DNA of 64,000 nt from Candidatus Moraniibacteriota bacterium (GTDB lineage Bacteria; Patescibacteriota; Minisyncoccia; Moranbacterales; UBA1568). Each line of letters starts with the position of its first letter. Within the stretch, counting starts at the first letter, position 1. The stretch lies in assembly GCA_013336285.1 (NCBI GenBank), contig JAAXTX010000003.1, positions 3,448-67,447 of the forward strand. Direction: 5' to 3'. The position numbers and the translations under genes are program-made. This document shows, piece after piece, positions 1-64,000 of this stretch. Under the pieces are notes generated by a model that worked only from the letters and a program-made list of their open reading frames with translations, was not told where the DNA came from and did not search any database.

Positions 1-2
1 AT

Positions 3-1448
3 ATGAAGGTACCGGTCGTTTTTCATGTTCAGGACGGACTTCTACCGGCGGAAAGCACCCTTACCCAGCTCGAAAGAGTAGCAAGTAACGACGGGCTATA
101 TCTCCATATCGCCGCGATGGCGGACGTCCATTCCAAGCCGGGCCGTAAGAACGCGACCGGTACGACTATCGCATCCGAGAAATTCATCCTCCCCCAGGTA
201 AACGATACGGACCCGGCCTGCGGCATGCGTCTCATCCGGACGAACATGAACGAGGATGACCTTTCTCCCGAAGACATTGAGAAGCTCTTCAACGCACTCG
301 TCTTAAAGGTACCGACCAAGGCGCTCATCGGTACGAAACTCCCCTTCCATGTCGTGACCGACATCTGTCGGCAAGGTGTCGGCGCGGCGGTCGACTATCT
401 CGGTATCGAAACGAAATTCGAAAAAGAAAATTCCCTCGATCGCGGAAACTTCTTCGCAGAGGAGGTGTCCCGAAAGAAGATCTATGAGGTCATTCCCCGG
501 CTCTTCCTCTTCTTCGCGAAGTTCCGTTCCGGAATCCTGGGCGCCGCCGGTAACCACTTCCTGGATCTCATGAAGGTGACCGGGATCGAGGACTCGGCCG
601 TCGCGGAAAGACTGGGAATCAAAAACGGCCAGTATGTCTTCATGGTACACTGCGGATCCGGCATCCTCGGGCAATACACGATGTACATGTACACCGCCAA
701 GAAGCGCGAACACCTCTCGCAAGCCTTCATGGCCTGGCTCGGTCGCATGACGTTCTTCACGCCGCGTAAACACGTCATCGACGGCATTGCGAAGAAGATC
801 AAGAATTTCGATTTCGGTGACAAGGAGGAACTCTTCACTTTCGACGGAACAGGCGAGGATGGGAAGATGTACATGGAAGCGCGCAACGCCTGTTCGAATT
901 TTGCCCACGCGAACCGCGCCATCATCGCCCATAATGTCTCACAGACGATCAAGGACGTCCTCGGCCGCGACCCCGGTTTCGAACTCGTCTACGACATGCC
1001 GCACATCCTCGTTTCCGAAGAAGAGCATTTCGACAAGAAGGCCTGGATCCACCGAAACGGCACGAGCCGGGCCTACGGTCCGTCACGCATGGCGGATCAT
1101 CCGAATTTCCGCGAAACCGGCGAGCCGGCATTCATTCCGACTTCAATGTCGACGGAAGGCTACCTCTGCGTGGGTACGGACGGTAACGAATCCACATTCT
1201 TTTCCTGTAATCACGGTGCCGGGAAACCGAAGGCGGCGGCCGAATCGGTCATCCCTCAGAGTCGTGAGGAACTGGATAAGAAACTCGCCACAAGAGGAGT
1301 ACGACTCTATAACGGCCGATCGTCCAAGGTCATAGAACAGGATTCCGCCCACTATAAGAACGCGGACGCCGTCATCACGAGCGTCAGAGAAAACGACGTC
1401 GTCAAACCCGTCGCCAAGCTACAACCGATCGCGGTCATCATGTATTAA
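3..1448 (+). CDS. rtcB: RNA-splicing ligase RtcB (archaeal-length form, 481 aa). ATG is 2 nt from the window edge, so a longer N-terminus cannot be excluded.
   Basis: The RtcB metal-binding motifs are present: DPACGMRL (Cys-Gly-Met), HCGSGILG and FFSCNHGAGKP (NHGAG). TAA stop at 1446-1448. Confidence 0.78.
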   Translation: MKVPVVFHVQDGLLPAESTLTQLERVASNDGLYLHIAAMADVHSKPGRKNATGTTIASEKFILPQVNDTDPACGMRLIRTNMNEDDLSPEDIEKLFNALVLKVPTKALIGTKLPFHVVTDICRQGVGAAVDYLGIETKFEKENSLDRGNFFAEEVSRKKIYEVIPRLFLFFAKFRSGILGAAGNHFLDLMKVTGIEDSAVAERLGIKNGQYVFMVHCGSGILGQYTMYMYTAKKREHLSQAFMAWLGRMTFFTPRKHVIDGIAKKIKNFDFGDKEELFTFDGTGEDGKMYMEARNACSNFAHANRAIIAHNVSQTIKDVLGRDPGFELVYDMPHILVSEEEHFDKKAWIHRNGTSRAYGPSRMADHPNFRETGEPAFIPTSMSTEGYLCVGTDGNESTFFSCNHGAGKPKAAAESVIPQSREELDKKLATRGVRLYNGRSSKVIEQDSAHYKNADAVITSVRENDVVKPVAKLQPIAVIMY

Positions 1449-1461
1449 CGGCAAATTAATA

Positions 1462-1498
1462 AAGACGACCGCCCTCTTGCGAGGAGTCGTCTTTTTTG
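1462..1498 (+). terminator. Rho-independent terminator after rtcB. An A-run on the other side makes it usable in both directions.
   Basis: Stem aagacgac/gtcgtctt (1462-1469 / 1487-1494) with an inner cctc..gagg pairing, followed by TTTTTT. Confidence 0.6.
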
Positions 1499-1548
1499 GT
1501 ATGCATTAACCGATAATTTCGGCGTCCGGTATTTACCGGATTGCGATT

Positions 1549-1782
1549 TTAGGAGATGTACCCACCGGCCCATTCCGCATACAACCGATCGAGTCGGAGT
1601 TTCAGCGCGACAATCACGTGAATCCGGGAAAAATCGATCATACCAGTCCTGCGAGAAAACTCTTCCGCTAATCGCATTTCCCTCTCGATAGTTCTCTTCG
1701 TCTGAATAATGCGAGTGGGACGATGACCATTCGTTCCCAACGTGAATAATCTTTCGATCGCTCCTTGATTCAGAAATGCCAT
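1549..1782 (-). CDS. Hypothetical small protein (77 aa).
   Basis: ORF with GGAGGTG 4 nt upstream of the ATG on the minus strand. No recognisable motif. Confidence 0.3.
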   Translation of the reverse strand: MAFLNQGAIERLFTLGTNGHRPTRIIQTKRTIEREMRLAEEFSRRTGMIDFSRIHVIVALKLRLDRLYAEWAGGYIS

Positions 1783-1858
1783 TTACACCTCCGCCAGTCT
1801 ATTGATTGAAAGTGACTTTCTTCGAGCTTCCGAACACTAGCTAACGACGCGGAGTCTG

Positions 1859-3250
1859 TCAATCGTCGGACGATGCGATGCCGAGAAGCGTGGTCAGAAA
1901 GAGCATTCCGGATACGGAATCCCAGAGAAAGTGATCGAAAAGAAGACTCGGAACGAAGAGCAGGAACATGACTGTGGCCGTAGCACTCCTTTTTTTTATC
2001 ATCTCAGACGTGAGCGACACCAGGAAGCAGATTAACAATACGAGGCCCGGGATGCCTAACTCCGCCACGACAAGCAATGGCACGTCGTGCGCCGGCTGTA
2101 TGTTCCAGATCGATCGACCGGGATCGAGACTGATAAGCTCAGCCGTCGAATTCCATATCCCTGAACCGAGAAGCGGCCGTTCGCGAATGACCCGTACGGC
2201 ATCACGGTAGGTGGTCATCCGGTCCGTCACCGATCCTTCCCGATCCACGGTCGATCCGTCGAACCGCGGAAATGTCGTTTCTCGCAAAAGAAACGAGAAT
2301 ACGGCGCCGGATATCAGGACGGTACCGAAAAATGCCCAGACATATTTCCGCGTCACCGGATCCGTGGTTCGACGTCGCCTTATCCACTCCGAGAAGAGCA
2401 CTGAGAACCCCATTGAGAATCCGACCCATGCGAGGCGGGAAAATGACACGAAAATCCCGAGCAGTATAACCGCAGCCATGGCTGAGAACGCGACTCGCTT
2501 CCACGATTTCTCAAGCCATCGCAGCCGGGTTGAAACTACGATCCACCAAAACGCGAGAAGCAGTACTCCCGCAAGGTAAAGTCCGAACATATTCGGATGC
2601 GCGAACGTCCCGTAAGCCCTCAACCAGCGTCCGGAATCATTCTTCAGGACCGAGGTTCCGGCTTGCCAGACTTCGTGCGTACTCATTCCGAAAAACGTCG
2701 AGGAAAACGTATCCTGCGACAGGAATTGCCAAATTCCAATTAATGACTGCGTGACCGCGCCGAGAAGTAATGCGACGACTATCCTATCCAAAAGCCCCCT
2801 CCGCACCATGTCCCGCGCCATCATCAACGCGTCCGCGGCCACAAGCAATATCAGAAAACCGTACAAAGCCAAAGCATGATCCCGGGCCCAAAAAATCGAG
2901 AGCGACGCCCATAGGACGAATATCGCAAGTAAAGCATCGCTTCTCCGTTTTCGCCACATCGTTCGTATCAGCCGCCCGAACGCCTTTTTGCCGAATGCCT
3001 TGGTTTTCAGGGTTGCAGCGATCATTACGGCAAAGACAAGAACGGCCGACGATATATATATTCCTATCGTTCCATATTGCCATTTCTCTTCCCCGATCAT
3101 CGGCTCCCTCAACAAATAAACCGTCTGGAACGGAAGAAAAAACAGAAATGAAACAAATAGAAAATCTTTCACTTTCTCGCTCATATTCTTCACATAACGC
3201 CTCTCGAGCGGATATTCCGAGACGAGACTTCTTTTCATTCTCGTACTCAT
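1859..3250 (-). CDS. O-antigen ligase / Wzy_C-family polytopic membrane protein. The start was chosen at an internal Met because the longest ORF (to 3535) would overlap the divergent gene at 3375.
   Basis: At least 10 predicted TM helices and an HPNMFGLYLAGVLLLAF segment typical of the O-antigen ligase domain. The TGA stop is at 1859-1861 (minus strand). Confidence 0.5.
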   Translation of the reverse strand: MSTRMKRSLVSEYPLERRYVKNMSEKVKDFLFVSFLFFLPFQTVYLLREPMIGEEKWQYGTIGIYISSAVLVFAVMIAATLKTKAFGKKAFGRLIRTMWRKRRSDALLAIFVLWASLSIFWARDHALALYGFLILLVAADALMMARDMVRRGLLDRIVVALLLGAVTQSLIGIWQFLSQDTFSSTFFGMSTHEVWQAGTSVLKNDSGRWLRAYGTFAHPNMFGLYLAGVLLLAFWWIVVSTRLRWLEKSWKRVAFSAMAAVILLGIFVSFSRLAWVGFSMGFSVLFSEWIRRRRTTDPVTRKYVWAFFGTVLISGAVFSFLLRETTFPRFDGSTVDREGSVTDRMTTYRDAVRVIRERPLLGSGIWNSTAELISLDPGRSIWNIQPAHDVPLLVVAELGIPGLVLLICFLVSLTSEMIKKRSATATVMFLLFVPSLLFDHFLWDSVSGMLFLTTLLGIASSDD

Positions 3251-3374
3251 GATAGCAGTATAATACCCTCTTTTCATAGACATTCGTATATATCGTCTTG
3301 ACATGGCATTCCCGCACGTGATATAGGGATATCGAATTAACGAAGTTCCTTTCAACAACCAATCGGAGATCAAA

Positions 3375-4439
3375 ATGGGAAAAGCGGATGCTATAGCGGA
3401 TATCCAGTACATCGGAACAGCCATGGATTCAGCCTTGAAACAGAATGCCGAGAATCCTAGGCTTTCGAAGGAAACCATACGGCAGATTAAGGAGGGTTCG
3501 GTACGAAAAGTGGCCGGCTTCCATATCCGCGACAAATCGAGTCTTCAATCGACTCTCCACAGGGCGTCGTCTCGTGCCGCGGAACAGATTGACGGCTTTC
3601 GTAGAACTTGTGATAAAATCTCAGTCGATATGGCGACTCGCGGACTGAAACCCGCGCTGGCGTTCGTTTCGACAAAGACATGGAAACGTATATGCGACGA
3701 AAGCGGTCTATATCGGTTCAAGCCTGTCGAAGGACTGGTGAAAGTGTCCCGGCAACCGCTTGAACGGATGCGGTCCAGAGCCGAGTCGCTCAGCTCGCTG
3801 CTCATCAGGCTGATGGTACCAGCCATCGTTTTCGCTATATCGTGGGAAATCTTCACAATACTACCGCCCGATGCGAAACAGGGCGGCCCAAAAGTCATTG
3901 CCGGGATCTTAAGCATATTGACAGGAGTGATAATCTGGTTAATCCTCTCTATCGTCTTCGATGAAGACCTGGCCTCGTCGTTGAAGGAACGTCTGGCTTC
4001 TTTCTGCACGATACTGCAGATCAAGATGTTCTCTGTTCTGCCGAACCGGCTCACGTTCAAAGGGCTGTTTCCGGACATGGAAGAAGCCGGCGATTCGAAC
4101 TGTATATCGGCAGAGATTAAGCTTCCGGATCCTCCTGAAGATGAAATGAACGACGTCGCGACGACGATTCTTGCCGCGAAAGATCTTGGCCTGAAGGTAG
4201 CCGCGGTTCCCGGAGCGGTAACCTTTGTCGGCGGTATTCAGAACGCCCTTCTCCGAAGGGAAACCGCCGATCACGCCATCAGACTCAGCGAGATCGAGAA
4301 AAGAAGGGAGGCGAGGCGATTGGATCCGATTATCTACCATGAAAGAGAAGGTGTCGTCGCGATTATCGCGCAATTCGGCAATATTCCGATCGAGAAGAAA
4401 GTGGTCGAACGCATAATGAACGACCGGGATATCATCTGA
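3375..4439 (+). CDS. Hypothetical protein with two central TM helices.
   Basis: ORF with a GGAGAT RBS 7 nt upstream of the ATG. No motif recognised. Confidence 0.45.
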   Translation: MGKADAIADIQYIGTAMDSALKQNAENPRLSKETIRQIKEGSVRKVAGFHIRDKSSLQSTLHRASSRAAEQIDGFRRTCDKISVDMATRGLKPALAFVSTKTWKRICDESGLYRFKPVEGLVKVSRQPLERMRSRAESLSSLLIRLMVPAIVFAISWEIFTILPPDAKQGGPKVIAGILSILTGVIIWLILSIVFDEDLASSLKERLASFCTILQIKMFSVLPNRLTFKGLFPDMEEAGDSNCISAEIKLPDPPEDEMNDVATTILAAKDLGLKVAAVPGAVTFVGGIQNALLRRETADHAIRLSEIEKRREARRLDPIIYHEREGVVAIIAQFGNIPIEKKVVERIMNDRDII

Positions 4440-4458
4440 TATCTTGCCAGTCAATAAA

Positions 4459-4494
4459 CATGCCCGGTATCGAAAAAATACCGGGCATTCTTAT
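4459..4494 (+). terminator. Hairpin terminator after the 3375-4439 gene.
   Basis: An 11-bp stem atgcccggtat/ataccgggcat around a cgaaaaa loop. The downstream T tract is weak (tctt). Confidence 0.45.
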
Positions 4495-4722
4495 AATCCG
4501 CGTTTTGGCACATCGATCTTAGCGCGATTTATTCTGTTCGCCGTGGAACGAGATATTCCCTGATCTCGGAATTCATACCGATACGAACTTTCACGGTCGA
4601 AAGGAACGTGCGATATTATCATTCGTTTTCCCATTAATCGACTTTTCCCGACGTAGGGACCGAATCATATCGTCATGTTCATTGCCCCTTATGAATATTT
4701 CTGATACGGTAGTGAATGAAAC

Positions 4723-5364
4723 ATGCCTTTTCCAAGGCAATATCCCAATATGAATATCATCACCCTTTCAGGGACGGACGGTTCGGGAAAGTCCACTCAA
4801 CTCGGACTCCTACGGGAATATTTCGAGAAATCCGGAAAAAAAACGGCTTACCTGCATGCTGTCGAATTCTCACTCGCGAACCGAATCCGCAGAAAAGCGC
4901 ATAGCGGGAATCCGTTCGTTCCCGGACGGGAATCGGCATCCATGCATGCTTCGTTTCTTTCTCTTAAACTGAGAAAGCTGTTCCTCGCGATCGATCTTTT
5001 CAGGATCAGATTCCTTTTGCAGTCTCTCGAGCGAAGCGGTACAGATATTCTTTTTTCCGATCGCTACTTTTATGATTCGATTGTCAATATCGCGTTCCTA
5101 TCGGGCGATAAACAGGTCCGAAGCGTTTTGGCCCGGTATATCCCACGCCCCGATACCGCATTCTTCCTCGACGTCACGCCCGAGGAAATCATGCGCCGCG
5201 ACCGGATACCGGAACAGGGTCTGGAGTACATCAGCGCGAAGCTGGAACTCTTCCGTTCCAAGCTCGACGAGTGGGAAATGGTCCGTATAGACGCCGGCCG
5301 ATCGAAAGACGAGGTCTTCGCGTCCATACTGAAAGTATTGAAGAACCGAACCGAACGATCATGA
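4723..5364 (+). CDS. Thymidylate-kinase-like P-loop nucleoside/nucleotide kinase.
   Basis: The N-terminal NIITLSGTDGSGKSTQ P-loop resembles the dTMP kinase motif I(EG)xDGxGKTTQ. Its stop overlaps the next gene in ATGA. Confidence 0.5.
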   Translation: MPFPRQYPNMNIITLSGTDGSGKSTQLGLLREYFEKSGKKTAYLHAVEFSLANRIRRKAHSGNPFVPGRESASMHASFLSLKLRKLFLAIDLFRIRFLLQSLERSGTDILFSDRYFYDSIVNIAFLSGDKQVRSVLARYIPRPDTAFFLDVTPEEIMRRDRIPEQGLEYISAKLELFRSKLDEWEMVRIDAGRSKDEVFASILKVLKNRTERS

Positions 5365-6827
5365 AACATTTTTCACGGGCTCTTCTCTGGCTTACCGTTT
5401 CGGAAATCGTTTTTAACGTGTCCGGATATCTCATTCATTCCGTCGTAGGACGGTTGCTCGGCCCGAACGACTACGGACGATACGGCCTCATAGTGAACCT
5501 CACCACGACTGTCATCATCCTGATCGGAAACGGCATTCCGACCGCGATGTCTAAATATCTTGCGGAAATTTTCGAGACGCATCCCGAGAAGATACGCGGT
5601 ATCAAACGAAAAACGATATTCCTGCAGACGACCATAATGACCGCAGTCACGGGAATATTCTTTCTGCTTTCCCGGCCTATCGCACTTCTCCTCGGCGACG
5701 ATACGCTCACGCCTCTTTTCCGGCTTTCTTCCCTTATCATCCCCTCATTCGCAGCCGCCTCGTTTTATTTTTACTACTTCACCGGGCTACATTTTTTCAG
5801 GATTCAAGCATTCCTCAAAACGACGCGCGCGCTCACCAGGATGACGTTTATCATACTTCTTGCGATGTTTTTCGGGGTGAACGGCGCCGTTTCGGGATAT
5901 ATCATTTCTCCCCTCGTGGTCTTCGGAATCGCGATCATCTGCGATATCGTCTGGACTCACAAATATTTCCCCGCCGTCGGGATCAAAAAATCTCCTGGCT
6001 TTCCCGCGAAAAAACTCCTCGACTACGCGTGGCCTCTCACGCTCTTCCTCCTTTTTTATCAGCTCATCACCTCGCTCGACCTCTTCCTCGTAAAGGCATT
6101 GCTCCACGACGACCACCAAACCGGCCTTTACAACGCCGTCATCACGGTGGGCAATATCCCGTACTATCTCTTCTACGCCCTCACCATCATCCTCCTACCT
6201 GCGATTTCCAAGACTTCGGCGAATCGTGACGAAGCGGAGACCCGCTCACTCGTGAATAAGTCGCTGCGTCTCCTCGCTCTCATATTGTTTCCGACCGTCA
6301 CTCTCTTGTCTGCATACTCAGGCCCGGTCATCCGCATGTTCTACGGACATGCCTATATCGACGCGACGACATCCATGGGCATATTCGCCATCGGCAACGG
6401 TTTTCTCACCGTATTTTACGTTCTGGCGTTCGCGATAAGCGGGGCAGGACTTGTCATGATCCCGATGTATGTTTCCGGAGCGGGACTCATCGTCTCGGCG
6501 GTTCTCAATACCCTTCTCATCCCACCCCTCGGAATCGTCGGGTCCGCCATCGCCACCACTATCGTGACGTTCGTTCTCATGATCGGGGTTCTGGCCTTTA
6601 CCGACCGGCATTTCAAAGTACGAATCCCACTCAAGCTGTGGCTCATTTCGTTCGGGTCTTCAGCTATTTTAGTCCTTCTCTCAAAGTACCTTCCGCAAGG
6701 CTCGTTTTCCTTCCTCGTTTCTGCCGCTGTGCTCTTTCTTCTGCATTTCGGCATCCTCAGATTCTTCGGGGTACTTGAAGATGCCGACATCGCACCCTTA
6801 CGGAAATTATTAGCTATCGGCAAGTGA
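5361..6827 (+). CDS. Wzx-like polysaccharide flippase (MOP superfamily polysaccharide biosynthesis protein).
   Basis: About 12-14 TM helices, and the N-terminus (MKHFSRALLWLTVSEIVFNVSGYL...GPNDYGRYG) is characteristic of Wzx/RfbX-type proteins. The ATG at 5361 overlaps the upstream stop. The longer ORF from 5271 is an out-of-operon extension. Confidence 0.7.
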   Translation: MKHFSRALLWLTVSEIVFNVSGYLIHSVVGRLLGPNDYGRYGLIVNLTTTVIILIGNGIPTAMSKYLAEIFETHPEKIRGIKRKTIFLQTTIMTAVTGIFFLLSRPIALLLGDDTLTPLFRLSSLIIPSFAAASFYFYYFTGLHFFRIQAFLKTTRALTRMTFIILLAMFFGVNGAVSGYIISPLVVFGIAIICDIVWTHKYFPAVGIKKSPGFPAKKLLDYAWPLTLFLLFYQLITSLDLFLVKALLHDDHQTGLYNAVITVGNIPYYLFYALTIILLPAISKTSANRDEAETRSLVNKSLRLLALILFPTVTLLSAYSGPVIRMFYGHAYIDATTSMGIFAIGNGFLTVFYVLAFAISGAGLVMIPMYVSGAGLIVSAVLNTLLIPPLGIVGSAIATTIVTFVLMIGVLAFTDRHFKVRIPLKLWLISFGSSAILVLLSKYLPQGSFSFLVSAAVLFLLHFGILRFFGVLEDADIAPLRKLLAIGK

Positions 6828-6860
6828 TATCCTGTCGTCACCCCGCATATCGAGAAACAT

Positions 6861-6893
6861 AAAAACCCCCAAGAGATACTCCGGGGGGTTTAT
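6861..6893 (+). terminator. Bidirectional rho-independent terminator between the convergent flippase gene and the 6907 minus-strand gene.
   Basis: aaaaa-CCCCC-(loop)-GGGGGG-tttat. Confidence 0.55.
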
Positions 6894-6906
6894 CGTTCAT
6901 ACGGTG

Positions 6907-7458
6907 TCAATTCGTGTTCATCGGGCGATCATTGAACAGATTGAAGCTGTTCACACGATCGAATCGTTCCTGACCGGCCGGAAGATACAGGTATCCTATG
7001 GACTCGACGACAAGCATTGTCGGGTCGTCGTCATTCAGAGCTTCAGGATCATCAGTCGCACCCTTCTTCCTGCCCGACTGACAGGTATTCGTTTTCGACG
7101 ATTCAGCGGCATACAGTTTCGCCTGTTCCCTGAGCCAGCTCGTTTCCAACTCGTCGCAAAGGAACGACCTTCTCACCCTTTTCTTGAAAGCTCTCAGTTG
7201 ATTGCGAAACTTGCGTTCGGTGAAATGAGCGAATTGACAGCTCAAACTCTCTATACACACCTGTATCGCGCACGAATACCGGAAATCGTCCTCAAAATAT
7301 TCGCGCGCCTCGGTATCGTCCCCGAGACCGAGCATGAAAGCGAGCAGATCGTCGATCCCTTCCGATCTGTCTTCGTCCAGGAACAATTCGCGATCGTCAT
7401 TGACATCGTAGAACAGCAGGTTCAGGATGTCCCCGATATAGAATTTTCTCTGTCTCAT
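6907..7458 (-). CDS. Hypothetical acidic protein (183 aa).
   Basis: Its end abuts the terminator at 6861-6893, and it is co-directional with the downstream GT-C genes. The plus-strand ORF 6904-7524 is judged to be its shadow. Confidence 0.35.
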   Translation of the reverse strand: MRQRKFYIGDILNLLFYDVNDDRELFLDEDRSEGIDDLLAFMLGLGDDTEAREYFEDDFRYSCAIQVCIESLSCQFAHFTERKFRNQLRAFKKRVRRSFLCDELETSWLREQAKLYAAESSKTNTCQSGRKKGATDDPEALNDDDPTMLVVESIGYLYLPAGQERFDRVNSFNLFNDRPMNTN

Positions 7459-7566
7459 TTTGAAGGTTCCGTTTCAGGTTCCCGCAAGCGCCGCGGTGAG
7501 CAAAGCCGACTCTTTCAGCGATAGTGTATCGCATATGCGAAAAAAGGCAATCCAATAACCGGTATA

Positions 7567-9135
7567 TCAGTAACTTGATCCGTTCCCTCCCCACCGGAAC
7601 ACGAGTACGTCGCCACGGATGAGCACGTTACTTTGTCGGTCCATATGCCTGTACATGAAATTCTCAGCATCCCTCGAAATGTAATCCGCATCGTTACCGG
7701 AAAAGATTACCCATCCGGATGAGTACTTGGACATCAGCGACTGAAGTTCCGCCGTGGTCAGTTTGACCGTCGAGAGTTCGCCTCCAAAGTCGTAGACCGG
7801 AACATGCATACCGTTCCAGTAGTAGTTCCGAAAATTCCGAGCCACAAGTATTTCGCCGTCCGATGCGTTCTTCCGAAAGAACTGGAATATTTTCCTGTAG
7901 TTTGCGGCACTTCCGGAAGCGGTCTCATGATACGTATTATTTTCCTCAAGGAAATATCCCCAATTCGGCACCAGAAGTGCCAATGTGACAGTAGTCATGC
8001 AAGCAACATGTTTCCATCTTGCCGCCAGGAGTTTCTTTGCCTCGTTAACGAGTGCGTAACCTCCGGTCGCAATAAGGATTGCGAAAAAAGACTGTGCGAA
8101 AAAGATATACTGTTGCCCTTCGTTTCGACGCCATAACCAGACAGCCATAGCAAGCGGCACTAGAAACGACGATGAGAGCCATATTGCCTCCCGCTCGCGA
8201 TCGTATTTCCTAGCCAGAGACTGCGCCCCGAATACGGCGAGAAAAACGGCTAACATGGGCGCCCCGTAGTCCCTTACGACATAACCGAAATACGAATAGT
8301 GATTGTCAAACCAGACAAGCGTCTCCAAATAGGGCTTCATTTTTCCGGGCAACGCCAAAAATACTATCGCTGTCCCAATAATCCCGGTAAGAATCGTTGC
8401 TACATATTTATTCTGATAGCCGTTACCTTTCCGCCATTCACGTAAGGCCATAACTGTGACATAGATGCCGAAAATGGGGAGGATATTTACGGTCAACTGA
8501 TGAGTCATCGCGGATAGCGCTCCAAGTAGGACAACTGGGGCAAGATATGTGAAATTGAGCCCCGTTTTCGTCCAGGAAATCCTGAGGGATTTGAGCCGTC
8601 CTTTGTATTCATGCTCGAAGAACAGGAAAAGGGCCGTTGAAAATAGCAGATAAACCGGAAAGAACATTGAGTACATGCGCAACTTCCGATCAAATTCGAT
8701 TCCAGACGATGAAACCGCGAAAAGAAAGGCGGCAAAAAGTCCGATGGTTCTGCGTCCGGAAAGTTTCCATCCCACGAGAAACATGATCACCACCGTAAGT
8801 ACGCCCCATAAGGCCGATATGGCACGTGCATTTGCCTCTGTCGGGGGAAGAAACCGGAACACCTGTACGACCTGCCATTTATAGATGTTCGCACGCTCGT
8901 CACGGGCATCGTTCTCGTTAACGACGGCGGCTTTTCCGTCGTTGAAGTCCCATGCCTTCCATTCGCCCGTCTTGAAATATCCATAAGACGAATTGATGTC
9001 CAGGAATTCGTCCGCTACAAACGAATTGTTCCCCAGTCCCCAAAAACGAAGGGTCGCTCCAAGAATCAAGATAACCGCTAACGCTACAAATTTTATCTGC
9101 CGTACGCTCTTCATATAATTCCGCAGATTAGTCAT
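7567..9135 (-). CDS. GT-C fold membrane glycosyltransferase, ArnT/PMT-like (GT39/GT83 family), paralog A.
   Basis: Membrane protein with many TM helices. The family's acidic motif sits just after TM1 (FVADEFLDINSSYGYF). Confidence 0.62.
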   Translation of the reverse strand: MTNLRNYMKSVRQIKFVALAVILILGATLRFWGLGNNSFVADEFLDINSSYGYFKTGEWKAWDFNDGKAAVVNENDARDERANIYKWQVVQVFRFLPPTEANARAISALWGVLTVVIMFLVGWKLSGRRTIGLFAAFLFAVSSSGIEFDRKLRMYSMFFPVYLLFSTALFLFFEHEYKGRLKSLRISWTKTGLNFTYLAPVVLLGALSAMTHQLTVNILPIFGIYVTVMALREWRKGNGYQNKYVATILTGIIGTAIVFLALPGKMKPYLETLVWFDNHYSYFGYVVRDYGAPMLAVFLAVFGAQSLARKYDREREAIWLSSSFLVPLAMAVWLWRRNEGQQYIFFAQSFFAILIATGGYALVNEAKKLLAARWKHVACMTTVTLALLVPNWGYFLEENNTYHETASGSAANYRKIFQFFRKNASDGEILVARNFRNYYWNGMHVPVYDFGGELSTVKLTTAELQSLMSKYSSGWVIFSGNDADYISRDAENFMYRHMDRQSNVLIRGDVLVFRWGGNGSSY

Positions 9136-9179
9136 ACGTGGCTTACAGAATATCGCAACACTCGTTCATATAAGGCTTT

Positions 9180-10970
9180 TCAATTACCGACATCATCATC
9201 TCTTGCGTCGTTATTGGTGTCATTATGTCTGTTCCACCATTCGCTCCATGTATATCTCGGAAGTGCCGACGGGTTATCCTTCACCTTTCCGGATTCGAAC
9301 ACTTGTCGTCTCGCCTGTATGAATTCCGGCTTCGGTCGGAATTCTATCATGGTAAGCGTCCCGAAAGAGCGTGTCCCGATGAGATCATATTTCTCCAGAT
9401 ATTTTTTCGTTCCGTCGTCCAGATCGGACTTTGAACGGAGAATTGTGAGATATATACCTTCCTCATACAAACCATCCATACCGAATACCCCGTTCTCTAC
9501 CCCGGAACGTTCCAACAGATACTTGAGCGCTCGCCTATACTCCGGCTCACTCCACATGTATATAGGGTACCCGTTCTCTTCCGAGCGCTCCTTGAGATAT
9601 GCGACGATCATTTCCTGCAATTTGAGCGGTACACGGACGCGTTCCTTTAAAATGCGGTCCGACGGACTTTTCACAGCTTCGTACGGCGCCTTGGCAAGCT
9701 GGTCGAATCTTCTGTTCACGAAGAATAGATTGGAAGCAGCGAGAAGCATGATACCGACCACTGTTCCGAATATGACCGCTCGTTTCCAAGGAAGAAGCCT
9801 TTGAGCGGTTTCAAAAAGAAACCCGAGAAATAGAAACGGTACAGGTGCCGTGACCAGGAAAAATCGCGGCGCTATTCCGTACGAAAGAGGCAAATAGAGA
9901 ACGAAGGGGATAAGAAACCACAGTCCGGAAAGGAGGAGTAGGTCGGCTTTCCTCCGGTTACGCTCTTTCCACCAAAGAAATCCGAGCGAAAGAACGCCGA
10001 GAGTGAAAATTAAAATGGAACCAATCGCATACGGCCAACCATGCCGACAACCCGGATCGCATTCAGCTACCAGTCCGTCCGATCCGTTTTTGAACGTGAA
10101 AAAGTCACCGCCTTCGTATCCCGTCGACACGACCAGAAAACCGAGCCCGTGTTCGGAAATATCCTTTACGAGTTTCGCGGACATCGAATGTTCCCCTTTT
10201 GATGATTTGTTCGTGACCGCGGAAATAAACGCCTTCGAATTCACGCCACCGGTCACCATCTCGTTCAATGCGACAGGGACATATAACAGCATGACGATAC
10301 CTGCCGCCAGCAACCAGACTTTCGCCGTAAAACGAGGTCTTCGAATCAACAGGAATGCGAGCGTAATGGCCGGAAGGGCCACAAAAGCAAGGAAGTGCAG
10401 ATGCGTGGAGAATCCGATAGCGGACGCGGCAATTAAAAACCAGCGGCCGGCGTGTTTCGCCTCCGGTTCCACTGAACGCAAAAGTGCGTAAAATCCGAGT
10501 ATAGCGAAAAAAGGAAGCGGGTTCGGATTCCAGGCAAATCGCCCATACATGACGAGAAACGTAGAGACGGAGAACAGCGACGTAAGACCGAGAGAAAGCC
10601 ATTCCGAAAAATACCGACGCGAGAGCAGAAAAAAAAGACCGATCGCCGCGACGGAGAGAATCGGAATGAAGAAAGCCATTCCGACCGGAGTCGCCCCGAA
10701 AAGGAGTCCGCTCAGATATTGCAGGTAATAAAATCCGGGACCAAGCCGAAGGGATGTCCCGCCCGCCTTCATGCCGAGCAGCGTAAGTTCCCCCGGCCCA
10801 CCAAAGAGGGCATCATTCACGACACGGGCATCCCTCGACTGATCGAGTTCGAAATGCATCCAGTCATGAAAATGATAAAAACGAAGAAACGTTCCGATCA
10901 GGATGACAAGAATGAGCCCTAAAATGGCCAATTTTGACGTATTGGTGGCTGCTTTCTTTTCCTGTGACAT
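9180..10970 (-). CDS. GT-C fold membrane glycosyltransferase, ArnT/PMT-like, paralog B.
   Basis: TM1 is followed by HFELDQSRDARVVNDALF. The TM-rich N-terminal half and soluble C-terminal domain match the ArnT/PMT architecture. Confidence 0.62.
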   Translation of the reverse strand: MSQEKKAATNTSKLAILGLILVILIGTFLRFYHFHDWMHFELDQSRDARVVNDALFGGPGELTLLGMKAGGTSLRLGPGFYYLQYLSGLLFGATPVGMAFFIPILSVAAIGLFFLLSRRYFSEWLSLGLTSLFSVSTFLVMYGRFAWNPNPLPFFAILGFYALLRSVEPEAKHAGRWFLIAASAIGFSTHLHFLAFVALPAITLAFLLIRRPRFTAKVWLLAAGIVMLLYVPVALNEMVTGGVNSKAFISAVTNKSSKGEHSMSAKLVKDISEHGLGFLVVSTGYEGGDFFTFKNGSDGLVAECDPGCRHGWPYAIGSILIFTLGVLSLGFLWWKERNRRKADLLLLSGLWFLIPFVLYLPLSYGIAPRFFLVTAPVPFLFLGFLFETAQRLLPWKRAVIFGTVVGIMLLAASNLFFVNRRFDQLAKAPYEAVKSPSDRILKERVRVPLKLQEMIVAYLKERSEENGYPIYMWSEPEYRRALKYLLERSGVENGVFGMDGLYEEGIYLTILRSKSDLDDGTKKYLEKYDLIGTRSFGTLTMIEFRPKPEFIQARRQVFESGKVKDNPSALPRYTWSEWWNRHNDTNNDARDDDVGN

Positions 10971-11061
10971 TGTGGTACCGTATCGGATATGGAGGGCTAT
11001 TTACGGTCGGTTTTTCCTAAGAATTTTACCGCTTTCCACGAAAGAAAGCAATCGAAAACCT

Positions 11062-13326
11062 ATGTGGTTTTTTAATACGACTGATCGCAAGGAAGCTATT
11101 TCTCTGACAATTCTCGCCGTACTGTTCAACATCACCTCTTTCCTCTTCATCCTTAAATTCTTTCCACAAGCCCAACGCCTCGGGCTCATTCTCCCACGAA
11201 CCTTCTTCATAATTTCACTTCCCATTTCCGTCACTTTACTGTTCGGAGGGGTCTTCTATTTCAATCCCTTCCGATGCGTTTCTGATTGGTCATCCAAACT
11301 ACTCCTCTTTATTTTTCCGTCGGCTTTCATGTTCTTGATCGGTTGGCGTCTCGGTGAAAACGTTTCTAATTCGGTAAAACTGTTCGTTTCCTTCTATGTA
11401 TTTTTCATAAGTTCATATTATTTCACAAGGCTCACAATCAGAAAAAAAGAGTCCCTGCATTCGCCAGAAGTATACGAACCTTCGGTTTTCCAATGGATTC
11501 GCAAGCAGGGATGGCGAAGGATTTTGGCCGTTGTAGCCCTCACTGCCGTTTTTTTCATATTCGCCGTACGCGATCTCGGTTCCTACGCCGCAGTAGATGA
11601 AGCCCTCTGGCTCTATGACAGGATTCCGAAATTCTGGAATGCCGTATCCGATCTCAAGCCGGAAAAAACAGGCATAAGCGACAAGCCGGGTATCACCGTC
11701 GCCCTGGCAAGTGGATCAGGACTGTTCTATGAGGCCAATCCGAAGTCATGGAAGAGTGTCCGTGGAAGCGCATTCGATATTCCGGGGTTTTTCAGCACGT
11801 TCCGACTTCCGCTGGTCATCTTAGTCACCGTTCTCCTGCCTATTTTCTACTATCTCCTCGAACGACTTTCCGGAAAGACATCAGCCTTGTTTGCTTATTC
11901 GTTCATCTCTCTCTCGCCTGTCACGATCGGCATGGCAAAGATCATCAACCCCGATTCTCTCCTTTGGGTCTTTGCGCCACTCTCACTTTTTGCCTATTTG
12001 ACTTACATCAAGCGAAAACATCTCGGATTCCTCTTCCTATCGGGTGTCTTGCTCGGACTCGCGCTCCTCACGAAATACGTCGCCAATTTCCTGTTCATAT
12101 TCATGCTCGGCGCCATATTCCTCGAATATGCACTCCGAAGCGAGGAGGAACCCTTCCTCCCCTATCTCAAACGCTCACTCACGGCATACGCACTCTGGAC
12201 CGCTACGGCTCTCTTAACTTTTTTTCTTCTCTTTCCCAACATGTGGGTCAAACCGTGGAAAATACTCGACGCCACAATCTTTTCCCAAGCATTCGAAAAG
12301 GTCGCCTATCTCTTCATCGCCTTGTTCATAACCATACTCGTTGATAGTTTTCTGAACCGTTCCCGATTCGCCGAAGCGACCGCCGGGTTCCTGAAATCTC
12401 AGTACCGTCTTGTCGTCGGTCTGATTTGTGCTACATGGTTATTGCTCCTTATCACTGTCTGTGGGGATACTTGGGCAGATATGAAGCCGTATGACTTCAT
12501 GGATATCCTTGCCGCCCCGAAAACCATCATCAGCAGGGCTACCGTTATCGGCGTCTACATCTCTAATGCGTATCCACTTATTTTCGGCGTGACCCCCATC
12601 GTATTCGTGCTGCTTCTTGCCACTCCCTTCGTCGCGACCAAAGGACGGAATATCAGATCCGCTGCCGGAAAGTCCATGCTATTAGGAATACTGTTCATCA
12701 TGCTCTACTATGTGGCAACCTCGGTCAATAAGGTCGGCGCCATTACCCGCTATCAGATCATGCTCTTTCCGATCGCAGGTGCGGTCGCGGGGATCACGCT
12801 CGGGCTCATCGTGAAGTCTGTCGGTAATCCGTCTTCCGGGAATCGAAAGTGGACGAGATATCTCGTACCGACGATTTTTTCAATACTGGTCATTTCCGGG
12901 TTCATCACGCTCGCACGGACGCCTTTCCCCCTAAGCTACGCTTCGGCGCTCCTGCCGAACCGCTACAATCTCGACGTCAAGGATATGGGTCCTGGGAGCT
13001 ACGAGGCAGCTCAATACCTGAATTCGCTTCCGAATTCGAATGGCCTGCTGATCTGGACCGACAAAAGCGGGGTATGCAAATTTTTCAACGGAGGATGCAA
13101 AAGCAGTTTCGACTGGACCAACTACCAGAATCTTCCCTTTGACTATGTCGTCGTCTCTTCCGGGCGTGAAAGCCGCACCGACAAACGCATTATCGGAGCG
13201 ATCAACGGCGGACGGAACGATGCCATACGCTTCGACGAATATTATGGGATGACTGACCCGGTCTGGGAACTCCTCATCAACGGACGCCAGTCACATTATG
13301 TAAGGATCTATCGGTTCAAACGCTGA
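11062..13326 (+). CDS. GT-C fold membrane glycosyltransferase, ArnT/PMT-like, paralog C. Start placed at the first ATG that does not overlap the divergent gene; the longest ORF begins at 10903.
   Basis: Carries the VDEALWLYDRIPKF acidic loop motif. Its C-terminal domain is clearly homologous to paralog D (YEAAQYLNSLPNSNGLLIWTDKSGVCKFFNGGC versus YEAVQYLNSLPDADHLTVWSDYYGVCEFFRGNC). Confidence 0.6.
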   Translation: MWFFNTTDRKEAISLTILAVLFNITSFLFILKFFPQAQRLGLILPRTFFIISLPISVTLLFGGVFYFNPFRCVSDWSSKLLLFIFPSAFMFLIGWRLGENVSNSVKLFVSFYVFFISSYYFTRLTIRKKESLHSPEVYEPSVFQWIRKQGWRRILAVVALTAVFFIFAVRDLGSYAAVDEALWLYDRIPKFWNAVSDLKPEKTGISDKPGITVALASGSGLFYEANPKSWKSVRGSAFDIPGFFSTFRLPLVILVTVLLPIFYYLLERLSGKTSALFAYSFISLSPVTIGMAKIINPDSLLWVFAPLSLFAYLTYIKRKHLGFLFLSGVLLGLALLTKYVANFLFIFMLGAIFLEYALRSEEEPFLPYLKRSLTAYALWTATALLTFFLLFPNMWVKPWKILDATIFSQAFEKVAYLFIALFITILVDSFLNRSRFAEATAGFLKSQYRLVVGLICATWLLLLITVCGDTWADMKPYDFMDILAAPKTIISRATVIGVYISNAYPLIFGVTPIVFVLLLATPFVATKGRNIRSAAGKSMLLGILFIMLYYVATSVNKVGAITRYQIMLFPIAGAVAGITLGLIVKSVGNPSSGNRKWTRYLVPTIFSILVISGFITLARTPFPLSYASALLPNRYNLDVKDMGPGSYEAAQYLNSLPNSNGLLIWTDKSGVCKFFNGGCKSSFDWTNYQNLPFDYVVVSSGRESRTDKRIIGAINGGRNDAIRFDEYYGMTDPVWELLINGRQSHYVRIYRFKR

Positions 13327-13333
13327 CCTGCCT

Positions 13334-15202
13334 ATGAAGAAGCCGCTGAGAATACACGAGCATGTCGCGACCACCCTCCTTGCCGGCATTATTCTAGTCT
13401 CTCACCTCGCTCTCGGGATCCCTCACATCGGATCCTTCATCACGGCGGACGAGCATTATTGGGTCGAAGAGCGCATCCCGGACTACTTCGATGCCTGGGC
13501 AAGGCTCAAATGGAAGAAGACCCTCATAAACGACAAGCCTGGCGTCTCGCTTGCACTCGTTTCCGGTCCGGCACTCCTCTTCCATCCCGGAGGGATCCTC
13601 AGCTGCCGGACCGTGGAAGGACATACGTCTACCTGCGACCCCGCGGTCACTTCATCCCTCTATGCGTCGTTCCGGTTCCCGATTCTCGTCACGAACGCTC
13701 TGATGCTCGTCGCGATATTCTTCGCAATCCGCGCCTTTTCCGGTACGGCTGTCGCGTTCATGACGGCGATATTCGCTGCCGTCTCGCCCCAGCTCGTCGG
13801 TATGTCGCAGATCGTCAATCCGGATTCGCTGCTTTGGTCCTCGGGCGCGCTTGCGATCTTTTCGATGGCCGCTTTTCTGACGACTCTCAGGAAACGGCAT
13901 CTCATCACCGCTATCCTCTCACTCTGTTTGGCGCTCCTTTCCAAATACGTCGCGCTCATCATCATCCTGTTCCTTCCCGCGCTCCTGCTCGGCATCCATC
14001 TGTCCGACGAAGATTCAGAAAAGGTCGGACGACGCCTCCAGAGATTCCTGGGAACGGTCCTTACCTCGTTCGTCCCGCTTACGATATTCGTCCTCGCCGC
14101 ACCGGGAGTCCTCTCGTCGGACGAACGCATCATCGCGTTCCTTTCCGCCGATACCGGAAACATCTTCCTTCCCTGGGGCGCTTTCGCCGCATCCCTCGCT
14201 GTCACCGCTACGGTCATGTTCGCGAGAATTCCGAAACGTGTCGTCAGAAGGCTCGACCTGACGTTCCGCTGGTTGTTGGCAGCAACCGGAGTCATCCTCG
14301 TTTTATCCATCATGACGCTCATAGTCGCCCGATTGACTGCTCCGTCCTGGGACTACGAGATCTTCCGCCGCATTCCGTTCGACATTAAGAATATCTCCGA
14401 CGCGAAATACTATACCGATAAACGACTCACTCCGACCGATGTAGCGGCTTTGGAATTCTCACCGTTCGTCTACTCGCTTCCGGCCGCCGTGCTGATTCTC
14501 GGTACAGCCGCCCTGTTTAACCGTTCCTTGCGGGTCATGCGTGACAGAACGTCCGTCATTCCCCTTCTCATGGCACTCTTCATCGCGATAGAACTGGCAG
14601 CCTTCGCCGGATCGGGCATACGAACCACGCCGAGATACGTCCTCCTGACCCTTCCGATATTCTGCTTTCCGGCAGCCGATACGGCGGTCCGGATCGGTAG
14701 AGCGCTGCGCGGCCGTCTTCCGGAGCGATTGCGTTCCTTCACGCTCCCGGCCATCATCACACTCTCCGTCTTCGCTTCCCTTTCCGAGTTCGGAGGTAAC
14801 GCTCCATTCCATGCGAATTTCGCCAACGCGCTCCTTCCGAAGGACGACCTCACCGCGCATGCGTGGGGATACGGCGGATATGAGGCCGTACAATACCTCA
14901 ACTCGCTTCCCGATGCGGACCATCTCACCGTCTGGAGCGATTACTACGGTGTCTGCGAGTTCTTCCGCGGAAACTGTCTCACGAACTACACTTTCGACAA
15001 GGAAGTGACACGCCCCGATTACTACGTCCTCACCCGTCGCGGCATGTTCCGATATCTACCCCGATACGACGATTGGGAGCAGAAATCCGGCCTGACCGCC
15101 TACCGATACTACGACTCGGCCGATCCCGCCTGGGAACTCGATGTCACCGGAAAGAAAGATAATTTCGTGAAGGTAATCCAGGTAAAAGACGATACGCTAT
15201 GA
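13334..15202 (+). CDS. GT-C fold membrane glycosyltransferase, ArnT/PMT-like, paralog D.
   Basis: Carries the ADEHYWVEERIPDYF motif and is a tandem paralog of the upstream gene. Confidence 0.65.
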   Translation: MKKPLRIHEHVATTLLAGIILVSHLALGIPHIGSFITADEHYWVEERIPDYFDAWARLKWKKTLINDKPGVSLALVSGPALLFHPGGILSCRTVEGHTSTCDPAVTSSLYASFRFPILVTNALMLVAIFFAIRAFSGTAVAFMTAIFAAVSPQLVGMSQIVNPDSLLWSSGALAIFSMAAFLTTLRKRHLITAILSLCLALLSKYVALIIILFLPALLLGIHLSDEDSEKVGRRLQRFLGTVLTSFVPLTIFVLAAPGVLSSDERIIAFLSADTGNIFLPWGAFAASLAVTATVMFARIPKRVVRRLDLTFRWLLAATGVILVLSIMTLIVARLTAPSWDYEIFRRIPFDIKNISDAKYYTDKRLTPTDVAALEFSPFVYSLPAAVLILGTAALFNRSLRVMRDRTSVIPLLMALFIAIELAAFAGSGIRTTPRYVLLTLPIFCFPAADTAVRIGRALRGRLPERLRSFTLPAIITLSVFASLSEFGGNAPFHANFANALLPKDDLTAHAWGYGGYEAVQYLNSLPDADHLTVWSDYYGVCEFFRGNCLTNYTFDKEVTRPDYYVLTRRGMFRYLPRYDDWEQKSGLTAYRYYDSADPAWELDVTGKKDNFVKVIQVKDDTL

Positions 15203-16236
15203 ACCGAAAGCCGTCCTCCCCGAGAAACGGCGGTCCGTTTTCGACAATATCCGTTTCCGTATCCGTCCTCGCCGGCATTACGCTGGCTTCGGCCGCGTTT
15301 GTCCTTCCGGCGTTCTTTCGCCTGGAAACGAAGGTACCGGATCCTGTACCGATTGAGAAACCGAATCCGTTCCGTATCGGTATCGTGACTGACATACACG
15401 GACAGACCGGCAAGCAGTACAGCTCCAAGTTCATGGATCCGGATAAGATCATGCGCCCTCTGTATCGCTTCGAGGGGTATATGCAGGATGTCTTCCGTCC
15501 CGACCTGATCGTGGAGGACGGAGACTTCGTCGAGGGTTCGAACCGTGCCGGCGACAAGTCCGTTACGGACTTCACGTTCCTCCGGGATGAGCTCGACCGG
15601 ACCGGGTTTCCCGTACTCCACGTCATCGGGAACCATGACCGACGCGGGTTCGACGACTCCGAATGGAAGACGCTTACTGGCAACGATTCAACCTACTACT
15701 TCCGCGACGAGAGCGACATACGGATCGTCGTTCTCGACTATGACGACTCGAAAGTCGGCGATGAGTTGCCCGATGAAGACGCTTCGAAAACCACGGGTTC
15801 CAGTGGGAAATACTCGATATCCGAAAATCAGTTCGCCTGGATAGACCGCACGCTTGCGGACGCCGGAGGCCGCCGTGTCGTCGTCTTCACGCATGTCCCG
15901 GTAAACGAGAACGCGATTATGCCGGGAGCCTACGTCAACCCGTCGGAAGACCGTCGGAGGCTCCGCGATCTCTTCGCCGAATACGGCGTGAAAGCCGTGA
16001 TCTCGGGCCACGTCGAACTCTTCCGTTACGAGGAGGACCGCGGCGTCCGGTATTTCGTGCTCCCCGGATTCCATCGGAGTGAGGCGAAGAGCAAGCCTGA
16101 AAAATGGTTCGGGACCTACTCCGCGCTGACGATCACGGACCGGGCCGATATGCTTGTTCGATACGAAAAGGAATTCGGCGGAGCGTACGAAGAGGTCTGG
16201 GTGCCATCGGAAGCGTTCGACACGCTTCCCAAGTAA
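15199..16236 (+). CDS. Membrane-anchored metallophosphoesterase (calcineurin-like).
   Basis: Calcineurin-like phosphoesterase motifs IVTDIHGQ, EDGDFVE, VIGNHD, VFTHVP and ISGHVE follow an N-terminal TM helix. The gene overlaps the upstream stop in ATGA. Confidence 0.7.
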   Translation: MNRKPSSPRNGGPFSTISVSVSVLAGITLASAAFVLPAFFRLETKVPDPVPIEKPNPFRIGIVTDIHGQTGKQYSSKFMDPDKIMRPLYRFEGYMQDVFRPDLIVEDGDFVEGSNRAGDKSVTDFTFLRDELDRTGFPVLHVIGNHDRRGFDDSEWKTLTGNDSTYYFRDESDIRIVVLDYDDSKVGDELPDEDASKTTGSSGKYSISENQFAWIDRTLADAGGRRVVVFTHVPVNENAIMPGAYVNPSEDRRRLRDLFAEYGVKAVISGHVELFRYEEDRGVRYFVLPGFHRSEAKSKPEKWFGTYSALTITDRADMLVRYEKEFGGAYEEVWVPSEAFDTLPK

Positions 16237-16248
16237 TCTCCTTCCATC

Positions 16249-17193
16249 CTATCCGATATCGTATTCCCGCTTCTCCCGGAAGAATGCCGACGCCCCCATA
16301 AGACTGACGAGAATCTGCAAAAATCGTCCAAGGAGCGCTACCGCGAGCGCCGTTTCGGGTCGTATGCCGATAAGTGGCAGAAATGCGTAGTACGCCCATT
16401 CCTTAAGCCCGATATTGTTCACGGAAACAGGAAGACTGGAGATGATGCTTATCAGGAATACGACGGAAAAGTATGGGATGATCGGTACAGGTGAACCAAG
16501 CGCCCAGAATATCATCATATTGAAGAGCCCTACGCCTACGATCGTGAATATCGCGGAAACGACGAGCGTGTCCCGAAAAAATCTGAGGTCGGTATACCCT
16601 CCGATTTCACCGAATACGTTCCGTATCTTTTCCGGTAGAAAATCGAATGCCTCATGAAGGTGCCGTCGTGCATAGAAAAAGAACGCATCAACCAGGAGAA
16701 AGCCGAATAGGGATATTCCGAAAACGGCGAACAGGTTCTGCGAGAACACGTCCTTGTATCCGATAAGTCCGAATAGGAGAAACAGGATAATGGTCACGAA
16801 CAGACCCGTGAACCTGACGAACATGACCGATGAAAATGCTGCGGCATAGCGTTTTTCCGACTTCCCGAGAATGTAACTCTGATAGGCGTCCCCACCGATA
16901 AACGACGGAAGGAAATTGTTCAGAAAAAGTCCGGCATAGAAATGCTCCCGCGCACTCCGAAGACTCATCGAAAATCCTTTGAACTGCGCGGTCCGCCACC
17001 ACCTGTGTACGCAAAGTTCGATCCCGAACACGTAGAGCAACGCGGCTACAAGCAGGAACGGAACGGAGGCCTTTGAGAATTCTCCCCACATATCGGTCCA
17101 ATCGACCCGCCAGACGAGCAATCCGATCAAACCCGCGGCTACGGTCGATTTCGCCAGCAGTTGTAACGTATTCTTCGTTCCCGGTGATGACAT
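16249..17193 (-). CDS. Flippase-like UPF0104 family membrane protein (lysylphosphatidylglycerol-synthase-TM-like).
   Basis: Eight TM helices and the N-terminal pattern LLxxxVxxGLIGLLVWRVDW, typical of this family. Family members commonly sit beside polyprenyl-phosphate GT2 genes. Confidence 0.55.
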   Translation of the reverse strand: MSSPGTKNTLQLLAKSTVAAGLIGLLVWRVDWTDMWGEFSKASVPFLLVAALLYVFGIELCVHRWWRTAQFKGFSMSLRSAREHFYAGLFLNNFLPSFIGGDAYQSYILGKSEKRYAAAFSSVMFVRFTGLFVTIILFLLFGLIGYKDVFSQNLFAVFGISLFGFLLVDAFFFYARRHLHEAFDFLPEKIRNVFGEIGGYTDLRFFRDTLVVSAIFTIVGVGLFNMMIFWALGSPVPIIPYFSVVFLISIISSLPVSVNNIGLKEWAYYAFLPLIGIRPETALAVALLGRFLQILVSLMGASAFFREKREYDIG

Positions 17194-17264
17194 ATGGTCC
17201 CGATATCAGAGAAAAACACTAAGCGTCGAGGAGCCTCTCCTCACGGAGGGAGATATACGATCTT

Positions 17265-18413
17265 TCATTGCCGAATTGCCGCCAGTTCGTAATCATCTAC
17301 GTAAGATTTTGCCACGGTATACCAACTCATCGACTCTGCCCTGATTCGGCTCGCGGCACCCATACGTCTTCGAAGTTCCGGATCGGCAACAAGCTTACCC
17401 AGTTTATCAGCAAGATCATCCGCAGATCCGGTTTTCACGAAGAAACCGTTCTCCCCATCGGTCACCAGCTCTTGCGTCCCACCTGTCACGGTAGCGACCA
17501 CGGGCAATCCCGAGGCAATCGCCTCAAGCACCGTATTACTCATCCCCTCGTTGAGTGACGGGAGACAGAAGATATCGGATTCGCGATACACGCTTGGTAA
17601 ATCATCATGAGGAACCAGCCCGCGAAACTCTACCCGATCCGTTACACCCTTCTCCGCGGCGAGTGCCTCCAGATTCGAGCGTTCCCCCCCACCACCAACG
17701 ATAACAAGCCTGGTAACGATTGGAAGAGATGACATCGCATCAACCAGGAAGCGGATTCCTTTTCGTGGAGTGAGACGCGATACGACCAAAATCCTGACTA
17801 CCCCGTCATCCTTACGTTCACCGGAAGGAGTAAACTGCCCCGTGTCGACTCCGTTCGGAATAGCCGGAATCTCCCGTCGGGGATCCGTCCGATGAGCAAG
17901 TTCGGTCAGGCCCGAACTGTTGGATATGACCTTTACGGCACGATACCATATAAGCCTCACGACTGGACGGATAATCCCGTACATCAATTTGAAACGCTCG
18001 CTGTATCCGGGAACATCGGCGCCCCGAAGCGAGACGATGTACGGCAGACGGAATTCGATTCCGAGTATCATAGCCAAAAAACCGCAAGGAACGGTAAAAA
18101 AGGCGTGGATAAGATCAAAGTCACCCTCATCTCGTATCAACTTCCGCGAGAACAGCAGTGCCTTCCACGAGTATGTCAGAAGATCGGTCCTTGACTGGTA
18201 GTGCAGATTCTTCGGATCCTTGCCGATAGGCAGACGATGGACTATGACATCATCACTAACGGCCTCCCGAGAATAATTTCCGTCCACGGCAGCCGTCACA
18301 AGGTGTACCGAAAGACCGGCTATGCCGGCATACTCGCGAAGCAGGTACGCCGTCGCATTCCCCGCCCCTCCGCCGAGCGGCGGGTACTCGTAGTTGAGAA
18401 AAAGTACTTTCAT
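17265..18413 (-). CDS. GT4 family glycosyltransferase.
   Basis: MKVLFLNYEYPPLGGGAGN N-terminus, and the C-terminal GT-B motif EGMSNTVLEAIASGLPVVAT. Confidence 0.75.
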   Translation of the reverse strand: MKVLFLNYEYPPLGGGAGNATAYLLREYAGIAGLSVHLVTAAVDGNYSREAVSDDVIVHRLPIGKDPKNLHYQSRTDLLTYSWKALLFSRKLIRDEGDFDLIHAFFTVPCGFLAMILGIEFRLPYIVSLRGADVPGYSERFKLMYGIIRPVVRLIWYRAVKVISNSSGLTELAHRTDPRREIPAIPNGVDTGQFTPSGERKDDGVVRILVVSRLTPRKGIRFLVDAMSSLPIVTRLVIVGGGGERSNLEALAAEKGVTDRVEFRGLVPHDDLPSVYRESDIFCLPSLNEGMSNTVLEAIASGLPVVATVTGGTQELVTDGENGFFVKTGSADDLADKLGKLVADPELRRRMGAASRIRAESMSWYTVAKSYVDDYELAAIRQ

Positions 18414-18418
18414 ACTAT

Positions 18419-19744
18419 CTATCTCCCTATCGAATGGTATTCGAGACCGAGTCCGCTCATTTTCTTCGGCTCATACAGTAATCGACCGTCGAATATGACA
18501 GGCTGCTTCAACGCTTTCCTGATACGGTCAAAATCCGGTGTTCGGAATTCTTTCCATTCGGTTATGACGAGCATCGCATCGGCATCCGTAAGCGCCTCAT
18601 ATTTGTCCTCATAATATGTTATGGACGGATTGTCCCCGAAATATTCCGACGTCCTTGCCATCTTCATGGCTTCCGGGTCATGTGCCCGGATAGACGCTCC
18701 CTGTTCGATCAGAGCATTGATGATCGTGATCGCGGGAGATTCGCGCATGTCGTCCGTGCCGGCCTTGAAAGCAAGCCCCCAAACACCGAATGTCTTTCCC
18801 GACAGATCGTTTCCGAATTTCTCAGCGACCATCCGCACCAACACGAGTTTCTGCTTTTCATTGGTATCCAATGTCTGCTTGAGCATCAGGGCGTCGTATC
18901 CGAAATCACCGGCCGTCTTTACCAACGCTTTCACGTCCTTCGGAAAGCAAGAACCGCCGAAGCCGGCACTCGCATAGAGGAATGCCTCACCGATACGAGG
19001 ATCCGCACCCATTGCTTTTCGAACATTTTCATAGTCAGCACCGGCTTTCGAACAGATATTAGCCAGTTCGTTCGATGCCGAAATCTTCACCGCCAAGAAG
19101 CAATTCGAGGCGTATTTTACTATTTCCGCCGTTTTCGCGTCCATCGAAAAAAATCTCCCCTCCCGGCGCGTAAACGGTGCGTATAGTTCCCTCATAGTCT
19201 CGACCGCTTTCCGGTTGTCGGAACCGACGACGATCCGGCTCGGTTCCAGAAAATCTTTCACGGCCGTACCCTGTGCCAAGAACTCGGGATTGCTCACCAC
19301 ATGGAACGGGATATCGACACCGCGCGACTTCAGCTGCTCGGCGATCTTGTCCGAGACCTGCTGTGCGGTCCCGACCGGCACGGTCGATTTGTCCACTACG
19401 ATGATCTCGTGATCCATGAATCGTCCGAGATCCGACGCCACTCCCAATACATGACTCAGATCGGCGCTTCCATCCTCATTCGGGGGAGTCCCGACGGCGA
19501 TGAAAATAATATCGCTTTTTTTGAGCGCGTCTTCGAAATCGGTCGTAAACGAAAGTGTCTTGTTTTTCAGGCTCCGAAGGACGAGTTCGTCAAGGCCCTT
19601 TTCATGAAGCGGTGCTCTTCCGGATTCGAACTGGGCGATCTTGTTGGGATCCTTATCGACACATATGACCGTATTGCCCATCTCCGCAAAGCATGCGCCC
19701 GTCACCGAACCCACATAGCCCGTCCCGATCACTGCGATTTTCAT
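18419..19744 (-). CDS. ugd: UDP-glucose 6-dehydrogenase.
   Basis: MKIAVIGTGYVGSVTGACFAEMG Rossmann N-terminus, catalytic GGSCFPKD, and overall UDPG/GDP-mannose dehydrogenase architecture at 441 aa. Confidence 0.85.
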   Translation of the reverse strand: MKIAVIGTGYVGSVTGACFAEMGNTVICVDKDPNKIAQFESGRAPLHEKGLDELVLRSLKNKTLSFTTDFEDALKKSDIIFIAVGTPPNEDGSADLSHVLGVASDLGRFMDHEIIVVDKSTVPVGTAQQVSDKIAEQLKSRGVDIPFHVVSNPEFLAQGTAVKDFLEPSRIVVGSDNRKAVETMRELYAPFTRREGRFFSMDAKTAEIVKYASNCFLAVKISASNELANICSKAGADYENVRKAMGADPRIGEAFLYASAGFGGSCFPKDVKALVKTAGDFGYDALMLKQTLDTNEKQKLVLVRMVAEKFGNDLSGKTFGVWGLAFKAGTDDMRESPAITIINALIEQGASIRAHDPEAMKMARTSEYFGDNPSITYYEDKYEALTDADAMLVITEWKEFRTPDFDRIRKALKQPVIFDGRLLYEPKKMSGLGLEYHSIGR

Positions 19745-19757
19745 AGGTATGAGCTCT

Positions 19758-20699
19758 CTACGAATTGATTATCTCCCTGATTGAGTAGTTCATCCTCCCG
19801 CGCTGTCTGTAATACACCTTCACTGAAATATCCACCAGGATGCCGAAAACGAACAATTGGACACCGACCAAGATGAGCAACGTTCCGACCAGGGGCCAGA
19901 TACGATCGGATAGCGATGCGCCGAAAAAAGCCTTGTCCACGAACATCCAGATCAGGATGACCGAACCGAGGAAAACGGAAATCAATCCGGTCCCACCGAA
20001 AAGATGCAGCGATCTATAAGAATATTTCCGCCAGTACCAGAGAAAGACCATATCGACGAAGCCTTTCACGCCTCGCTTCCAGTTATATTTCGTCTTGCCA
20101 TGTACCCGAGCATGATGCGAGACCTTCACTTCAGTCACCCGGAATCCGTCAAGTTGCAACATGGCCGGAATGAACCGATGCATCTCCCCAAAGAGATCAA
20201 CTCCTTCGAAACATTCGCGCCTATACGCCTTAAGGCTGCACCCCGAATCATGGATACCGTCCTTGATGAGAAAACCGCGCAAAAGATTCGCCGTTCTGGA
20301 AAAGATTTTCTTCGCGAGAGAATCCTTTCTCTTGTGTCTCCACCCGGAAACGATATCGTATCCTTCTTCGATCTTCGCGAGAAGAAGCGGGAAGTCCGCC
20401 GGATCATTCTGAAGATCGCCGTCCATCGTAATGATGACACTCCCCTTTGCCGCCTTGATACCGGCATCGAACGCGGCAGTCTGACCGAAATTACGACGGA
20501 AACGGACCAGTCGAAGCGGCAGAAGCCCCGTGCAATCCTTCAGCGTTCCGTCCGTAGAGCCGTCATCCACAAAAATGATCTCGTATGGTTTCCCGATATT
20601 CTCAAGCGACTCCTTCACCTTCTTATGCAGATCACCAACATTTCCTTCCTCATTATAAAGCGGCACAACAACGGACAAATATGGTTTCTCTCCGTCCAT
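19758..20699 (-). CDS. GT2 polyprenyl-phosphate glycosyltransferase (ArnC/DPM1/GtrB-like).
   Basis: LSVVVPLYNEEGNV...IIFVDDGSTDGT GT-A motifs, a DGDLQND DxD motif and two C-terminal TM helices. Confidence 0.75.
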   Translation of the reverse strand: MDGEKPYLSVVVPLYNEEGNVGDLHKKVKESLENIGKPYEIIFVDDGSTDGTLKDCTGLLPLRLVRFRRNFGQTAAFDAGIKAAKGSVIITMDGDLQNDPADFPLLLAKIEEGYDIVSGWRHKRKDSLAKKIFSRTANLLRGFLIKDGIHDSGCSLKAYRRECFEGVDLFGEMHRFIPAMLQLDGFRVTEVKVSHHARVHGKTKYNWKRGVKGFVDMVFLWYWRKYSYRSLHLFGGTGLISVFLGSVILIWMFVDKAFFGASLSDRIWPLVGTLLILVGVQLFVFGILVDISVKVYYRQRGRMNYSIREIINS

Positions 20700-20725
20700 A
20701 GAATAATCAAGAATGATTTATCCCC

Positions 20726-20754
20726 ATATTAAACTATTTTTCTACCGTTTGCAA
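20726..20754 (-). promoter_or_regulatory. Sigma70-like promoter for the GT2-ugd-GT4 operon.
   Basis: On the minus strand, TTGCAA, a 17-nt spacer, then TAATAT, about 25 nt upstream of the GT2 ATG. Confidence 0.4.
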
Positions 20755-20805
20755 ACGGATTTCGAACGAAAAAAGCCCATCGTAGGGCCTTATTCGTAGT
20801 ATTTC

Positions 20806-21531
20806 TTAACGATTTCTCCGAAACAGCATGATTGAGATTATAAGGATGACCAGAGCACCGATGGATCCGAAAACGATGACGAGTATTCTGCTGTTTTCCG
20901 ATTTTGCCACTGTTATCTGTGTCGACTGGTCCGAATCAATCGTCTGGGTCGGCATACCGACCGGTGGCTCGTATTCCCGGAGAAGCTCAGCGCCTGTCTG
21001 CGGATCCCGTATCAATCCGTTGTTCTGATCAAGAAGCTGCTGTGTGGACAGACTATACTTTACGTTTCCCGAAGCACAGTCAGTAAGACACGTGCCCATA
21101 TTCTCTCCCTTTTCGAACTCACAGATCCCGTTCGCGTTACATTTCACGAATTCCGCCAGATTCCCTTCAAGAAGAACCTCCCCGGTCTTGACTAAGGTCA
21201 CCTGGAAGCGATTCACGATACTGAAATATGGAACCTTGAACGGAAATTTTCCCTGTGGCATATTGAAATTCGTCGATACCGCTTTCGCCCCGCTCACATC
21301 GAACAGATCCAGACTATACGGACCGGCATGGGTCGCTCTCGAAAAATCAAAAATGGAAAAAGCGGGGTCGTCCGTCTTCGCAACAGGCTCGGTCGTAGAC
21401 GTATCAAGCATGATCCTGTCCCCCGCCCGTTCAAGATGAAAAACCCAGACCTCCTCGGCTGAAGCCTCAGAAATCGGCATCAGAGCCAAGGTGAACAACG
21501 ACATTACAAGCAGACCGAAACTGTATTTCAT
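20806..21531 (-). CDS. Secreted/surface protein with a signal peptide and a C-terminal TM anchor (hypothetical).
   Basis: N-terminal signal MKYSFGLLVMSLFTLALMPISEASA, four Cys residues and a C-terminal hydrophobic segment ILVIVFGSIGALVILIISIMLF-RRNR. Confidence 0.5.
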   Translation of the reverse strand: MKYSFGLLVMSLFTLALMPISEASAEEVWVFHLERAGDRIMLDTSTTEPVAKTDDPAFSIFDFSRATHAGPYSLDLFDVSGAKAVSTNFNMPQGKFPFKVPYFSIVNRFQVTLVKTGEVLLEGNLAEFVKCNANGICEFEKGENMGTCLTDCASGNVKYSLSTQQLLDQNNGLIRDPQTGAELLREYEPPVGMPTQTIDSDQSTQITVAKSENSRILVIVFGSIGALVILIISIMLFRRNR

Positions 21532-21544
21532 ACGGATGCCATTA

Positions 21545-22714
21545 CTATTTGCAATTGTTATAATACGTCTCCACGCGACCGCAATAATCCCGCGTCGTCG
21601 TCGCGCACCTGTTTGGCCCCCCTGCGTTCCAACAAGAAGCCACCTTTCGTATGTCGTTAAGCGAACAACCGTGCTTGGCGTTATCGTTCAAGAGCCACGC
21701 CGTACAGTTCATGTCGAGCGTGATGTCGCCCTGAATCTTTGCACACGTCTGGGCTGCGGTTCCGGTTATTCCGCACTTCGTACGATTTTCCGGCAATAGC
21801 TGACCATACCCGCAGGAACCGTGTCCATCAGTCGAAATGGATTTATTACAACCCTCACCTCCCTGAATAATGGATGTGATAATATTCGCGCTGATATGAT
21901 ACGTGTTGCTGCTAATAGCATTCGCTATGGTCGGATCCGTAGCACACCTTCCGGTCGTACAAGTTCCGGCTCCACCGACAGTCGCGAACGTGTACGGTGC
22001 GTCGGTATTCGCATCGGTGAATGGCGTCGTCGTCGTAAGCGACGTATCCGAAGCTATCGAAGCGATAGTGGCTGACTGCCCGTTTATGATGATCGTATCA
22101 CCGACTTTCAACGTCGACCGGAAAGTAGTCCCCGTCCCGGTCACCGTAGTTCCGCCCGCGACATTCGTAACCGTACCGTTTCCGACCTGCGCCACCTGTG
22201 CCCCGGTCCCCTGAACAGCCGTACCCGCCGAAGAAGTCGTATCACACTCTATTTGAAAGCCGTGTTGGATACTGAACGACGCGCTCACGCCGAGATCGGT
22301 CTTCGTCGGCAGCAGCCAGTAAATGATAAGATTGACGATCAACCAGGCGAACAGGACTATAGTGATTCCGGACAATGCGGCCCAGAGCCCCTTCTTTGCG
22401 GTCCCGATCAAGCCCTCGTTTCCGGATGAAACGATGTATAGCACGCCCATTGCCGTAATGATGGAAAGGGCGAGAAATACCATGACCGCCATGAAGTAGT
22501 CGATGATATTCTTGATGCCGACGAAGAAATGACACAGCGTACACGGGTTCTCCATGGGACCGCCGCACGGCACAAGTCCTGCAGCTTGGACGGAATGCGG
22601 AAGAAGAGAAAGAGCGAGAAGCGCGAGAGTGACACTGAATACCATCACGAACCAGAACGATTTCGGTCTGATCATATTGCTATGGAAATACCGGTTTTTT
22701 TCTCGTCCCCTCAT
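21545..22714 (-). CDS. T4SS-pilin-like (TrbC/VirB2-like, VPCG-motif) protein fused to a long Thr/Gly-rich and Cys-rich C-terminal extension. The start is possibly the internal Met at 22675.
   Basis: Signal peptide, then AGLVPCGGPMENPCTLC, then two hydrophobic helices. This matches the pilin-like proteins common in CPR genomes. About 250 further residues follow: a GT-rich stretch (TGTGTT..., TSLTTTTPF) and a domain with about 14 Cys. Confidence 0.5.
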   Translation of the reverse strand: MRGREKNRYFHSNMIRPKSFWFVMVFSVTLALLALSLLPHSVQAAGLVPCGGPMENPCTLCHFFVGIKNIIDYFMAVMVFLALSIITAMGVLYIVSSGNEGLIGTAKKGLWAALSGITIVLFAWLIVNLIIYWLLPTKTDLGVSASFSIQHGFQIECDTTSSAGTAVQGTGAQVAQVGNGTVTNVAGGTTVTGTGTTFRSTLKVGDTIIINGQSATIASIASDTSLTTTTPFTDANTDAPYTFATVGGAGTCTTGRCATDPTIANAISSNTYHISANIITSIIQGGEGCNKSISTDGHGSCGYGQLLPENRTKCGITGTAAQTCAKIQGDITLDMNCTAWLLNDNAKHGCSLNDIRKVASCWNAGGPNRCATTTRDYCGRVETYYNNCK

Positions 22715-22875
22715 CGGGAAACGATACGTGTAAGAATTCCACTATCGATTTTCATCATTATATCACGATAAACGTTCCTTTGAAAATCCGCGTTTTACAA
22801 TCAGGTACTTTCGACATCGATCCGCTGAACACCGACAGTATCGTCTCTATTCATTTCGCGAAAACCCGTACGATT

Positions 22876-23835
22876 TCAGGTGCGATCATAATGGCGATAC
22901 CAATCCACGAAACGAGCTACGCCCTCGTCGATATTCGTGCAGGGAGTCCAACCGAGCGCGCGAAGCTTCGAGATGTCCGCGACCGTACGGCTCACGTCGC
23001 CAGACTGCATCGGAAGCATCCGTTTTTCGGCGGTTTTTTCGGCATACTTTTCCACCGCCGCAATATAATCCGAAAGTGCCTCGTCCCGGTCACCACCGAT
23101 GTTCATGACACTTCCTGGCGGCAGATCGGCATCAAGCGTTACGAGTATCCCGGATACTATGTCGTCGATATAGGTAAAGTTTCGACGCATATCCCCACCG
23201 TTATAGACATCGATCGGTTTGCCGTCAATAATGTTCGCCACGAACTTGAACACGCCCATATCGGGCCTTCCCCATGGTCCATAGACGGTAAAAAACCGTA
23301 GTCCGGTCGTCTTCATGCCGTATACATGTCCGTAAACATGGGCAAGAAGTTCGGTAGATTTTTTCGTCGCCGCATAGACAGATACCGGATGATCGACCGG
23401 GTCCGACTCCGAAAACGGTACTTTGGCGTTCTCTCCGTAGACGGACGACGACGAGGCGTATACAAAATGATTCGTCCCGAACTTCCTGGCACATTCGAGC
23501 ATATTAAGCGTACCCATCACGTTCACGTCGGCATAGAGTTCAGGCCGCTCGAGCGAATACCGCACTCCCGCCATCGCGGCCAAATGGATAATCCTTTCCG
23601 GTTGTTCTTTCTCGAAAACGGAATCAAGAAACGCACGGTCGCGGACATCGCCTTCATACAAACGAAACTTCCCCTCGTATCCACGCAGGAACACCGAAAT
23701 ACGGTCACGCTTCAGTTTCGGGTCGTAATAATCGTTGAAATTGTCGATGAGTATCGGGGTATCGCCACCATCCATCAAAGCCTTGGCCACGGCCGATCCG
23801 ATAAACCCCGCCCCGCCGGTAACGAGAATGGTCAT
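22876..23835 (-). CDS. NAD-dependent nucleotide-sugar epimerase (GalE-like; UDP-glucuronate 4-epimerase-like).
   Basis: TGGAGFIGS NAD-binding motif and the YAATK catalytic motif, at 319 aa. Its neighbour is ugd. Confidence 0.75.
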   Translation of the reverse strand: MTILVTGGAGFIGSAVAKALMDGGDTPILIDNFNDYYDPKLKRDRISVFLRGYEGKFRLYEGDVRDRAFLDSVFEKEQPERIIHLAAMAGVRYSLERPELYADVNVMGTLNMLECARKFGTNHFVYASSSSVYGENAKVPFSESDPVDHPVSVYAATKKSTELLAHVYGHVYGMKTTGLRFFTVYGPWGRPDMGVFKFVANIIDGKPIDVYNGGDMRRNFTYIDDIVSGILVTLDADLPPGSVMNIGGDRDEALSDYIAAVEKYAEKTAEKRMLPMQSGDVSRTVADISKLRALGWTPCTNIDEGVARFVDWYRHYDRT

Positions 23836-24044
23836 ATTGATTTCAGATTATCGTTTTTTCCCAATACGTCGCTTTTCAATTTTACAATTTCTTCCGCCGA
23901 CTCATATATCCGGCCCGTTTCAATTTTGTAGAGGAGCGGAATAACACCGCATTTCAAGCATTCGCCCCAATTGCATTTTCCACCGTTCTTCTTACTGCGC
24001 TTTCGACAAATCGATATCTCCCGTTCGAACATCCCTTTTTCCAT
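23832..24044 (-). CDS. Small Cys4 zinc-ribbon-like protein (70 aa from the internal ATG; the long 103-aa ORF would overlap the upstream GT).
   Basis: C-x10-C-x4-C-x2-C pattern (CRKRSKKNGGKCNWGECLKCG). The ATG lies 4 nt after the upstream gene's stop, and its own stop overlaps the epimerase ATG (ATGA). Confidence 0.4.
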   Translation of the reverse strand: MEKGMFEREISICRKRSKKNGGKCNWGECLKCGVIPLLYKIETGRIYESAEEIVKLKSDVLGKNDNLKSI

Positions 24045-24048
24045 AACA

Positions 24049-25281
24049 TCATTCCTTCGGATGAATCGAGCCGCCCTTGACCTCTCCTGATACCCGACCG
24101 ATCGATTCCTTAAGATATTCCACGTATTCCCCGTCATCCGCATTAGTCGTCACGTATCTGACCAGCACCGTTTTTCGAGCCTGTTCACCGATGATTCGAC
24201 GAAGATCAAAGTCGGTTATGAGTCGTTCAAGTTTTTCCTTCCACTCAATTTCGTTCGCAGCGACGAATCCGTCCACCCCTTCTCGGATCGCCTCACGGAA
24301 GGTCCTCGTGCCGGCAGCGACCGTCGGCACACCCAGGATGCCCGCCTCGAAGAATTTCAACTCGGATTTACCTTCGCAAAAAGGATTCCCTATTTCCAAT
24401 GGCGCAATATTGATATCGACCGATGCGATATTCCCGAAATGCTTTTTCCGTTCGACATAGTGCATTCGGTCGATTCGGTCCGAAAAAGCCCCGAACATAT
24501 CATCAAGCACAAGCGGTCCAACGATCAGAAGCCGCAGATTCGCATGTTTTTCGAAAAGTTCGATCAGCACACCCGTTACGGTCGAAAAGTCCTTGTCATG
24601 TCCGGCTGTGCCGCTGAAATAACCGATCGTTATGACATCATCCGTTCTCGAGTTCATCCATTCCTGTCGTTTATGATAGAGTTCATCGGCGATCGCGACG
24701 TCAGAAACTGGCAATCGGTTCGGAACCACGAACACTTTCTTTTCCTTTTCGCGCAATTTTTCCGCAAGAAACGAGGTCGATGTCGTCGCGACTTGCACGT
24801 ATGGATCGGCCAGGATTTCTCCCCCGACCCCGTTCTCGTACAGTTTTCGCTCGAGCGGATTCATGACCCGCCAATAGTCCATGTGCACTAAAAATGCCGG
24901 GTCATACACGAGATCGTCGGTCTCGAATATGATTGTCTTTCCCATTCGCTTGATTTCCTGAACCAATTTCGAGACGGATGAGGTATAGAGTACCCGATGA
25001 AAGATGAACACCGCGAAATTGTCCGCGTATGAAACAAGACGAGGATTTTCCGGTGCCGTTATGGAAGAACTGATGCCGCGAAAACCGAGTTCTTCAGCAA
25101 CGAATTTGGTCCTGAAATGAGCACTATCCCCAACCCCGCCGGAAATAAACAGAACATCGGCCGGATGCACGCGCGTAAAGAGCTCGAGTCCCGCGGAAAT
25201 AATCCGTTTCATGCCATCTATGACTCCTTCATTCCGAAGTACGCGCCAAGCCTTACCGATCTTTATGAGGATTAGTTTCAT
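24049..25281 (-). CDS. GT4-like glycosyltransferase. The alternative start at 25212 has AGGAG upstream.
   Basis: C-terminal GT-B motif CEGKSELKFFEAGILGVPTVAAG. The gene overlaps the upstream gene in ATGA. Confidence 0.6.
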   Translation of the reverse strand: MKLILIKIGKAWRVLRNEGVIDGMKRIISAGLELFTRVHPADVLFISGGVGDSAHFRTKFVAEELGFRGISSSITAPENPRLVSYADNFAVFIFHRVLYTSSVSKLVQEIKRMGKTIIFETDDLVYDPAFLVHMDYWRVMNPLERKLYENGVGGEILADPYVQVATTSTSFLAEKLREKEKKVFVVPNRLPVSDVAIADELYHKRQEWMNSRTDDVITIGYFSGTAGHDKDFSTVTGVLIELFEKHANLRLLIVGPLVLDDMFGAFSDRIDRMHYVERKKHFGNIASVDINIAPLEIGNPFCEGKSELKFFEAGILGVPTVAAGTRTFREAIREGVDGFVAANEIEWKEKLERLITDFDLRRIIGEQARKTVLVRYVTTNADDGEYVEYLKESIGRVSGEVKGGSIHPKE

Positions 25282-26495
25282 ACGCGTCTCTTCAAGATAT
25301 CCCGATATATCACCTCGATCTTCTCACCCGTTTCATCCCAAGTGAATCCATCCGCAAGAAGACGGTTTGCCTGCCCGATATCGTGCCATGACCCGGGTTT
25401 TTCGACAAGTAAAATGATCGCTTCGGCAAGCGACTCCGCAGTGCCATCTGTAGCGTACGCGCCGCCGTCACCCAGATATTTCCTATTATTCGGGGTATCG
25501 AAACAAACGACCGGAAGACCGGCTCCCATATACTGGAGCATTTTTCCGCTCGCCTGACCCGTATCGTCGTGTTTAGGATCGACCGCGATATCGCTCGCGC
25601 CGAGAATTTCCCCGATGGAGAAATACGGCAAGGGACTCACGACCGTCACGCGTTCTGTGACACCGTATCTTGAAAGAAGCGGATCGAGCAGGTCCCTCGG
25701 GAATCCGGCCAGAATGAAATGCGTGGACGAATCGGAACGAAGTACGGTCGGAATCGCAGCAACAAGCGTCTCAACCCCCTTATTCGGTATAAATGCCCCC
25801 GTATATACTATGACAGTCGCTTCACGTGGAATCAGATTGGCGATCCTGACCCGCTCGCGGGCATCCGCGGATAGAGGCGCCAACTTCCGCGCGCCGTCGA
25901 GTACCGTCTCGACACGTCCCTTTTTCCGTATCGAGGAAATCTCTTCGGCATTAGTCCAGGAACTCGCTACGGCCACATCGCCGAGATTATCCAACCATGC
26001 CTCAACCGACCTGAAAATAGCGCGAAGAAAACCGCCCCGAAGATACTCGTGCGAGACCATTTCACGTGTCAGACTTCCGTGAAAATCCGCCACCAATTTC
26101 GGACGTTGACCATTCAACCGAAGAAGCAACGTCGCTACCCAGGCGATCGCGACGCCCTCATGAATATGGGCATGAATGATATCCGGACGAAATTTTCTCG
26201 AAAGCGTGTAGGTCTTCCTGATCAGGAGTACGTCGAGCACAAGCTTCTGCCAATCCGGTCCGGCTTCGAGTTTTCTATACCAGAAAAGCAGTCGGCGGAT
26301 ACGCCTCACCTCGATACCGGGATTCTCCCGTTCCGGGATATCGTTCCCGATATGATATGTCGCGATCTTCACTTCATGGCCGCGACGAACGAGTGCCCGA
26401 GCCTCCTCGAGAATACGCACATGCGTTCCCCGATCGGCGAAGAACGGGGTAGGTGCCACCATGAGTATCTTCAATCGACTATTCGTTTCCATCAT
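25278..26495 (-). CDS. GT4 family glycosyltransferase.
   Basis: LKILMVAPTPFFADRGTHVRILEEARALVRRGHEV N-terminus, and the C-terminal G(A)GLPVV donor-binding motif. Confidence 0.75.
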   Translation of the reverse strand: MMETNSRLKILMVAPTPFFADRGTHVRILEEARALVRRGHEVKIATYHIGNDIPERENPGIEVRRIRRLLFWYRKLEAGPDWQKLVLDVLLIRKTYTLSRKFRPDIIHAHIHEGVAIAWVATLLLRLNGQRPKLVADFHGSLTREMVSHEYLRGGFLRAIFRSVEAWLDNLGDVAVASSWTNAEEISSIRKKGRVETVLDGARKLAPLSADARERVRIANLIPREATVIVYTGAFIPNKGVETLVAAIPTVLRSDSSTHFILAGFPRDLLDPLLSRYGVTERVTVVSPLPYFSIGEILGASDIAVDPKHDDTGQASGKMLQYMGAGLPVVCFDTPNNRKYLGDGGAYATDGTAESLAEAIILLVEKPGSWHDIGQANRLLADGFTWDETGEKIEVIYRDILKRRV

Positions 26496-26534
26496 TACGG
26501 CGTTCGGTCAGAGGGTTATCCCTTGCCTTCCAGC

Positions 26535-28994
26535 TTACGCGAGGTCGGCTTCGGCAATCGTCACACTCCCCCCTTCGATCACTTCACCGGCAATCACTTT
26601 CCTGACGATCACATCCTCTATATGATCCTCGATATACCGGTTGAGGGATCTTGCGCCGAACACCGGTTCGTATCCCTGTCGGACGATGGCGGCGGCGACT
26701 CCCTCCGTGAAGGCGACCGAGATGTTCTTCTGTTTCTTGATGCGGTCCGAGAGACTCGTGAGCTTGATCTGAACCACCTGTGAAAGTTCCCCTCCGAGAA
26801 GCGGAGCGAAACAGACGATGCCGTCGAAACGGTTCAGGAATTCCGTACGGAACGTACCCTTCTGTTCTATGTCCGTCAAAAGTTTCTTCCGGAGATCGTC
26901 CTGCGTGATACCTGCGGAAACGAGTTCGGCGATGAGTCCGGAACTCGCGTTCGAGGTCGCGATGATTATTGACTTCCGGAAATTTATCTTCTTTCCGAAC
27001 GCATCGGTCACGAAGCCTTCGTCAAGAATCTGAAGGAAGATGTCGAGCACTTTCGGATATGCCTTCTCGATTTCGTCGAGCAACAGTACCGAGAACGGAT
27101 GTTCCTTCATAACGCCGGACAGGCGTCCCTCCTCGCCGGTAACATTCGATCCGAGCATGCGATCAGCGGCATCCGATGATTGGAATTCGCTCATATCGAG
27201 ACGGACCATACGGTTCTCGTCACCAAAATACGCCTCAGCGAGCGCCTTGGCCGTCTCGGTCTTTCCGACACCGGTCGGTCCAAGAAAGAGAAACGAACCC
27301 AGCGGTCGATTCGGATTGCCGAACCCGGCCCTGGCACGCCGGAGCGCTTCGGCGACCTGCCTGACCGCTTCGTCCTGACCCACGACGCGCAAATGGAGTA
27401 TTTCCTCGAGCTTAAGAAGTCTCTCTTTCTCGCTCTCACCGAGCGCGCCGATCGGCACACCGGTCTTCAGCGAGACAAACGCCATGACGGTCCGCGGCGT
27501 TACGTATGGTCCGTCCGGCTCAACCTGCCAATTCTGCATCGTTTCCTGCGCAAGGTCGATCGCTTTTTCCGGATACGGAATATCCCATTCGTACTGTCCG
27601 GAAATTTCGACGATCGACTGGAGCGCTTTCCAGGAAAAAATCACGCGATTCCGTTCCTCCGGAGCGAAAACGTTGAGCAGGATACGGGCCGTGTCCTCCG
27701 GTCCGGGCTCACGGAGATAGACCGCTTCGAGAAACTTCAACGTCGGCTCGTCATCATGGGCGAGGGCGTTGTATCCGGACGCGCTCATCATGCCGATAAC
27801 CCGGAATGACGGTAAAGCGAGAAATTCCGTAAAGGCACTGGAAAGGTCGATCCGACCGCTCTTCCCGTTCAGGAAAGAATCAAGGTTTTCAATCACGAGT
27901 ACGACATTCCCAGCGTTGGCAGCCTCATAAAAAAGAGAGCGGATGAAATTTTCGGGATCCTCACCACGATTCCCCGCATCACCGACCGCTATGCTCAAAT
28001 CGAAAGAGAGGAATCTCAGCTGTTCGAATCCCGGAAGATCACCCTCGCGAATTTTTCTGGCCAATGCGTGCACGAACGTCTTCTTGCCTATACCAGCGTC
28101 ACCTACCAACACGAAACTGTTCTGACCAGGCCTACCGAGCAAAAGAGTCGTAACTCGGAGCTCGTCATCGCGACCGAACAGGTGTAATTTCGAATATTCC
28201 GAGAAATCCGCTTTCGAGATGTCAGTGGCGTATCTGTCGAGATGCACCGTGAAGCCGAACTGCCATCCGCGACCGAACGGGACGGTCTTCCGAAGATTCT
28301 CCCAGGAGAGCAATTGCAGACGTTTCGCGGCACGTTCAGCCGCGAACGCCTCATAGGTTACGATGTCGTCGAAATCCTTGTCACTCATGTTAAGATCCGC
28401 GAGACGATCACGAAACGCCTCATCGCTCGTCCAATCCGAGGCGCGAAAGTCCTGCACAGCGATTCCCAGACGTCCAAGCACCCGTGGAAACCACTTCATT
28501 CGAAACAGTTCGCCACGGGACCGGGGGAGAAACGATTTCGGTTGCCGCGAGGCGAACGAGACCAACTGCACAAGAAGCAGGACAAATGAAAACGCCAGAA
28601 AAAGCCATTCTCCACCTTTCATGTGCCCAAACGGCGATCTGACAAAAAACCAGAATAAGGCCGGGACCGTCACCAACCACCCGACCAGGAATCCGAATCC
28701 GAAAAGCGCGAGAAACGCGATGGATACCGATCCGAAAACAAGTACGAAACTTCGAACAATGACACCCATCACCCGCGAAAAGACATTCATTGCGAACCGG
28801 TTCAACGACTTTCCGATGTCGAGCCCCAACCAGTTCTTCGGGGAACTATCGCGTTTCCACGGCGAAAAAAAAGTGGGGACCAATTCTCGGAAATTGAAAA
28901 TGTGAAGGAAATATCTAAAGAGATTTTCCCACGACGAAACGAGTGAGAGGAAACCCTCCGAGTAAATCCAGATGAGAAAAGAAAACGGAAACAT
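26535..28994 (-). CDS. Membrane-anchored ClpA/ClpB-family AAA+ ATPase with a degenerate D1 domain and an intact D2.
   Basis: The N-terminal ~150 aa contain four TM helices. The D1 region aligns to ClpB NBD1, but Walker A reads GDAGIGKK and Walker B reads VLVIENLD (DE replaced by EN). D2 has GPTGVGKT, LLLDEIEKA and sensor-2 GARSLNR. A ClpA-like linker is present (AIDLAQE, LEEILHLRVVGQDEAV). No IGF/IGL ClpP loop is seen. Confidence 0.7.
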   Translation of the reverse strand: MFPFSFLIWIYSEGFLSLVSSWENLFRYFLHIFNFRELVPTFFSPWKRDSSPKNWLGLDIGKSLNRFAMNVFSRVMGVIVRSFVLVFGSVSIAFLALFGFGFLVGWLVTVPALFWFFVRSPFGHMKGGEWLFLAFSFVLLLVQLVSFASRQPKSFLPRSRGELFRMKWFPRVLGRLGIAVQDFRASDWTSDEAFRDRLADLNMSDKDFDDIVTYEAFAAERAAKRLQLLSWENLRKTVPFGRGWQFGFTVHLDRYATDISKADFSEYSKLHLFGRDDELRVTTLLLGRPGQNSFVLVGDAGIGKKTFVHALARKIREGDLPGFEQLRFLSFDLSIAVGDAGNRGEDPENFIRSLFYEAANAGNVVLVIENLDSFLNGKSGRIDLSSAFTEFLALPSFRVIGMMSASGYNALAHDDEPTLKFLEAVYLREPGPEDTARILLNVFAPEERNRVIFSWKALQSIVEISGQYEWDIPYPEKAIDLAQETMQNWQVEPDGPYVTPRTVMAFVSLKTGVPIGALGESEKERLLKLEEILHLRVVGQDEAVRQVAEALRRARAGFGNPNRPLGSFLFLGPTGVGKTETAKALAEAYFGDENRMVRLDMSEFQSSDAADRMLGSNVTGEEGRLSGVMKEHPFSVLLLDEIEKAYPKVLDIFLQILDEGFVTDAFGKKINFRKSIIIATSNASSGLIAELVSAGITQDDLRKKLLTDIEQKGTFRTEFLNRFDGIVCFAPLLGGELSQVVQIKLTSLSDRIKKQKNISVAFTEGVAAAIVRQGYEPVFGARSLNRYIEDHIEDVIVRKVIAGEVIEGGSVTIAEADLA

Positions 28995-29091
28995 AGCTAT
29001 CCCTTACGATGTGCCGGACGCACATTGTTTCCCCTCCATTTTACCCGTGACTGTCTCCTTTTGCAAACCGGCTCAATCATGATGCTTCACA

Positions 29092-29120
29092 TTGAAAAGA
29101 CGCCGCCTTTCGGCTATACT
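29092..29120 (+). promoter_or_regulatory. Sigma70-like promoter for paralog E, giving a leaderless or near-leaderless mRNA.
   Basis: TTGAAA, a 17-nt spacer, then TATACT, with the ATG of the gene 8 nt after the -10. The TTG of the -35 element is what the ORF track reports as its start at 29092. Confidence 0.5.
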
Positions 29121-29127
29121 GGGAAAC

Positions 29128-30888
29128 ATGGAACATGCTACTTCCACACCTGTCCGGGAGCGGTTATTTTCTTCCGCTATGGCAGGAATAGTCACGCTGG
29201 GACTTATCTCCTACGCCTCCGCTGTTGCGGGTATTTTTTTCCATGCGACAGTCCTCATTTTTTCCATTCCCATCATCACCGTGACGCTCATCCTGCTTTT
29301 CAGATGGATCCTTCGCGAAACCATTTCGACAAGAATGATATTCACATGTCTGATCGCTCTTTCCTTCGCGCTTCTCCTGCCGGTTGAACCGTCTGTCTTT
29401 TCGGGTCGCGACCAAGGATCCATCGCCGAGGCCGCGATCGAACTCGCCCATAACGGTACGCTTCATTTTTCCTCCCCGGCCGTAACGACATTCTCCGACA
29501 TTTACGGTCCGGGAAAAGCACTGAATTTCCCCGGCTTCTATTATGATGACAACGGGAAACTGACGACTCAGTTTCCGATCGGCTCCATCTCTTTTCTCGC
29601 AACATTCGTGTCCCTTTTCGGGATCACCGGCCTGCTCGTCGCCAATGGCGTACTGCTTATAGCATCGCTGTCGACCCTCTACGTCCTCGTTCGGACGCTT
29701 GCGAATGAACGTTACGCGGTAGGCACATTTTTCGCCGGTGCCCTTTCCTTCCTACCCTTGTGGTTCTCAAAGTTCACCTTGTCCGAGAATCTCTCCCTGT
29801 TCCTTTTTCTCTTCCTTTCGCTGACCCTCGTCAGATTCCTTCGGAAGCCCGATAGCGCGACATTCTTTGTTTCTTTTTTTCTGGCCATTTTTTTCGCAGC
29901 GACGCGTTTCGAGGGACTTTTTTCACTCGCCGTCTCAATCGTTATACTTTTCCTTACGCCATCTGGACGAAAATTCTCCGAAAAGGACCGACTGATGAGA
30001 CGTATCGTTCCGGTCATCATATTGATCGCAGCCCTATTTATAAACGTGTTTTCCTCGACTCCCATGTACCGAAGCATCGGCAAGGCACTCCTGCAAGACG
30101 GGTTCGCTACGGAGCACCCTATCGGTACGAACGGTTTCGCATCCACCGTCGCTCTATGGAACCTATTCATTCCGTACGGCCTTTTCCTTCCGTTCGTCCT
30201 CGGAATTATCTCTCTTGTCCTGCTGCTCTTCCGAAAACGATTTCTCGCCCTCATTCCGGCTATGCTCGCCATTCCGACCTTTCTCTTTCTCATCGATCCC
30301 ACCATCACTCCGGACCATCCGTGGATGCTTCGGCGGTTCCTATTCTCGCTTTGGCCGACTTTTTTCGTATCCGTTCCGGTCGCTTCTTACCTATTCATAA
30401 AAGACAACAAGAGTCGCGTCATTCGGTCATTACCGATCGCCTTGTTCGTACTTATCGTCATCTTTTCACTTCCGGCGACTACTCGTTCATTTTCCGTGTC
30501 CGAGAATCGCGGACTTATCAACGAGACCTCGACGCTTACACGCCGGTTCGGTAATCGCGATCTCCTCCTTATCGATCGGGAGGCGACTGGAGACCCATAC
30601 ACCATCCCGGCTGGTCCGATACGGTTCCTATACGGGAAAAATGCGGCCTACTTTTTCAATCCTTCAGATTATGAGAAGATTCCAAAGGATCGCTATGATC
30701 ACATCTATCTCCTGACCCCGATAGGAAAAATCCCCTCACAGTCAGATATTCGTGCCACCGTCGGAGAAGTCTCAATCATTCCGTTCTCCTTTCAACGGCT
30801 GGAACGGCTTCCGCTCTCCGTTGCCAGACTGCCGAAACTCGAGACTGTCAGCCAAGACGCCGCTCTCGTAGAACTCAAACCATTATGA
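29128..30888 (+). CDS. GT-C fold membrane glycosyltransferase, ArnT/PMT-like, paralog E.
   Basis: At least 12 TM helices, and the acidic loop after TM1 is SGRDQGSIAEAAIELAHNGTL. It has a C-terminal soluble domain. Confidence 0.55.
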   Translation: MEHATSTPVRERLFSSAMAGIVTLGLISYASAVAGIFFHATVLIFSIPIITVTLILLFRWILRETISTRMIFTCLIALSFALLLPVEPSVFSGRDQGSIAEAAIELAHNGTLHFSSPAVTTFSDIYGPGKALNFPGFYYDDNGKLTTQFPIGSISFLATFVSLFGITGLLVANGVLLIASLSTLYVLVRTLANERYAVGTFFAGALSFLPLWFSKFTLSENLSLFLFLFLSLTLVRFLRKPDSATFFVSFFLAIFFAATRFEGLFSLAVSIVILFLTPSGRKFSEKDRLMRRIVPVIILIAALFINVFSSTPMYRSIGKALLQDGFATEHPIGTNGFASTVALWNLFIPYGLFLPFVLGIISLVLLLFRKRFLALIPAMLAIPTFLFLIDPTITPDHPWMLRRFLFSLWPTFFVSVPVASYLFIKDNKSRVIRSLPIALFVLIVIFSLPATTRSFSVSENRGLINETSTLTRRFGNRDLLLIDREATGDPYTIPAGPIRFLYGKNAAYFFNPSDYEKIPKDRYDHIYLLTPIGKIPSQSDIRATVGEVSIIPFSFQRLERLPLSVARLPKLETVSQDAALVELKPL

Positions 30889-32051
30889 TCCTTTTCGATG
30901 CCGCATCAATCCTGCCCGGGACCCTTAGGAAACGTTTTCTTATTTTTCAGGCTGTTCTTCTGTTCTTATTCATGGGAGTAGCTTTTTACTTTGGCTTTTC
31001 ACTCCTCTTTCCTTCGCAGGTCTTCACTTATTCATTTAAGAACCCCGATACAGCAAAAAACACACTCGAAATTCCGACCGGAATCGAGTCAGGCGGATCG
31101 AATTTAATAAAGGGGAAAGTGAAGTCGGGCGATAAACTTAACACCTATGCGGGAACCTCGGGAAATTTTTCCTCAGTGAATGTCCGGGTTGGCCTGCGAA
31201 AAGATTCAGACACCCCCAATGATATCAGGATATCTCTCAGACGCTCCTTTCGGTCGTTCTTCTATCCGAACGGTCCGGATGCCGTATCGCCGCCGGAACA
31301 GCGCATACTCGCGATAGACGGCTCACCATATCTGTTCACACAAGAAAAAATATCACCTTTCATAAGTGACGCGGCGGCCTTATCTTGGGCCCCGAAAGAA
31401 AAGGTGCTTCCCAGCAAGAGTGAGATTCTCTCCATCTTCCCACCACAGGATACCATTATGGGATTCCGCCCCGGAACGCTCCTCTCCGACGCACAAGGGG
31501 TCTATGTGATCGACGGTGATAGCAAGGCTCATCCTATCGGTAGCACGTCCGCATTCGAAACTCTCGGATTCCACTGGAACGATGTGCACGCGATCAGTGA
31601 AGAGGAACTCGGGATTCACAAACGAGGAAAGATATTACTTTTCGGTGCGGCGCAACCCGATGGGTCGGTATTCCTCGACCGAACGACTATGCGCTATTTC
31701 CTGATCGAAAAAGGTATGAAAATCCCCGTCGTGAACAAGGACCGTCTCGATACCCTTCTGGGCGTCACGACTCCCATCGAAGCAACGAATGCCGCTCTCG
31801 GAATATCCGCCTCCTGCCATCTGACGCGAAGTTTCATTCTGTTTCAGACGGTATATTCCTGCGACATTCCGATACAGGATCTTCGAGATCTTCCCGGTGG
31901 CAGTTTCGAGTTGTCACTCGACACGGATCGCGAAGTTCATCTCTCCGATCTCTCGCTCAATTTCCGAACAAGTCCGGACAGACAGAATTTCTCACTCTTC
32001 CTCCGTCAATTGAAGGAACGGTTCCAGACGGTCTACGGAAACAAGCGATAG
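30885..32051 (+). CDS. Hypothetical membrane-anchored protein (N-terminal TM, ~350-aa extracytoplasmic domain).
   Basis: ATGA overlap with the upstream GT-C gene. One N-terminal TM helix. Confidence 0.45.
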   Translation: MILFDAASILPGTLRKRFLIFQAVLLFLFMGVAFYFGFSLLFPSQVFTYSFKNPDTAKNTLEIPTGIESGGSNLIKGKVKSGDKLNTYAGTSGNFSSVNVRVGLRKDSDTPNDIRISLRRSFRSFFYPNGPDAVSPPEQRILAIDGSPYLFTQEKISPFISDAAALSWAPKEKVLPSKSEILSIFPPQDTIMGFRPGTLLSDAQGVYVIDGDSKAHPIGSTSAFETLGFHWNDVHAISEEELGIHKRGKILLFGAAQPDGSVFLDRTTMRYFLIEKGMKIPVVNKDRLDTLLGVTTPIEATNAALGISASCHLTRSFILFQTVYSCDIPIQDLRDLPGGSFELSLDTDREVHLSDLSLNFRTSPDRQNFSLFLRQLKERFQTVYGNKR

Positions 32052-32094
32052 CGAAATCAAATAGCATGGAACCACTATCCGAAAAAGAATCGAT

Positions 32095-32517
32095 ATGAAG
32101 ATCCGTACGATCATGCGCTTCTGGAAAAAGTTCGTCGACCGATCCGTACCGGCGATGCCTTTCGTGTATGCCTCGCTAGTCGAAATCATCGAGTTGTTCC
32201 TGTTTTCCTTCGCGCTTATCATAACCGCTGAAGCCGTGCTTCCCGGCATCTTCTCCCAGAGACTGAACCTCGCGAAACCGTTTCTTGCGATTCTGATACT
32301 TATCGCGATCGCCGGATTCATCGGAAAAAAGACCGGGGTATCGTTTCCGTTCCTTCCCGATAAGAAAAGCGTCTTTACCTGGATCGGCATAGCCTGGCTC
32401 GCTTTCCTCCTCACGCTGTCTTCCATAAAGTTCCCGCCTTTCATCGTTCCAATCATTGTCGGTGCCCTGTTCCTGACCGTCCGCCTCTTCTGGCGGATTC
32501 TTTTCCGAAAAGAGTAA
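32095..32517 (+). CDS. Small integral membrane protein (4 TM helices).
   Basis: Hydrophobic 140-aa ORF. Confidence 0.4.
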   Translation: MKIRTIMRFWKKFVDRSVPAMPFVYASLVEIIELFLFSFALIITAEAVLPGIFSQRLNLAKPFLAILILIAIAGFIGKKTGVSFPFLPDKKSVFTWIGIAWLAFLLTLSSIKFPPFIVPIIVGALFLTVRLFWRILFRKE

Positions 32518-32594
32518 TGCTTGGAATCGGATGCGAAAGAAGGGACGTATCGCATCCCTTCTTTGTTTATGTTTGTTTCAATCGTTCTTTTGTC

Positions 32595-33710
32595 TTACCC
32601 TCTGATACAATCAAGCGTCTTCTCGGCACATCTTTCCCATGAAAACATCTTCACGCGCTCCAATCCCTTTTGGCGGAGTTCGCCGCGAAGTAAGGCGTTT
32701 TCCCACAGAAGAGCGAGCTTCTCCGCTATGTCGTCCTCGAGGTACGGATCGGCATAAAGTGCCGCATCACCTCCGACTTCGGGCAGGCTCGAGACATTGC
32801 CCGTCAAGACAGGCGTCCCTGCCGCGAAGGATTCCAATACCGGAAGCCCGAATCCCTCATATAGGGACGGAAACACGAACAGTCTCGCATTCTGATACCA
32901 TACGGGTAGTTCGTTCATCGGCACCTGACCGACACGGATCACATCACCCGCATCGCCGCTTCGGTCGATTCGCGCGACGATATCATCCGAAAGCCACGCC
33001 TTCTCGCCGACGATCGCCAACTTCATCTCCGGATTTCGCTTCTTAGCCTTCTCGAATGCCCCTACCAGTCGGATAAGGTTCTTCCGAGGTTGTATCGCAC
33101 CCACATAAAGGACATACGAATCAGGAACAAGTCCGTGTCGTGACAGGATCATGTCACGGAACGCGTCATCGGGCCGATCTGAAAAAAACCCAGCATTCAC
33201 GCCGTGATGTATCACATATATCTTCGATTCGGAGACCTGGGGGAAAAAATGCAGGATATCCGTCTTTGTTGATTCCGACACGGCAATAATTCTCGTCGCC
33301 TTACTCATAAGCACCCCGAGAAGCAGATTCAGCTTAGCACGTGCCGCCACCGGAAAGGTCTTCGGAAAGAACCGGAAGGCGAGATCATGAACCGTCGCGA
33401 TTATCTCGATCCCCTCCGGCGTCGCGACCGGTGCTGCCTGTACTGGAATGAATACCCGGTCAGGCCGGATATGATAGAGCGCCTGAGCGAACGCCGTCTG
33501 CATCCACAGACGATCTCCCGGCAATGTGAGAAATTCGTAGTTCGGAAATTCCGGCGGCGCGAGTTCGGGATTGAACTCACTCTTGTGACAGACAAAAAAA
33601 GTATCCTCGGAATCGATGTTACCAAAACGACGAAGCAGTTCACGAATATAGGTCCGTGTACCGTCGACGCGCTTGGCATCCAGATCCGCCGCCTGTACCG
33701 CTATTCTCAT
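32595..33710 (-). CDS. GT4 family glycosyltransferase.
   Basis: EGFGLPVLESFAAGTPVLTGNVSSLPEVGGDAALYADP motif. Confidence 0.75.
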   Translation of the reverse strand: MRIAVQAADLDAKRVDGTRTYIRELLRRFGNIDSEDTFFVCHKSEFNPELAPPEFPNYEFLTLPGDRLWMQTAFAQALYHIRPDRVFIPVQAAPVATPEGIEIIATVHDLAFRFFPKTFPVAARAKLNLLLGVLMSKATRIIAVSESTKTDILHFFPQVSESKIYVIHHGVNAGFFSDRPDDAFRDMILSRHGLVPDSYVLYVGAIQPRKNLIRLVGAFEKAKKRNPEMKLAIVGEKAWLSDDIVARIDRSGDAGDVIRVGQVPMNELPVWYQNARLFVFPSLYEGFGLPVLESFAAGTPVLTGNVSSLPEVGGDAALYADPYLEDDIAEKLALLWENALLRGELRQKGLERVKMFSWERCAEKTLDCIRG

Positions 33711-33779
33711 ATATTCAATGATTCTTTTCCGTGATACCGCACGTACCCTTGGTGACTTTTCAACAATCGTTACGTTGTC

Positions 33780-35963
33780 TCATTCATGTCGTTCCACGAT
33801 CCGGACGGAACCTGTCTCTATGTCCATCTCAACGATGTCTCCGTCATGCAGGATATGCGTAGCGTTTTTCGTGCCGATAATGCACGGCTTCCCCTTCTCC
33901 CGCGCGATAACGGCCGCATCACACGTTATGCCGCCCTCATCGGTGATGAACCCGAGTGCATGCTCCGCCGCAGGCGCGAATTGCGGCGTCGTCATCGAAG
34001 TGACAAGGATATCACCGCTTTTGACCTTGTCATTTTCCCTCGCGGAACGGAGCACCTTTACACGAGCCCGATAATAACGTTCCGGTCCCCATGATGCGGC
34101 CATGCCCGAGATATCTTCGACTGTATCCGCATTTTTCAAGTCACCAGACACTTTTCTTGACTCCTCCTCTGTGGCTATCCGGATATTTCCATCGCTTGTG
34201 ACCGACACGAACTCACCACCCATTCGGTGCTCGGCGATACCTTTCAATTCGGCTCCGCGCGTTCCGAGATCCCGAAGTTCCTCCGTGAACAGGAATTTCA
34301 AATGACGCGAAGAGATACCCGTACGTACCGATAACTCATCAAGTACCCGCTTATATTCATAGAAAAGCCTGTAATCAATCATTTTCCGATCTTCCGCCCA
34401 CGTCGCCATGTTCCGTAACATTTCCAGCCACCGCTTCTCACGCCTTCCGGAAAAATACGTTTTCCTGATTTGTTCCGCCCTCTGTTTCAGATGATTTCCC
34501 CACTCTTCCATTTCCTTGAACTGTACCTGGACATTTTTTCTTCTTGCCCGATTTTCACAGATCCGATCGAGAAAATAAGTCTCGTCCCAAATGTTCGGTC
34601 CGTCATATCCGAACGGTATCCAATAATAATGTTGGGAAAGTTGTTCCGAAATCGCAGAAAGGATAGGGTCATGCTCAAGCGCGATTTTTAAGATATCCCG
34701 TTCCATTCTCAATACGTAGCTGTCTTGTTTCGGACAGGAGACCGCATCAAGCTCGTCTTCCGGTAACCCTAATGCGACCGTTATTTTTTTCCGGAACGGT
34801 TCCCCGGCCATTGTGAAGGAGAACATGCTTGATGCATCGTATGCCGAAAAAAGGCCCCGTATCCGTTCAGCTATATCGTGCAGTTCATTGTCACTGATAA
34901 CCTCGAAATCATCCTGGCCGATCGTGTCCAGAAAACGCAATGCGTCCTTTTTTGCCGCATCAACCGCCTCGGCTATACGTTCATAGTATCCTTCTTCCGA
35001 AATTAATCGCTCAGCGATATATTCCCCGGTCTCAGCGTATTCCTTCACGGGAACGACCGTCGTCATTATGCCGTCGAAAAATACGTTATACATGACGGAA
35101 AGCGACCTTCCATATATATCACCCGATAGCCGGCTCGTCTGTGCCAACGAATTCCAATAGGCGGGCGAAAGATCGTTTTCCCTCGTTCTCAGTACGAAGA
35201 GATCCTCATCGACAGCGCCGTTCTTTCCGGCCGACTCTCGATCTCCGGGCGTTTTCTCCATGAATTCATATTCCGGGTGTTCCGATGTGAACGAATCAAG
35301 ACTGCCCAGCCATGTCTCGTGGCCATCCACAAGCAGGAACGCCTCAAGACGACGTTCCAGCATATCGGAAAGTGGGATATCGTCAATTTCGTGCGGTAGA
35401 ACCACGCCGGACTGCTCTTTCGATATTCCGGCGACACGTGAAATGCCGTCCCTGACAAATGCATCGTTCACGGCGAAGAAATCGTTGATTTCATCGGCTC
35501 CTACCGGCACTTGATCGGACGCCTTCGACTTCAAGTCTTCAATACCGATACATGAAAAAACGGTCACGCAAAAAGCCGCCTCATACATCGCATCGACATA
35601 CGCTTTGCGGCTCTGCTGTGACGAGAAACCGTCTTCTTGGCGAAGCGCGGCGAGATTTCCGGATGATTTCCGATATTCCTCGAGACATCCCTCGAGGAAC
35701 GCCGGCCCCTTCGTATTTTCCTTGAGAATCCTTTCGGACAACCAAAGCATGCCTTCCCGATGTACCCATGTCTCAATAAGACCGTTATGGACGAAGTGTG
35801 CGACCAAGGGTGGATGAGGATTCGCCTGACCGAAAACGACGCCGCATCCGTGAGAAAGGGCTTTCGCCCACAGTATCTGCGTGAAGAGTGTCGCGTCACG
35901 CGAATCCGATTTCTCGAACTTCAGCGTCAACTCGTCCGTGGCGTCCTTCGACATAATCGTCAT
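33780..35963 (-). CDS. Large protein carrying a C-terminal PEP-utilising-enzyme mobile (phosphohistidine-type) domain, with Asp at the phospho-His position.
   Basis: The C-terminus reads DEGGITCDAAVIAREKGKPCIIG against the consensus GGxTSHAAIIAREMGIPxVVG. No PPDK-type ATP-grasp motif was seen in the N-terminal 600 aa. Confidence 0.5.
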   Translation of the reverse strand: MTIMSKDATDELTLKFEKSDSRDATLFTQILWAKALSHGCGVVFGQANPHPPLVAHFVHNGLIETWVHREGMLWLSERILKENTKGPAFLEGCLEEYRKSSGNLAALRQEDGFSSQQSRKAYVDAMYEAAFCVTVFSCIGIEDLKSKASDQVPVGADEINDFFAVNDAFVRDGISRVAGISKEQSGVVLPHEIDDIPLSDMLERRLEAFLLVDGHETWLGSLDSFTSEHPEYEFMEKTPGDRESAGKNGAVDEDLFVLRTRENDLSPAYWNSLAQTSRLSGDIYGRSLSVMYNVFFDGIMTTVVPVKEYAETGEYIAERLISEEGYYERIAEAVDAAKKDALRFLDTIGQDDFEVISDNELHDIAERIRGLFSAYDASSMFSFTMAGEPFRKKITVALGLPEDELDAVSCPKQDSYVLRMERDILKIALEHDPILSAISEQLSQHYYWIPFGYDGPNIWDETYFLDRICENRARRKNVQVQFKEMEEWGNHLKQRAEQIRKTYFSGRREKRWLEMLRNMATWAEDRKMIDYRLFYEYKRVLDELSVRTGISSRHLKFLFTEELRDLGTRGAELKGIAEHRMGGEFVSVTSDGNIRIATEEESRKVSGDLKNADTVEDISGMAASWGPERYYRARVKVLRSARENDKVKSGDILVTSMTTPQFAPAAEHALGFITDEGGITCDAAVIAREKGKPCIIGTKNATHILHDGDIVEMDIETGSVRIVERHE

Positions 35964-36031
35964 ATCGGGATATTATAGACCGCTATCGTTGCCGCTTGGC
36001 AGGCCCGCTACGCTCCCACGTTTTCATAAGA

Positions 36032-36730
36032 TCACCCCCTTATGACCGTCCCTTCAAAAGACTTTCCCGCGAGATACCTCGACACGTTGTGAAGGTCCTT
36101 TCCTGCCAGGATAGCTACTTCCATGCCCTCCTCTTCAGCAAGTTTTGATGCTATCGGGTCGAACGGCGCGTTCATTCCCGGATTCCACTCGTCTCCGACA
36201 AGCGCACGGAACTCCGGCCACGTCATACGCTCGAATTTCTTCGCGGCAGGATTATTGCGCGGATCCTGGTCATAAACATGGTCGATATTGGAAAGGTTCA
36301 CTATGCGACGAACTCCGAGATATTTTCCAAGCAACGCTGCATCGTAGTCGGTTGAACAACCTGGACGCCAACCGGCTGCCACAAGAACAGGACTTTTCGC
36401 GACGTAAAAATCCTCAAGATCATGCGGATTCGTATTGATCCTGGGATAGGCGTACTCGCGAAGGATCGTCCGGAGCAGTTGAGCATTGAGCCGAGTCGAA
36501 TGGATTCCCATCCAATCCCGATCCTCGTCCGAAACCGATGCGGCCTCGCTCGCCCCCTCGATATACGCCCTCGCCGTCCGACCGCCGCCGGTGACGATGA
36601 TAAACCGGCGACCCGCCGCGATCTCACTCCCGATGAATTCCTTGAACATTTTCAAAAAAACCGAATCGATACCGTCCGGTACTATCAGGGATCCGCCAAG
36701 CGAAACGATAATACGATCTGATTCATGCAT
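36032..36730 (-). CDS. pyrH: Uridylate kinase, archaeal/eukaryal-type.
   Basis: RIIVSLGGSLIVPDG...FIIVTGGGRTAR...VLVAAGWRPGCSTDYDAALLGKYLG aligns along its full length with archaeal UMP kinases. Confidence 0.75.
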   Translation of the reverse strand: MHESDRIIVSLGGSLIVPDGIDSVFLKMFKEFIGSEIAAGRRFIIVTGGGRTARAYIEGASEAASVSDEDRDWMGIHSTRLNAQLLRTILREYAYPRINTNPHDLEDFYVAKSPVLVAAGWRPGCSTDYDAALLGKYLGVRRIVNLSNIDHVYDQDPRNNPAAKKFERMTWPEFRALVGDEWNPGMNAPFDPIASKLAEEEGMEVAILAGKDLHNVSRYLAGKSFEGTVIRG

Positions 36731-36758
36731 ACTGAGGTCGTTTATACGTATTAGACCG

Positions 36759-38003
36759 TCAACGCTTCGCAGGGAAATATCCTTCCAGGTTATCCATGGG
36801 TACCATCACCGACTCGTCCGACGTCCGATTCTTCACCTCGACCATACCGTTTTCGATCGATCTTTTTCCGACGACCATCCTGCATGGAATTCCGATCAGC
36901 TCGCTCTCGGCGAATTTTATTCCCGCTGATTCCGGGCGGTCATCGTACAGGGTTCCGATACCCGCGTCCGTCAATGCCTTATAAACTTTTTCCGCTCCCT
37001 CATCCGCGCCGAGTGATAGCAGGTGCACTTGAAACGGAGCGACCGCTTCCGGCCATACGAGACCTTTTTCGTCGGACAACAATTCGACGACGGTACCCAT
37101 AAGCCGTCCGGGACCGATGCCGTAACACCCCATGATGACCGGTTTCGAAGACCCGTCTTCATCCTTGAATTTAAGTCCGAGCGGCTCGGAAAAACGGGCG
37201 CCGAGCTTGAAGATATTTCCGACCTCTATGGACTTCTTTTGGACAAGTTTCGATCGGTCCAGGCCGAGGTCCACGATCACTTCGTCATTGAAAACTTCCT
37301 CATTGATCGCTATACGTTTCCCCTCATCGATGTAAATGATATCCTCTCCGGCATCGCAAATCGTCTGAAACTCGTGACTGTATCTTGAAAAGACACCTCC
37401 GGAAGCGAACGTCTTATACGTGTGAGTGCCTATTCCGACACGGTCGAAAATCCTCCCGTATGCCAGCGCTGTTTCCTCGTAAAACGCATCCAAACCTTCC
37501 TGAGACCGGGAAAAGGAATATAGGTCCTTCATGAGAAACTCACGCCCCCGCATGATGCCGGATTTCGCCCGCGTCTCGTTGCGAAACTTCGTCTGGAACT
37601 GGTAGACAGCCTTCGGCAGATCACGATACGACTGTATGAACGGCCGCATCATATTGGTGACCGGCTCCTCATGCGAGAACGCGAGTGGTAGTTCGCCTCC
37701 GTTTTTCAGTTTCGTCTTGAACCAGTTATCGACGACCGCGTCGTCGAATCGCCCGGTCGTCTTCCATGTATCGGGATTCTGAAGTGCCGTAAGTGCGACC
37801 TCCTGACCACCGATCTGATTCATTTCCTCGCGGATGATCCCGATGATATTCTCGAGGACCCTTAATCCGAGCGGCAGATACGAATACACTCCCGCCATCT
37901 CCTTATGTACGAACCCGGCGCGAATGAGCAGCTGCGCGTTGCGACTCTCCTCATCCTTCGGTGCCTCACGTCTCGTCTTGGTGAAAAGCTGGCTTTGTCT
38001 CAT
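36759..38003 (-). CDS. proS: Prolyl-tRNA synthetase, short form lacking the editing insertion.
   Basis: N-terminal MRQSQLFTKTRREAPKDEESRNAQLLIRAGFV, class II motifs FRNE..R and GCYGIGPGRL. Confidence 0.85.
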   Translation of the reverse strand: MRQSQLFTKTRREAPKDEESRNAQLLIRAGFVHKEMAGVYSYLPLGLRVLENIIGIIREEMNQIGGQEVALTALQNPDTWKTTGRFDDAVVDNWFKTKLKNGGELPLAFSHEEPVTNMMRPFIQSYRDLPKAVYQFQTKFRNETRAKSGIMRGREFLMKDLYSFSRSQEGLDAFYEETALAYGRIFDRVGIGTHTYKTFASGGVFSRYSHEFQTICDAGEDIIYIDEGKRIAINEEVFNDEVIVDLGLDRSKLVQKKSIEVGNIFKLGARFSEPLGLKFKDEDGSSKPVIMGCYGIGPGRLMGTVVELLSDEKGLVWPEAVAPFQVHLLSLGADEGAEKVYKALTDAGIGTLYDDRPESAGIKFAESELIGIPCRMVVGKRSIENGMVEVKNRTSDESVMVPMDNLEGYFPAKR

Positions 38004-38110
38004 AAACGGGAAAATAATGCGAAGACAGGTTCATAATAGCTTAAAATGAACCCTTACGTCAAAGAAAAACCGGCCCGAAAGAGCCGGTTGTCGTCCGAAA
38101 AAATCCGATA

Positions 38111-39259
38111 CTACAGTTGCACGGAAACATTCGTCTCTTTGCCATCACGAATGACGGTCAATTGCAGCTTTTCACCCTTCGAAAGACGGCCGATAGCGAC
38201 GGAAAGCGGATTGTCCAAATTTATCTCGGAGCCGTTCACGGCGATGATGATGTCGCCGAAACGGATTCCCGCCTTGTCCGCCGGTGAACCGGACAATACC
38301 GTAAGTCCGGTCTTACCGGACGGTGAGAACACCAACGCCCCGCGATCCCGTGTTCCGTCCCCTCCGGCGATCGCGTACGCCTTGGTAAGCGTCCGGTAAT
38401 AGACACCGAGGACCGGTCGAGTGACCAGGGTTCCCGCAACCGCACGTTGCATGGACTCACGTACCTCATTCGATGGCAGGAGATACGGTTTTTCCTGACC
38501 GTCCATGACGACGATTCCGAACAATCCGATCATCTCCCCACGGAAGTTCACCGCCGGACCACCCACATACGCGCCCGCGTTCGCGAGATCGGCTTCGAAA
38601 ACACCCTCCCATTTTTCCGAGGATGCCACCGTCTTACCGGAAAGGTTGAACAGTTTATTCAGATTACTGAGTACGCCGATAGAAAAGCGGTTCTGATACT
38701 CCTCATATGCGTTACCGATGGCGACCAGTTTCTTTCCGGGAGTGGAGTCATCCGAATTCGCGATCGCTATGGCCGGGAACGCATTGCCTTGGATCCGGAA
38801 AAAAACCAAGTCCGTAAGCGGATCCTCGCCGACGAGCACTGCTTCCTGACTCGTACCGTCATGCAACAGCGCATGGTATGTGATACTTCCGGGTTTCCTT
38901 TCGGGTACCGAAAGGGTTCCGGATGTGACGATCAATCCGTCATTGGTCAGCAATACTCCGGTCCGGTTCTTCGCATCCTCCCCATCGCCGGACGGGATGA
39001 TGTTCACTACAGCCGTGGAGGGCTGTGATACGATCGCATCTACGGAATCGTCTTCACGGACCACCATCTGTTCGGTTCTTTCGACAACCGTGACATTACC
39101 TTGCAGACTCCGAAGGAAATCACTCCGAGCCACGGCCGGAAACGAGGAGACAAGATACGGTATGAATCGGTCACGAATCACGATACCGCCGATACCGCCT
39201 ACGACGAACACGGCGAATATCAACAGGCAGACAAGCAGTATTTTCTTGAAATTTCCCAT
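38111..39259 (-). CDS. HtrA/DegP-like protein with a trypsin fold and PDZ domain, catalytic His and Ser substituted (probable pseudo-protease).
   Basis: N-terminal TM helix, the DLVFF Asp region, and a C-terminal PDZ segment (GDIIIAVNGSEI). The His-motif position reads TNDGLIVTSGT rather than TNNHVV, and the Ser-motif position reads AYVGGPA rather than GNSGGPL. Confidence 0.55.
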   Translation of the reverse strand: MGNFKKILLVCLLIFAVFVVGGIGGIVIRDRFIPYLVSSFPAVARSDFLRSLQGNVTVVERTEQMVVREDDSVDAIVSQPSTAVVNIIPSGDGEDAKNRTGVLLTNDGLIVTSGTLSVPERKPGSITYHALLHDGTSQEAVLVGEDPLTDLVFFRIQGNAFPAIAIANSDDSTPGKKLVAIGNAYEEYQNRFSIGVLSNLNKLFNLSGKTVASSEKWEGVFEADLANAGAYVGGPAVNFRGEMIGLFGIVVMDGQEKPYLLPSNEVRESMQRAVAGTLVTRPVLGVYYRTLTKAYAIAGGDGTRDRGALVFSPSGKTGLTVLSGSPADKAGIRFGDIIIAVNGSEINLDNPLSVAIGRLSKGEKLQLTVIRDGKETNVSVQL

Positions 39260-39322
39260 ATTCGGACGAAGTGATTCACAATGGTAGCACGCATCGCCTC
39301 TTCCGACAAGACCCGAGCTTCG

Positions 39323-40654
39323 CTACGGCGCTAGCCGCTTCACGTCGCGCGGATACAGCACGGCTTCCTTAATACTCCCCAAGGTGAGCATTTTCTGTAC
39401 GATTCGTTCGGAACCGAGCCCCCACCCCCCGTGCGGCGGTGCGCCGTACCTGAATATGTCGATATAATCGGAAAAATCCGACGGGTCGAGGCCGAACTTC
39501 CTTATATTTCCGGTTAGCATTTCGGCATCGTGAATTCTCTGACCACCCGAAGCGATCTCCACGCCCCTGAAAAGAAGATCGAACGTCTCGGTCGTCAAGG
39601 CATCGTCCGGACTCGGCATGCTGTAGAACGGTCGGAGACTCGTCGGATAATGCGTCAGGAACACGAGATCGGATCCATATTCCTTTTTCACATATTCGCA
39701 GATCATACGCTCCCCTTCGCTGTCGATGTCGTGGTTCTCCAATTCCTTCCCGTATTCCTTTCGAAGAATGTCCTCGGCGTCAGATAAACGGATACGCGGA
39801 ATCTCGACATCTCCCGGAACAGCTTCGCCATAGAGCGACAATTCCGCCTCGCATGATATCCCCACATTCCGGAAAATGTGCTTCATCGTCCGTTCTAGCT
39901 CGTCCATGACGTCCGTGACACCGTCGATGAATCCCATTTCCGCATCGAGTCCCGTGTACTCGTTCACATGTCGGGTCGTGAAATGAGGCTCGGCTCGGAA
40001 CACAGTCCCGATTTCGAACACGCGCTCGAACGCACTCATACCGGCCTGCTTGTAGAACTGCGGACTCTGTGCGAGAAACGCGTCTCGGTCGAAGTATTTG
40101 ATCTTGAAGAAATTCGCTCCGCCCTCGGTTGCCGAACCAAGAATCTTGGGGGTTTTGATTTCGACGAACTCCCCCGCGCGCATCGCCTCGTCGTACGAAC
40201 GTAGCACCTCGGAGTAGATTGAAAAAACCGCGCGAACCTTCACGTTGCGCAAGGCAATCGTCCGATTATTGAGCAGCGTGTCGAGATTGACCCCGAGATC
40301 CGTCTGTGACACGTCGATCGGAAGCTCCGTTTCCGGTTTCGCGATGATTCGAAGCTCCACGACTTCTATCTCCACTCCGCCGGTTTTCACGGCATCGTTT
40401 TGCATCTTCGCTGGTCGCTCCTTCACCAGGCCGTCAACCTCGATCAGGAATTCACTCCGGACATCCTTCGCCGCCTCGATCGCTCCAGGATTATCAGGAA
40501 GTATGATCAACTGAACCTCTCCGGTCCGATCCCGCAAATCGATAAAGACCAGTTTCCCGTGATCGCGACGTATATCCACCCAGCCTTGCAACCGGACCGT
40601 CTCGCCCATGCAATCAGGAGTCTCCCGTATCAGTGTCCGCTTCTTGGATTCCAT
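39323..40654 (-). CDS. Aspartyl/asparaginyl-tRNA synthetase, class IIb, archaeal/eukaryal-type, about 440 aa.
   Basis: N-terminal OB-fold region, motif 2 FEIGTVFRAE and motif 3 GAPPHGGWGLGSERIV. Confidence 0.8.
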   Translation of the reverse strand: MESKKRTLIRETPDCMGETVRLQGWVDIRRDHGKLVFIDLRDRTGEVQLIILPDNPGAIEAAKDVRSEFLIEVDGLVKERPAKMQNDAVKTGGVEIEVVELRIIAKPETELPIDVSQTDLGVNLDTLLNNRTIALRNVKVRAVFSIYSEVLRSYDEAMRAGEFVEIKTPKILGSATEGGANFFKIKYFDRDAFLAQSPQFYKQAGMSAFERVFEIGTVFRAEPHFTTRHVNEYTGLDAEMGFIDGVTDVMDELERTMKHIFRNVGISCEAELSLYGEAVPGDVEIPRIRLSDAEDILRKEYGKELENHDIDSEGERMICEYVKKEYGSDLVFLTHYPTSLRPFYSMPSPDDALTTETFDLLFRGVEIASGGQRIHDAEMLTGNIRKFGLDPSDFSDYIDIFRYGAPPHGGWGLGSERIVQKMLTLGSIKEAVLYPRDVKRLAP

Positions 40655-40663
40655 ATTCCTTTA

Positions 40664-41503
40664 TTATTCGCTCTTATCGGCACTTTTCTTTCGGTCATCC
40701 AGAAATTCGCTTACCGCCCGGGCAAGTTCGCTCGGAGTTATCTCGGTCTTCAGATAGATACGATCGATACCCGGTTCTTCGGCGATTTCCCGTATCCGAT
40801 CCTCATCGACCGAGGCCGAAAGGAGGAATATCGGCACGTCTTTCCGATCCTCAATACCATGAAGACGACTCACGATTTCCTGACCGTCGATACCCGGCAT
40901 CATGATATCGGAAATGATAAGGTCGAAGAGAGTCTCGGTCGCGGCGCTGAGTCCGGCCGAGCCGTTCTTCTCGAAAGTGACATCGTAACCTTCTTCCCGA
41001 AGGCGTCTGCCGAACATCTCGATGAAGACCTCCTCATCTTCGATAAACAGTATCTTTCCGCGACCTTGTTGGGCGGTTTCAGCGGAATCGGCATCTCGAA
41101 TCCCCTTGTTCCGTTTCCGTTCCTCGAATTGCCGAAGGAACCGCTTGATTTCTTCCACGACCTCAGACGGCGAGAATTCTGTCTTGGAAATGAAACCGTC
41201 AGCTCCGAGCTTGAGACATTCTTCCCTGTCCTCGTTGCTGCTGAGATTGCTGAAAACGACGATCCTGAGATCCTGATCGTATTCCGGATTTGTCCGGAGT
41301 TCTTTCAATACCTCCTTACCGCTCATTTCAGGTATGACAAGATCAAGCAGGATGAGATCGAACGAATTCTCTTTCACCGCCTTAAGTACCGCCTTCCCGG
41401 TAGTGACGTTCAAGGCATCCAATCCGGATGTCTCGAACTTTTTCTTGTAGATTTCAGCTATGAACAGATCGTCCTCGACGAACAATATTTTCGGCATACA
41501 CAA
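40664..41503 (-). CDS. Response regulator with two tandem receiver (REC) domains and no output domain.
   Basis: KILFVEDD...DLILLDLVIPEMSG and KILFIEDEE...DLIISDIMMPGIDG. Confidence 0.75.
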   Translation of the reverse strand: MCMPKILFVEDDLFIAEIYKKKFETSGLDALNVTTGKAVLKAVKENSFDLILLDLVIPEMSGKEVLKELRTNPEYDQDLRIVVFSNLSSNEDREECLKLGADGFISKTEFSPSEVVEEIKRFLRQFEERKRNKGIRDADSAETAQQGRGKILFIEDEEVFIEMFGRRLREEGYDVTFEKNGSAGLSAATETLFDLIISDIMMPGIDGQEIVSRLHGIEDRKDVPIFLLSASVDEDRIREIAEEPGIDRIYLKTEITPSELARAVSEFLDDRKKSADKSE

Positions 41504-41592
41504 TAAAGAGAGGATGAAAAACGACGTCTCAACTATACCCTGTAAATTCGCTCAAGGCAAGAAAAAAGACGGGTGAAACGATCAGGAGCTAC

Positions 41593-43308
41593 CTATCTCA
41601 TCGCACGGTCGTTTACCAATTTTGGATTCCGGAAAGGAAGTTCGATGATGAATCGTGACCCCTTTTTGAAACCGTCCGATTCGGCCCAAATGCGTCCGCC
41701 ATGAGCCTCTACGAAGTTCTTGCCGACATAGAGGCCAAGACCTGTCCCCGCGACGGAAACCTTTGTGGATTCCTCGCTTCGGACGAACTTCCGGAACAGG
41801 TTTTCCCGCTCGTCCTCACGTATACCGATACCCGTATCGCTCACGATGACCCGTGCCACGGACGAATTCGACTCGACAGAAACGGTTACGCCGCCCTTCT
41901 GTGTATATTTAATCGCGTTGTCGATAAGGTTCGCCACCGCCTCGCGAATCCTGGCGGCATCCAGATTGAGTTCCGACAACGGCTTCCTCGGAAGATGTAT
42001 GTCGAGTTCGAGACCATGATCCTTGGCAAGCGGAAGAAACATGTCCGTCACGTCCTTCACGAGAGTTTCCAAACGCACCGGCTCGAAACGGTACTGCACG
42101 CGCCCCGTCTCGATACGCGACACGTTCAGCAGATCCTCTACGAGTTTGATCAGGTTTCCGTTTGCGGCATTTATCTTCTCGAGCACATCGTGGACCTCGG
42201 CAGACACCGGGCCGTACGAACCCTCAAGCACGAGCGAGAGGTATCCCTTGATCGCCGTCAGCGGCGTGCGTAACTGGTGCGAGGCGATGGAAATGAACTC
42301 CGACTTCGTATTGTCAAGTTCCTTCAGCCGTTCGTTCGCCATCGCAAGGGAGTTTGAAATCTTCTGTAGCTGGTCTTTCCGTACTATTTCCTTTCTTACG
42401 GAGTTGATCAGTATCCACCCGAAAAATGCCGATGCGACAAGCGTCAATCCGGTCAGAACCTTGTTCGTCGTATTCTGGATAAAGAAGAATTGGGAGGCGA
42501 TAAGCGCCACCAGAGCCACTACCAAAGCCTGGGCAGCCAGTAGCTTTATATTGAAAGCCTCGTAACGGACGATCAGATAAGCGAGAAAGCCCGTAAAGAC
42601 CGGCATTCCGAAAAGACCATACTGCAAGATTTTCCAATTATCCGGATTTTCAGGATTGACGATGGCAGCCAGACTTCCGGCAATATTTACGCCCGAAAAC
42701 GATACGAGAAAAAGAAGAATGCCGATTGAAAAAAGCACGATTTGTTCTCTATTCCCCCTTTTCACCTGTACAACTTTCTTTATCAGATATGCCAAAGTCA
42801 CCGTAAAGAAGAGGATTTCAAGCACATAAAAATAATTCACCATCACCCCCTGTTCCGCTTCACATGAAACCGTATTGAATCCGGCTATGTTAAAGGCGGT
42901 GGGAAGTAAGACCACGTACGGAAGGAACAAGGATGAAAATAGGATCTTCACCTTGAAGGAAATGTCCTTCTTTTCTATAAAAACAAAGGCAAAATATGCC
43001 GTCAGAACCGTCACCAAATTTTCCGTCAGGTTTATTATGGACCAGAAAAAAATGGTAGCCCGACTATCGACGCTTGTCCATAAAAAAATATCGAACAGCG
43101 ACCAAAAGGAGAACAACACGGAAATAAGAAAAAAAAGCTGACTCGCGCGATTCCTTCGGCTGTGAAAAAAAATAAAAAAACCGAACAGAAACGACACCAG
43201 GGCCGTCGGTATATGAGAATAGTAGATGAAATTCAAATAATTCAGGTCTTTATTTGCTTGCAATATCATCGTACAACTCTGTAAGTAAGTGACGAGGTTG
43301 AACTCCAT
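41593..43308 (-). CDS. Sensor histidine kinase with a polytopic (about 8 TM) N-terminal sensor region.
   Basis: H-box SIASHQLRTPL, and N/G1/G2 boxes (NLIDNAIKYT, DTGIGI, GTGLGL). Confidence 0.8.
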   Translation of the reverse strand: MEFNLVTYLQSCTMILQANKDLNYLNFIYYSHIPTALVSFLFGFFIFFHSRRNRASQLFFLISVLFSFWSLFDIFLWTSVDSRATIFFWSIINLTENLVTVLTAYFAFVFIEKKDISFKVKILFSSLFLPYVVLLPTAFNIAGFNTVSCEAEQGVMVNYFYVLEILFFTVTLAYLIKKVVQVKRGNREQIVLFSIGILLFLVSFSGVNIAGSLAAIVNPENPDNWKILQYGLFGMPVFTGFLAYLIVRYEAFNIKLLAAQALVVALVALIASQFFFIQNTTNKVLTGLTLVASAFFGWILINSVRKEIVRKDQLQKISNSLAMANERLKELDNTKSEFISIASHQLRTPLTAIKGYLSLVLEGSYGPVSAEVHDVLEKINAANGNLIKLVEDLLNVSRIETGRVQYRFEPVRLETLVKDVTDMFLPLAKDHGLELDIHLPRKPLSELNLDAARIREAVANLIDNAIKYTQKGGVTVSVESNSSVARVIVSDTGIGIREDERENLFRKFVRSEESTKVSVAGTGLGLYVGKNFVEAHGGRIWAESDGFKKGSRFIIELPFRNPKLVNDRAMR

Positions 43309-43318
43309 ACTCTTGTTT

Positions 43319-44158
43319 TCAGTTTGTCTTCGTATGTATTATATCATTTATCCTATTTTCTACTATCTCTGGATAATATCTCCAATATACGTCCTCTTCC
43401 GATTCCGAAGGAACCAGACGGACAATCAATGGTTTCAGACCGACTGATTCAACGATATTCTTAAATGCCGGCAATAATATATCCGAGGTAAGGCAACCAT
43501 AAGCTTCTTTGAGGAGATAATTTTCAAACAGGATACCGTGGCAAACGAACAGGGTGATGTAGTAAGAATAGTACTTGCTCGCAATACCGCCGTTCCTTTC
43601 GTAATTTCCGGATATGTCACATGTATCAATGGACGGAATGATCATCTCACGAACGCGATCATGAAAATCAATGAATCCCTCCCCCCACAATGTCCGTATA
43701 TCAATCAAGAACTTACCGTCGAACCTATCTATGTCTATCGCCTTTAGCGAACTTAACTTTCTCCCGCCGTTTTTGCCGATGCCATTTAAAAAATACATTT
43801 TCGCGAGATAGTATTTGTCCTCATTCTTCGTGACGAATTTATCATTATTGTATTTGAAAAAAGCTGGCCGTATCCCAATATCTTTTGTCATTTCGACGAA
43901 ATGCAAGGTCTCGAAATTCGGACTCGGAATCTGTCTTGACAGGATAGCCCTCGGGGCTTCCCTCATCACATCCGGAATATCCCCACCAAGCAGCCCGATA
44001 ACCCTTTCACGCAATTGTTTATCGTTCCATCTCCTCCATATCTCTTCCTTCGCCTCTTCAAGGGGCGTATATATCTCGTCCAGCTCATTTCTCAACTCTC
44101 GCTCCCTGGTATCATGCATATCCGTTGTATAAGAGTGATCGCGAAAATCAAACGCCAT
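43319..44158 (-). CDS. Hypothetical protein (279 aa from the Met that overlaps the upstream stop as TAATG).
   Basis: ORF upstream of the histidine kinase in the same orientation. No motif recognised. Confidence 0.35.
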   Translation of the reverse strand: MAFDFRDHSYTTDMHDTRERELRNELDEIYTPLEEAKEEIWRRWNDKQLRERVIGLLGGDIPDVMREAPRAILSRQIPSPNFETLHFVEMTKDIGIRPAFFKYNNDKFVTKNEDKYYLAKMYFLNGIGKNGGRKLSSLKAIDIDRFDGKFLIDIRTLWGEGFIDFHDRVREMIIPSIDTCDISGNYERNGGIASKYYSYYITLFVCHGILFENYLLKEAYGCLTSDILLPAFKNIVESVGLKPLIVRLVPSESEEDVYWRYYPEIVENRINDIIHTKTN

Positions 44159-45165
44159 TACGAAGTCATGATAAAAACACCGAAGGCCATAATGACCGTG
44201 GCAAGCGCCTTCATCCATATTCCCTTTGTCTGTTCCGAATATATCCTGCGAAACATTTCCGCTTTTCCTACAAAAACGAACCTCGAACCGGCTACGATTA
44301 TCAGGCTATACAGCATGATGAACACCGGACCGAAGGTCTCGATAACGGCCACATAGGAAACTGACGGTGCAGTTCCTATGGCCCGCTGCAATGCCAGGTT
44401 TCCGAGGAAATACAGACCCTCGCCGAGGAAAAACACCTTATAATATTTCCGGATGGTTGAAAAAGGATTTCTCATCGAATAAAAAGAGAATAGCAGCCCC
44501 CCACTGAACGCACCGAGGCTGAAAAACAGGAATCCCATCCAGAATCCCTTTTCCCCATACGTATCCGCAAGCAGGCCGTAGGCACGATTCTCGATTATCA
44601 TACTGAGCGACAAGAAAAGGACGGCTCCGAGCATGATAGAAAAATATTTTCCTGAGAACCGCTTCCTCAGGTATGAACTGCCGGAAAGTACCGCCGCGCC
44701 CGACAACGTGACGGCCATCCCGACATATCCCATAAGGGGTAAGGTCTCACGGAACATCAGGAAGGAAAGAATCGGAACCGTTACGACCGAGAAGTTCGCG
44801 ACCAACTGAAGGAACGGTGCGTCGTTATAACTGAAAAGCGCTTTGAAGTAGAAATAAATACCGAGCGCGTATACGACTCCGCCCGCGAGAGAGAGAATAA
44901 AAACGGCATTCAGACCTAATACTTGGCCGAGAACACCGGTCTGAAAAAAATCCGTCGGCTTGAGTCCAACGAGAAAGATGAGAAACGGCCATGGAACGAT
45001 CTGGAACAATCCGGATATGATCGCTCCGTCCAGGGCGTCCTTGTATATACCATCCACGAAATAGACATCGATCACGTTCACCAGCGACCAAAATACCGGC
45101 GCCATGAAAGCGATAAGTAACCAATGGCTCCCGAAAAAAGTTAGGACATCATCCGCGAAATGCAT
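44158..45165 (-). CDS. Integral membrane protein (about 10 TM helices; DMT/EamA-like is possible).
   Basis: Hydrophobicity pattern only. Confidence 0.4.
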   Translation of the reverse strand: MHFADDVLTFFGSHWLLIAFMAPVFWSLVNVIDVYFVDGIYKDALDGAIISGLFQIVPWPFLIFLVGLKPTDFFQTGVLGQVLGLNAVFILSLAGGVVYALGIYFYFKALFSYNDAPFLQLVANFSVVTVPILSFLMFRETLPLMGYVGMAVTLSGAAVLSGSSYLRKRFSGKYFSIMLGAVLFLSLSMIIENRAYGLLADTYGEKGFWMGFLFFSLGAFSGGLLFSFYSMRNPFSTIRKYYKVFFLGEGLYFLGNLALQRAIGTAPSVSYVAVIETFGPVFIMLYSLIIVAGSRFVFVGKAEMFRRIYSEQTKGIWMKALATVIMAFGVFIMTS

Positions 45166-45189
45166 AAGATTGGCTATTCGTAATCCGTA

Positions 45190-45594
45190 TCAACCTATGT
45201 TTTCGGCCGGGTACCGTTTCCCTCGCTTCACGAAATGCTCCTCCACGTCACCGAGACCGAACCGCTCTTTGAAATACGCCGTTATAAAACCGCAATCCAT
45301 GCCGTTGCGACAGGTATAAGCATCCACAGACAGGAATCCCCTCGCTGGAAAGGTATGGATACTGATATGGCTCTCAGCGATTACCACGAATCCGCTCCAT
45401 CCTCCTGGATCCTTCCCGTTATTTCCTGGAGCGAAGTAGACTTCGGGATCGGACAGTTTCGTCATTCCGAGCCGCCCAGGAAGATCGTTCAGGATGCTTA
45501 AGACCAATTCCCTGTCACTCAGTTTCTTAGAATCCCCTCCGTATCCGTCTAACATGAGATGTTCCCCGAAATGACAGGAATCGGACTCTTTCAT
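45190..45594 (-). CDS. speH: S-adenosylmethionine decarboxylase proenzyme, bacterial/archaeal SpeH type.
   Basis: VVIAESHISIHTFPARGF matches the pyruvoyl-site ESH(L/I)S(I/V)HTWPE motif, at 134 aa. Confidence 0.8.
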   Translation of the reverse strand: MKESDSCHFGEHLMLDGYGGDSKKLSDRELVLSILNDLPGRLGMTKLSDPEVYFAPGNNGKDPGGWSGFVVIAESHISIHTFPARGFLSVDAYTCRNGMDCGFITAYFKERFGLGDVEEHFVKRGKRYPAENIG

Positions 45595-45680
45595 ACTCGT
45601 ATAAAAATTCCGAAATTAAATTATAACACGAAACAATACACATGTCAATTTTCGACATGTGGGAAAATCCTCATTCCGAA

Positions 45681-46226
45681 CTAGGAACCTGTCGGGCTCT
45701 CCGTATTGACGAAATCGACCGGAACACCCGATCCGGATACCGCGGGGCCGTCGGCCTCCGGCGTGCAGGGCGTATCGTCGCCACAAACCGGGGCTTCCAA
45801 CGACTCCTCACCGCTGTCAGTCTGAGCTCCCGTTTCCGCCTCGTCTTTCAGGTATTGCTCGGGGTCGTTGCAGGTGTCCCCCTCGGAAACGATCGAGTCA
45901 TCGCAATAAGTCACTTCACAATCCATTCCCATAACACAGTCAAGGGCACGACACCGCGGGTCATTCGGATCGCAGAGCGAGATGATATTCGCCCTTTTCC
46001 TGACATTCTTATAGTAAGTCACCGCCTGTGACTCGTCCGCCGGACATTCGCCGTCCACATCAAGACTGCACGTATGTACGAAACATTTTTCCGAAGCGGG
46101 GTCACAGTCGGCCTGCGCGCTGATGTCATAATCCAACGCGACGTAATATCGCAGATATGTCACAGTCACCGCACCCGCCATCAACAGGAAGAATAACCAA
46201 AACAACACCTTCGATTTATAGTCCAT
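45681..46226 (-). CDS. Cys-rich secreted/membrane-anchored protein (N-terminal TM/signal anchor, about 15 Cys).
   Basis: MDYKSKVLFWLFFLLMAGAVTVTYL anchor, then CDPASEKCFVHTC...CDPNDPRCRALDC... Confidence 0.45.
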   Translation of the reverse strand: MDYKSKVLFWLFFLLMAGAVTVTYLRYYVALDYDISAQADCDPASEKCFVHTCSLDVDGECPADESQAVTYYKNVRKRANIISLCDPNDPRCRALDCVMGMDCEVTYCDDSIVSEGDTCNDPEQYLKDEAETGAQTDSGEESLEAPVCGDDTPCTPEADGPAVSGSGVPVDFVNTESPTGS

Positions 46227-46317
46227 AGCGCATATTCGGATGTTGATCCAAGTATATCACACGAAAGTCCCGTATCAAAAAGAACCGCGTCAGACTTTAT
46301 CCTTCCGAACCCAATAT

Positions 46318-47496
46318 TCATCGACGTCCTGAAGGATTCACCGAAGAAAACGATTCCCTCACGCGCCTTGCGGCAGTGTCCCACGAGAATCGTTTCGCGC
46401 GCTCCGTGCCTTTTTTTGAGAGACAGTCCGCGAGTTTACGATCAAGAAGTACCGCCTCGAGTGCGCGAAAAATCTCGTCGGGACGATGCGGATCAATCAT
46501 CATTCCGGCATCTCCCACGACCTCCGGAAGGGAAGAAGAATTGGAGGCGATGACCGGCGTGCCGCAGGCGAGCGCCTCAAGGGCCGGGAATCCGAACCCC
46601 TCATAGAAAGAAGGGTATACGAAGACGCTCGCGAGATTGTAAAACACGGCCTTATCCGCATCGTCGACGAATCCAGGCATCATGATATTGCCCCCGAACG
46701 GCGAGTGTTCGATCGTTTTCCGGATCCCTTCTTCCTTCCATCCGGATACTCCGGCCAGAACGAGAGTGAGTTTCTCGAGCTTCGGATGACGTGCCCTCTT
46801 CAGAGTCTCGAACGCATGGACGAGCGACTCGATATTCTTACGCGGTTCGAACGCGCCGAGATACAGGATAAAGCGAAACGGAAGATCGTATCGCTCCTGC
46901 ACCGAGAGCATCTTCGGGTCGTTCCGGTCGTATTCGCGGAACCGTTTATCGACACCGCTCGATATGACCGTTATACGATCCTTCAGGATACCATATCGCG
47001 ATATCAGGTCGTCCCTGGTCGATTTCGAAACGGCGAAGACATGATGCGCCCGACGGAACAACCTGTTCGAATCAACGAGAAAGTGCCAGATCCGCTGCTT
47101 CAACGAGAACGTCCCCGGACAGAGCTCGAACGAAAGATCATGTGCGGTAACAAAGAGTCTCGTCTTCCCGGACACGGCACAGAAATTTATATTGGGCATG
47201 AAAAATATATCGGCCCCGCCGACGAGACGATCGAGCTTAGGATACCGAAAATACCACAAAGACAGGTTAAGTAACTTATTCGGAATGCGGAAGCGCAGTA
47301 TCGTAACGTTAGGAAAACCCTCGGCCCAGGTCAGGTCGATTTTCTCGTTTCGCCACTCGTTCAGAAACAACACGAACTCATCCTCCGTATCGATCCGAAA
47401 GAGCGAAGAAAGCAAAGAGACCGCGTATTCTTCAACCCCGCTTCGACGCCCGCTTGCCAGGCACCGAAGATCGACTCCGATCCGCATACGTTTCAC
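46318..47496 (-). CDS. GT4 family glycosyltransferase.
   Basis: EGFGFPALEALACGTPVIASNSSSLPEVVGDAGMMIDP. Confidence 0.75.
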   Translation of the reverse strand: MKRMRIGVDLRCLASGRRSGVEEYAVSLLSSLFRIDTEDEFVLFLNEWRNEKIDLTWAEGFPNVTILRFRIPNKLLNLSLWYFRYPKLDRLVGGADIFFMPNINFCAVSGKTRLFVTAHDLSFELCPGTFSLKQRIWHFLVDSNRLFRRAHHVFAVSKSTRDDLISRYGILKDRITVISSGVDKRFREYDRNDPKMLSVQERYDLPFRFILYLGAFEPRKNIESLVHAFETLKRARHPKLEKLTLVLAGVSGWKEEGIRKTIEHSPFGGNIMMPGFVDDADKAVFYNLASVFVYPSFYEGFGFPALEALACGTPVIASNSSSLPEVVGDAGMMIDPHRPDEIFRALEAVLLDRKLADCLSKKGTERAKRFSWDTAARRVRESFSSVNPSGRR

Positions 47497-47593
47497 TACG
47501 GCAACCCCTCCGGAGACCGCTTCCTTATCGGCGAATTATCCATCGGTAACCGCTTCAAATCCCGTGTCGGACCGCGTAACGGATTTCGGACGG

Positions 47594-48211
47594 TTAGTCG
47601 GTTTTCTTTCCCTGAAAATACCATACCAAAAGCACGGCCCAGAACCCGAAGAACATTCCGAGCGCCGCACCGAACGGAATCATGATCTTTGCCGATATTC
47701 GCGCATCGCGCAAGACGGGCGCATCCGACATGACGACGAACCAGTCGGTGTCGTTCGAAAGCGCGTTCAGTTTCGCCGTCTCGGCATTGAGCATATCGGG
47801 AACGGCACGCGCCATATCGCCAAATCCCGCCCTGTCCCGAGAAAAATACGTCACTGCGATCATCTGTGACGACAGGCGCTTCGCCACGATCGAATCCGCG
47901 ACGGACTGCGATACGACGGCAGTGGAACGGATATCGCTCCGGACGGACGGTGCCGCTAGCCACCGAACCACCGTATCGGCGAACCGCTCATCGGCCTGAA
48001 GCCGATAAAACTGGTCATAGGCATAATCAGAAGTGGTTCGTGTTCCCGACCGGGATACGTTCAGGGTGAGACTCGTCTCGAACCTGGACGGTTGAAACAG
48101 AAATGCGACCAGCGATAAGAAAATGAAACCCGACAAAACCGAGAAAAACAGTTTCCATTGTCGGACAAATATCATGCAAAAGTCTCGAAACTCCATAAAT
48201 TCAGTAAACAT
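47594..48211 (-). CDS. Small Wzz-like polysaccharide co-polymerase / chain-length determinant-like protein (TM helices at both ends).
   Basis: 205 aa with N- and C-terminal TM helices flanking a soluble domain. It lies between two GT4 genes. Confidence 0.35.
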   Translation of the reverse strand: MFTEFMEFRDFCMIFVRQWKLFFSVLSGFIFLSLVAFLFQPSRFETSLTLNVSRSGTRTTSDYAYDQFYRLQADERFADTVVRWLAAPSVRSDIRSTAVVSQSVADSIVAKRLSSQMIAVTYFSRDRAGFGDMARAVPDMLNAETAKLNALSNDTDWFVVMSDAPVLRDARISAKIMIPFGAALGMFFGFWAVLLVWYFQGKKTD

Positions 48212-48224
48212 TCAACAAATAACG

Positions 48225-48313
48225 GCTGACAAATCCCGTACAAACTTTTTGTTTCTTGTTTCCGCTCCCTGTCCGCCGTTATCCGCTTTCTACTATCCGT
48301 TATCTGTTATCTG
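48225..48313 (-). repeat. About 12 degenerate tandem heptamers (GGATAAC-like, RGAYRRC) spanning the 3' end of the GT4 gene and the Wzz-like gene's upstream region.
   Basis: Minus strand reads gataaac|ggatgac|ggatagc|ggacgac|agataac|agataac|ggatagt|agaaagc|ggataac|... Confidence 0.45.
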
Positions 48314-49423
48314 TCGTCCGCTATCCGTCATCCGTTTATCGGCCAGAGCCGTTCCGACATACTCCCTTATTGTCGTCATAAATACCTCCTTGTCAAACGG
48401 GATGGCCTTTTCCCTGATCCGTTCCGGATCGAAGCCGGAATCATCAAACCGCGAGACGGCTTCCATGACCGCCTCCGGGGTCTGCTCATCGAAGAACATT
48501 CCCGACACGCCTTCCTCTATACGTTCCTCGATGTCGCCTCCCCGATATGCGATTACCGGCCGGCCCGACGCGAGCGCCTCCATCGCGACGATACCGAAAT
48601 CCTCTTCCTGTGGAAAGATGAACGCCCGACACTCGGCATAGTGCCGTGATAATTCCCCATCGGGCACCCGACCCAGAAACTCGATGTTCGGGCCCGCCAT
48701 CTTTTTTAGCCGTTTCAGTTCCGGTCCCCGACCGGCGATCTTGAGCGGAATGCCGAGACGGGTGAACGCTTCGACCGCGATATCGAACCGCTTGTACGCG
48801 ATAAGCCGACCGACCATGAGGAAATAATCGCCGCGGGTATCCGAGACATGAAATCTACGCGTATCGACCGGCGGTGGGATGACCCGCGCTTCGCGACCGT
48901 AATACTTCCGGATTCGTCGGGCGACGAATCCGGAGTTCGCCAATATGAGATCCGGGCGATCCGCACTCGCACGATCCCACAGCCGGAGCGGATTCATGAA
49001 AAAAGGCACGATACGACGGATCATTCTCGGGAATCCGAAGTCCTCGGTATATTTTTGGCAGTCGTCCCACGCGTACCGCATCGGCGTATGGATATAGGAG
49101 ATATGCAACGTGTCCGGGCCGGTAAGCACGCCTTTGGCGAAACTCGCCGAATCCGACAACACGACATCGTATCCCGACAGGTCGAACTCTTCGATCGCCC
49201 CGGGCATCAGGAGCGGAAAAATGCGATGCGCCCGCCGGACTCCGGGTATCCGCTGAAGGAACGACGTATGGATTCTGGCATCGTCGAACAGCCCGTGAAC
49301 GGATTCGCGATCATGAATGAGCGTATAGATCGGTGCCTCGGGATAGACTTCGCGGAACGCCTGAAGTACGCCCTCCGCTCCCCCGTACTGCACCAGATAG
49401 TCATGGACCAGGGCGATTTTCAT
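48293..49423 (-). CDS. GT4 family glycosyltransferase.
   Basis: MKIALVHDYLVQYGGAEGV N-terminus and EDFGIVAMEALASGRPVIAYRGG motif. Confidence 0.75.
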   Translation of the reverse strand: MKIALVHDYLVQYGGAEGVLQAFREVYPEAPIYTLIHDRESVHGLFDDARIHTSFLQRIPGVRRAHRIFPLLMPGAIEEFDLSGYDVVLSDSASFAKGVLTGPDTLHISYIHTPMRYAWDDCQKYTEDFGFPRMIRRIVPFFMNPLRLWDRASADRPDLILANSGFVARRIRKYYGREARVIPPPVDTRRFHVSDTRGDYFLMVGRLIAYKRFDIAVEAFTRLGIPLKIAGRGPELKRLKKMAGPNIEFLGRVPDGELSRHYAECRAFIFPQEEDFGIVAMEALASGRPVIAYRGGDIEERIEEGVSGMFFDEQTPEAVMEAVSRFDDSGFDPERIREKAIPFDKEVFMTTIREYVGTALADKRMTDSGRQITDNG

Positions 49424-49587
49424 GGAAAAGGTCGGATGAATCCTATCGGATACAGTATATCAGAAAATAATCATATCGGCCGGTTCAAACAGAATCATTA
49501 CTCTTCGTATTGCATACTATTGACAATTTGAAGAAATGGTGCATCATTATTATAGATTTCTTAATAAACATACAAAAGGATGATGCC

Positions 49588-50334
49588 ATGGCACTCTGTC
49601 TTTCATTCATATCGGGTTTACTCACGGCCGCAATCGTTCTGTATCTTTTCGATATCGCGCGAAAGATATCCAAAGCGAAGAAAAGACTAGCGGACGTTCC
49701 CGGGACGGTCACTTCAAATGACCTCCTGTCATCGTACGACTGTCTGGAAAACATTTTGCGAATGGTTCCGAAATCGCTTCGTTATCGCCCTCCATTCAGT
49801 GATATAGCTCGACTGGAAAACAAGCTGGCGGACTGGCACAGGGTGCTGTTCATACAAGAAATGGAGTCGGGAATCATCATGAGCGTAGCGACAGCCGGGT
49901 TCCTACTTGAAGCGGCTGAAACGTGGTATTCCGTCCTCTCGAAGGAAATCGTCTTCGATGACCCGAAGGCCTTCAAGATGTGGATGAATTTCCGGACGAG
50001 AAGAATAGCGACTCTCTCATTTGTCGTCATGCACCTGATCGATTGGTACGACTACAATATGGACGATCTCAGACATCAGTCCGTGTATTGGACCAAGATA
50101 AGAGAATTGATCGGGGAATCTTCCGGAAAGAGCGTATTATCCGGAATCAATGAGCGACAACTTGCCGGAACGAAAGTAATCGCAAGTGCCTGCCGTCTCA
50201 AAGACATACTGATGTCAGGTACGGACGAACCCCACGACGATGCCGTCATCACGGCAATCAAGGAACTTGCTACCGAATCAAGACGCGCCTATGATATGGC
50301 TTGGAAAAATCAGAAGACCCTCGGACGTGAATGA
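49588..50334 (+). CDS. Hypothetical membrane-anchored protein. Start taken at the ATG with an AGGA RBS; the longer ORF begins at 49510.
   Basis: AGGA 7 nt upstream of the ATG at 49588, and an N-terminal TM helix. Confidence 0.4.
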   Translation: MALCLSFISGLLTAAIVLYLFDIARKISKAKKRLADVPGTVTSNDLLSSYDCLENILRMVPKSLRYRPPFSDIARLENKLADWHRVLFIQEMESGIIMSVATAGFLLEAAETWYSVLSKEIVFDDPKAFKMWMNFRTRRIATLSFVVMHLIDWYDYNMDDLRHQSVYWTKIRELIGESSGKSVLSGINERQLAGTKVIASACRLKDILMSGTDEPHDDAVITAIKELATESRRAYDMAWKNQKTLGRE

Positions 50335-50359
50335 CGTCCGAGGGTTTTTTCGTATCGGA

Positions 50360-50764
50360 TCACTCTTTCTCCCCGCCGACATGATCGAGAATCCCATGGA
50401 TGATCGAACTCGTGACGGACATCACGAGCGAGCCGAGAAGCGCCGCACCGAAACCGGCGACCTCGAACCCCTGGATCACGCCACCGAGCCATGCGAAAAG
50501 CGCGGCATTGATCACGAAGATGAACAGACCGAACGTTATGATCGTTACCGGAAGCGTGAGTATGACCAATATGGGTCGTACGAACAGACCCAGAATACCC
50601 CAGACGGCCGCGAGTAGGATCGCTGTCATGAAACCGTCCACGTGTACGCCTGGCACGAATCTGGCCGTGACGAAGAATCCGAGAGCCACCGCGAACCATC
50701 TGATGATGAGTTTCATACGAATGAATGACAATTTTTTTTCGTCCCCGCGCCCCGAATCTATCAT
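50360..50764 (-). CDS. DUF360-like four-TM membrane protein (phage-holin-4 superfamily-like). Alternative start at 50716.
   Basis: Pattern AVALGFFVTARFVPGVHVDGFMTAILLAAVWGILGLF. Confidence 0.45.
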   Translation of the reverse strand: MIDSGRGDEKKLSFIRMKLIIRWFAVALGFFVTARFVPGVHVDGFMTAILLAAVWGILGLFVRPILVILTLPVTIITFGLFIFVINAALFAWLGGVIQGFEVAGFGAALLGSLVMSVTSSIIHGILDHVGGEKE

Positions 50765-50879
50765 TTTTGCCGCACTCTTTCAAGCCTCATACCGGTCCGA
50801 TATCGCGTCCGATCCGCCACATTTTATGTGATGATTGTTCCTCACATGTCTGAACCGGGCGAAACGTATAACGAATGTT

Positions 50880-51446
50880 TCACGCGGGACAGGATTCCTT
50901 CTCGGGATGTCTCTGCTTCAGGGAGAATCGGCAACCGCAGTAATCCTGACGATAGATGCCTCGCTCGGCTATCATCTTCTTGCCGAGCTCCTGACGTCCT
51001 CCTTTTTTCCAGTCTTCACCGCAGTAGCGGACACCGAACCGTTCAGCGGCTTCCATGCCGATCGCGTCGATGATATCGGCGCGTTTATTGCGACCGCTCG
51101 AAAGAGTGGTTCCGAATACGGAAAATCCGAGTTCCAAGGCCGTTTCGGCCGTACGAAACAGCCTGTATCGGAAACAGACGGGGCAACGCCTCCCTCCTTC
51201 TTTTTCCTTTTCCAATCCCTTGACCTCTTCCTCCCATGCCGACGCGTCATAATCCTCATCGATCATCGGAATTCCCCATTCACCGCACACGCGTACCACT
51301 TCACTTTTGCGCTTCTGATATTCCGTTTCGGGAAATATGTTCGGATTATAAAACAGCACCCAGAGATCGTATGACGATCTGAGTCCGTCGATCACCGCGA
51401 TTCCGCATGGCGCGCAGCATACATGAAGCAGGAATCTTTCCTTCAT
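50880..51446 (-). CDS. queH: Epoxyqueuosine reductase QueH (DUF208).
   Basis: LLHVCCAPCGIAV N-terminus and the conserved Cys pattern. Confidence 0.8.
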   Translation of the reverse strand: MKERFLLHVCCAPCGIAVIDGLRSSYDLWVLFYNPNIFPETEYQKRKSEVVRVCGEWGIPMIDEDYDASAWEEEVKGLEKEKEGGRRCPVCFRYRLFRTAETALELGFSVFGTTLSSGRNKRADIIDAIGMEAAERFGVRYCGEDWKKGGRQELGKKMIAERGIYRQDYCGCRFSLKQRHPEKESCPA

Positions 51447-51479
51447 AACAACAGATGAGCGATACCCTGTCGCGACCGT

Positions 51480-52904
51480 CTAATTCCTCCGGCGGGCGAT
51501 CAGGGAACGGGCCGTCCTGAAACAGATATTGATATCAAGCCATATCGACCAGTTCTCGATGTAGTAGACATCAAGACGATATTCATCCTCGAAAGGCAGA
51601 TCTGAGCGGCCGGAAACCTGAGCCAAGCCGGTAAGTCCGGGTTTTATAGTGAGAAGACGTCGATGATATTCACGGTACTTCTCGACCTCGCGCTTCTGAT
51701 GCGGGCGCGGACCGACAAGACTCATCTCCCCGCGGAACACGTTTAAGAACTGCGGGAGCTCGTCGATCGAATATTTTTCGATGAAAGCACCTACCTTGGT
51801 CTTCCTGGGATCATCCTTTATCTTGTAGAGCGGCCCCTTGCGGACGCTGCGCTCCTCGATGAGTTGTTTCTCGAACGCGAGGGCCCCTTCGAAATCCGGA
51901 TTGTCATGCGTGACGCAATACTTCCACTTCATATAGCGGAACTTGTACACCATGAATTTCTTCCCGTTCTCACCGATACGTTCGTTCTTGTATACGATCG
52001 GCCCCGATCCGTCCTCGATCTTGATGAGCAGCGCGACGATCGCCATGACCGGCGAAAACAGGACTATGAACACCGCTGAAGCTACGACGTCAAAGATCCT
52101 TTTCAACACCCGACCCCAGCCATCGAGCGGCGTATGAAGGAAGCGGATCATCGGCTCCCCGTTGAACACTTCAAGCTGGAACCGCGATGTCTGCAACGTC
52201 GTCGGCAGGTATTTGAATGAGATATCGTGAATCTGGCAGTAGTCGAGTATCTTCTCCTGTTCATCGTCGGTGATCGACTGGTCGCAGACAATGATTTCGT
52301 CGATTCCCTTCTCCTCGCGTATCGCATCGATCCGATGCAGGCTGGCCGTCTCCATTATATCCACGACATTGTAGCCGAGTTCCGGATGTTTCGTGAACAT
52401 CTTCGCGAAGCGCCGGACACGACCGTTCACTCCGATCAGAAGCACCCGGTACGCGCCGACTCCCTTCCTTATGAGATAGTACCGTTGTATTTTTCGAAGC
52501 AGGAACCGTGCGAGCGATACATACGCGGTCGCCACGAACCACCCGGCAAGGATGATAAATCGGGACGAAAACCAGTCCCGTTCGAGGAAGACCGCTATGA
52601 TGATGACCACGATGCCGAGCGAAGTCGCCCGGAACACCATCAGCGCTTCCTCCCAGGAACGACGTGGCGATCTGATCACATACAGCCGTTCGATCGCATA
52701 TACTATGAGAAAAAACGGCGCGACGATAAGCGACATCTCGAAAAAACGATCGTAGGTCATCGAATAGACCTTCGGATTGATGATATCGGAATATTGCGGA
52801 AGGAGATCGCGAAGAACGTACACTGAAGAAGCCGCGAGGACAAGCATGATATAGTCCACCGGCACTTGAAGCACGCTCCAGAATAATTCCGATCGCTTCA
52901 TCAT
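51480..52904 (-). CDS. Polyprenyl-phosphate sugar phosphotransferase (WbaP/CpsE-like initiating transferase).
   Basis: The C-terminal bacterial sugar transferase domain reads [21 protein letters not shown]...[12 protein letters not shown], and the N-terminus has TM helices. Confidence 0.85.
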
Positions 52905-52943
52905 AATATGAAGATATTGTAGGTCGGTTTCCCGATCCTTCGT

Positions 52944-53362
52944 CCCCGAAACAGGCTCATAAGCCGGATTCTGTTAGGAGCCGAGGCTCCCGATCCATCA
53001 TTTGTCTGGGACCGCCGTTACCGACGGCCTCGTGCGGCACTCCCTGACTTGCGTCGGGGCACGGCCTTGCACACGGATAAGGGTTTAGCCGTTTCACCCC
53101 GCATGTCACCATGCGGACTCGCCCCGACGAATCGGGGCGCCCTGCCCTTTCGGGCACAGAGCCTGTCTTCAAAAGTCTCTTTCGTGTAGAAAAAGGACTT
53201 TTGAAGACAGGCTCTTAGGCGTCTCTGCTCGCACCTCGCGCCTCGCGGCGGACGGGCGTTACCCGCTACCTTTTCCTCCGACTTGCGCCGGAATCGTGTG
53301 TCCGGACTTTCCTCCCCGCCAGCCACAAATGGCTGCCGAAGCGATGGCCCGGCCTGTTTCAG
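52944..53362 (-). ncRNA. rnpB: RNase P RNA (bacterial type A).
   Basis: The minus strand contains GGAAAGTCCGGAC (P4 5' strand), GGGGTGAAACGGC (J11/12-like), ACAGAATCCGGCTTATGAGCC (P4 3' strand) and P1 pairing GAAACAGGC/GCCTGTTTC. The ORF track reports only short spurious ORFs here. Confidence 0.8.
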
Positions 53363-53402
53363 GAATGAAGGAACACGAAAAAAAGCCCTCCGGATACGGC
53401 TT

Positions 53403-53432
53403 CGTTATATCACGGAACACAATGTATGTCAA
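53403..53432 (-). promoter_or_regulatory. Consensus sigma70 promoter upstream of rnpB.
   Basis: On the minus strand, TTGACA, a 17-nt spacer, then TATAAC. Confidence 0.5.
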
Positions 53433-53499
53433 TTAATGGCTTTTATAAGCCATTATAAATGTAACGGGCATCCGTCTTTTCGGCAAATGACTCACGGAC

Positions 53500-55896
53500 T
53501 TATGACGATAATCTGGCGGAATACGCCCGGCCGATTTTCGCGATGATACCTTCGATCTCCCTCTCGATCTCCTCACTCGTGACAGATCGGTCATCCCGTC
53601 CGAACGACAGATGGAATGCGACATTCTTTTCTTCCCCTTTCGCATAGATATCGAACACGTCCGACTCACGAAGAAGAAGGGACGCCCCCCGTATTGCCTT
53701 CCCCAGATCGCCGACATTCACCTTACTTGAAACGGTGAGGGACAGATCGCGAATCGCGTACGGGAACTTCGGCAGAGTACGATACGTCCGTACCGTCTCG
53801 AACGCAGAACGAAGCACGTCGAAAGAAAATTGCGCGGACACGACGGATCCGCGAAGTCCGTATGCCTCCGCGATGAAAGGGGCGATTTCACCTGCCACGC
53901 CAAGCATGTCGTCGCCCAACGAAATCACGGCCGTCCGCGTCGGATGAAACAGGGAGTTGATTCCAGTCGCCCCGCCTTCCGGAAGAGGCGACCATGCGAT
54001 CTCACTGAGATTGGAGAACCTGAACATCTTCCCAAGCGAACCTTTGAGCGTTTTGAACCCGTCCTCACCCTTCCTCGTGACGAGTATCATGGACAGCATC
54101 CGTTCCTCGACCGGTTTGCCGTCCTCGCCGATAAGATATCGGTCACCGAGCTCGAAGAATCGGAATGATTCGAGATATCGAAGATTCTCTTTTGCTTTGC
54201 GAAGTGCGGTCGGCAACAGACTCACCCGAAGCATAGCCTGGTCGGGATTCATCGGATTCGCGAGACGCAGATGTCTCGCGAAGAGTCCCTCGCCGAACCG
54301 TTTCGCATCCGACTCGGAATAGAACGAGTACGTAGTGATCTCATCCCAACCCGACGCCGCGAGAAAATTTCGCAGTTCGCGTCCGAACCTGAATGATTCG
54401 TTCACTGCCGGCGCCGACATCGGCAAAGCGGGCACCACCGGCGGGAATCCGTCATATCCGATAATGCGTCCCACCTCTTCCGCGAAATCCCACCCGTCGC
54501 GAAGATCCGGACGGAACGTCGGCACGACCGCGATCCATTCGTCGCCGTCATCGGAAACGTCGATGCCGAGACACTCGAGCTTCTCTTTCGCATCCGGGAG
54601 CGAAATCCCGGTCCCGAACATGTTCCGGAAGACCGAGGACGGGAAACGGACGGTAACCGGCTCATCCGAACGGGTTACCATATCAGTCGCACCCGAAACA
54701 GTCGCTCCCGCATCGGACGAAAAAATCCGTATCGCATCGATCGCGGCGTCCGTCGCGCGGTCGGTATCCACGTTTCGTTCGAACCGATACGATGCGTCGG
54801 TAGGCATCCTGTGTCTCGCGGCCGTCTTACGGATCGATGACGGATCGAACGACGCTATCTCAAGAAATACGCGGTTCGTCGTCACGCTGATTCCCGACCG
54901 ACTCCCGCCCATGACACCGGCAAGGGCGAGGGGACGTTTCGTATCGGCGATGACGAGATCTTCGGAACAAAGGGAGATTTTCGAGCCGTCGAGTAATTCC
55001 AACGTCTCTCCCTCGGACGCCAGTCGCACGACGATTCCTCCGGACACGATATCCGCATCGAACGCGTGCATCGGTTGGCCGTGAAGGAGCATCAGGTAGT
55101 TGGTGACATCGACCGCCATGTTTATCGGACGAAGTCCGGACCGGATCAAAGCCGATCGCATCCGAAGCGAAGATTTCCCCGTAACGACACCGTCGATCAA
55201 GATACCAAAATATCGCCGACATCGGTCGGATTCGATCGAAACGGTCACAGTGGAATCCGGAAGCGCGGTCAACGGCGATCTTTCGTCGTCGAACGAAAGA
55301 CGACGACCTTCGAGCGCCGCTATCTCACGCGCGAGCCCGCGGTACGAGACGGCATCGCATCCGCGATTCGGAAGCACGTTCACATCGAGAATCGCATCCG
55401 CGAGTCCCGCATATTCCGCGAAGGACATGCCAAGCGGAGCGTCTTCGGGAAGCACAAGGATACCCTCGTGCTCCGATCCGAGACCGAGTTCATCCTCCGC
55501 ACAGATCATCCCCGACGACGCGACACCGCGTATCTTCGACTCTTTGATTTCGATACCGCCGGGAAGCTTCGCGCCCGGGAGTGCCACGGCGACATACTGT
55601 CCCACGGCGACGTTCGGCGCGCCGCACACGATCGTGCGGGCCGGCTCCCCTTCCGTAACCGTCACCGTCGTCACCCGCAGCCGATCCGCATCGGGATGCG
55701 GCTGTACCGTCTCCACACGGCCGATCACGACTTTTTCAAGCCCGTGCACGAACGATTCGACGGACTCCACCTCGAACGCATGGAACATGATGAGTTCCCC
55801 GAGTTCTTTCGGGGTTTTCTCCGTCTTCGACAATTCCTTCAGCCAATTATAGGAAAATTTCATATTGATAGCTTCGCAAGCTTCATTAAGCTTCAT
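53500..55896 (-). CDS. pheT: Phenylalanine--tRNA ligase beta subunit.
   Basis: MKFSYNWLKEL N-terminus, 798 aa, with tRNA-binding, B3/4, B5 and FDX-ACB-like regions. Confidence 0.9.
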   Translation of the reverse strand: MKLNEACEAINMKFSYNWLKELSKTEKTPKELGELIMFHAFEVESVESFVHGLEKVVIGRVETVQPHPDADRLRVTTVTVTEGEPARTIVCGAPNVAVGQYVAVALPGAKLPGGIEIKESKIRGVASSGMICAEDELGLGSEHEGILVLPEDAPLGMSFAEYAGLADAILDVNVLPNRGCDAVSYRGLAREIAALEGRRLSFDDERSPLTALPDSTVTVSIESDRCRRYFGILIDGVVTGKSSLRMRSALIRSGLRPINMAVDVTNYLMLLHGQPMHAFDADIVSGGIVVRLASEGETLELLDGSKISLCSEDLVIADTKRPLALAGVMGGSRSGISVTTNRVFLEIASFDPSSIRKTAARHRMPTDASYRFERNVDTDRATDAAIDAIRIFSSDAGATVSGATDMVTRSDEPVTVRFPSSVFRNMFGTGISLPDAKEKLECLGIDVSDDGDEWIAVVPTFRPDLRDGWDFAEEVGRIIGYDGFPPVVPALPMSAPAVNESFRFGRELRNFLAASGWDEITTYSFYSESDAKRFGEGLFARHLRLANPMNPDQAMLRVSLLPTALRKAKENLRYLESFRFFELGDRYLIGEDGKPVEERMLSMILVTRKGEDGFKTLKGSLGKMFRFSNLSEIAWSPLPEGGATGINSLFHPTRTAVISLGDDMLGVAGEIAPFIAEAYGLRGSVVSAQFSFDVLRSAFETVRTYRTLPKFPYAIRDLSLTVSSKVNVGDLGKAIRGASLLLRESDVFDIYAKGEEKNVAFHLSFGRDDRSVTSEEIEREIEGIIAKIGRAYSARLSS

Positions 55897-56273
55897 TAAG
55901 CTTCCAGAGCTTTTTCAGATTTCGGATTAAGTTTTTGAATCATGCTCCGTAGCATACGTTCAACTTCGAGTATCAGGCCGCTTATCTTTTCATAATTCAA
56001 ATCTTTTGTCCTCGGAAGTAACTTTGCGATTTCCATCTGCGTTTCCAATTCTCCCGTCGAACCGAGTGCTGTCCTCAGGAATTGAACAAATTCTTTCTTC
56101 GTCCCACGATGCCTCCCTTCGGCGATATTCGATGGAACGGAGACCGCTGCCCGACGCATCTACGATACCAACCCATATATTTCTTCTTCGGGAAAACCTT
56201 CCGTCACCGCATACGTTTCAGCGACCAATTCCATCGCTCTTTGCCATACGATCAATTCCTTATTAACTGTGTA
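55896..56273 (-). pseudogene. Four-helix-bundle protein of the 23S rRNA intervening-sequence family, interrupted by an in-frame TAG (and with a TGA a few codons upstream of the conserved N-terminal helix).
   Basis: Minus-strand translation gives NKELIVWQRAMELVAETYAVTEGFPEEEIYGLVS-TAG-MRRAAVSVPSNIAEGRHRGTKKEFVQFLRTALGSTGELETQMEIAKLL. The TAG falls exactly on the conserved Gln of ...YGL(T/S)SQLRRAAVSIPSNIAEG. Confidence 0.5.
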
Positions 56274-56351
56274 TCATAGTTGCAGCTTCTTAAGCTTCGT
56301 CAAGCTTCTTTCGGAAAGCTTTCGCAGCTCGTGAAGCTTCTGCGGCTTCGG

Positions 56352-57389
56352 TCAGAACTGACGTATGAATCGCAAATCGCCACTCATGAACATGCGGGTG
56401 TCGGGAATGCGGTATTTCATCATCGCCAAACGTTCCAAGCCAAAGCCCCATGCGAATCCCTGATACTGCCCTCGCGGATATCCGGCCGCCTCGAACACTT
56501 TCTGTTGGACCATACCCGCTCCCCCGACCTCGATCCAGCCCACCCCCTTGCACGAGGAACAACCATTCCCGCCACAGAACACGCACGAGATATCGAACTC
56601 GAATCCCGGTTCGACAAACGGGAAATAACTCGGTCGCAGGCGGACCGAAACCTTCCTTCCGAAAAACGCCTCGAAGAACGTCTCGCCGAGCTGTTTGAAA
56701 TGTCCGACGGTCAGGTCGCCAGCCTCTCCGACCACCAGGCTCTCGAATTGATGAAAGGTATGCTCGTGCGTCGCGTCGGTGGATTCGTTACGAAAGGTGC
56801 GCCCCGGAACGATGATGCGGAACGGGGGCGTATGCGTTTCCATGTAGCGGATCTGTACCGGGGAAGTGTGTGTCCGAAGCACATAACGCGTATCCAGGCC
56901 CTCGCTGTCGATCCAGAACGTGTCCTGCATGTCGCGCGCCGGATGATCGGCCGGAAAGTTAAGCGCCTCGAAATTATAAAACTCGGTCTCGAGCTCCGGA
57001 CCTTCGGGAATTTCGAAGCCAAGACGGGTGAAGATATCCCCGAGTTCCCCGATTATCAACGAGATCGGGTGAAGATGGCCGAGCGGATCGTTCGCGCCCG
57101 GTGCGGTCACGTCAATACGCTCCGCTTCCCAATCACGACCTTCTCGCGCGACACGCTCTTTCGCGGACGAAAACGCTTCCATGAGTGCCATGCGCACTCC
57201 CTGTACTGCCGGCCCCACTTCGCGCTTCTCATCGGCCGAAAGGTCCTTAAGTCCTTTCAGGATACCGGTAAGCTCGCTTTTACGGCCGAAGTATCTTACC
57301 TCGAGCTCCCGGAGTTCTTCCTCGGAACCGGCCTCGGGAAACGCCTTCTTTCCTTCCTTTTCGATTTCTTGAATCCGTTCGGTAGCCAT
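56352..57389 (-). CDS. pheS: Phenylalanine--tRNA ligase alpha subunit.
   Basis: FRNESTDATHEHTFHQFESLVVGE (motif 2) and GFAWGFGLERLAMM (motif 3). Confidence 0.9.
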   Translation of the reverse strand: MATERIQEIEKEGKKAFPEAGSEEELRELEVRYFGRKSELTGILKGLKDLSADEKREVGPAVQGVRMALMEAFSSAKERVAREGRDWEAERIDVTAPGANDPLGHLHPISLIIGELGDIFTRLGFEIPEGPELETEFYNFEALNFPADHPARDMQDTFWIDSEGLDTRYVLRTHTSPVQIRYMETHTPPFRIIVPGRTFRNESTDATHEHTFHQFESLVVGEAGDLTVGHFKQLGETFFEAFFGRKVSVRLRPSYFPFVEPGFEFDISCVFCGGNGCSSCKGVGWIEVGGAGMVQQKVFEAAGYPRGQYQGFAWGFGLERLAMMKYRIPDTRMFMSGDLRFIRQF

Positions 57390-57641
57390 AATGAATAGGC
57401 GTTAAAACGCTTCAATAATACCACTATCAGTAAACAATGAGCAAATAACAGGGAACAAAAGCAGACAAAAAAATGCAGACGACGGCCAACGGAGACCGAG
57501 GATCGGAATCTGGGTCTCTATTTTCCGTTTAACTACCGCTCAACACCTGCAGTTTCGCTAACTATTGCACATTGATCCCTGCCCTCTACAATTTTGTCTT
57601 TCCTGTCTCTGACTTTATAGATCTTATGACTTTCGACTTTA

Positions 57642-57670
57642 TAGACCGTTCCTTGTCCCTGTGCTATACT
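57642..57670 (+). promoter_or_regulatory. Candidate extended -10 promoter (TAGACC, 17-nt spacer, TGcTATACT) facing the 47-bp repeat array. It is flanked by 12-mer direct repeats gactttatagat/gactttatagac at 57611-57622 and 57635-57646.
   Basis: Read directly from the sequence. The -35 element is weak and the TGn extended -10 is present. Confidence 0.35.
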
Positions 57671-57764
57671 GTCTTTGAAAACCTCCAGAACGAGGCGTTG
57701 AATACAATGGAACCCACCTGGCATCCAGGGAAAAGTAATTTTTTCCTACAACCGCTTTTCATGG

Positions 57765-57945
57765 GATCCATATGCGCCTCCGCATTGGGGGTTTTTCTTA
57801 TCCAAAAAATTGCGTTCCATACGGCCTCCGCAACGGGGTTTTTCTTATCCAAAAAATTGCGTTCCATACGGCCTCCGCAACGGGGTTTTTCTTATCCAAA
57901 AAATTGCGCTCCATACGGCCTCCGCAACGGGGTTTTTCATTGCAA
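57765..57945. repeat. Tandem direct repeat with a 47-bp unit in about 3.8 copies (GGGGTTTTTCTTATCCAAAAAATTGCGTTCCATACGGCCTCCGCAAC). It is not CRISPR-like, because there are no spacers.
   Basis: Unit starts are at 57788, 57835, 57882 and a partial copy at 57929. Copies are near-identical with one T/C difference. Each unit can form a TTGCG..CGCAA hairpin followed by a T-run. Confidence 0.8.
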
Positions 57946-58146
57946 GAACACGGTCCAATATTCATATCGTGGGAATCCGGGCAACTCTTCCTGTCCGGGC
58001 CACCAGTGATCGCAAAAACGATCCCAGCAAGGACGGAAGACCTGTTTCTTTCTGAAAAAATATCATCGGTTCTTTTGACGGCCCAGATATGCGGCTTCGA
58101 CTATAAATACACGCCATGGCTTCACCGGGTTTTAAGAGATAAAGAA

Positions 58147-58180
58147 AACGGGCACGTTATTTTCGTGCCCGCCGTTTTTC
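58147..58180. terminator. Bidirectional rho-independent terminator. On the minus strand it closes the AAA+/vWA operon, and on the plus strand it would end a transcript coming through the repeat region.
   Basis: Stem gggcacg/cgtgccc around a ttatttt loop, then gccgTTTTTc. On the minus strand the hairpin is followed by TTTTCTTT. Confidence 0.65.
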
Positions 58181-59108
58181 AATCTTCGTTCATTTCCAAT
58201 GAGTCATACTGGCTCGAGAGTTTCCTGAGATCCTCCAGATCCCCTCCGATGCATACGGTATGCAGGGTACAGTTGAGCTCCTTCAGACGACCGGACACCA
58301 TCTTACCGTTTACCCCCGCAGTACCGTCGGTGACAAGGAGAATCTTCGATTCCCCGAATCCCTTCTCTTCGGCAATCCGGAAGGCTTCCGCTAGGGCATG
58401 GTTGATATCCGTACCGCCGAGCGGATGTAACGCCCTAGCGAGTCTCCCTCGCAATTTGTCCGCGGATTGCTGGTCCGTGACCTCGCTCACTTCCCTGATG
58501 GTATCGGTATAGACGATCAGGATCATCTCGGCGCCGATCTTGACGCACCTGCCGATCAGTTGATCGACCAACGATATCGCCCATTCGACTCGCCCGAATT
58601 CCTCCATACTTCCCGATGCGTCGACAACCGCGATAAGCGCGTTGGCGGCTTTGCCCACATACTGGCGATATTCCTTGACCAGATGGCTGTTCACCGCAAG
58701 ACCGGCATAAAACTGTTCATCCGGAAGCAGCTGTGCTGTCGGTGACATGCGTCTCCATTCCTGGATTCCACGCATCGGTCGCATGGAAATATCGCGGACC
58801 GGATACATCGACTCTCGCGGTTCCGATCCGGGTATCGGCACATCCGACACCCTCTCCGTTTCGACGAACCGGATCGAATCGACTAGCCTCCTGATAAGCT
58901 CGTTCTTCCTCAGCCGCAAGTCACCGGAACGCTTATTACGATATTCTCCCTCTTCCCCTCCGGATAGGTCCCCTCCAGGCCCGTTTTCACCGGTACCATT
59001 CGGCGGGTATTCGGATGAAGGCCCGTCCCGCTTCGCTTTTCTTTTCGCGAGGAGCCACCCGATCGCCGCGGCAGCCGCAGCGGCCGCAAGATACACTAAC
59101 CATTCCAT
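58179..59108 (-). CDS. Membrane-anchored von Willebrand factor A (vWA) domain protein (ViaA-like partner of the upstream AAA+ ATPase).
   Basis: N-terminal TM helix (LVYLAAAAAAAAIGWLL), MIDAS motif VVDASGSM, and further vWA elements (LLVTDGT). Confidence 0.75.
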   Translation of the reverse strand: MEWLVYLAAAAAAAAIGWLLAKRKAKRDGPSSEYPPNGTGENGPGGDLSGGEEGEYRNKRSGDLRLRKNELIRRLVDSIRFVETERVSDVPIPGSEPRESMYPVRDISMRPMRGIQEWRRMSPTAQLLPDEQFYAGLAVNSHLVKEYRQYVGKAANALIAVVDASGSMEEFGRVEWAISLVDQLIGRCVKIGAEMILIVYTDTIREVSEVTDQQSADKLRGRLARALHPLGGTDINHALAEAFRIAEEKGFGESKILLVTDGTAGVNGKMVSGRLKELNCTLHTVCIGGDLEDLRKLSSQYDSLEMNED

Positions 59109-59111
59109 CCG

Positions 59112-60389
59112 TTATCCTCCCTTTTTGAGTCCGGCAAGTTTAAGCGCCTTTTCTTCCGCTTTCGTACGCATCTCCGCGAGTCTCGCCTTGAGATTTCGCT
59201 CCATCCCTTTCGCCGTGTCACTCTCAGGCTTCAGTTTCGACAATTCGGATTCGATCTCACCAAGAGCCTGGGAAAGCTCCCGAAGACCGTTCACGTCAGA
59301 GATAAGATCAACACTGAAGCTCTCAATCCTGGATATCAGTCCGCGGAGCGCCATACAGTGTGCGTCATTCATTTCGGCCTCGCGTTCCTTTTCCAGCTTC
59401 TTGAGTTCCTCATCGATTATGGACTTCAACAGCGCCTGTTCCTCAACCGACGAGCACAGCGCGAGTTCCATCGAATACAGGTCCTCGGGCAGCACGTATT
59501 CCCTTGCCGCGAGAATTGCGGTCACCTCCGCGGTCTGCGTCGCAAGACACAGTCTGCGATCGGATATCTTCGGGAAAATGACCGTCGCTTTTCCGGACTG
59601 GATCAGCTGCTCACGCTTCACGCGATACTGATGAAAGATTCTGCCCATGGCCCTGAACAGGGCTTCATCCCTGATCATGGATGGGAACTCGAGCGTCAAC
59701 CGGGAGAGGTCCTGAATATCCTGCAGTCTCAGTTCGCCGGAAAACGCATGCATGCTGCCGTTTTGGAACCCCTTGATCATGGTGGTGATATCGGATTCGC
59801 TGTCCAGATAATCCACATAGGTCATATAGAGGAAGCGGTCAAGTACGGCAAATGCCTGCTCGTTGCGTTTCAGATACTGGCCTGGTTCCACGTTCGTGTC
59901 ACAGTAAGCCGTTACGAGCGGCAGATCGACGACCTGACTTCCGCGCTCAAGGACTCGCTCATTCAGTTCCGACAGCATAGAGCGGAGCAACGGAAGGTTC
60001 GCGTCGAGGAATTCACCAAGACGCGCGATATCGGCCTCGGGAAGCATTCCCGCGATATTGTGTTCCAGCCTTCCCTCTTCCCGCATCACCTTCGGATTAT
60101 AGGGACCGTTCAAAGCCGTATCGTCCATGAACATGTTCAGCTCGATCTTGAAGATCTTGCTGCCGTTCACGCGGGACGTCAGTTTGTTGAACAGCGCCGT
60201 TTTCGAAGTGCCGGGAGGGCCGAAAACCAGGACGTGCTGTTTCTGGATGAGTCCGTACTTCAGAAACTTTATCAACTGTTCCCGATGCACGAAGCACTTT
60301 TCCAGCTCAGTGAAGAAGGCATTATACCTTTCCACGGTCTCCTGAAATGCCGTTCCGGACAAACGGGGCGTATTCGATTTTTTTGTCAT
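59112..60389 (-). CDS. MoxR-class AAA+ ATPase, RavA-like.
   Basis: Walker A reads VLVFGPPGTSKT, and the region EGRLEHNIAGMLPEADIARLGEFLDANLPLLRSMLSELNERVLERG aligns with RavA. The Walker B position appears as LGE rather than LDE. There is a C-terminal coiled coil. Confidence 0.72.
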   Translation of the reverse strand: MTKKSNTPRLSGTAFQETVERYNAFFTELEKCFVHREQLIKFLKYGLIQKQHVLVFGPPGTSKTALFNKLTSRVNGSKIFKIELNMFMDDTALNGPYNPKVMREEGRLEHNIAGMLPEADIARLGEFLDANLPLLRSMLSELNERVLERGSQVVDLPLVTAYCDTNVEPGQYLKRNEQAFAVLDRFLYMTYVDYLDSESDITTMIKGFQNGSMHAFSGELRLQDIQDLSRLTLEFPSMIRDEALFRAMGRIFHQYRVKREQLIQSGKATVIFPKISDRRLCLATQTAEVTAILAAREYVLPEDLYSMELALCSSVEEQALLKSIIDEELKKLEKEREAEMNDAHCMALRGLISRIESFSVDLISDVNGLRELSQALGEIESELSKLKPESDTAKGMERNLKARLAEMRTKAEEKALKLAGLKKGG

Positions 60390-60510
60390 TGTCCCACTCC
60401 TTTTTTGGAATTATTAAGGCGCAAATATATTCGGATATGAAATCCAAATAAAGCATACGATAGTATATAATTTTAATTTTGTCAAGTATTTTATACATAA
60501 TGGAGTTGAG

Positions 60511-60548
60511 AAAAAAAAGACGGACCAGAGCTTTGCTCTGATCCGCTT
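60511..60548 (-). terminator. Rho-independent terminator between the TerF-like vWA gene and the AAA+ gene.
   Basis: On the minus strand, GGATCAGAGC-AAA-GCTCTGGTCC followed by GTC-TTTTTTTT. Confidence 0.6.
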
Positions 60549-60574
60549 CGTCGATTTGACGACTTTGTCGTCGT

Positions 60575-61348
60575 TTACTTCTTCAACCAGTCGATCAGCT
60601 CCTGCTGAATGAGAATCTGGTTGATTTCCTCATCGGACATCTTCAGGAATGCCGGAATGTTACGGCAGATGTGAAGGCCGGTGTTGGAGAACTCGTCGGC
60701 GATTTCCTGAAGGAAGCGGAACTGGCCGCCCTGATTGGAAAAGGCGAAGAACTGTACGTACATCTCATCTCCACGCTGTTCCATCTCCTGAAGCAGCTGC
60801 CTGGTCTCGGCCTTATCGCTATTGTCACCGTCCGTACCGAACAGTACGAGCGATTTCCGCTTGACCGAGGTATTTACGGATGCCGCTGCCGGCTGAGCAT
60901 GACCGCCGAACATTTTTCCGAAGAAACCGCCGGATTTAGGCTGAACTGCGGCGACATCAGGTGCGAGCCATCCGAAATGCTGAAGGTTCTTTCTCAGGAC
61001 ATAATGATAGTCCGTGCCTCCGTTGTACCCAGGCACCTTATCGATGATATTGTCCCAGACATAGTTCAGATAATTTTTCTCATTGATCTCCCCGACATAA
61101 TACGCGTTCCGGGCACCGTTACTAAAGGTGAACATGTCGATCTTCTTGTCAGGGTCGAACACGAGCCCCCACGGGATCAATCTGGATACGATATCATTGG
61201 TCAGGCCAGCCTTATGTTCATCATCGAACGAACCGGACACGTCCAGATCGAACGCGACGTCCACGGAAGGGATATTCGTGATACCGGCTTTCTGCAGATC
61301 GAGTACCAGCGTCTGCTCCGCTTTCTTCAAATCGAGTGCGAGTGCCAT
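60575..61348 (-). CDS. vWA domain protein of the TerF/TerY-associated type (vWA-TerF-like).
   Basis: MIDAS motif FDLDVSGSFDD, GGTDYHYV and LVLFGTDGDNSD. The N-terminal segment MALALDLKKAEQTLVLDL resembles the TerD-family N-terminus. Confidence 0.55.
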   Translation of the reverse strand: MALALDLKKAEQTLVLDLQKAGITNIPSVDVAFDLDVSGSFDDEHKAGLTNDIVSRLIPWGLVFDPDKKIDMFTFSNGARNAYYVGEINEKNYLNYVWDNIIDKVPGYNGGTDYHYVLRKNLQHFGWLAPDVAAVQPKSGGFFGKMFGGHAQPAAASVNTSVKRKSLVLFGTDGDNSDKAETRQLLQEMEQRGDEMYVQFFAFSNQGGQFRFLQEIADEFSNTGLHICRNIPAFLKMSDEEINQILIQQELIDWLKK

Positions 61349-61373
61349 GCGGCTTCTCCTTTGTTTAGTTTCG

Positions 61374-62567
61374 TTATTTCGACTTCAATTGATTTACCAC
61401 ATCTTCCAATCCTCGCTGGACGGTATAAACATCCGTCTTCGTGAGGTCTTTCGCCTGTACGATTCCAACCTGTTCGATCCAGGCCGGAAGTTTCAGCAGT
61501 ACGCCGTCTTGAATCCTGGAAATCAGTTCCCCGATCTCCCGGACCATCGATTGACGTCCGATGTCCCCCTGCTTGATCTGCACGACGGTCTGAGTCAGAC
61601 TCAGGCTCCGCTCGAGCAGACGCTGTGACAATGACTCTTGTTCCGGAGTCTTGTTCGTCAGCAGGTTCGACAGGTAATGCGCCGCAAGACTTTGCGCTTC
61701 CAGCGTGACCGACAGACTCACATACTCCCGTGCCCCGTCGTCGATCTTCGACTGGATATCTATGATATCCGGCAAAACCGCGCGAAGGAACGTGCTGAGC
61801 TGGTCTATCTCGGCCTCCCTTTCCCGAAAAGCCTCCAACGGGCTTTCCCACTTTTTCCAGAACGCGAGTCCGGAATTGTCCTGGTTCTTGAACGAATCGG
61901 CCACTTCCAGAAGCAGGGCATACAGGCGCCCAAGATGTCTTTGGCTGTCCCGTATCCTCTCGCTCCCGGTCAAAGCTAGCGATTCCTTCACCAGTTTACC
62001 GTACCGTTCCTGATCCTTGGTCCCCCAACTGACGCTGATTTTCATCGTAAGCGTCTCAAGTACCGTCTTGATCAGGATGTCCCTGACCGCCGTCAGCGTC
62101 TCGACAGAATTCGCGGGGAACCGCTTTGTCAGTTCATTCATCTCGACTTCCAACCCCTTTCTAACGACGCCGCCGGGAATGGTCGTCGATTTGGTGACCG
62201 TCATCGGCTTCCTTTCATTCTCCGGAATCACTTTGGGAGGAGGAGCCGACGGTATGACTGTCGGCTTCCTCGGCGGTTGTTCTTTCTTCACCTCAGGCAC
62301 TGAGCCTTTTTCCGGAACAGGTCCGGAAGGAATGATTGTCGGCCGGACGGGCCCCTTTAGCGGAGCGTTACCGGATCCGATGACCGTCGGCTTCAGTCGA
62401 TCATGTGGAGGATCCTGTGACTCAGTTGACCGACCGATATTCTGGGCGACGATAATCGTCGGCTTGAATACGGTAGGTTTCACCTGATTACATTCCCCTC
62501 CGATAATCGTCGGCTTTAACTCTCCGGATCCAGTGCCGGAGACGGCAATTGGTTCTGTCCCCAGCAT
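61374..62567 (-). CDS. Protein with N-terminal K-P-T-[VI]-I repeats (about 7 copies) and a ~250-aa alpha-helical C-terminal domain. A TelA-like assignment is possible but unverified.
   Basis: Repeats read KPTIIGG, KPTVFKPTIIV, KPTVIGSG, RPTIIPSG, KPTVIPSA. The C-terminal domain is predicted to be coiled-coil/helical. Confidence 0.4.
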   Translation of the reverse strand: MLGTEPIAVSGTGSGELKPTIIGGECNQVKPTVFKPTIIVAQNIGRSTESQDPPHDRLKPTVIGSGNAPLKGPVRPTIIPSGPVPEKGSVPEVKKEQPPRKPTVIPSAPPPKVIPENERKPMTVTKSTTIPGGVVRKGLEVEMNELTKRFPANSVETLTAVRDILIKTVLETLTMKISVSWGTKDQERYGKLVKESLALTGSERIRDSQRHLGRLYALLLEVADSFKNQDNSGLAFWKKWESPLEAFREREAEIDQLSTFLRAVLPDIIDIQSKIDDGAREYVSLSVTLEAQSLAAHYLSNLLTNKTPEQESLSQRLLERSLSLTQTVVQIKQGDIGRQSMVREIGELISRIQDGVLLKLPAWIEQVGIVQAKDLTKTDVYTVQRGLEDVVNQLKSK

Positions 62568-62588
62568 GCTGGCTCCTGTTTGAGTTTT

Positions 62589-63209
62589 TTACTGAAAGTA
62601 TCCGAGAATGGCATTGAAATCGCCGTTGAAGCCGGACCCAGCCGCTTCATACGACCATCCGTTCGCACCGAGAATGAGGCTGCCCATCTGGACGGCATCG
62701 AACTCGCCGAACTGATTGGAGAGTATGTACTCCCCAAGAATCTTCCCGCTTTCGTCCTTGATCCTGATACCAGCGTCCGTCACCTGCGAAAACTTCGCGG
62801 TATGTGTCGGATGTATCGTGACAAATATCGGGATTTCGTTCACGCCCGGCGGGATCAGACTGCCGTCGATCGTAATGATCTCGTCGACCGTTGCACCGAT
62901 GCCCGTTCTGGCATCGCCGCTGTGGCGCAACGACCCGCATGGCGTCATGAACGGCCGTTTGTCGCCAGACTTTCTTGACGAGGCTGAACCGTCAGCCAGC
63001 GGAAGGCCTGGATTATAGGTCGAGAGGACCTGGGCCATGTCGGTGATCTTCGCACCAAAACCGTTATTGGTGGCAAGAAGCGCATGACCATCAAGATCGT
63101 GCTCTGATTCCCAGAACAGCTCGACGGAGAACTTTGCGCCTTTGTCAAGGTTCAAGCTCAGCTTAGGGGCGACGTCGCCTTCTTTCTTGAGAGGAAGTGT
63201 TAAAGCCAT
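62589..63209 (-). CDS. TerD-domain stress protein (TerD/TerE/TerZ family).
   Basis: MALTLPLKK...LSLNLDK N-terminus and the calcium-binding-type motif RHSGDARTGIGATVDEIITID (consensus HSGDNxTGEGDGDDE), at 206 aa. Confidence 0.75.
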   Translation of the reverse strand: MALTLPLKKEGDVAPKLSLNLDKGAKFSVELFWESEHDLDGHALLATNNGFGAKITDMAQVLSTYNPGLPLADGSASSRKSGDKRPFMTPCGSLRHSGDARTGIGATVDEIITIDGSLIPPGVNEIPIFVTIHPTHTAKFSQVTDAGIRIKDESGKILGEYILSNQFGEFDAVQMGSLILGANGWSYEAAGSGFNGDFNAILGYFQ

Positions 63210-63324
63210 GGTAAAATCTCCTGTTTTTGTTGGATAGTATGACGACGCACGACATGCACGTCGCCAATTTCGTTTTGTTTTAAGAAGTTGGTATATCCCA
63301 CAATCGCCGATCCGCCGAAGCGTA

Positions 63325-64000
63325 TCAGCTTTTCAGGGCAAGCATCTCACGCTGGGCCTGTTCGAACATCTGACGCGTCTGATCGAACTTTGCCTTGTTC
63401 GACTCGATCGCCTGCTTGTTGATCGCCTCGAGTTCCTTCGTCTCCTTGACGATGTCCAGGATCTCCTGTGCCTGTGCCAGACGATTATCCCCCGGTGCGT
63501 TCGCGGCCTTGGTAATAACTTCCCTCCCCATACTGCCACTGATAGCGGCGATGTTCTTGTCGAGAGCATCGCTTTTTTCCGCGATCATCTGATTTTCCCT
63601 GATGGTGATCGCGCTGTGAAGCTTGAGGAGATTTTTCTTGATATTTACGAATTTGCCGACGATCGAATTGGCGGTCTCTTCGAACTGCTGAATACCGGCA
63701 TTCTGAATCTGGCTCAATACTATGTTGTCGGCCGGCAGCTTCGTCATCGTACCCTCCAGACTCAGTGCCCGGCTGGTCAGACTCTGTAGTTTCGCCTCAA
63801 GTTCGTCGATTTCCATTTTCTGCGTGATGTTGTTCGGATCGGCCGAACTCCTGAACGCAGCAACCTGGGCGGTTCCCTTTTCGAGCAGCAGCTTCGCAAA
63901 GATGACCTCATCGACGAAGACGGGGAAAGAGTCCCTGTACGCCTTGATCCGCAACTCCATGTCCTGCACCTCATTGAGCAAGACGCCCTGTGAGACTTGC
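63325..64000 (-). CDS. Alpha-helical/coiled-coil protein, 5'-partial (runs off the window). A TelA-like toxic-anion-resistance protein is possible.
   Basis: The ORF has no in-frame stop to the window end and is Glu/Gln/Lys/Ala-rich. It lies immediately upstream of the TerD gene. Confidence 0.3.
   Translation of the reverse strand, partial: QVSQGVLLNEVQDMELRIKAYRDSFPVFVDEVIFAKLLLEKGTAQVAAFRSSADPNNITQKMEIDELEAKLQSLTSRALSLEGTMTKLPADNIVLSQIQNAGIQQFEETANSIVGKFVNIKKNLLKLHSAITIRENQMIAEKSDALDKNIAAISGSMGREVITKAANAPGDNRLAQAQEILDIVKETKELEAINKQAIESNKAKFDQTRQMFEQAQREMLALKS

Follow-up and report, generated by a model that had tools for sequence, protein, structure and literature searches.

A gene block common to Moranbacteria encodes GT-C membrane glycosyltransferases of four distant families and a predicted polyprenyl-phosphate-sugar synthase

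Five polytopic GT-C proteins, encoded in a Candidatus Moranbacteria (CPR) MAG, are part of a gene block common to Moranbacteria and not the outcome of a recent five-fold expansion. Our analysis of this genome covered one window, the whole stretch of 64 kb, in which the open reading frames from 150 aa upwards, together with a few below that length, were scanned for domains, and gene order was compared with a sample of 48 species-level relatives or loci. Sequence comparisons indicate that the five proteins, here called A to E, form four anciently separated and mutually very distant families (A, B, C/D and E), and we consider it probable that the block serves glycosylation on the extracytoplasmic side of the cytoplasmic membrane. 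A sequence-only reading of the same DNA had seen in them a single ArnT-like GT-C step 'expanded to five', a view that could not be upheld, since the four families are ancient, each has its own orthologs, and E lies in another block.

All five reading frames are present where that reading had placed them. A (7567..9135, minus strand) is a 522-aa ORF, annotated by NCBI as a 515-aa 'hypothetical' protein (HGA31_00855), and lies 44 bp downstream of B on the same strand (9180..10970, minus; 596 aa). C (11062..13326, plus; 754 aa; alternative start at 10903) diverges from B and precedes D (13334..15202, plus; 622 aa). E (29128..30888, plus; alternative TTG start at 29092) is a 586-aa ORF, annotated as 569 aa and also 'hypothetical' (HGA31_00930). 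Each of the five is a GT-C protein by transmembrane fold or family, and structure-based fold matching agrees with this assignment, as had been proposed. The Pfam family PMT_2 (PF13231), named 'RgtA/B/C/D-like' in InterPro, is matched above its gathering cut-off of 26.1 bits by B (43.3 bits, E-value 5.6e-11), C (38.3 bits) and D (36.4 bits), whereas A and E have no match at an E-value of 0.01 or below; among their orthologs, 7 of 33 for A (best E-value 3.5e-7) and 9 of 34 for E (best 6.6e-7) do match. C can be described as a D-like core preceded by a further N-terminal module, some 150 aa long and with three TM segments. In its AF2 model, the soluble C-terminal domain of A measures only about 130 aa, and its nearest NCBIfam model is Agl23 ('flippase activity-associated'), far under the cut-off of 126 bits.

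Three better known families were considered and rejected as homes for these proteins. Membership in ArnT (GT83) proper was ruled out because no match at an E-value of 1 or below was obtained with phmmer for A–E against the PDB, which includes ArnT (5ezm/5f15), and a profile of the A family did not match ArnT in the PDB either. PMT (GT39) proper was ruled out as well, PF02366 being below its cut-off of 22.7 bits in B (21.8) and D (18.9) and without a match in A, C and E, and MIR domains being absent from all five in the Pfam scan. As to STT3/PglB/AglB oligosaccharyltransferases, neither W[WYF]D[YWF]G nor WWD occurs in A–E. At the level of fold, the protein O-mannosyltransferases Pmt2 and Pmt4 are near the top of the matches, ArnT and Pmt2 score nearly as high as STT3B, and AftA, AftB, AftD, PimE and EmbA are also found; the scores of catalytic GT-C enzymes are twice that of PIG-U.

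The acidic motifs by which the sequence-only reading had united the five proteins are all present in the translations: FVADEF in A (aa 39–44), FELDQSRD in B (40–47), AVDEALW in C (177–183), TADEHYW in D (37–43) and SGRDQGS in E (92–98). Their supposed position after TM1 is correct for A, B and D but not for C, where about four hydrophobic segments come before the motif, nor for E, where three helices do. Within each family these residues are strongly conserved: D35/E36 of A (33 sequences), R77/D78 of E (34 sequences) and V178/D179/E180 of C (53 orthologs) are invariant, and E41/D43/Q44/R46/D47 of B and D39/E40 of D are each retained in 90% or more of the orthologs. In AF2 models of A and E the acidic residues stand where the first helix past the TM1-equivalent helix begins. 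The profile alignment of A with B joins a second motif of A, ARDERA, to SRDAR of B, and not the two motifs that had been paired by eye. The acidic residues that open the first extracytoplasmic helix are putatively of the catalytic type.

Only C and D resemble each other in sequence (27% identity over 616 aa, E-value 2e-54; C 153–754 aligned with D 13–619 by hhalign at 100% probability), so that the description of the five as paralogs does not apply to the set; no pairwise similarity was found among A–E apart from this pair. A and B are related by profile only (hhalign, 93.7%), and E reaches a profile probability of at most 11% with any other family (0.3% with A). C and D had been called tandem duplicates, and they are indeed true paralogs with common C-terminal motifs (YEAxQYLNSLP, GVCxFFxGxC), although not recent ones: in a set of 95 sequences, the 62 members of the C clade and the 33 of the D clade are reciprocally monophyletic, which indicates an ancient duplication.

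The proposal that the glycosylation genes belong together is borne out by synteny across Moranbacteria. The gene order in species-level relatives is GT2-Ugd-GT4a-UPF0104-(D)-C<->B-A<-MOP, where MOP stands for a MOP-family flippase gene (Wzx/SpoVB/MurJ-like; 5271..6827, plus strand) convergent with A. Orthologs of A, B and C occur in fixed order, each in 43–48 of the 48 loci (46 for B); the core C<B>A> with MOP alongside is seen in 45, the pattern D<C<B>A> in 13, and MOP adjoins A in all 48. Wherever the flanks of a locus extend far enough, GT2-Ugd-GT4-UPF0104 is found on the other side of the core. The number of GT-C genes per locus ranges from 1 to 6, with 0 to 4 additional B-like or D-like copies per genome. 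A gene for a metallophosphoesterase (15199..16236, plus strand; Pfam Metallophos, 53.9 bits; one N-terminal TM segment, aa 17–35), whose start overlaps the stop of D by 4 bp, is found again among the GT-C genes of roughly 10 of the 48 loci. E belongs to a second conserved block, separate from the A-B-C core. Directly past it, with a 4-bp overlap and translational coupling, lies u30885 (30885..32051, plus strand), which encodes a single-TM protein with no Pfam or NCBIfam match and has orthologs (35–49% identity) in the same position in all three loci compared for this block (L081–L083); it is a candidate accessory or acceptor-binding partner of E. In these three loci the same pair of GT4 genes, overlapping in our window (24049–25281 and 25278–26495, minus strand; Pfam GT4, Glycos_transf_1), lies between the epimerase and Clp genes. 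Close spacing or overlap of the genes suggests that they are organized in operons.

On the donor side, the central gene encodes a GT2 of the ArnC/GtrB/DPM1 type (19758..20699, minus strand; Glycos_transf_2, 110.7 bits), the sole ArnC/GtrB-type GT2 among the window ORFs scanned. Its assignment to the polyprenyl-phosphate family, already made from the sequence, was confirmed: in the PDB it aligns over its full length with ArnC (154 bits, residues 8–311 against 10–314), GtrB (104) and DPMS (76), and it has two C-terminal TM helices (236–254 and 271–289), so that its role as maker of a polyprenyl-phosphate-sugar donor is well supported and probable. It carries the motifs VDDGSTDGT and MDGDLQND (DGD), and its orthologs in the loci of relatives are 67–73% identical. 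Full-length NCBIfam matches to ArnC (NF007986; 163 bits, equivalog cut-off 529) and PgfS (155, cut-off 500) do not make it an ArnC equivalog. The other accessory genes that had been named (ugd, a GalE-like SDR epimerase, UPF0104 and the metallophosphoesterase) are all present by domain searches. Ugd (18419..19744, minus strand) has all three UDPG_MGDP_dh domains and exceeds the cut-off of TIGR03026 (446.8 bits; TuaD-like, 468 bits), and the extended-SDR NDP-sugar epimerase or dehydratase (22876..23835, minus strand; Epimerase, 198 bits) finds 5u4q as its best PDB match (335 bits), then GalE and UDP-GlcA-epimerase-type entries, and reaches no NCBIfam equivalog cut-off. Together, these two enzymes could possibly provide a uronic acid as donor sugar, with UDP-GalA or UDP-GlcA as putative substrate of the GT2; they could equally feed the six cytoplasmic GT4s of a Wzx/Wzy-type or teichuronic-acid-like pathway, and the donor could originate elsewhere in the genome.

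Two candidates are available for the flippase. The UPF0104/LPG_synthase_TM (PplT) membrane protein (16249..17193, minus strand; PF03706, 114.8 bits) exceeds the cut-off of the TIGR00374 flippase-like domain (55.5 bits), and its gene always adjoins GT4a (17265..18413, minus strand; Glycos_transf_1, 146.8 bits), which is present in 34 of the 48 loci. GT4a reached no NCBIfam equivalog and showed no GlcN-PG synthase match among its 25 best-listed NCBIfam matches; by analogy, the two genes may be a glycolipid synthase and flippase pair whose product serves as membrane anchor or acceptor. MOP, the other candidate, matches Polysacc_synt_3 (81.6 bits) and MurJ (40 bits) in Pfam, and because its best NCBIfam scores are against SpoVB (70) and MurJ (46), both under their cut-offs, it may be a lipid II flippase. 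The scanned ORFs of the window, which include some of the small ones, gave no match to the GtrA flippase family. Of the conventional set of genes said to be intermingled with this route, the Wzx-like MOP, a Wzy_C ligase or polymerase candidate (1859–3535), a WbaP-like Bac_transf protein and six GT4 genes were recovered, but the Wzz-like member has one faint match (E-value 0.044). Between the GT2 and epimerase genes lie a secreted or anchored protein (20806..21531, minus strand), with a signal-like N-terminus and a C-terminal TM by hydropathy, which has no Pfam or NCBIfam match and no ortholog among the fetched loci, and a membrane protein (21545..22714, minus strand) that combines a weakly T4SS-pilin-like N-terminal region with a stretch rich in Thr and Gly and a C-terminal part rich in Cys. 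The latter had been called pilin-like, a name that its sub-threshold match to the T4SS-pilin model PF18895 (E-value 0.0061; 17 bits, cut-off 26.6) does not sustain; a gene with the same weak match adjoins the epimerase in L081. That this protein is a glycan acceptor is pure conjecture.

Put together, these data are consistent with a pathway in which the GT2 would transfer one sugar from a UDP-sugar to undecaprenyl (polyprenyl) phosphate on the cytoplasmic side of the membrane, the UPF0104 protein or MOP would then flip the lipid-linked sugar, and the five GT-C enzymes would pass it to extracytoplasmic acceptors, one of which could be the glycolipid made and flipped by the GT4a-UPF0104 pair. 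The sugar, the flippase and the acceptor are inferred in this scheme, and so is the link between the donor and the GT-C enzymes, for which the GT2 gene kept near them is indirect support. Because the four families parted anciently and have each been maintained as a distinct ortholog, the most likely view is that A, B, C/D and E are non-redundant enzymes that act on different acceptors or form different linkages in one conserved envelope glycoconjugate.

Other readings of the same genes have to be weighed. The GT-C enzymes could O-glycosylate surface proteins (the T4SS-pilin-like protein, S-layer proteins or pili) rather than a lipid or polymer, still with a polyprenyl-phosphate-sugar made by the GT2, an arrangement known from PMT, streptococcal Pgf and GtrB/PgtC2-type systems. 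We regard this as unlikely, though it is worth keeping in mind: Pmt2 and Pmt4 are among the best fold matches, the GT2 resembles PgfS, the Thr/Gly-rich protein lies within the same operon-like run and has its counterpart in L081, and according to one study a GtrB-type enzyme and a GT-C act on Ser/Thr-rich regions in streptococci (PMC12041528). Against it, PF02366 is below its cut-off or without a match and MIR is lacking, as described above, the pilin-like match is below threshold, and the stepwise building of a glycan accounts better for four distinct conserved families than does modification of proteins alone. Improbable, in our judgement, is a role of one or more of the GT-C proteins, especially A, as oligosaccharyltransferase, ligase or polymerase on an undecaprenyl-diphosphate oligosaccharide flipped by MOP (Wzx) in the WbaP/GT4/Wzx pathway, with no polyprenyl-monophosphate sugar. 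The constant convergence of A with MOP and the presence of WbaP-like, Wzy_C and six GT4 genes speak for such a role, and they are offset by the absence of a WWDYG-type motif, the small soluble domain of A, the fold scores of ArnT and Pmt2 close to that of STT3B, the SpoVB/MurJ-like character of MOP and the existence of a separate Wzy_C candidate.

Two further alternatives concern the GT-C proteins themselves. Some of them, for instance A, might be non-catalytic GT-C-fold proteins, flippase-associated or scaffolding, like Agl23 or PIG-U/GAB1; with the Agl23 match so far beneath its cut-off, the acidic EL1 residues invariant or at least 90% conserved in every family, and catalytic GT-C enzymes scoring double PIG-U, we find this very hard to credit. 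The literal form of the sequence-only reading, in which one ArnT/PMT-like enzyme gave five paralogs by lineage-specific expansion, can draw on the true paralogy of C and D with their shared C-terminal motifs and on the variable B-like and D-like copies, and is nonetheless extremely improbable given that similarity is confined to the C–D pair, that E falls outside every other profile, that C and D sequences fall into two clades, each monophyletic with respect to the other, and that A, B and C keep their order across the loci.

A block acting as we propose would belong to multi-component transmembrane glycosylation, a class of mechanism already well known, for example, from Rgt or mycobacterial LM/LAM. 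The Gram-positive three-component systems consist of a CsbB/GtlA-type GT-A, a GtcA or Wzx-type flippase and a YfhO/GtlB/GacL-type GT-C, next to which a possible accessory protein has been proposed (PMC8035078). They share with our locus a membrane-anchored GT2 presumed to make the C55-P-sugar, GT-Cs with little mutual similarity and possibly a Wzx-type flippase, as GacK, and E with u30885 would parallel the accessory protein; here, however, a single GT2 is clustered with five GT-Cs of four families, a UPF0104 protein is present and no GtrA-type flippase among the scanned ORFs, and the organism is a CPR bacterium. In rhizobia, RgtE is a bactoprenyl-phosphate GalA transferase and RgtA–D and RgtF are ArnT-like GalA transferases, as stated in a paper citing Brown et al. 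2013 (PMC7663294). One ArnC-like GT2 would likewise serve several PMT_2-type GT-Cs (B, C and D) with different acceptor sites, and Ugd with a 4-epimerase-type SDR could supply UDP-GalA, although the Rgt enzymes modify LPS core and lipid A, whereas the window showed no genes for LPS, the uronic acid is suggested here by gene neighbourhood only, and A and E stand outside the PMT_2 curated threshold. The mycobacterial and corynebacterial LM/LAM and arabinogalactan set (GT4 PimA/B, the GT2 Ppm1, and the GT-Cs PimE, MptA–C, EmbA–C and AftA–D) offers many non-redundant GT-Cs of distant families that act serially outside the membrane with polyprenyl-P-sugar donors, starting from a flipped glycolipid made by GT4s, but without sequence-level kinship to A–E (no phmmer match in the PDB), which are smaller (520–750 aa) and have no large carbohydrate-binding domains. 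By analogy, A–E resemble the PimE/Mpt/Emb/Aft series or RgtA–D and not redundant copies. The Arn pathway (Ugd, ArnA, ArnB, ArnC, ArnD, ArnE/F, ArnT) is a poorer model: ArnA, ArnB, ArnD and ArnE/F are absent among the window ORFs scanned, A–E do not match ArnT in sequence, and the GT2 is under the ArnC cut-off. To our knowledge, a lipid A acceptor is not to be expected in CPR. Finally, the glycolipid operons GpgSDF of P. aeruginosa and HexSDF of C. difficile combine a GT4 synthase with a UPF0104 predicted flippase, the activity of GpgF being putative (PMC12713373); GT4a lies directly beside its UPF0104/PplT gene in the same manner, a pair kept in 34 loci, yet without a deacetylase gene in between.

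At its boldest, the locus could specify an undescribed, lineage-wide lipoglycan with a GT4a-made primer, flipped by UPF0104 and extended by A, B, C/D and E from one polyprenyl-phosphate-uronic-acid donor, that is, an anionic LM/LAM-like or teichuronic-like polymer which might mediate host attachment, with A and E as new GT-C families; we offer this tentatively, as a speculation more likely to fail than to stand. The genomes of CPR/Patescibacteria are tiny (1.29 Mb in the complete relative L080) and their surface chemistry is essentially uncharacterised. That three to six GT-C enzymes, a polyprenyl-P-sugar synthase and many GT4 genes stay in one fixed arrangement throughout Moranbacteria suggests a conserved envelope glycoconjugate, and probably an important one. 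A and E, so far 'hypothetical', can be annotated as GT-C glycosyltransferases, and the conserved GT2 provides a tractable entry point to the identity of the donor sugar.

The five large membrane proteins that a sequence-only reading had described as paralogous ArnT/PMT-like GT-C glycosyltransferases coincide exactly, in an ORF check, with the coordinates proposed for them: A at 7567-9135 (-, 522 aa), B at 9180-10970 (-, 596 aa), C at 11062-13326 (+, 754 aa), D at 13334-15202 (+, 622 aa) and E at 29128-30888 (+, 586 aa). Two of them are deposited as 'hypothetical protein' on one shared 81.6-kb contig, HGA31_00855 being 100% identical to A over 99% of its length and HGA31_00930 100% identical to E over 97%. 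At the sequence level only B, C and D belong to PMT_2, with 43.3, 38.3 and 36.4 bits against a Pfam cut-off of 26.1, and through these matches they are predicted to be GT-C-fold proteins. A and E have no match in Pfam and reach NCBIfam only with sub-threshold matches to Agl23 and to the LA_3751/2 putative glycosyltransferase family. Because PDB searches, by phmmer with each of the five proteins and with a profile of the A family, returned nothing relevant, the structures of A and E were predicted from ortholog alignments; the models (pLDDT 87 and pTM 0.85 for A, pLDDT 90 and pTM 0.91 for E) identify both as predicted GT-C-fold proteins, so that the fold extends to all five; its absence, which would have told against the sequence-only reading, was not observed. 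Membership of A-E in ArnT proper, PMT proper or OST fails in each case at the sequence level; OST was ruled out by the lack of a WWDYG motif.

To call the five paralogous claims too much. BLASTP and phmmer relate C and D alone (27% identity over 616 aa, with an E-value of 2e-54 in BLASTP and down to 9e-59 in phmmer). When the five ortholog families were compared with one another as profiles, the probability was 100% for C-D, 93.7% for A-B (N-terminal half only), 74% for A-D and 53% for B-D; every pairing with E stayed at or below 11%, and A and E were dropped as sequence-level paralogs at an hhalign probability of 0.3%. The description of C and D as clear tandem duplicates holds for their position and homology, but not for the age of the event. 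In a neighbour-joining tree of 95 sequences of the C/D type, the root separates 62 C from 33 D sequences; the C and D labels were assigned by HMMs for which proteins of the window had served as seeds, but the split agrees with them exactly. The C of the window shares 45% identity with other C proteins as against 27% with D proteins. This rules out a recent duplication and indicates one older than the sampled Moranbacteria.

The five acidic motifs quoted by the earlier reading are all present in the translations. A short acidic motif is little evidence by itself; those of A-E differ in being invariant, or nearly so, among orthologs: D35/E36 of A in 33/33 sequences, R77/D78 of E in 34/34 and V178/D179/E180 of C in 53/53. 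Among 69 B sequences E41/D43/Q44/R46/D47 are each kept in 90% or more, and so are D39/E40 among 22 D sequences. Taken literally, the placement after TM1 applies to A, B and D, but not to C and E, which carry extra N-terminal segments. E has two additional helices ahead of the TM1-equivalent helix, and C opens with a conserved module, absent from D, that spans about 150 aa and includes three hydrophobic segments (residues 1-152, window 11062-11520; C orthologs are 747-797 aa long). With an odd number of extra TM segments in C, the GT-C core would sit inverted in the membrane, provided that each of them spans it. A possesses a second invariant acidic motif, ARDERA, in its first external loop (R71, D72 and R74 are invariant), which also resembles GRDQG of E; hhalign pairs this stretch (residues 66-76) with residues 41-51 of B (SRDAR). 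An 'RD' motif, rather than the DE motifs that had been aligned, may be the element common to the families.

Scanning GTDB species representatives for relatives of A yielded 80 loci, all in Moranbacteria- or Parcubacteria-labelled MAGs. Flanks of a full 10 kb were available for 48 of the loci; scored by tblastn or family HMM, these show the recurrent order GT2-Ugd-GT4a-UPF0104-(D or B-like)-C<- ->B-A <-MOP-Tmk-(Wzy_C)-RtcB, where GT2 is an ArnC/GtrB/DPM1-type gene, Ugd a UDP-glucose 6-dehydrogenase, GT4a the GT4 gene adjoining UPF0104, and MOP a Wzx/SpoVB/MurJ-like flippase gene. Tmk and MOP are found in 48/48 loci, B in 46/48 and C in 43/48 by tblastn or 45/48 by family HMM; the counts for UPF0104 and GT4a (34/48 each), Ugd (18/48) and GT2 (13/48) are bounded by the reach of the flanks. 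An HMM census of 10 kb on each side of A counted one to six GT-C genes (mode 4), with the core pattern C<B>A> in 45/48 loci and the D<C<B>A> of the window in 13/48. The block is thus conserved lineage-wide, and the proposed expansion of the GT-C step to five enzymes was overstated, there being none special to this genome. Many of the MAGs that carry this Moranbacteria-specific block (L006, L008, L010-L016 and others) were deposited as 'uncultured Bdellovibrionales bacterium', apparently through an error of taxonomic labelling at the source.

E lies more than 10 kb from A in all loci of the census and has a neighbourhood of its own, kept in 3/3 loci examined: epimerase-GT4-GT4-Clp, then, divergently, E, a protein of 388-393 aa and a small ORF, followed by a GT4 gene, an amino-acid-kinase-family gene and an aaRS. 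The single-TM protein after E (30885-32051, +, 388 aa; no Pfam or NCBIfam match) overlaps the E stop by 4 bp in the window and is translationally coupled to it; its orthologs immediately follow E in three further Moranbacteria loci, at 35-49% identity. It may serve E as a partner, either as an accessory protein or by binding the acceptor. The ClpB/ClpC-like double AAA+ ATPase (26535-28994, -), divergent from E and placed after two GT4 genes in 3/3 related loci, is probably housekeeping, though the arrangement is strikingly fixed.

The GT2 protein (19758-20699, -) aligns end to end with ArnC (163 bits in NCBIfam, 154 in PDB), PgfS (155 bits), GtrB (104 bits) and archaeal DPMS (76 bits), and its sequence contains DXD motifs and a C-terminal pair of TM helices. 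All of this supports its proposed role as a polyprenyl-phosphate glycosyltransferase, and so runs counter to the second outcome that would have told against the sequence-only reading. Its score is far under every equivalog cut-off, so that the matches point to no particular sugar. Ugd is secure (TIGR03026, 447 bits). The SDR at 22876-23835 has 5u4q as top PDB match (335 bits), ahead of entries of the GalE and UDP-GlcA-epimerase types; 5u4q and 6zl6 are probably uronate 4-epimerases. Since this protein reached no NCBIfam equivalog, UDP-GalA as the product of Ugd and the epimerase is a reasonable guess, and the two might equally feed GT4 enzymes instead.

Two proteins could move the lipid-linked sugar. 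The UPF0104 protein, previously described as flippase-like, has a bona fide LPG_synthase_TM/PplT domain, for which flipping has been characterised experimentally for phospholipids only (MprF). Its gene adjoins GT4a wherever it is found among relatives, and published operons combine the domain with a GT4 glycolipid synthase (GpgS/GpgF, HexSDF; PMC12713373), so that making and flipping a glycolipid with GT4a is at least as likely as flipping a polyprenyl-P-sugar. The MOP protein (5271-6827, +, convergent with A) is another putative candidate, since the Wzx-type GacK acts as flippase in a streptococcal system (PMC8035078); its highest scores are against SpoVB and MurJ models, and it may therefore simply be a lipid II flippase. 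The metallophosphoesterase of the locus is TM-anchored and translationally coupled to D, and such genes recur within the GT-C array in about 10 loci. The supposed Wzz-like protein (47594-48211) matches at 14.5 bits only and was not accepted.

The glycan genes are interspersed with housekeeping genes (RtcB, Tmk, several aminoacyl-tRNA synthetases, Clp ATPase). The Tmk-like ORF (4723-5364, +) and the longest MOP ORF, which begins with GTG, share 94 bp, read in different frames; the real MOP start is probably further downstream. The 740-bp gap between MOP and A (6828-7566) contains two overlapping ORFs on opposite strands (6904-7524, +, 206 aa; 6907-7458, -, 183 aa), which were set aside as probably non-coding because they have no Pfam match and no protein-level conservation across 83 loci, the sole similarity in the region being a 99-bp DNA match to one of them (L071). 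The corresponding place in other genomes is sometimes taken by a metallophosphoesterase, GT2 or B-like GT-C gene. Between housekeeping genes and the second glycan-gene group, 40664-43308 (-) encodes a histidine kinase whose N-terminal region is of the 7TM type (weak HisKA_7TM match) and an adjoining protein with two receiver domains. At 58179-63209 (-), a VWA-domain protein, a MoxR-type AAA ATPase (bpMoxR), a vWA-TerF-like protein, a protein of no named family and a TerD-domain protein form a cluster that resembles the MoxR-vWA/TerD modules of stress or conflict type, here in a CPR genome.

In the proposed pathway, GT2 would make a C55-P-sugar, which would be flipped across the membrane and used by the GT-C enzymes to transfer the sugar outside it. 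That four ancient GT-C families have each been retained speaks for specificities, in acceptor or in linkage, that are distinct and not redundant. The acceptor might be a lipoglycan or a polymer of the wall, Und-PP-linked glycans, or surface proteins, a weakly pilin-like one among them. The mycobacterial LM/LAM machinery, enzymes of which are also among the fold matches, is one of the two closest precedents. The other is the rhizobial RgtE/RgtA-D/F system (PMC7663294). The literature searched on GT-C enzymes of CPR, Moranbacteria or Patescibacteria yielded no description of the cluster, although one may still exist. The sequence-only reading had thus picked out a real feature and got its pathway logic largely right, its five-paralog expansion apart. 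The conceptual novelty is modest and the value for annotation useful: the cluster is a lineage-wide system of an already known type.

Follow-up and report, generated by a model that had tools for sequence, protein, structure and literature searches.

The 64-kb stretch of Candidatus Moraniibacteriota DNA analysed here (the window) contains a gene that joins a pilin-like module, of the kind known from Patescibacterial type IV secretion systems (T4SS), to a Cys-rich domain that, as judged by sequence comparison and structure modelling, is a divergent lysozyme-like domain of the GH23/SLT type; a gene for a predicted secreted partner protein follows directly. The reading that we prefer, at a probability of roughly 0.6, takes this fusion protein for a peptidoglycan glycosidase that is tethered by its pilin module and works for the Patescibacterial T4SS or its pilus, by analogy with VirB1. 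The features of the locus are these:

22757..22786, minus strand: extended -10 promoter-like site (TG-n-TATAAT) ahead of the fusion gene; 10/12 consensus matches, and a consensus match only, the number of such sites not exceeding that in shuffled controls
21545..22714, minus strand: fusion gene; 389 aa when counted from the first ATG, with M14 (22675) as the likely start (ORF listing); the encoded protein runs from a signal peptide through a pilin-like hairpin, a linker and a tail-fibre-like module to a GH23-like domain
22583..22714, minus strand: N-terminal leader and predicted Sec signal peptide, residues 1-44, with an AF2 hydrophobic helix at 19-36
22295..22582, minus strand: VirB2/T4SS_pilin-like module, residues 45-140, with a GLVPCG..PCTLCH motif and two long helices joined by a short loop
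22181..22294, minus strand: post-helix beta-hairpin (residues 141-157) and, behind it, a low-complexity linker rich in Thr, Gly and Ala (158-178), from AF2 and alignment A1
21980..22180, minus strand: beta module like the N-terminus of phage tail fibres, residues 179-245 (~65 aa), from its match to phrog_1980 (E=3.7e-9; translation checked)
21548..21967, minus strand: Cys-rich GH23/SLT lysozyme-like domain, residues 250-389 (140 aa, 12 Cys), from AF2, Foldseek and hhalign
21854..21856, minus strand: codon of Glu287, the catalytic-position Glu, aligned to the SLT 'ES' motif (codon checked)
20806..21531, minus strand: partner gene, 241 aa (ORF listing, AF2), product identical to HGA31_00900 (translation of the Cys motif checked)
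20772..20791, minus strand: terminator-like hairpin and T-run, 15 nt past the partner stop; consensus match only

An earlier note on this DNA had placed both open reading frames at these positions and had assigned an extension of about 250 aa to the same gene as the pilin part, and all of this holds: the frames lie on the minus strand (389 and 241 aa), and the extension covers residues ~140-389. A fusion protein 100% identical to that of the window, called from M24 (366 aa), is present in an independent Logan assembly (P0001, locus L008), and the pilin and Cys-rich domains lie on one polypeptide in 52 of the 56 representatives of the Cys-rich domain (clusters at 50% identity), the other four lacking the pilin domain and being apparently N-terminally truncated fragments. 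The identical copy and the recurrent fusion together rule out a frameshift or an origin from two genes. The start common to homologues in alignment A1 is M14 ('MIRPKSF'). Among 1.84 billion representatives, the family accounts for about 56 clusters, and nine of 11 loci in the GTDB species representatives scanned, a set that does not include the window's own genome, are labelled Moranbacteria or Moraniibacteriota.

The N-terminus of the fusion protein exhibits the layout of the T4SS_pilin family (PF18895), with, in the model, a signal peptide ahead of two hydrophobic helices that a short basic loop connects. Signal-peptide cleavage would take place after SVQA and before AGLVPCG, at an A-x-A-type site read from the sequence whose position is conserved in alignment A1. 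The motif AAGLVPCGGPMENPCTLCH spans residues 44-62 (GLVPCG from 46, CTLCH from 58) and is followed by the two helices that the earlier note had expected behind the signal peptide, which AF2 places at 59-95 and 100-134 with pLDDT ~80; the loop that joins them, SSGNEGLIGTAKKG, holds the invariant K107. Scored on its own against PF18895, the protein misses the curated threshold (17.0 bits versus 26.6, E=0.006, residues 67-130), so that its homology to pilins is established through its relatives: 25 of 27 match PF18895 at E<0.01, one of them (P0037) reaches the cutoff at 26.7 bits, and an HMM of the fusion family picks up PF18895-positive small array pilins at 1e-11 to 1e-19. The pilin-type N-terminus that the earlier note had proposed is thus borne out by the family. 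By these comparisons, the N-terminus clearly belongs to the CPR T4SS_pilin/VirB2-like family.

Compared with the VirB2/TrbC-type pilins of Patescibacteria (PF18895; PMC12102498, PMC10633639), there are similarities, namely the signal peptide, the two long hydrophobic helices, the short basic loop, the weak-to-good PF18895 matches throughout the family and relatives that adjoin pilin arrays and VirB4 clusters, but there are also differences. Array pilins are typically 90-150 aa long, whereas the fusion protein bears a C-terminal passenger of 250 aa; it also has a conserved quartet of Cys (C50, C58, C61 and C157), falls short of the Pfam cutoff and is encoded in a window without T4SS genes. A passenger of this size on every subunit is probably incompatible with a homopolymeric VirB2-type filament.

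Between the pilin helices and the Cys-rich domain lies the region that had been described earlier as a Thr/Gly-rich stretch (26% Thr and 15% Gly over residues 158-250). It begins beyond a beta-hairpin with AF2 strands at 143-148 and 152-157, the latter ending in C157, which is near-invariant (at least 90% conserved in alignment A1). The low-complexity linker is real but short, being confined to residues 158-178 and variable in both length and sequence across the alignment; most of the stretch is instead a folded module resembling the start of phage tail fibres. Positions 6-74 of the 449 in phrog_1980 (tail fiber) align to residues 179-245, and further tail-fibre PHROGs (1591, 24607, 2712) are matched mostly at their N-terminal ends. 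The match exceeds what composition alone would give, as eight shuffles and the reversed sequence matched only unrelated families, none better than E=0.05, and the insert of P0002 matches the tail-fibre profile independently (E=9.4e-9). The relationship is visible at the profile level only, a tblastn search of 50,697 phage genomes with the insert having given no match, and AF2 confidence over the module is low (pLDDT 40-70). Residues 179-245 thus resemble the first ~70 residues of these tail fibres but sit inside a bacterial membrane protein from which the remainder of the fibre is missing. The module is a lineage-specific insert, present only in the window protein and the lineage of its 70%-identical relative P0002.

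In the Cys-rich domain, the earlier note had counted about 14 Cys, and it had read the architecture as a decorated pilus tip or an adhesin-like fibre; the count is 12 (16 in the whole protein), and the structure prediction suggested in that note did yield a confident fold (AF2 pLDDT ~87-96 for residues 250-389), which is lysozyme-like rather than adhesin-like. In Foldseek searches of the PDB, the top matches are all lytic transglycosylases or other GH23 proteins (probability up to 1.0, E 0.06-0.5), led by Slt (5ohu, probability 1.0), MltF, MltD, phiKZ gp144 and a Ralstonia GH23 chitinase, and the top structural matches in BFVD are SLT/LT_GEWL proteins, the best being a 145-aa SLT protein (E 3.7e-3, TM 0.52). 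The E-values are modest overall (0.004-0.5), in part because the query was the full-length multi-domain model. At the profile level, Pfam SLT occurs in 21 of 25 and T4SS_pilin in nine of 25 of the weak tail of library matches to the domain, and hhalign against the SLT group gives a probability of 99.3%, with an E-value inflated by the choice of that group through weak matches to the same profile. In this alignment, the GEGC, GSCGYGQ and SCWNAG motifs of the domain (the first within GGEGC, which contains E287) fall on the ES, GLMQ and AYNxG motifs of SLT. All 56 representatives share E287, G286 and Q305 hardly vary, and the Ser of the ES motif is replaced by Gly in most members. The Pfam models SLT, SLT_2, SLT_3 and Destabilase gave no match to the window protein at E<=1; one subfamily member (P0006) has a direct, weak SLT match (E=0.0067, below the cutoff).

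A likeness to i-type lysozymes and destabilase (2dqa, 3ab6, 4pj2) was also seen, as these are small and very Cys-rich and share the 'SCGY.Q' motif and several Cys spacings, and they were the best matches in a sequence-profile search of the PDB (top 2dqa, E=0.046). However, the E-values reach only 0.046-6.5, the HMM alignment puts the Glu one position off, Pfam Destabilase is not matched, and the Asp of the i-type 'S.DG' is missing in several members, which read 'SPAGACGY'. The structure searches prefer GH23, and no i-type lysozyme is among the PDB structural matches of the AF2 model. A single-sequence PDB search returned nothing useful, and matches to GroES and cytochrome CbsA in the Pfam/NCBIfam scans of both proteins were dismissed as noise. 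Overall, the lysozyme-like alpha-helical fold of the model and the catalytic Glu together with the GLMQ/AYNxG-type motifs point to a divergent GH23/SLT domain, which would act as a peptidoglycan glycosidase and whose Cys residues may form disulfides.

The partner gene stands directly after the fusion gene in 12 of 12 genomes examined, with a gap of 13 nt in the window. Its product, identical to NCBI HGA31_00900 of Candidatus Moranbacteria (P0117), is, in agreement with the earlier description, a predicted secreted protein with a C-terminal anchor: a signal peptide is followed by a beta-sandwich (26-124), a Cys motif CNANGICEFEKGENMGTCLTDC (131-152), a conserved YS..T..LD..G.I.DP.TG segment, a Pro-rich linker, a TM helix (214-240) and a basic tail. 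It has no match in Pfam or NCBIfam. When its AF2 model (mean pLDDT 81.7) was compared with the PDB by Foldseek, all matches (E>=0.055) were to beta-sandwiches of a generic kind, in lipoxygenase PLAT, Epf adhesin and glucuronidase Ig-like domains, and pointed to no specific fold; neither an inhibitor of lysozymes nor a component of a T4SS was among them.

The genomic surroundings of the pair differ between the window and its relatives. Within the window, the pair is flanked by GT4, GT2, UDP-glucose dehydrogenase, epimerase and PMT_2 (GT-C) genes, of which the earlier note had pointed out the GT-C and GT4 ones, and no VirB4, VirB6 or PrgI gene, other T4SS/T4P machinery, further VPCG motif or further pilin gene was found in its 64 kb. 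The pair follows ClpB-like, GT4, GT4 and epimerase genes in the window and at least six relatives, and in this clade it is embedded in an envelope-glycan locus whose downstream gene order varies among the members of the clade themselves. Genomes outside the clade carry the pair beside VirB4 clusters or pilin arrays, without adjoining glycosyltransferases. In UBA2282 and GW2011_GWA2_39_41, it comes directly after TrbL_3, PrgI, TraC-like and VirB4 genes, so that VirB4/VirB6/VirB3-type machinery accompanies the pilin in these two relatives, a VirB1-type locus association that the window does not share; in two further genomes (L004, L005), the pair heads arrays of 4-6 pilin paralogues, and in another two (L017, L019), one more pilin gene follows the partner. 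At the orthologous position in L007, with the same epimerase, GT2 and UDP-glucose dehydrogenase flanks, the pilin is fused to an SLT_3 domain and has an additional weak N-terminal GDSL/SGNH match, and the neighbouring gene encodes an unrelated protein of 174 aa. P0019 joins the pilin to a canonical SLT domain. Passengers on the pilin modules of relatives, at either end, include SLT, SLT_3, possibly SGNH and InlB B-repeats.

These findings suggest the following mechanism. The fusion protein would be exported by Sec and reside in the membrane as a bitopic hairpin, with both ends of the pilin module outside the cell and the short basic loop in the cytoplasm. Its external C-terminus would then carry the disulfide-rich GH23 (SLT/goose-lysozyme-type) glycosidase, spaced out by the flexible Thr/Gly linker and, in the window lineage only, by the tail-fibre-like beta module. 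Together with the beta-sandwich partner, presumably co-transcribed, it may form a two-gene module of the Patescibacterial type IV secretion/pilus apparatus, in which the pilin module brings the enzyme to the site of pilus assembly or lets it enter the pilus as one of its minor 'headed' subunits. In either place, the enzyme would cut the glycan strands of peptidoglycan and so make way for the apparatus through the wall of the producer itself, which is the classical job of VirB1; alternatively, its target might be the wall of the host cell to which the epibiont attaches.

The analogy with VirB1 and with the VirB1-like hydrolases of monoderms (TraG of pIP501, PrgK, TcpG, CD419/TrsG profiles) lies in the GH23/SLT-type domain, the VirB4-type secretion locus of relatives and the predicted membrane-tethered, extracytoplasmic location. 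The fusion protein differs in its anchor, which is a pilin module and not one TM helix, in having no second CHAP or M23 domain, and in its catalytic domain, a 12-Cys divergent subfamily missed by the Pfam SLT models. Closer counterparts are proteins in which a pilin hairpin is followed by a lysozyme-like domain recognized by Pfam, T4SS_pilin with SLT_3 (PF18895 + PF18896) or with SLT (PF01464), as in P0014, P0017 and P0019 and, at the position of the window gene, in L007. The window protein departs from them in that its catalytic domain is below the Pfam thresholds for both, it has a partner gene of its own, and its lineage has the extra tail-fibre-like module. We count L007 (SLT_3) and P0019 (SLT) as putative functional equivalents in favor of a T4SS-serving enzyme; against it stand the absence of T4SS genes from the window and the envelope-glycan locus of its clade, the sub-threshold Pfam scores for both T4SS_pilin and SLT, the modest Foldseek E-values, the inflated hhalign E-value and the size of the passenger. 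A literature search found no described VirB2-lysozyme fusion, PF18895/PF18896 fusion or Moranbacteria pilin fusion.

The same GH23/SLT-like identity would also suit a housekeeping autolysin, in which the pilin-like hairpin is a mere membrane anchor and the glycosidase works with the envelope-glycan genes during growth or division, or to clear space for polymers at the surface, with no role in a T4SS. The position of the pair behind the ClpB-like, glycosyltransferase and epimerase genes and the lack of T4SS genes in the window fit such a role, but we consider it unlikely: what serves as anchor is a homologue of T4SS_pilin in particular, which 52 of 56 representatives retain, the pair adjoins VirB4 clusters or pilin arrays in other Moranbacteria, and the glycan-gene synteny downstream breaks down even within the clade, while the pair has promoter-like and terminator-like sites of its own. 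The tie to the glycosylation genes that the earlier note had drawn is likewise unsupported: it comes from synteny limited to one clade, and the pair has candidate sites of its own. That note had envisaged an O-glycosylated adhesin-like fibre or decorated pilus tip, with a Thr linker modified by the GT-C and GT4 enzymes; the head would then be a non-enzymatic binding domain. The Thr/Gly-rich linker, three PMT_2-type GT-C and several GT4 genes in the window, a module of a kind found in receptor-binding fibres, and relatives with other passengers such as InlB B-repeats would all accord with it. Such a fibre is nonetheless highly improbable, as all three SLT motifs occur in the head, with a Glu that never varies at the catalytic position, the Thr-rich region consists largely of a folded module that only one relative shares, and the glycosyltransferase synteny is clade-specific. 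A 'decorated pilus' as such is possible, the decoration then being an enzyme.

Proteinaceous lysozyme inhibitors are beta-rich, and this, with the strict adjacency of the two genes, might suggest that the pair is an effector with its immunity protein, the lysozyme-like domain being an antibacterial toxin that degrades the host wall and is delivered or displayed by means of the pilin module, and the beta-sandwich partner a cognate inhibitor that protects the producer. The partner, predicted to be extracytoplasmic and membrane-anchored, would share the compartment of the enzyme, and muramidase effector/immunity pairs such as Tse3-Tsi3 are known (PMC3792639). However, the fold search matched the partner to generic beta-sandwiches and to no lysozyme inhibitor, and we regard such a pair as quite improbable; the unrelated neighbour of the SLT_3 fusion in L007 fits cognate specificity and the lack of any inhibitor role equally well.

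Returning to the pilin-tethered glycosidase that we prefer, its implications lie in the epibiotic lifestyle of these bacteria. T4SS and pilins are essential for the epibiotic growth of Patescibacteria (PMC10633639, PMC12857230), and a recognisable VirB1 wall-opening enzyme is absent from most Patescibacteria (CPR) genomes (PMC12102498, PMC10633639). In Moranbacteria, a lysozyme-like domain invisible to standard HMMs is attached covalently to a pilin and has a dedicated partner, and the fusion is thus a testable candidate for the missing glycosidase of the Patescibacterial T4SS. A bolder version, which we hold to be rather doubtful, is that the T4SS pilus of the epibiont includes the fusion protein as a minor 'headed' pilin and acts as an enzymatic drill through the host wall, with the partner as chaperone or inhibitor; if true, this would account for pilins and a T4SS that are essential to the epibiotic lifestyle despite the lack of relaxases and of a recognisable VirB1. 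Because the combination of pilin and lysozyme-like domain is already implicit in Pfam and the family is narrow, the finding refines rather than overturns existing knowledge. It adds a new Cys-rich GH23-like subfamily for annotation and hints that pilin modules may serve as display scaffolds for wall-active enzymes.

The earlier note on this DNA had described two neighbouring open reading frames, and both are present as it stated, separated by 13 nt:

21545-22714, minus strand: fusion gene, 389 aa (signal peptide, pilin-like hairpin, and an extension ending in a Cys-rich domain)
20806-21531, minus strand: partner gene, 241 aa (secreted protein with a C-terminal membrane anchor)

An independent Logan assembly (locus L008) encodes P0001, a 366-aa protein called from M24 that matches the fusion protein at 100% identity, and the partner has the same sequence as NCBI HGA31_00900 (P0117) from a Candidatus Moranbacteria MAG, which places the source genome in the CPR/Patescibacteria. 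In homologues, the fusion protein begins at the position of M14 (MIRSKSF), and the true product is therefore probably 376 aa long. There are 16 cysteines, four in the pilin part (C50, C58, C61, and C157) and 12 within residues 252-388. The extension is, as had been supposed, part of the same gene, and a frameshift artefact is excluded, because the pilin module and the Cys-rich domain occur in one chain in 52 of 56 cluster representatives (50% identity; domain at E<1e-10); the other four lack the pilin module and are apparently N-terminally truncated fragments.

The assignment of the N-terminus to a Pfam pilin family is secure through relatives, but not through the direct match. T4SS_pilin (PF18895) aligns with residues 67-130 at 17 bits (E=0.006) against a cutoff of 26.6, and the window sequence alone thus falls short of curated membership. 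However, PF18895 matches are found in 25 of 27 aligned relatives (best 1e-8), the relative P0037 attains the cutoff, and a family HMM (residues 44-140) detects small PF18895-annotated pilins encoded downstream of the fusion gene elsewhere (1e-11 to 1e-19). In the AlphaFold2 (AF2) model, a leader helix (19-36) precedes two long helices (59-95 and 100-134), between which lies a short loop containing an invariant K107. From the sequence, signal-peptidase cleavage would be expected after SVQA. We infer an N-out/C-out, VirB2-like topology for the pilin module, which would place the entire C-terminal extension outside the membrane.

This extension had been read as a Thr/Gly-rich stretch followed by a Cys-rich domain; three parts are found instead, namely a linker, a tail-fibre-like module, and a lysozyme-like domain. 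The linker (residues 158-178) is truly of low complexity, rich in Thr, Gly, and Ala, and its length varies across all relatives. Several PHROG families of phage tail fibres align over their first ~70 positions with residues 179-245 (phrog_1980 at E=3.7e-9, besides 1591, 24607, 28473, and others). Eight shuffles and the reversed sequence gave a best E of 0.05 and no tail family, so the match is not an effect of composition, and the copy in P0002, a 70%-identical relative, matches phrog_1980 on its own (9.4e-9). The module is restricted to the window lineage and P0002, AF2 confidence over it is low (pLDDT 40-70), and tblastn against phage genomes gave no match.

The remaining domain (residues 250-389) is modelled at pLDDT ~87-96. 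In a Foldseek search of the PDB with the full-length model, only GH23 enzymes stood at the top, among them Pseudomonas aeruginosa Slt (probability 1.0), a phage lytic transglycosylase, MltF, MltD, Cj0843, a Ralstonia GH23 chitinase, and phiKZ gp144, and the top BFVD matches were SLT and LT_GEWL proteins (best E=3.7e-3, TM 0.52, on a 145-aa SLT protein). A PDB profile search with 18 family members gave weak best matches (E=0.046 to 6.5) to Cys-rich i-type (invertebrate) lysozymes (2dqa, 3ab6, and 4pj2) and to a GH24 muramidase. When 1.84 billion representatives were searched exhaustively with an HMM of the Cys-rich domain, only 81 proteins were retrieved; among the weakest 25 matches, Pfam SLT occurs in 21 (best 3.7e-36) and T4SS_pilin in nine. 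Against 22 of these 25, hhalign gave a probability of 99.3% and paired GEGC with the catalytic ES, GSCGYGQ with GLMQ, and SCWNAG with AYNxG, with an E-value that is optimistic because weak hits to this very profile defined the SLT set. P0006, of the same subfamily, has a direct sub-threshold SLT match (E=0.0067). Glu287 (codon 21854-21856) and G286 are invariant in all 56 representatives, and Q305 is nearly so. Taken together, sequence and model lead us to conclude that the Cys-rich domain belongs to the GH23/SLT lysozyme-like superfamily as a divergent branch rich in disulfides; this putative enzyme, either a lytic transglycosylase or a hydrolytic muramidase, is probably active.

Related loci carry other domains on the same scaffold. 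L007 has the flanks of the window (epimerase upstream; GT2, UDPGDH, and GT4 downstream), and its pilin (P0017, L007:10001-11305) ends in an SLT_3 lysozyme-like domain in place of the Cys-rich one, beside a gene for an unrelated 174-aa protein; in P0019 the lysozyme-like domain is a canonical SLT. Lysozyme-like domains of different kinds have thus replaced one another on one pilin scaffold, which speaks for muralytic activity as the function under selection. Upstream of its pilin module, P0017 has a weak GDSL/SGNH-hydrolase match (E=0.0037), with IGDSI, GSND, and DGLHP motifs visible in the alignment, and may pair a de-O-acetylase with a glycosidase. P0010, P0011, and P0012 contain 200-400-aa Cys-rich extensions or InlB B-repeat domains (Flg_new_2 x3) between signal peptide and pilin module, in addition to a C-terminal lysozyme-like domain, indicating that both ends of the hairpin can bear passengers.

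Direct scans of the partner found no Pfam or NCBIfam family. Its AF2 model (26 sequences, mean pLDDT 81.7) comprises a signal peptide, a beta-sandwich (26-124, pLDDT >90), for which a fold search gave only generic matches, and a disordered Pro-rich linker leading to a C-terminal transmembrane helix with a basic tail. Residues 131-152 hold the invariant motif C-N-x-N-x-I-C-E-x-E-x-x-E-x-x-x-x-C-x-x-D-C, and a further segment, YS..T..LD..G.I.DP.TG, is conserved. A partner homologue lies directly 3' of the fusion gene in all 12 distinct genomes with downstream sequence. A promoter-like site (extended -10) upstream of the fusion gene and a terminator-like hairpin 15 nt past the partner are consensus matches only, in numbers not above shuffled controls; with the constant adjacency, they make the pair look like a self-contained bicistronic unit.

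Genes for envelope glycans (Wzy_C, flippase, three PMT_2 GT-C, GT4, GT2, UDP-glucose dehydrogenase, epimerase, and Bac_transf) surround the pair, and the window also has housekeeping genes and one for a membrane ClpB-like AAA+ protein. PMT_2 proteins are GT-C enzymes resembling dolichyl-phosphate-mannose-protein mannosyltransferases. Features of the window include:

1859-3535: Wzy_C gene, in a very large envelope-glycan locus with many GT4 genes
5271-6827: flippase gene, same locus
9180-15202: large membrane proteins of 596, 807, and 622 aa in a row, each with a PMT_2 domain, same locus
26535-28994, minus strand: 819-aa ClpB/AAA_2-type ATPase, its first ~170 residues resembling several transmembrane helices
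59112-60389, minus strand: bpMoxR AAA+ ATPase (MoxR domain of MoxR-vWA-beta-propeller ternary systems), E=2.3e-33
29092-32051 (plus strand), 43319-45165 and 7567-9135 (minus strand): open reading frames of 598, 388, 299, 335, and 522 aa without a Pfam match (E<=1e-4)

The ClpB-like/GT4/GT4/epimerase block upstream is syntenic in L001, L009, L010, L014, L016, and the P0005 contig, with differing downstream genes; the ClpB/AAA_2-type ATPase gene is kept just upstream of the glycosyltransferase/epimerase/fusion block in at least six related genomes, and homologues of the 598- and 388-aa frames (586-590 and 385-390 aa) adjoin it in related contigs. In GTDB species representatives, 11 loci have the Cys-rich form, and nine of them are labelled Moranbacteria or Moraniibacteriota. 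Moranbacteria-type pairs also lie on L014 (DATMYW010000059.1) and L017 (JAKQLT010000052.1), from "Candidatus Fimivivens" and "Omnitrophota" MAGs; L014 shares the ClpB-like/GT4/epimerase synteny, and these contigs may be mis-binned rather than products of horizontal transfer.

Overall, we favour, at a probability of roughly 0.6, a pilin-tethered peptidoglycan-cutting enzyme that does a VirB1-like job at a type IV secretion system (T4SS) or pilus. No VirB4, VirB6/TrbL, PrgI, coupling protein, type IV pilus machinery, or second pilin was found in the 64-kb window, as would suit a T4SS-independent autolysin with the hairpin merely as its anchor. This reading seems unlikely, given that more distant Moranbacteria have the pair in other settings: in UBA2282 (L006/L015) and GW2011_GWA2_39_41 (L019) it directly follows TrbL_3, PrgI, TraC-like, VirB4, and three more open reading frames, near dnaA; it heads arrays of four to six T4SS_pilin paralogues in L004 and L005, and one more pilin gene follows the partner in L017 and L019. 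Both T4SS-linked loci (L006 and L019) also encode a 900-919-aa protein without a Pfam match between the VirB4 cluster and the pair (L006:7203-9962 and L019:6726-9431) and a conserved 382-aa protein after the partner, which are candidate T4SS components of Moranbacteria. The constant adjacency of the partner could also fit a muralytic effector with its immunity protein, which we consider improbable. Least probable is the glycosylated adhesin fibre of the earlier note, its linker O-glycosylated, for which the linker and the nearby glycosyltransferases would speak.

In the favoured tethered-enzyme model, the fusion protein would be exported by Sec and lose its leader, and its hairpin would insert in the membrane with both ends outside. 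The 12 conserved cysteines of the enzyme could form up to six disulfides, and the four residues C50, C58, C61, and C157 may tie the N-terminus to the hairpin that follows the helices. The pilin module would then be recruited to the T4SS/pilus assembly site, as an anchor or a minor "headed" subunit, where the GH23-like domain would cut glycan strands of peptidoglycan through E287, in the wall of the producer or of a host. The enzyme may later be released; VirB1 is processed to VirB1*, and C-terminal trimming occurs in the TrbC pilin.

The protein is homologous to both T4SS_pilin and the GH23/SLT superfamily, yet lies below the curated thresholds of both Pfam families. A pilin plus lysozyme-like architecture is already implicit in Pfam, where T4SS_pilin occurs with SLT_3 or SLT in relatives; a literature search found no paper describing it. 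New are the Cys-rich GH23-like subfamily, which occurs solely in fusion with a pilin, the gene for its obligate partner, the tail-fibre-like insert, and the positional swap of the lysozyme-like domain.

Finally, a survey of patescibacterial T4SSs (2025) reported that most genomes have VirB2-like pilins and few have VirB1 (PMC12102498). The only genetically tractable species cannot grow as an epibiont without its pilins and T4SS (PMC10633639; review, PMC12857230). By cutting peptidoglycan, the fusion protein would take on the task of VirB1, working as a VirB1-type hydrolase does, but tethered by a VirB2-type pilin.

Follow-up and report, generated by a model that had tools for sequence, protein, structure and literature searches.

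Hsp100/Clp proteins are textbook threading machines, in which tyrosine pore loops provide the mechanism and N-domains, M-domains and ClpP loops provide the partnerships. FtsH, Msp1/ATAD1 and Bcs1 are single-ring AAA proteins of the classical clade, which carry an N-terminal membrane anchor and act on membrane proteins; FtsH and Msp1 use aromatic pore loops, and FtsH has a protease domain. Torsin, with LAP1/LULL1, is a eukaryotic membrane-associated AAA+ protein that resembles the D2 of ClpB, has no aromatic pore-loop residues and performs a non-threading function. It is a single module located in the ER lumen with a non-canonical Walker A. LAP1/LULL1 supplies its arginine finger, and its partners are an AAA-like protein without catalytic activity and a cofactor that spans the membrane.

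We analyzed a window of 64,000 nucleotides, that is, the whole stretch of DNA presented here, from a Moranbacteria genome of the candidate phyla radiation (CPR). It contains a gene for a Clp/Hsp100-type protein that is predicted to be membrane-anchored and to lack the pore tyrosines. No published description was found of its Clp family, which is a large one.

Domain architecture of the 819-aa protein

26535..28994 (-): whole gene, membrane-anchored Clp/Hsp100-type protein of 819 aa (ORF listing; ATG start; stop codon at 26535-26537)

This ORF is a real gene, and a Moranbacteria protein in NCBI, named "ATP-dependent Clp protease ATP-binding subunit", is 100% identical to its product over the full length. 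The PDB sequence matches of the product included ClpB and ClpC with E values down to 1e-107, the best being Thermus ClpB (1qvr, E 1e-107). The initial annotation had described an alignment with ClpB NBD1, and this was borne out by the alignment of NBD1 residues 153-390 of Thermus ClpB with aa 252-487 (E 1.2e-19); the NBD2 of the same protein aligned with aa 498-813 (E 1.7e-85). The AF2 model (pLDDT 86.6) agreed with these matches. The top Foldseek matches of the model were ClpC protomers, and ClpC/ClpB protomers superposed on it with a TM-score of about 0.8, normalized to the target. The protein thus has tandem D1 and D2 AAA+ folds, a ClpB-type D2-small domain and a D2 of the HCLR clade, the features of the class-I Clp/Hsp100 superfamily. 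As judged from its sequence, this class-I Clp/Hsp100 protein is tethered to the membrane, its D1 is a pseudo-ATPase and its D2 is intact. This combination had been noted before as unusual for Hsp100 proteins, and our results support that view.

The features of D1 are as follows.

27504..28184 (-): D1 pseudo-ATPase module, aa 271-497, without an M-domain; aligns to ClpB NBD1, with the catalytic residues lost
28080..28103 (-): D1 Walker A GDAGIGKK, aa 298-305; glycines and Lys kept, Mg-coordinating Thr/Ser replaced by Lys
27885..27902 (-): D1 Walker B VLVIEN, aa 365-370; Glu-Asn where Asp-Glu is canonical
27726..27740 (-): D1 arginine-finger position LKFLE, aa 419-423; Lys-Phe where Arg-Arg is canonical
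27957..27983 (-): D1 pore-loop position GDAGNRGED, aa 338-346; Tyr of K-Y-R-G-E replaced by Asn342

In order to see how widely these features occur, we compared 67 close homologues and 204 non-canonical relatives, the latter clustered at 50% identity and chosen for resembling aa 1-500 of the 819-aa protein. The degenerate Walker A and Walker B reported initially were found family-wide in both sets, together with the other catalytic losses of D1. Among the 204 relatives, the last residue of the D1 Walker A was T or S in just 17, with K, R or H being the commonest, and the Walker B Asp-Glu was kept in just 11. Sensor 1 is lost as well, and the set of GxxGxGK[ST], hhhhDE, sensor 1 and arginine fingers that marks a competent D1 in ClpB, ClpA and ClpC is not found. 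Given these losses in Walker A (Thr), Walker B (Asp-Glu), sensor 1 and the arginine fingers, we infer that D1 would be unable to hydrolyze ATP. In the family alignment, G301 and G303 of the P-loop are invariant and G298 and K304 nearly so. The role of D1, which is still well conserved, would most likely be nucleotide binding or plain ring scaffolding.

The features of D2 are as follows.

26796..27407 (-): D2 large ATPase domain, aa 530-733, catalytically intact (Pfam AAA_2, E 2e-40)
27258..27281 (-): D2 Walker A GPTGVGKT, aa 572-579 (motif inspection, family alignments)
27060..27086 (-): D2 Walker B LLLDEIEKA, aa 637-645 (motif inspection, family alignments)
26949-26960 (-): D2 sensor-1 ATSN, within the D2 large domain
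26823-26843 (-): D2 arginine finger in EFLNRFD; R722 invariant in the family alignment
26538..26795 (-): D2 small domain, aa 734-819 (Pfam ClpB_D2-small, E 3e-19)
26649-26660 (-): D2 sensor-2 FGAR, aa 779-782; R782 invariant
27120..27152 (-): D2 pore-1 loop remnant GSNVTGEEGRL, aa 615-625; four residues shorter than the canonical GAPPGYVGYEEGGQL, no aromatic

The Walker motifs and the GAR of NBD2 were thus located where they had been reported. At least 201 of the 204 relatives retain both Walker motifs, both sensors (1 and 2) and the arginine finger, the residue corresponding to R722 being Arg in 201 of them. D2 is also the most conserved region of the protein, with a pairwise identity within the family of 0.67, compared with 0.54 for D1 and just 0.24 for the transmembrane (TM) block, the last value being as expected for an anchor. 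D2 would be the only motor of the protein.

The loss of both pore-loop tyrosines had been overlooked, as had that of the D1 arginine fingers. At the D1 Tyr position the 204 relatives have N, S, D or T, with no aromatic among the residues listed there. In D2, the GAPPGYVGY of the pore loop has become GSNVTG by a four-residue deletion that removes the GYVG-bearing stretch, and the pore-1 segment is 11 residues long in 156 of the 204 relatives as compared to 15 in canonical ClpB/C. Aromatic pore-1 loops are lost from both rings throughout the Moranbacteria subfamily, and an aromatic at a fixed pore-1 position is conserved in none of the 204 relatives. Scattered aromatics occur in the D2 loop of some subfamilies, for example 'GSF..', in which the aromatic stands two residues in. 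The loss of the aromatic pore loops leaves translocation possible, since other loops could grip the substrate.

The elements by which Hsp100 proteins make partnerships were also sought. Pfam gave no match to Clp_N (PF02861) at E<=0.1 in the protein. As had been claimed, the M-domain is missing, with only the 10 residues of aa 488-497 standing opposite the approximately 130 residues 391-520 of Thermus ClpB; because there is no M-domain, coupling to DnaK would be absent. The absence of a ClpP-docking loop likewise held: the conserved [LIV]-G-[FL] was not found, the loop is of ClpB-like length, and the 'SAGIT' at the docking position varies among homologues (e.g. HGA, EGA, NGT).

Compared with ClpB/Hsp104, the protein has the two AAA+ modules in the same order, a D2 large domain followed by ClpB_D2-small, identical D2 catalytic residues and a short loop of ClpB length at the ClpP-docking position; it differs in having no Clp_N, M-domain or pore tyrosines, in its dead D1, and in its N-terminal membrane module and TM anchor. 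It scored far below the cutoffs of the ClpB models (410 bits against 1232 for TIGR03346, and 349 against 1417 for PRK10865). It resembles ClpA in having no full-length M-domain and in aligning to ClpA as a single stretch (aa 252-813). However, ClpA and ClpC have a ClpP loop, Clp_N, pore tyrosines and an active D1, and they are not anchored in the membrane; the ClpA model gave 347 bits against a cutoff of 993 (TIGR02639). A ClpP partner of the ClpA/ClpC/ClpE/ClpX kind was rejected because no extended D2 loop with a conserved [LIV]-G-[FL] is present. ClpV/TssH of the type VI secretion system (T6SS) was rejected by score (313 bits against a cutoff of 885) and by gene context, with no T6SS genes found among the Pfam-scanned ORFs of the window or the called genes of related loci.

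With FtsH, Msp1 and Bcs1 the protein shares an N-terminal TM anchor that would set the entry face of the ring against the bilayer, but it is an Hsp100-type double ring with no aromatic pore loops and no protease partner. With Torsin it shares a ClpB-related D2, the absence of pore aromatics, probable work at a membrane and a dead AAA partner. This is an analogy and not a membership: D2 has a canonical Walker A and a canonical arginine finger of its own, the inactive module is part of the same chain, as D1, and D2 gave no match to the Torsin model PF06309 at E<=1. The plant protein SMAX1 was also among the PDB matches (9kkx, E 4.8e-08). SMAX1/SMXL/D53 proteins are likewise Hsp100-derived and have abandoned the unfoldase role; they are, however, eukaryotic, soluble, unanchored nuclear corepressors, whereas the D2 ATPase of the 819-aa protein is fully intact.

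The N-terminal SPWK module and its separate counterpart

28752..28994 (-): SPWK module, soluble/amphipathic part, aa 1-81; helix 4-33, FFSPWKRD loop at aa 42-49, basic helix 60-81
28551..28751 (-): uncharged hydrophobic block, aa 82-148, probable two-pass anchor (hydropathy and charge over 61 homologues; AF2 secondary structure)
28185..28550 (-): helical linker, aa 149-270, replacing Clp_N (conservation; AF2 helical, pLDDT about 90)

The initial annotation had placed four TM helices at the N-terminus. AF2 does give four long helical stretches (4-32, 35-43, a continuous 60-122, and 127-148), but over 61 homologues only aa 82-148 combined TM-grade hydropathy with an absence of charge. About three K+R occur in each of helices 4-33 and 60-81, which are basic and amphipathic. 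The 67-residue uncharged block consists of the long helix up to aa 122, which has a conserved P111, a loop of 3-4 residues and the helix 127-148, and it is flanked by the basic N-module and a basic post-TM stretch. It is more likely that two membrane passes lie within aa 82-148 and that the N-terminal module is cytoplasmic, as hydropathy and the model suggest. Because the helix of aa 82-122 is 41 residues long, a simple single pass is doubtful, and a three-pass or re-entrant topology may apply instead. A TM-grade segment was present in the first 260 aa of all 204 relatives.

The conserved SPWK module extends from aa 1 to about 122 and comprises two basic amphipathic helices, the FSPWKR loop and the long hydrophobic helix; in the basic helix 60-81, N70, R74, G77 and R81 are invariant. 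No Pfam match was obtained for the module, and no PDB fold match for the model of aa 1-275. The N-terminal region is a distinct conserved module and more than a plain anchor, which had also been overlooked. The linker that follows contains the basic juxtamembrane stretch and a conserved WENLRK..P.GRGW.[FY]G[FY]T.HLDRY leading into D1.

A search for homologues of this module showed that it also exists on its own. An SPWK HMM found the fused module in 157 of the 204 relatives; of 10 canonical ClpB/C, none had it. The selection of the relatives on aa 1-500 biases the ratio of fused to unfused forms. At unfused loci with enough downstream DNA to be informative, SPWK was a separate gene of 129-145 aa directly upstream of the Clp gene, which it abuts or overlaps (10/10). 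By BLASTP, small upstream ORFs matched aa 1-115 (E 1.6e-13, 2.8e-12 and 6e-7), and invariant residues are common to the small proteins and the N-terminus of the 819-aa protein. The unfused SPWK gene is predicted to be translationally coupled to the ATPase gene. Since SPWK is a separate gene immediately upstream in many relatives, the two appear to be obligate partners, and the comparison identifies the 819-aa protein as their fusion, that of SPWK and a membrane-anchored ATPase. The partner, which had been called unknown, can thus be recognized in the unfused relatives.

We propose to group these proteins as 'SPWK + TM-Clp'. The 819-aa protein shows the N-terminal TM segment, the non-canonical D1, the intact D2, the shortened non-aromatic D2 loop and an SPWK that is fused or encoded immediately upstream, here fused. 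The fused form is full-length in at least 136 species-level genomes.

Genomic neighborhood

22876..26495 (-): downstream same-strand genes for GT4, GT1-like and NAD-dependent epimerase (Pfam); probably co-transcribed with clp
25278-26495 (-): GT4 glycosyltransferase gene (Pfam)
24049-25281 (-): GT1-like glycosyltransferase gene (Pfam), 4-nt overlap with the GT4 gene
22876-23835 (-): NAD-dependent epimerase gene (Pfam)
29092..32517 (+): divergent triad of conserved neighbors, a 598-aa polytopic membrane protein (mem598; NCBI start about 29179), a 388-aa protein (hyp388) and a 140-aa membrane protein (mem140)
29038..29067 (-): promoter-like site TTGCAA-17-TAAAAT between the divergent genes, 44 nt ahead of the clp start (consensus scan, weak evidence)

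Pfam analysis of the ORFs showed that the entire window is a glycan locus, as had been stated for the surroundings of the gene. The gap from the clp stop to the next gene is 39 nt and has no terminator-like site. We compared 84 Moranbacteria loci, nearly all of them species representatives. GT4 was found downstream of clp in 49 of these, GT1 in 51 and the epimerase in 42; mem598 adjoined clp in 65, hyp388 in 62 and mem140 in 11. The mem598 and hyp388 genes adjoin clp genes down to a Clp identity of about 37%. None of the three divergent proteins had a Pfam match, and the profile of mem598 gave no PDB sequence match and no family assignment.

This linkage to glycan genes was conserved only in Moranbacteria. 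It was absent in the distant relatives L004-L006, L087 and L089, and in a further one, L088, a single Glycos_transf_4 gene follows the Clp gene. In relatives outside Moranbacteria, the surrounding genes are mostly of the housekeeping kind (tmk, ribosomal proteins, PNPase, MraZ). The linkage may reflect lineage synteny rather than function. Chaperone genes were seen near the Clp gene in some relatives: HSP20 in L089, GroES/EL in L005 and DnaJ in L002.

Candidate functions

We think, with a probability of about one half, that the protein is a D2-driven membrane remodeller, independent of ClpP and DnaK, which acts together with the SPWK module and is not a canonical threading unfoldase. Because D2 keeps a trans-acting arginine finger, the subunits would assemble into a ring. 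Each subunit would cross the membrane twice and so hold the ring, which we propose to be a hexamer in physical contact with SPWK, on the cytoplasmic side, D1 facing the bilayer. ATP turnover in D2 would then drive conformational work, via SPWK or jointly with it, on a partner or client embedded in the membrane. SPWK may serve as an adaptor or receptor, the role played by N-domains and adaptors in ClpA/ClpC, where the idea of an N-terminal adaptor-binding platform is found. In Moranbacteria, the best candidate client would be the surrounding envelope-glycan machinery, especially the divergent 598-aa membrane protein. Since the ClpP loop, the M-domain, Clp_N and the aromatic pore-1 loops are all missing, it is unlikely that the protein works with ClpP, disaggregates proteins together with DnaK or threads substrates hand over hand as a canonical unfoldase does.

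A wider proposal, which we put forward only tentatively and regard as doubtful, is that SPWK and the pore-loop-less TM-Hsp100 form an unrecognized two-component membrane machine widespread in CPR. Such a machine would correspond, in bacteria, to the Torsin type of AAA+ protein, and D2 hydrolysis would power non-threading work at the membrane, for example the gating, assembly or recycling of an envelope complex.

The unfoldase or extractase suggested initially remains the strongest alternative to a membrane remodeller. According to it, the protein is a canonical membrane-protein extractase, which threads polypeptides from the D1 face with non-aromatic loops and releases them to the cytoplasm or to another protease. 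One part of that suggestion stood, in that the N-terminal anchor would bring the side on which substrates enter up against the membrane, in the manner of FtsH or Msp1. D2 also retains all catalytic residues and the arginine finger, some relatives have the 'GSF..' aromatic in the D2 loop, and the chaperone genes near some relatives fit with such a role. The threading part did not fare as well: neither pore-1 loop is aromatic in the Moranbacteria subfamily, the D2 deletion is exactly the GYVG stretch, the D1 Tyr is replaced over the 204 relatives, and the three partnering elements are missing. We therefore consider an extractase rather unlikely.

A more specific idea is that the protein is an assembly or quality-control factor for the envelope-glycan machine of Moranbacteria, which matures, gates or recycles mem598 or a glycosyltransferase complex. 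This can be seen as a special case of the membrane-remodeller explanation. The persistent mem598 and hyp388 neighbors, the glycosyltransferase and epimerase genes downstream, the short gap without a terminator-like site and the glycan content of the whole window all speak for it. However, gene order within one lineage could stem from shared ancestry, mem598 matches no family, and outside Moranbacteria the context is a housekeeping one, save for the gene in L088. Because those relatives mostly have no glycan neighborhood, the ancestral function would not be glycan-specific. A dedicated glycan factor thus seems quite improbable to us.

It is also conceivable that the protein is a relic without enzymatic activity, in which case a decaying Clp paralogue would have been retained only for a structural role in the membrane. 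The losses of D1 catalysis, of both pore loops and of the N-domain, M-domain and ClpP loop would be explained in this way, but the intact and most highly conserved D2 and the full-length ORF in so many species-level genomes make a relic very unlikely. A component of anti-phage defense, like DolB of Dodola or PDC-M37, can practically be dismissed: the PADLOC models DolB (E 6e-30) and PDC-M37B do match aa 521-694, but the matches are confined to the D2 large domain (model positions 125-280 of 375) and represent generic ClpB-D2 homology, the three divergent neighbors had no PADLOC match, no DolA or other defense gene consistently adjoined clp in the 84 loci, and the fixed syntenic position in most of these is the opposite of a mobile defense island.

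Returning to the membrane remodeller, the SPWK/TM-Clp family appears to have kept a competent D2 motor while dropping every canonical element of Hsp100 threading and partnering, and to have gained an anchor and a small membrane partner. If the motor does useful work in the absence of aromatic pore loops, Hsp100 proteins would span a wider range of mechanisms than is known so far, and the family would offer a tractable bacterial system for studying the membrane action of Torsin and other pore-loop-less AAA+ proteins. The family also presents an annotation problem, being labeled "ATP-dependent Clp protease ATP-binding subunit ClpA/ClpC" although it is without ClpP-docking features. In the reduced genomes of CPR bacteria, the proposed SPWK/TM-Hsp100 machine may stand in for classical ClpB/ClpC functions. 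These bacteria live as episymbionts, a lifestyle in which the cell surface plays a central part. For their biology, the family would represent a conserved, membrane-located, ATP-consuming component, which in Moranbacteria is genetically tied to envelope-glycan genes.

Fold and catalytic motifs of the ATPase

The gene encoding the window protein, a Clp/Hsp100-type ATPase, was delimited as follows.

26535-28994, minus strand: clp gene, an ORF of 819 aa with an ATG start

The sequence AGGGA lies about 6 nt 5' of the start codon, and a consensus scan placed a promoter-like site, as weak evidence, at 29067-29038. One NCBI entry was 100% identical to the protein over its full length. When the protein was compared with PDB sequences by HMMER, ClpB and ClpC were the top matches (Thermus ClpB 1qvr, E 1.3e-107); residues 252-487 corresponded to NBD1 of Thermus ClpB (153-390), and residues 498-813 to NBD2 (521-837). 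Pfam assigned AAA_2 and ClpB_D2-small to the second AAA+ module (D2), and generic P-loop models only to the first (D1). The AlphaFold2 model, built with 68 sequences (mean pLDDT 86.6, pTM 0.74), superposed on ClpC and ClpB protomers with a target-normalised TM-score of about 0.8 over about 575 residues. From the PDB matches, the Pfam domains and this superposition, it was clear that the protein has a genuine class-I Clp/Hsp100 fold. Membership tests placed it outside ClpB, ClpA/ClpC, ClpV, Torsin and DolB. In the comparison with Clp HMMs that the initial annotation had proposed, the NCBIfam equivalogs for ClpB, ClpA, ClpV, ClpK and ClpG all scored far under their cutoffs. Databases give the ATPase the general names ClpA, ClpC or "AAA family ATPase". 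Two other large ORFs were considered as a second canonical Clp in the window and rejected, the 807-aa ORF being a PMT_2 protein and the 798-aa ORF PheT.

A word-index search with residues 1-269 alone gave no matches, the index being too insensitive, and homologues were obtained by an exhaustive search with residues 1-500 and by a full-length search. To compare the motifs, we aligned three canonical ClpB/C sequences and 67 full-length homologues (41-78% identity). We also collected 204 non-canonical relatives of 650-1000 aa, clustered at 50% identity, from the full-length search and from 1.84 billion representatives searched exhaustively with HMMER.

In the 67-homologue alignment, the Walker A motif of D1 reads GxxGIGK[K/R], the Asp-Glu of Walker B is replaced by EN, DH, DN, DD or NG, the arginine fingers RR by KF or KY, and sensor 1 is variable. 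Among the 204 relatives, the last residue of Walker A was Thr or Ser in 17, Lys (98), His (29) and Arg (26) being the commonest, and Walker B was DE in 11. The degeneration of D1 that had been read from GDAGIGKK and VLVIEN in the window protein is thus not peculiar to it; these losses are family-wide conserved features. D2, which the same reading had taken to be intact, retains in the alignment Walker A (GPTGVGKT), Walker B (hhhhDEhEKA), sensor 1 (TSN), the arginine finger (EF(L/M)NRFD) and sensor 2 (FGAR). The corresponding residues were kept in at least 201 of the 204 relatives (Walker A Thr, 204; Walker B DE, 202; sensor-1 Asn, 202; arginine finger, 201; sensor-2 Arg, 201).

Pairwise identity was 0.54 in D1, 0.67 in D2 and 0.24 in the TM block, and in the P-loop of D1 Gly-301 and Gly-303 are invariant and Gly-298 and Lys-304 nearly so. 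D1 is still under constraint. This constraint may reflect either a retained binding of nucleotide or phosphate or a scaffold role, in each case without hydrolysis.

The pore loops are altered in both modules. In the 67-homologue alignment, the D1 loop reads x-N-R-G-E whereas the canonical loop is K-Y-R-G-E, and the D2 loop reads GSxx----TGEEGRL whereas the canonical one is GAPPGYVGYEEGGQL; the four-residue deletion takes out the aromatic-hydrophobic pair. Across the 204 relatives, no aromatic was found among the residues listed at the D1 pore position, which is occupied by Asn, Ser, Asp or Thr, and the D2 loop had no conserved aromatic at a fixed position. The D2 loop segment was 11 residues long in 156 of these relatives, compared with 15 in 10/10 canonical sequences. 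Some of the unfused, Peregrinibacteria-like relatives L101-L103 keep a canonical D1 Walker A (GPQGVGKT) and yet have no GYVG in D2, and this suggests that the pore loops were lost before, or independently of, the inactivation of D1. Two outliers were also seen among the matches, P0236 (1335 aa) and P0093 (1147 aa, Myxococcales). Two ClpB-like double modules are present in one of them, which carries ankyrin repeats; the other, from Myxococcales, is not a membrane protein and also has no GYVG in D2. Judging from this pair, the loss of pore loops in Hsp100 relatives may extend beyond CPR bacteria.

The M-domain and the ClpP-docking loop had been reported as missing, and we found the same: 10 residues stand at the place of the about 130 of ClpB, and the docking position carries a loop of ClpB length, whose "SAGIT" in the query is not conserved in the family. 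The "AGI" at residues 694-696 was considered as a cryptic ClpP tripeptide and rejected, since it is unconserved and the loop is short.

The N-terminal module and its counterpart encoded by a separate gene

A TM-grade segment was present within the first 260 residues of all 204 relatives. We analyzed the query and 61 homologues by Kyte-Doolittle hydropathy. Residues 82-148 are essentially uncharged, with a mean hydropathy of 1.9-2.6. About three Lys and Arg are found in each of the helices 4-33 and 60-81, both of which are amphipathic (hydrophobic moment 1.2-1.5), and the region after residue 148 is strongly basic (7.4 Lys and Arg per 32 residues). AlphaFold2 predicted, with high confidence throughout, helices at 4-32 and 35-43, a continuous helix at 60-122 and another at 127-148. 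The initial annotation had described four TM helices; long helices are indeed present in the model, but only residues 82-148 are TM-grade. From the charge pattern and the positive-inside rule, we favor a topology in which the N-terminal module would be cytoplasmic and the chain would cross the membrane twice, once within 82-122 and once at 127-148, with an external loop of 3-4 residues. The first hydrophobic helix comprises 41 residues, so a kinked or re-entrant form of it is possible.

Conservation peaks in the N-terminal 90 residues and at Pro-111, not in the hydrophobic block. Trp-9, Gly-14, Phe-33, Thr-41, Pro-45, Trp-46, Asp-49, Gly-57, Asn-70, Arg-74, Gly-77, Arg-81 and Gly-88 are invariant or nearly invariant. 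Such conservation is not expected of a mere anchor, and the N-terminus therefore appears to be more than an anchor. The module, residues 1 to about 122 (SPWK module), had no Pfam match, and the model of residues 1-275 had no fold match in the PDB (best Foldseek E=5).

The distant relatives P0072, P0074, P0075 and P0081 (Peribacter riflensis) have a simple two-TM hairpin without this module. In each of their loci, a small ORF of 129-145 aa lies directly 5' of the Clp gene and abuts or overlaps its start. When the small proteins were compared with residues 1-270 of the window protein by BLASTP, E values of 1.6e-13, 2.8e-12, 6.4e-07 and 0.01 were obtained, and residues 1-115 were covered. The small proteins and the module have in common an FSPWK(R) loop, an N..SR..G..VR helix and the W...P of the hydrophobic helix, and the invariant residues of the former are those of the N-terminus of the window protein. 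An HMM of the module still detected the fourth small protein, which was outside its training set (E 2.4e-05). Because BLASTP, the common motifs and invariant residues, and the HMM agree, the small upstream ORFs can be regarded as homologues of the SPWK module. The small SPWK proteins had no Pfam match, and every database name for them is "hypothetical protein".

The initial annotation had also called for homologues with the same N-terminal membrane domain. Among the 204 relatives, which were picked by similarity to residues 1-500 of the query, a choice that biases the proportion of fused forms to unfused ones, the HMM found the module fused in 157 and missing in 47; it was also missing in 10/10 canonical ClpB/C. 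Elsewhere it is a separate gene. The small proteins were used as seeds to scan metagenomes, and of the 17 loci obtained, those with 1.5 kb or more of DNA 3' of the small gene were taken as informative. In all eight informative loci, six of them new, the next ORF on the same strand was Clp-like, started at or before the stop of the small ORF, had N-terminal TM segments and had no GYVG in the D2 loop. Together with two loci of distant relatives (L088 and L089), the small gene was paired with a Clp-like gene in 10/10 distinct informative loci.

A gene-fusion ("Rosetta stone") signal of this classical type indicates that the SPWK protein and the membrane-anchored ATPase (TM-Clp) would be functional, obligate partners. 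The Moranbacteria protein is the fusion of the two. The partner had been regarded as unknown; the SPWK protein, encoded immediately upstream in the unfused loci, is an identifiable candidate. Fusion would also fit the two-pass topology, because the SPWK protein is predicted to make one pass, ending outside, and the remaining helix of the ATPase would return the chain inside.

Genomic neighborhood

The genes next to the clp gene are listed below.

First gene 3' of clp, same strand, 39-nt gap, no terminator-like site between: GT4 glycosyltransferase
Second gene 3' of clp, 4-nt overlap with the GT4 gene: GT1-like glycosyltransferase
Third gene 3' of clp: NAD-dependent epimerase
29092-32517, plus strand: divergently transcribed triad of mem598 (polytopic membrane protein, 598 aa), hyp388 (388 aa) and mem140 (membrane protein of four helices, 140 aa), without Pfam match

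The rest of the window holds an envelope-glycan locus with Wzy-like, Wzx-like, three PMT_2, GT2 and Bac_transf initiating transferase genes, and thus the clp gene does lie inside a glycan locus, as had been claimed. At 1859-15202 and 51480-52904 this locus includes a Wzy_C ligase/polymerase-like protein and a Wzx-type flippase. The PMT_2 ORFs 9180-10970 (minus) and 10903-13326 (plus) overlap by 68 nt as listed, and one start is probably mis-set.

With each GTDB species represented by a single genome, the fused form was found in at least 136 genomes, one of them complete (1.29 Mb); nearly all are Moraniibacteriota or Parcubacteria-group MAGs. Many MAG records with the Moranbacteria-type gene and synteny (L010, L017, L020-L022 and others) are named "uncultured Bdellovibrionales" or "Pseudobdellovibrionaceae", and one "Candidatus Fimivivens"; these names look like taxonomic mislabels.

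Neighbors of the clp gene lying up to 6 kb away with relative orientation preserved, counted by tblastn in 84 loci (the kept species-representative loci with a Clp match, 80, plus the earlier L001-L006; several truncated)
mem598: 65/84
hyp388: 62/84
GT1-like: 51/84
GT4: 49/84
Epimerase: 42/84

The most conserved neighbors are thus mem598 and hyp388. For mem598, 477 homologues were detected, with invariant SGRDQG and DHPWMLRR; among the best 120 of these, the named ones are "hypothetical protein" (Moranbacteria, Patescibacteria, "Candidatus Fimivivens"). An assignment of mem598 to the GT-C/PMT_2 glycosyltransferases was not supported, since BLASTP against the PMT_2 proteins of the window gave E 0.1 or worse, the hhalign probability for PMT_2 was 0.5%, and its profile had no match among PDB sequences. 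A precomputed PF13231 tag was present on one mem598 homologue only.

Outside the Moranbacteria lineage, the relatives mostly have housekeeping neighbors (tmk, ribosomal proteins, PNPase, MraZ, GroES/EL). The sole exception among the distant loci is L088, with a Glycos_transf_4 gene 3' of the Clp gene. Because of these housekeeping surroundings, we rejected glycan linkage as a trait of the whole family; it is a conserved feature of Moranbacteria.

Several other genes were observed near the TM-Clp genes. A thymidylate-kinase gene adjoins or lies near them in the distant CPR loci L004, L005 and L087, and in two of these it carries a fused nucleoside deoxyribosyltransferase domain; L089 has an HSP20 gene upstream. 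In the window, the only Pfam match of a 727-aa protein (33780-35963, minus) is a C-terminal PEP-utilizers mobile domain, and L002 and L007 have a homologue of this protein a few kb away from clp. A 389-aa protein (21545-22714, minus) matches T4SS_pilin weakly at its N-terminus (PF18895, E 0.006); its middle is rich in Thr and Gly, and its C-terminal domain in Cys. It may belong to the surface or pilin-like proteins of CPR bacteria, and no copy of it was found beside the clp gene in the other genomes of the 84 loci.

Proposed mode of action

Taken comprehensively, the motif content points to a membrane-anchored protein of Hsp100 fold in which D1 is dead and D2 live, and which has no aromatic pore loops, ClpP loop, M-domain or Clp_N domain. 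What we say of its function beyond this is what we infer. The trans-acting arginine finger of D2 is conserved, suggesting that the protein forms a ring. The D1 face of this ring would lie against the membrane on its cytoplasmic side. D1 would serve as a scaffold, either binding nucleotide or purely structural, D2 would be the sole motor, and the SPWK module would take a receptor or adaptor role.

Since the protein has none of the features by which canonical threading and the canonical partnerships are defined, we favor, with a probability of about one half, the view that it uses ATP to remodel or gate a partner embedded in the membrane over hand-over-hand threading. The main rival, that threading persists by means of non-aromatic loops, seems rather unlikely to us. 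A Moranbacteria-specific role in envelope-glycan assembly, compatible with either mechanism, is considered unlikely. It is unlikely that the protein is an inert relic, considering the conservation of D2. A defence role was likewise judged unlikely and dropped, as the PADLOC matches are confined to D2 and the synteny is fixed.

In the full-text literature searched, which covers few subscription journals, neither a membrane-anchored Hsp100 lacking the pore loops nor the SPWK protein was found to be described, so a prior description of either is possible. Torsin with LAP1 is a ClpB-D2-like ATPase without pore aromatics; it acts at a membrane, where a membrane cofactor and an inactive AAA-like module are paired with it. 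The window protein itself is not a Torsin, since the D2 arginine finger is kept in 201/204 relatives and D2 had no match to the Pfam Torsin model at E<=1. In working logic, Torsin with LAP1 and the N-terminally anchored rings FtsH, Msp1 and Bcs1 would be the nearest analogies to this protein, which we think may use ATP to remodel or gate a partner within the membrane.
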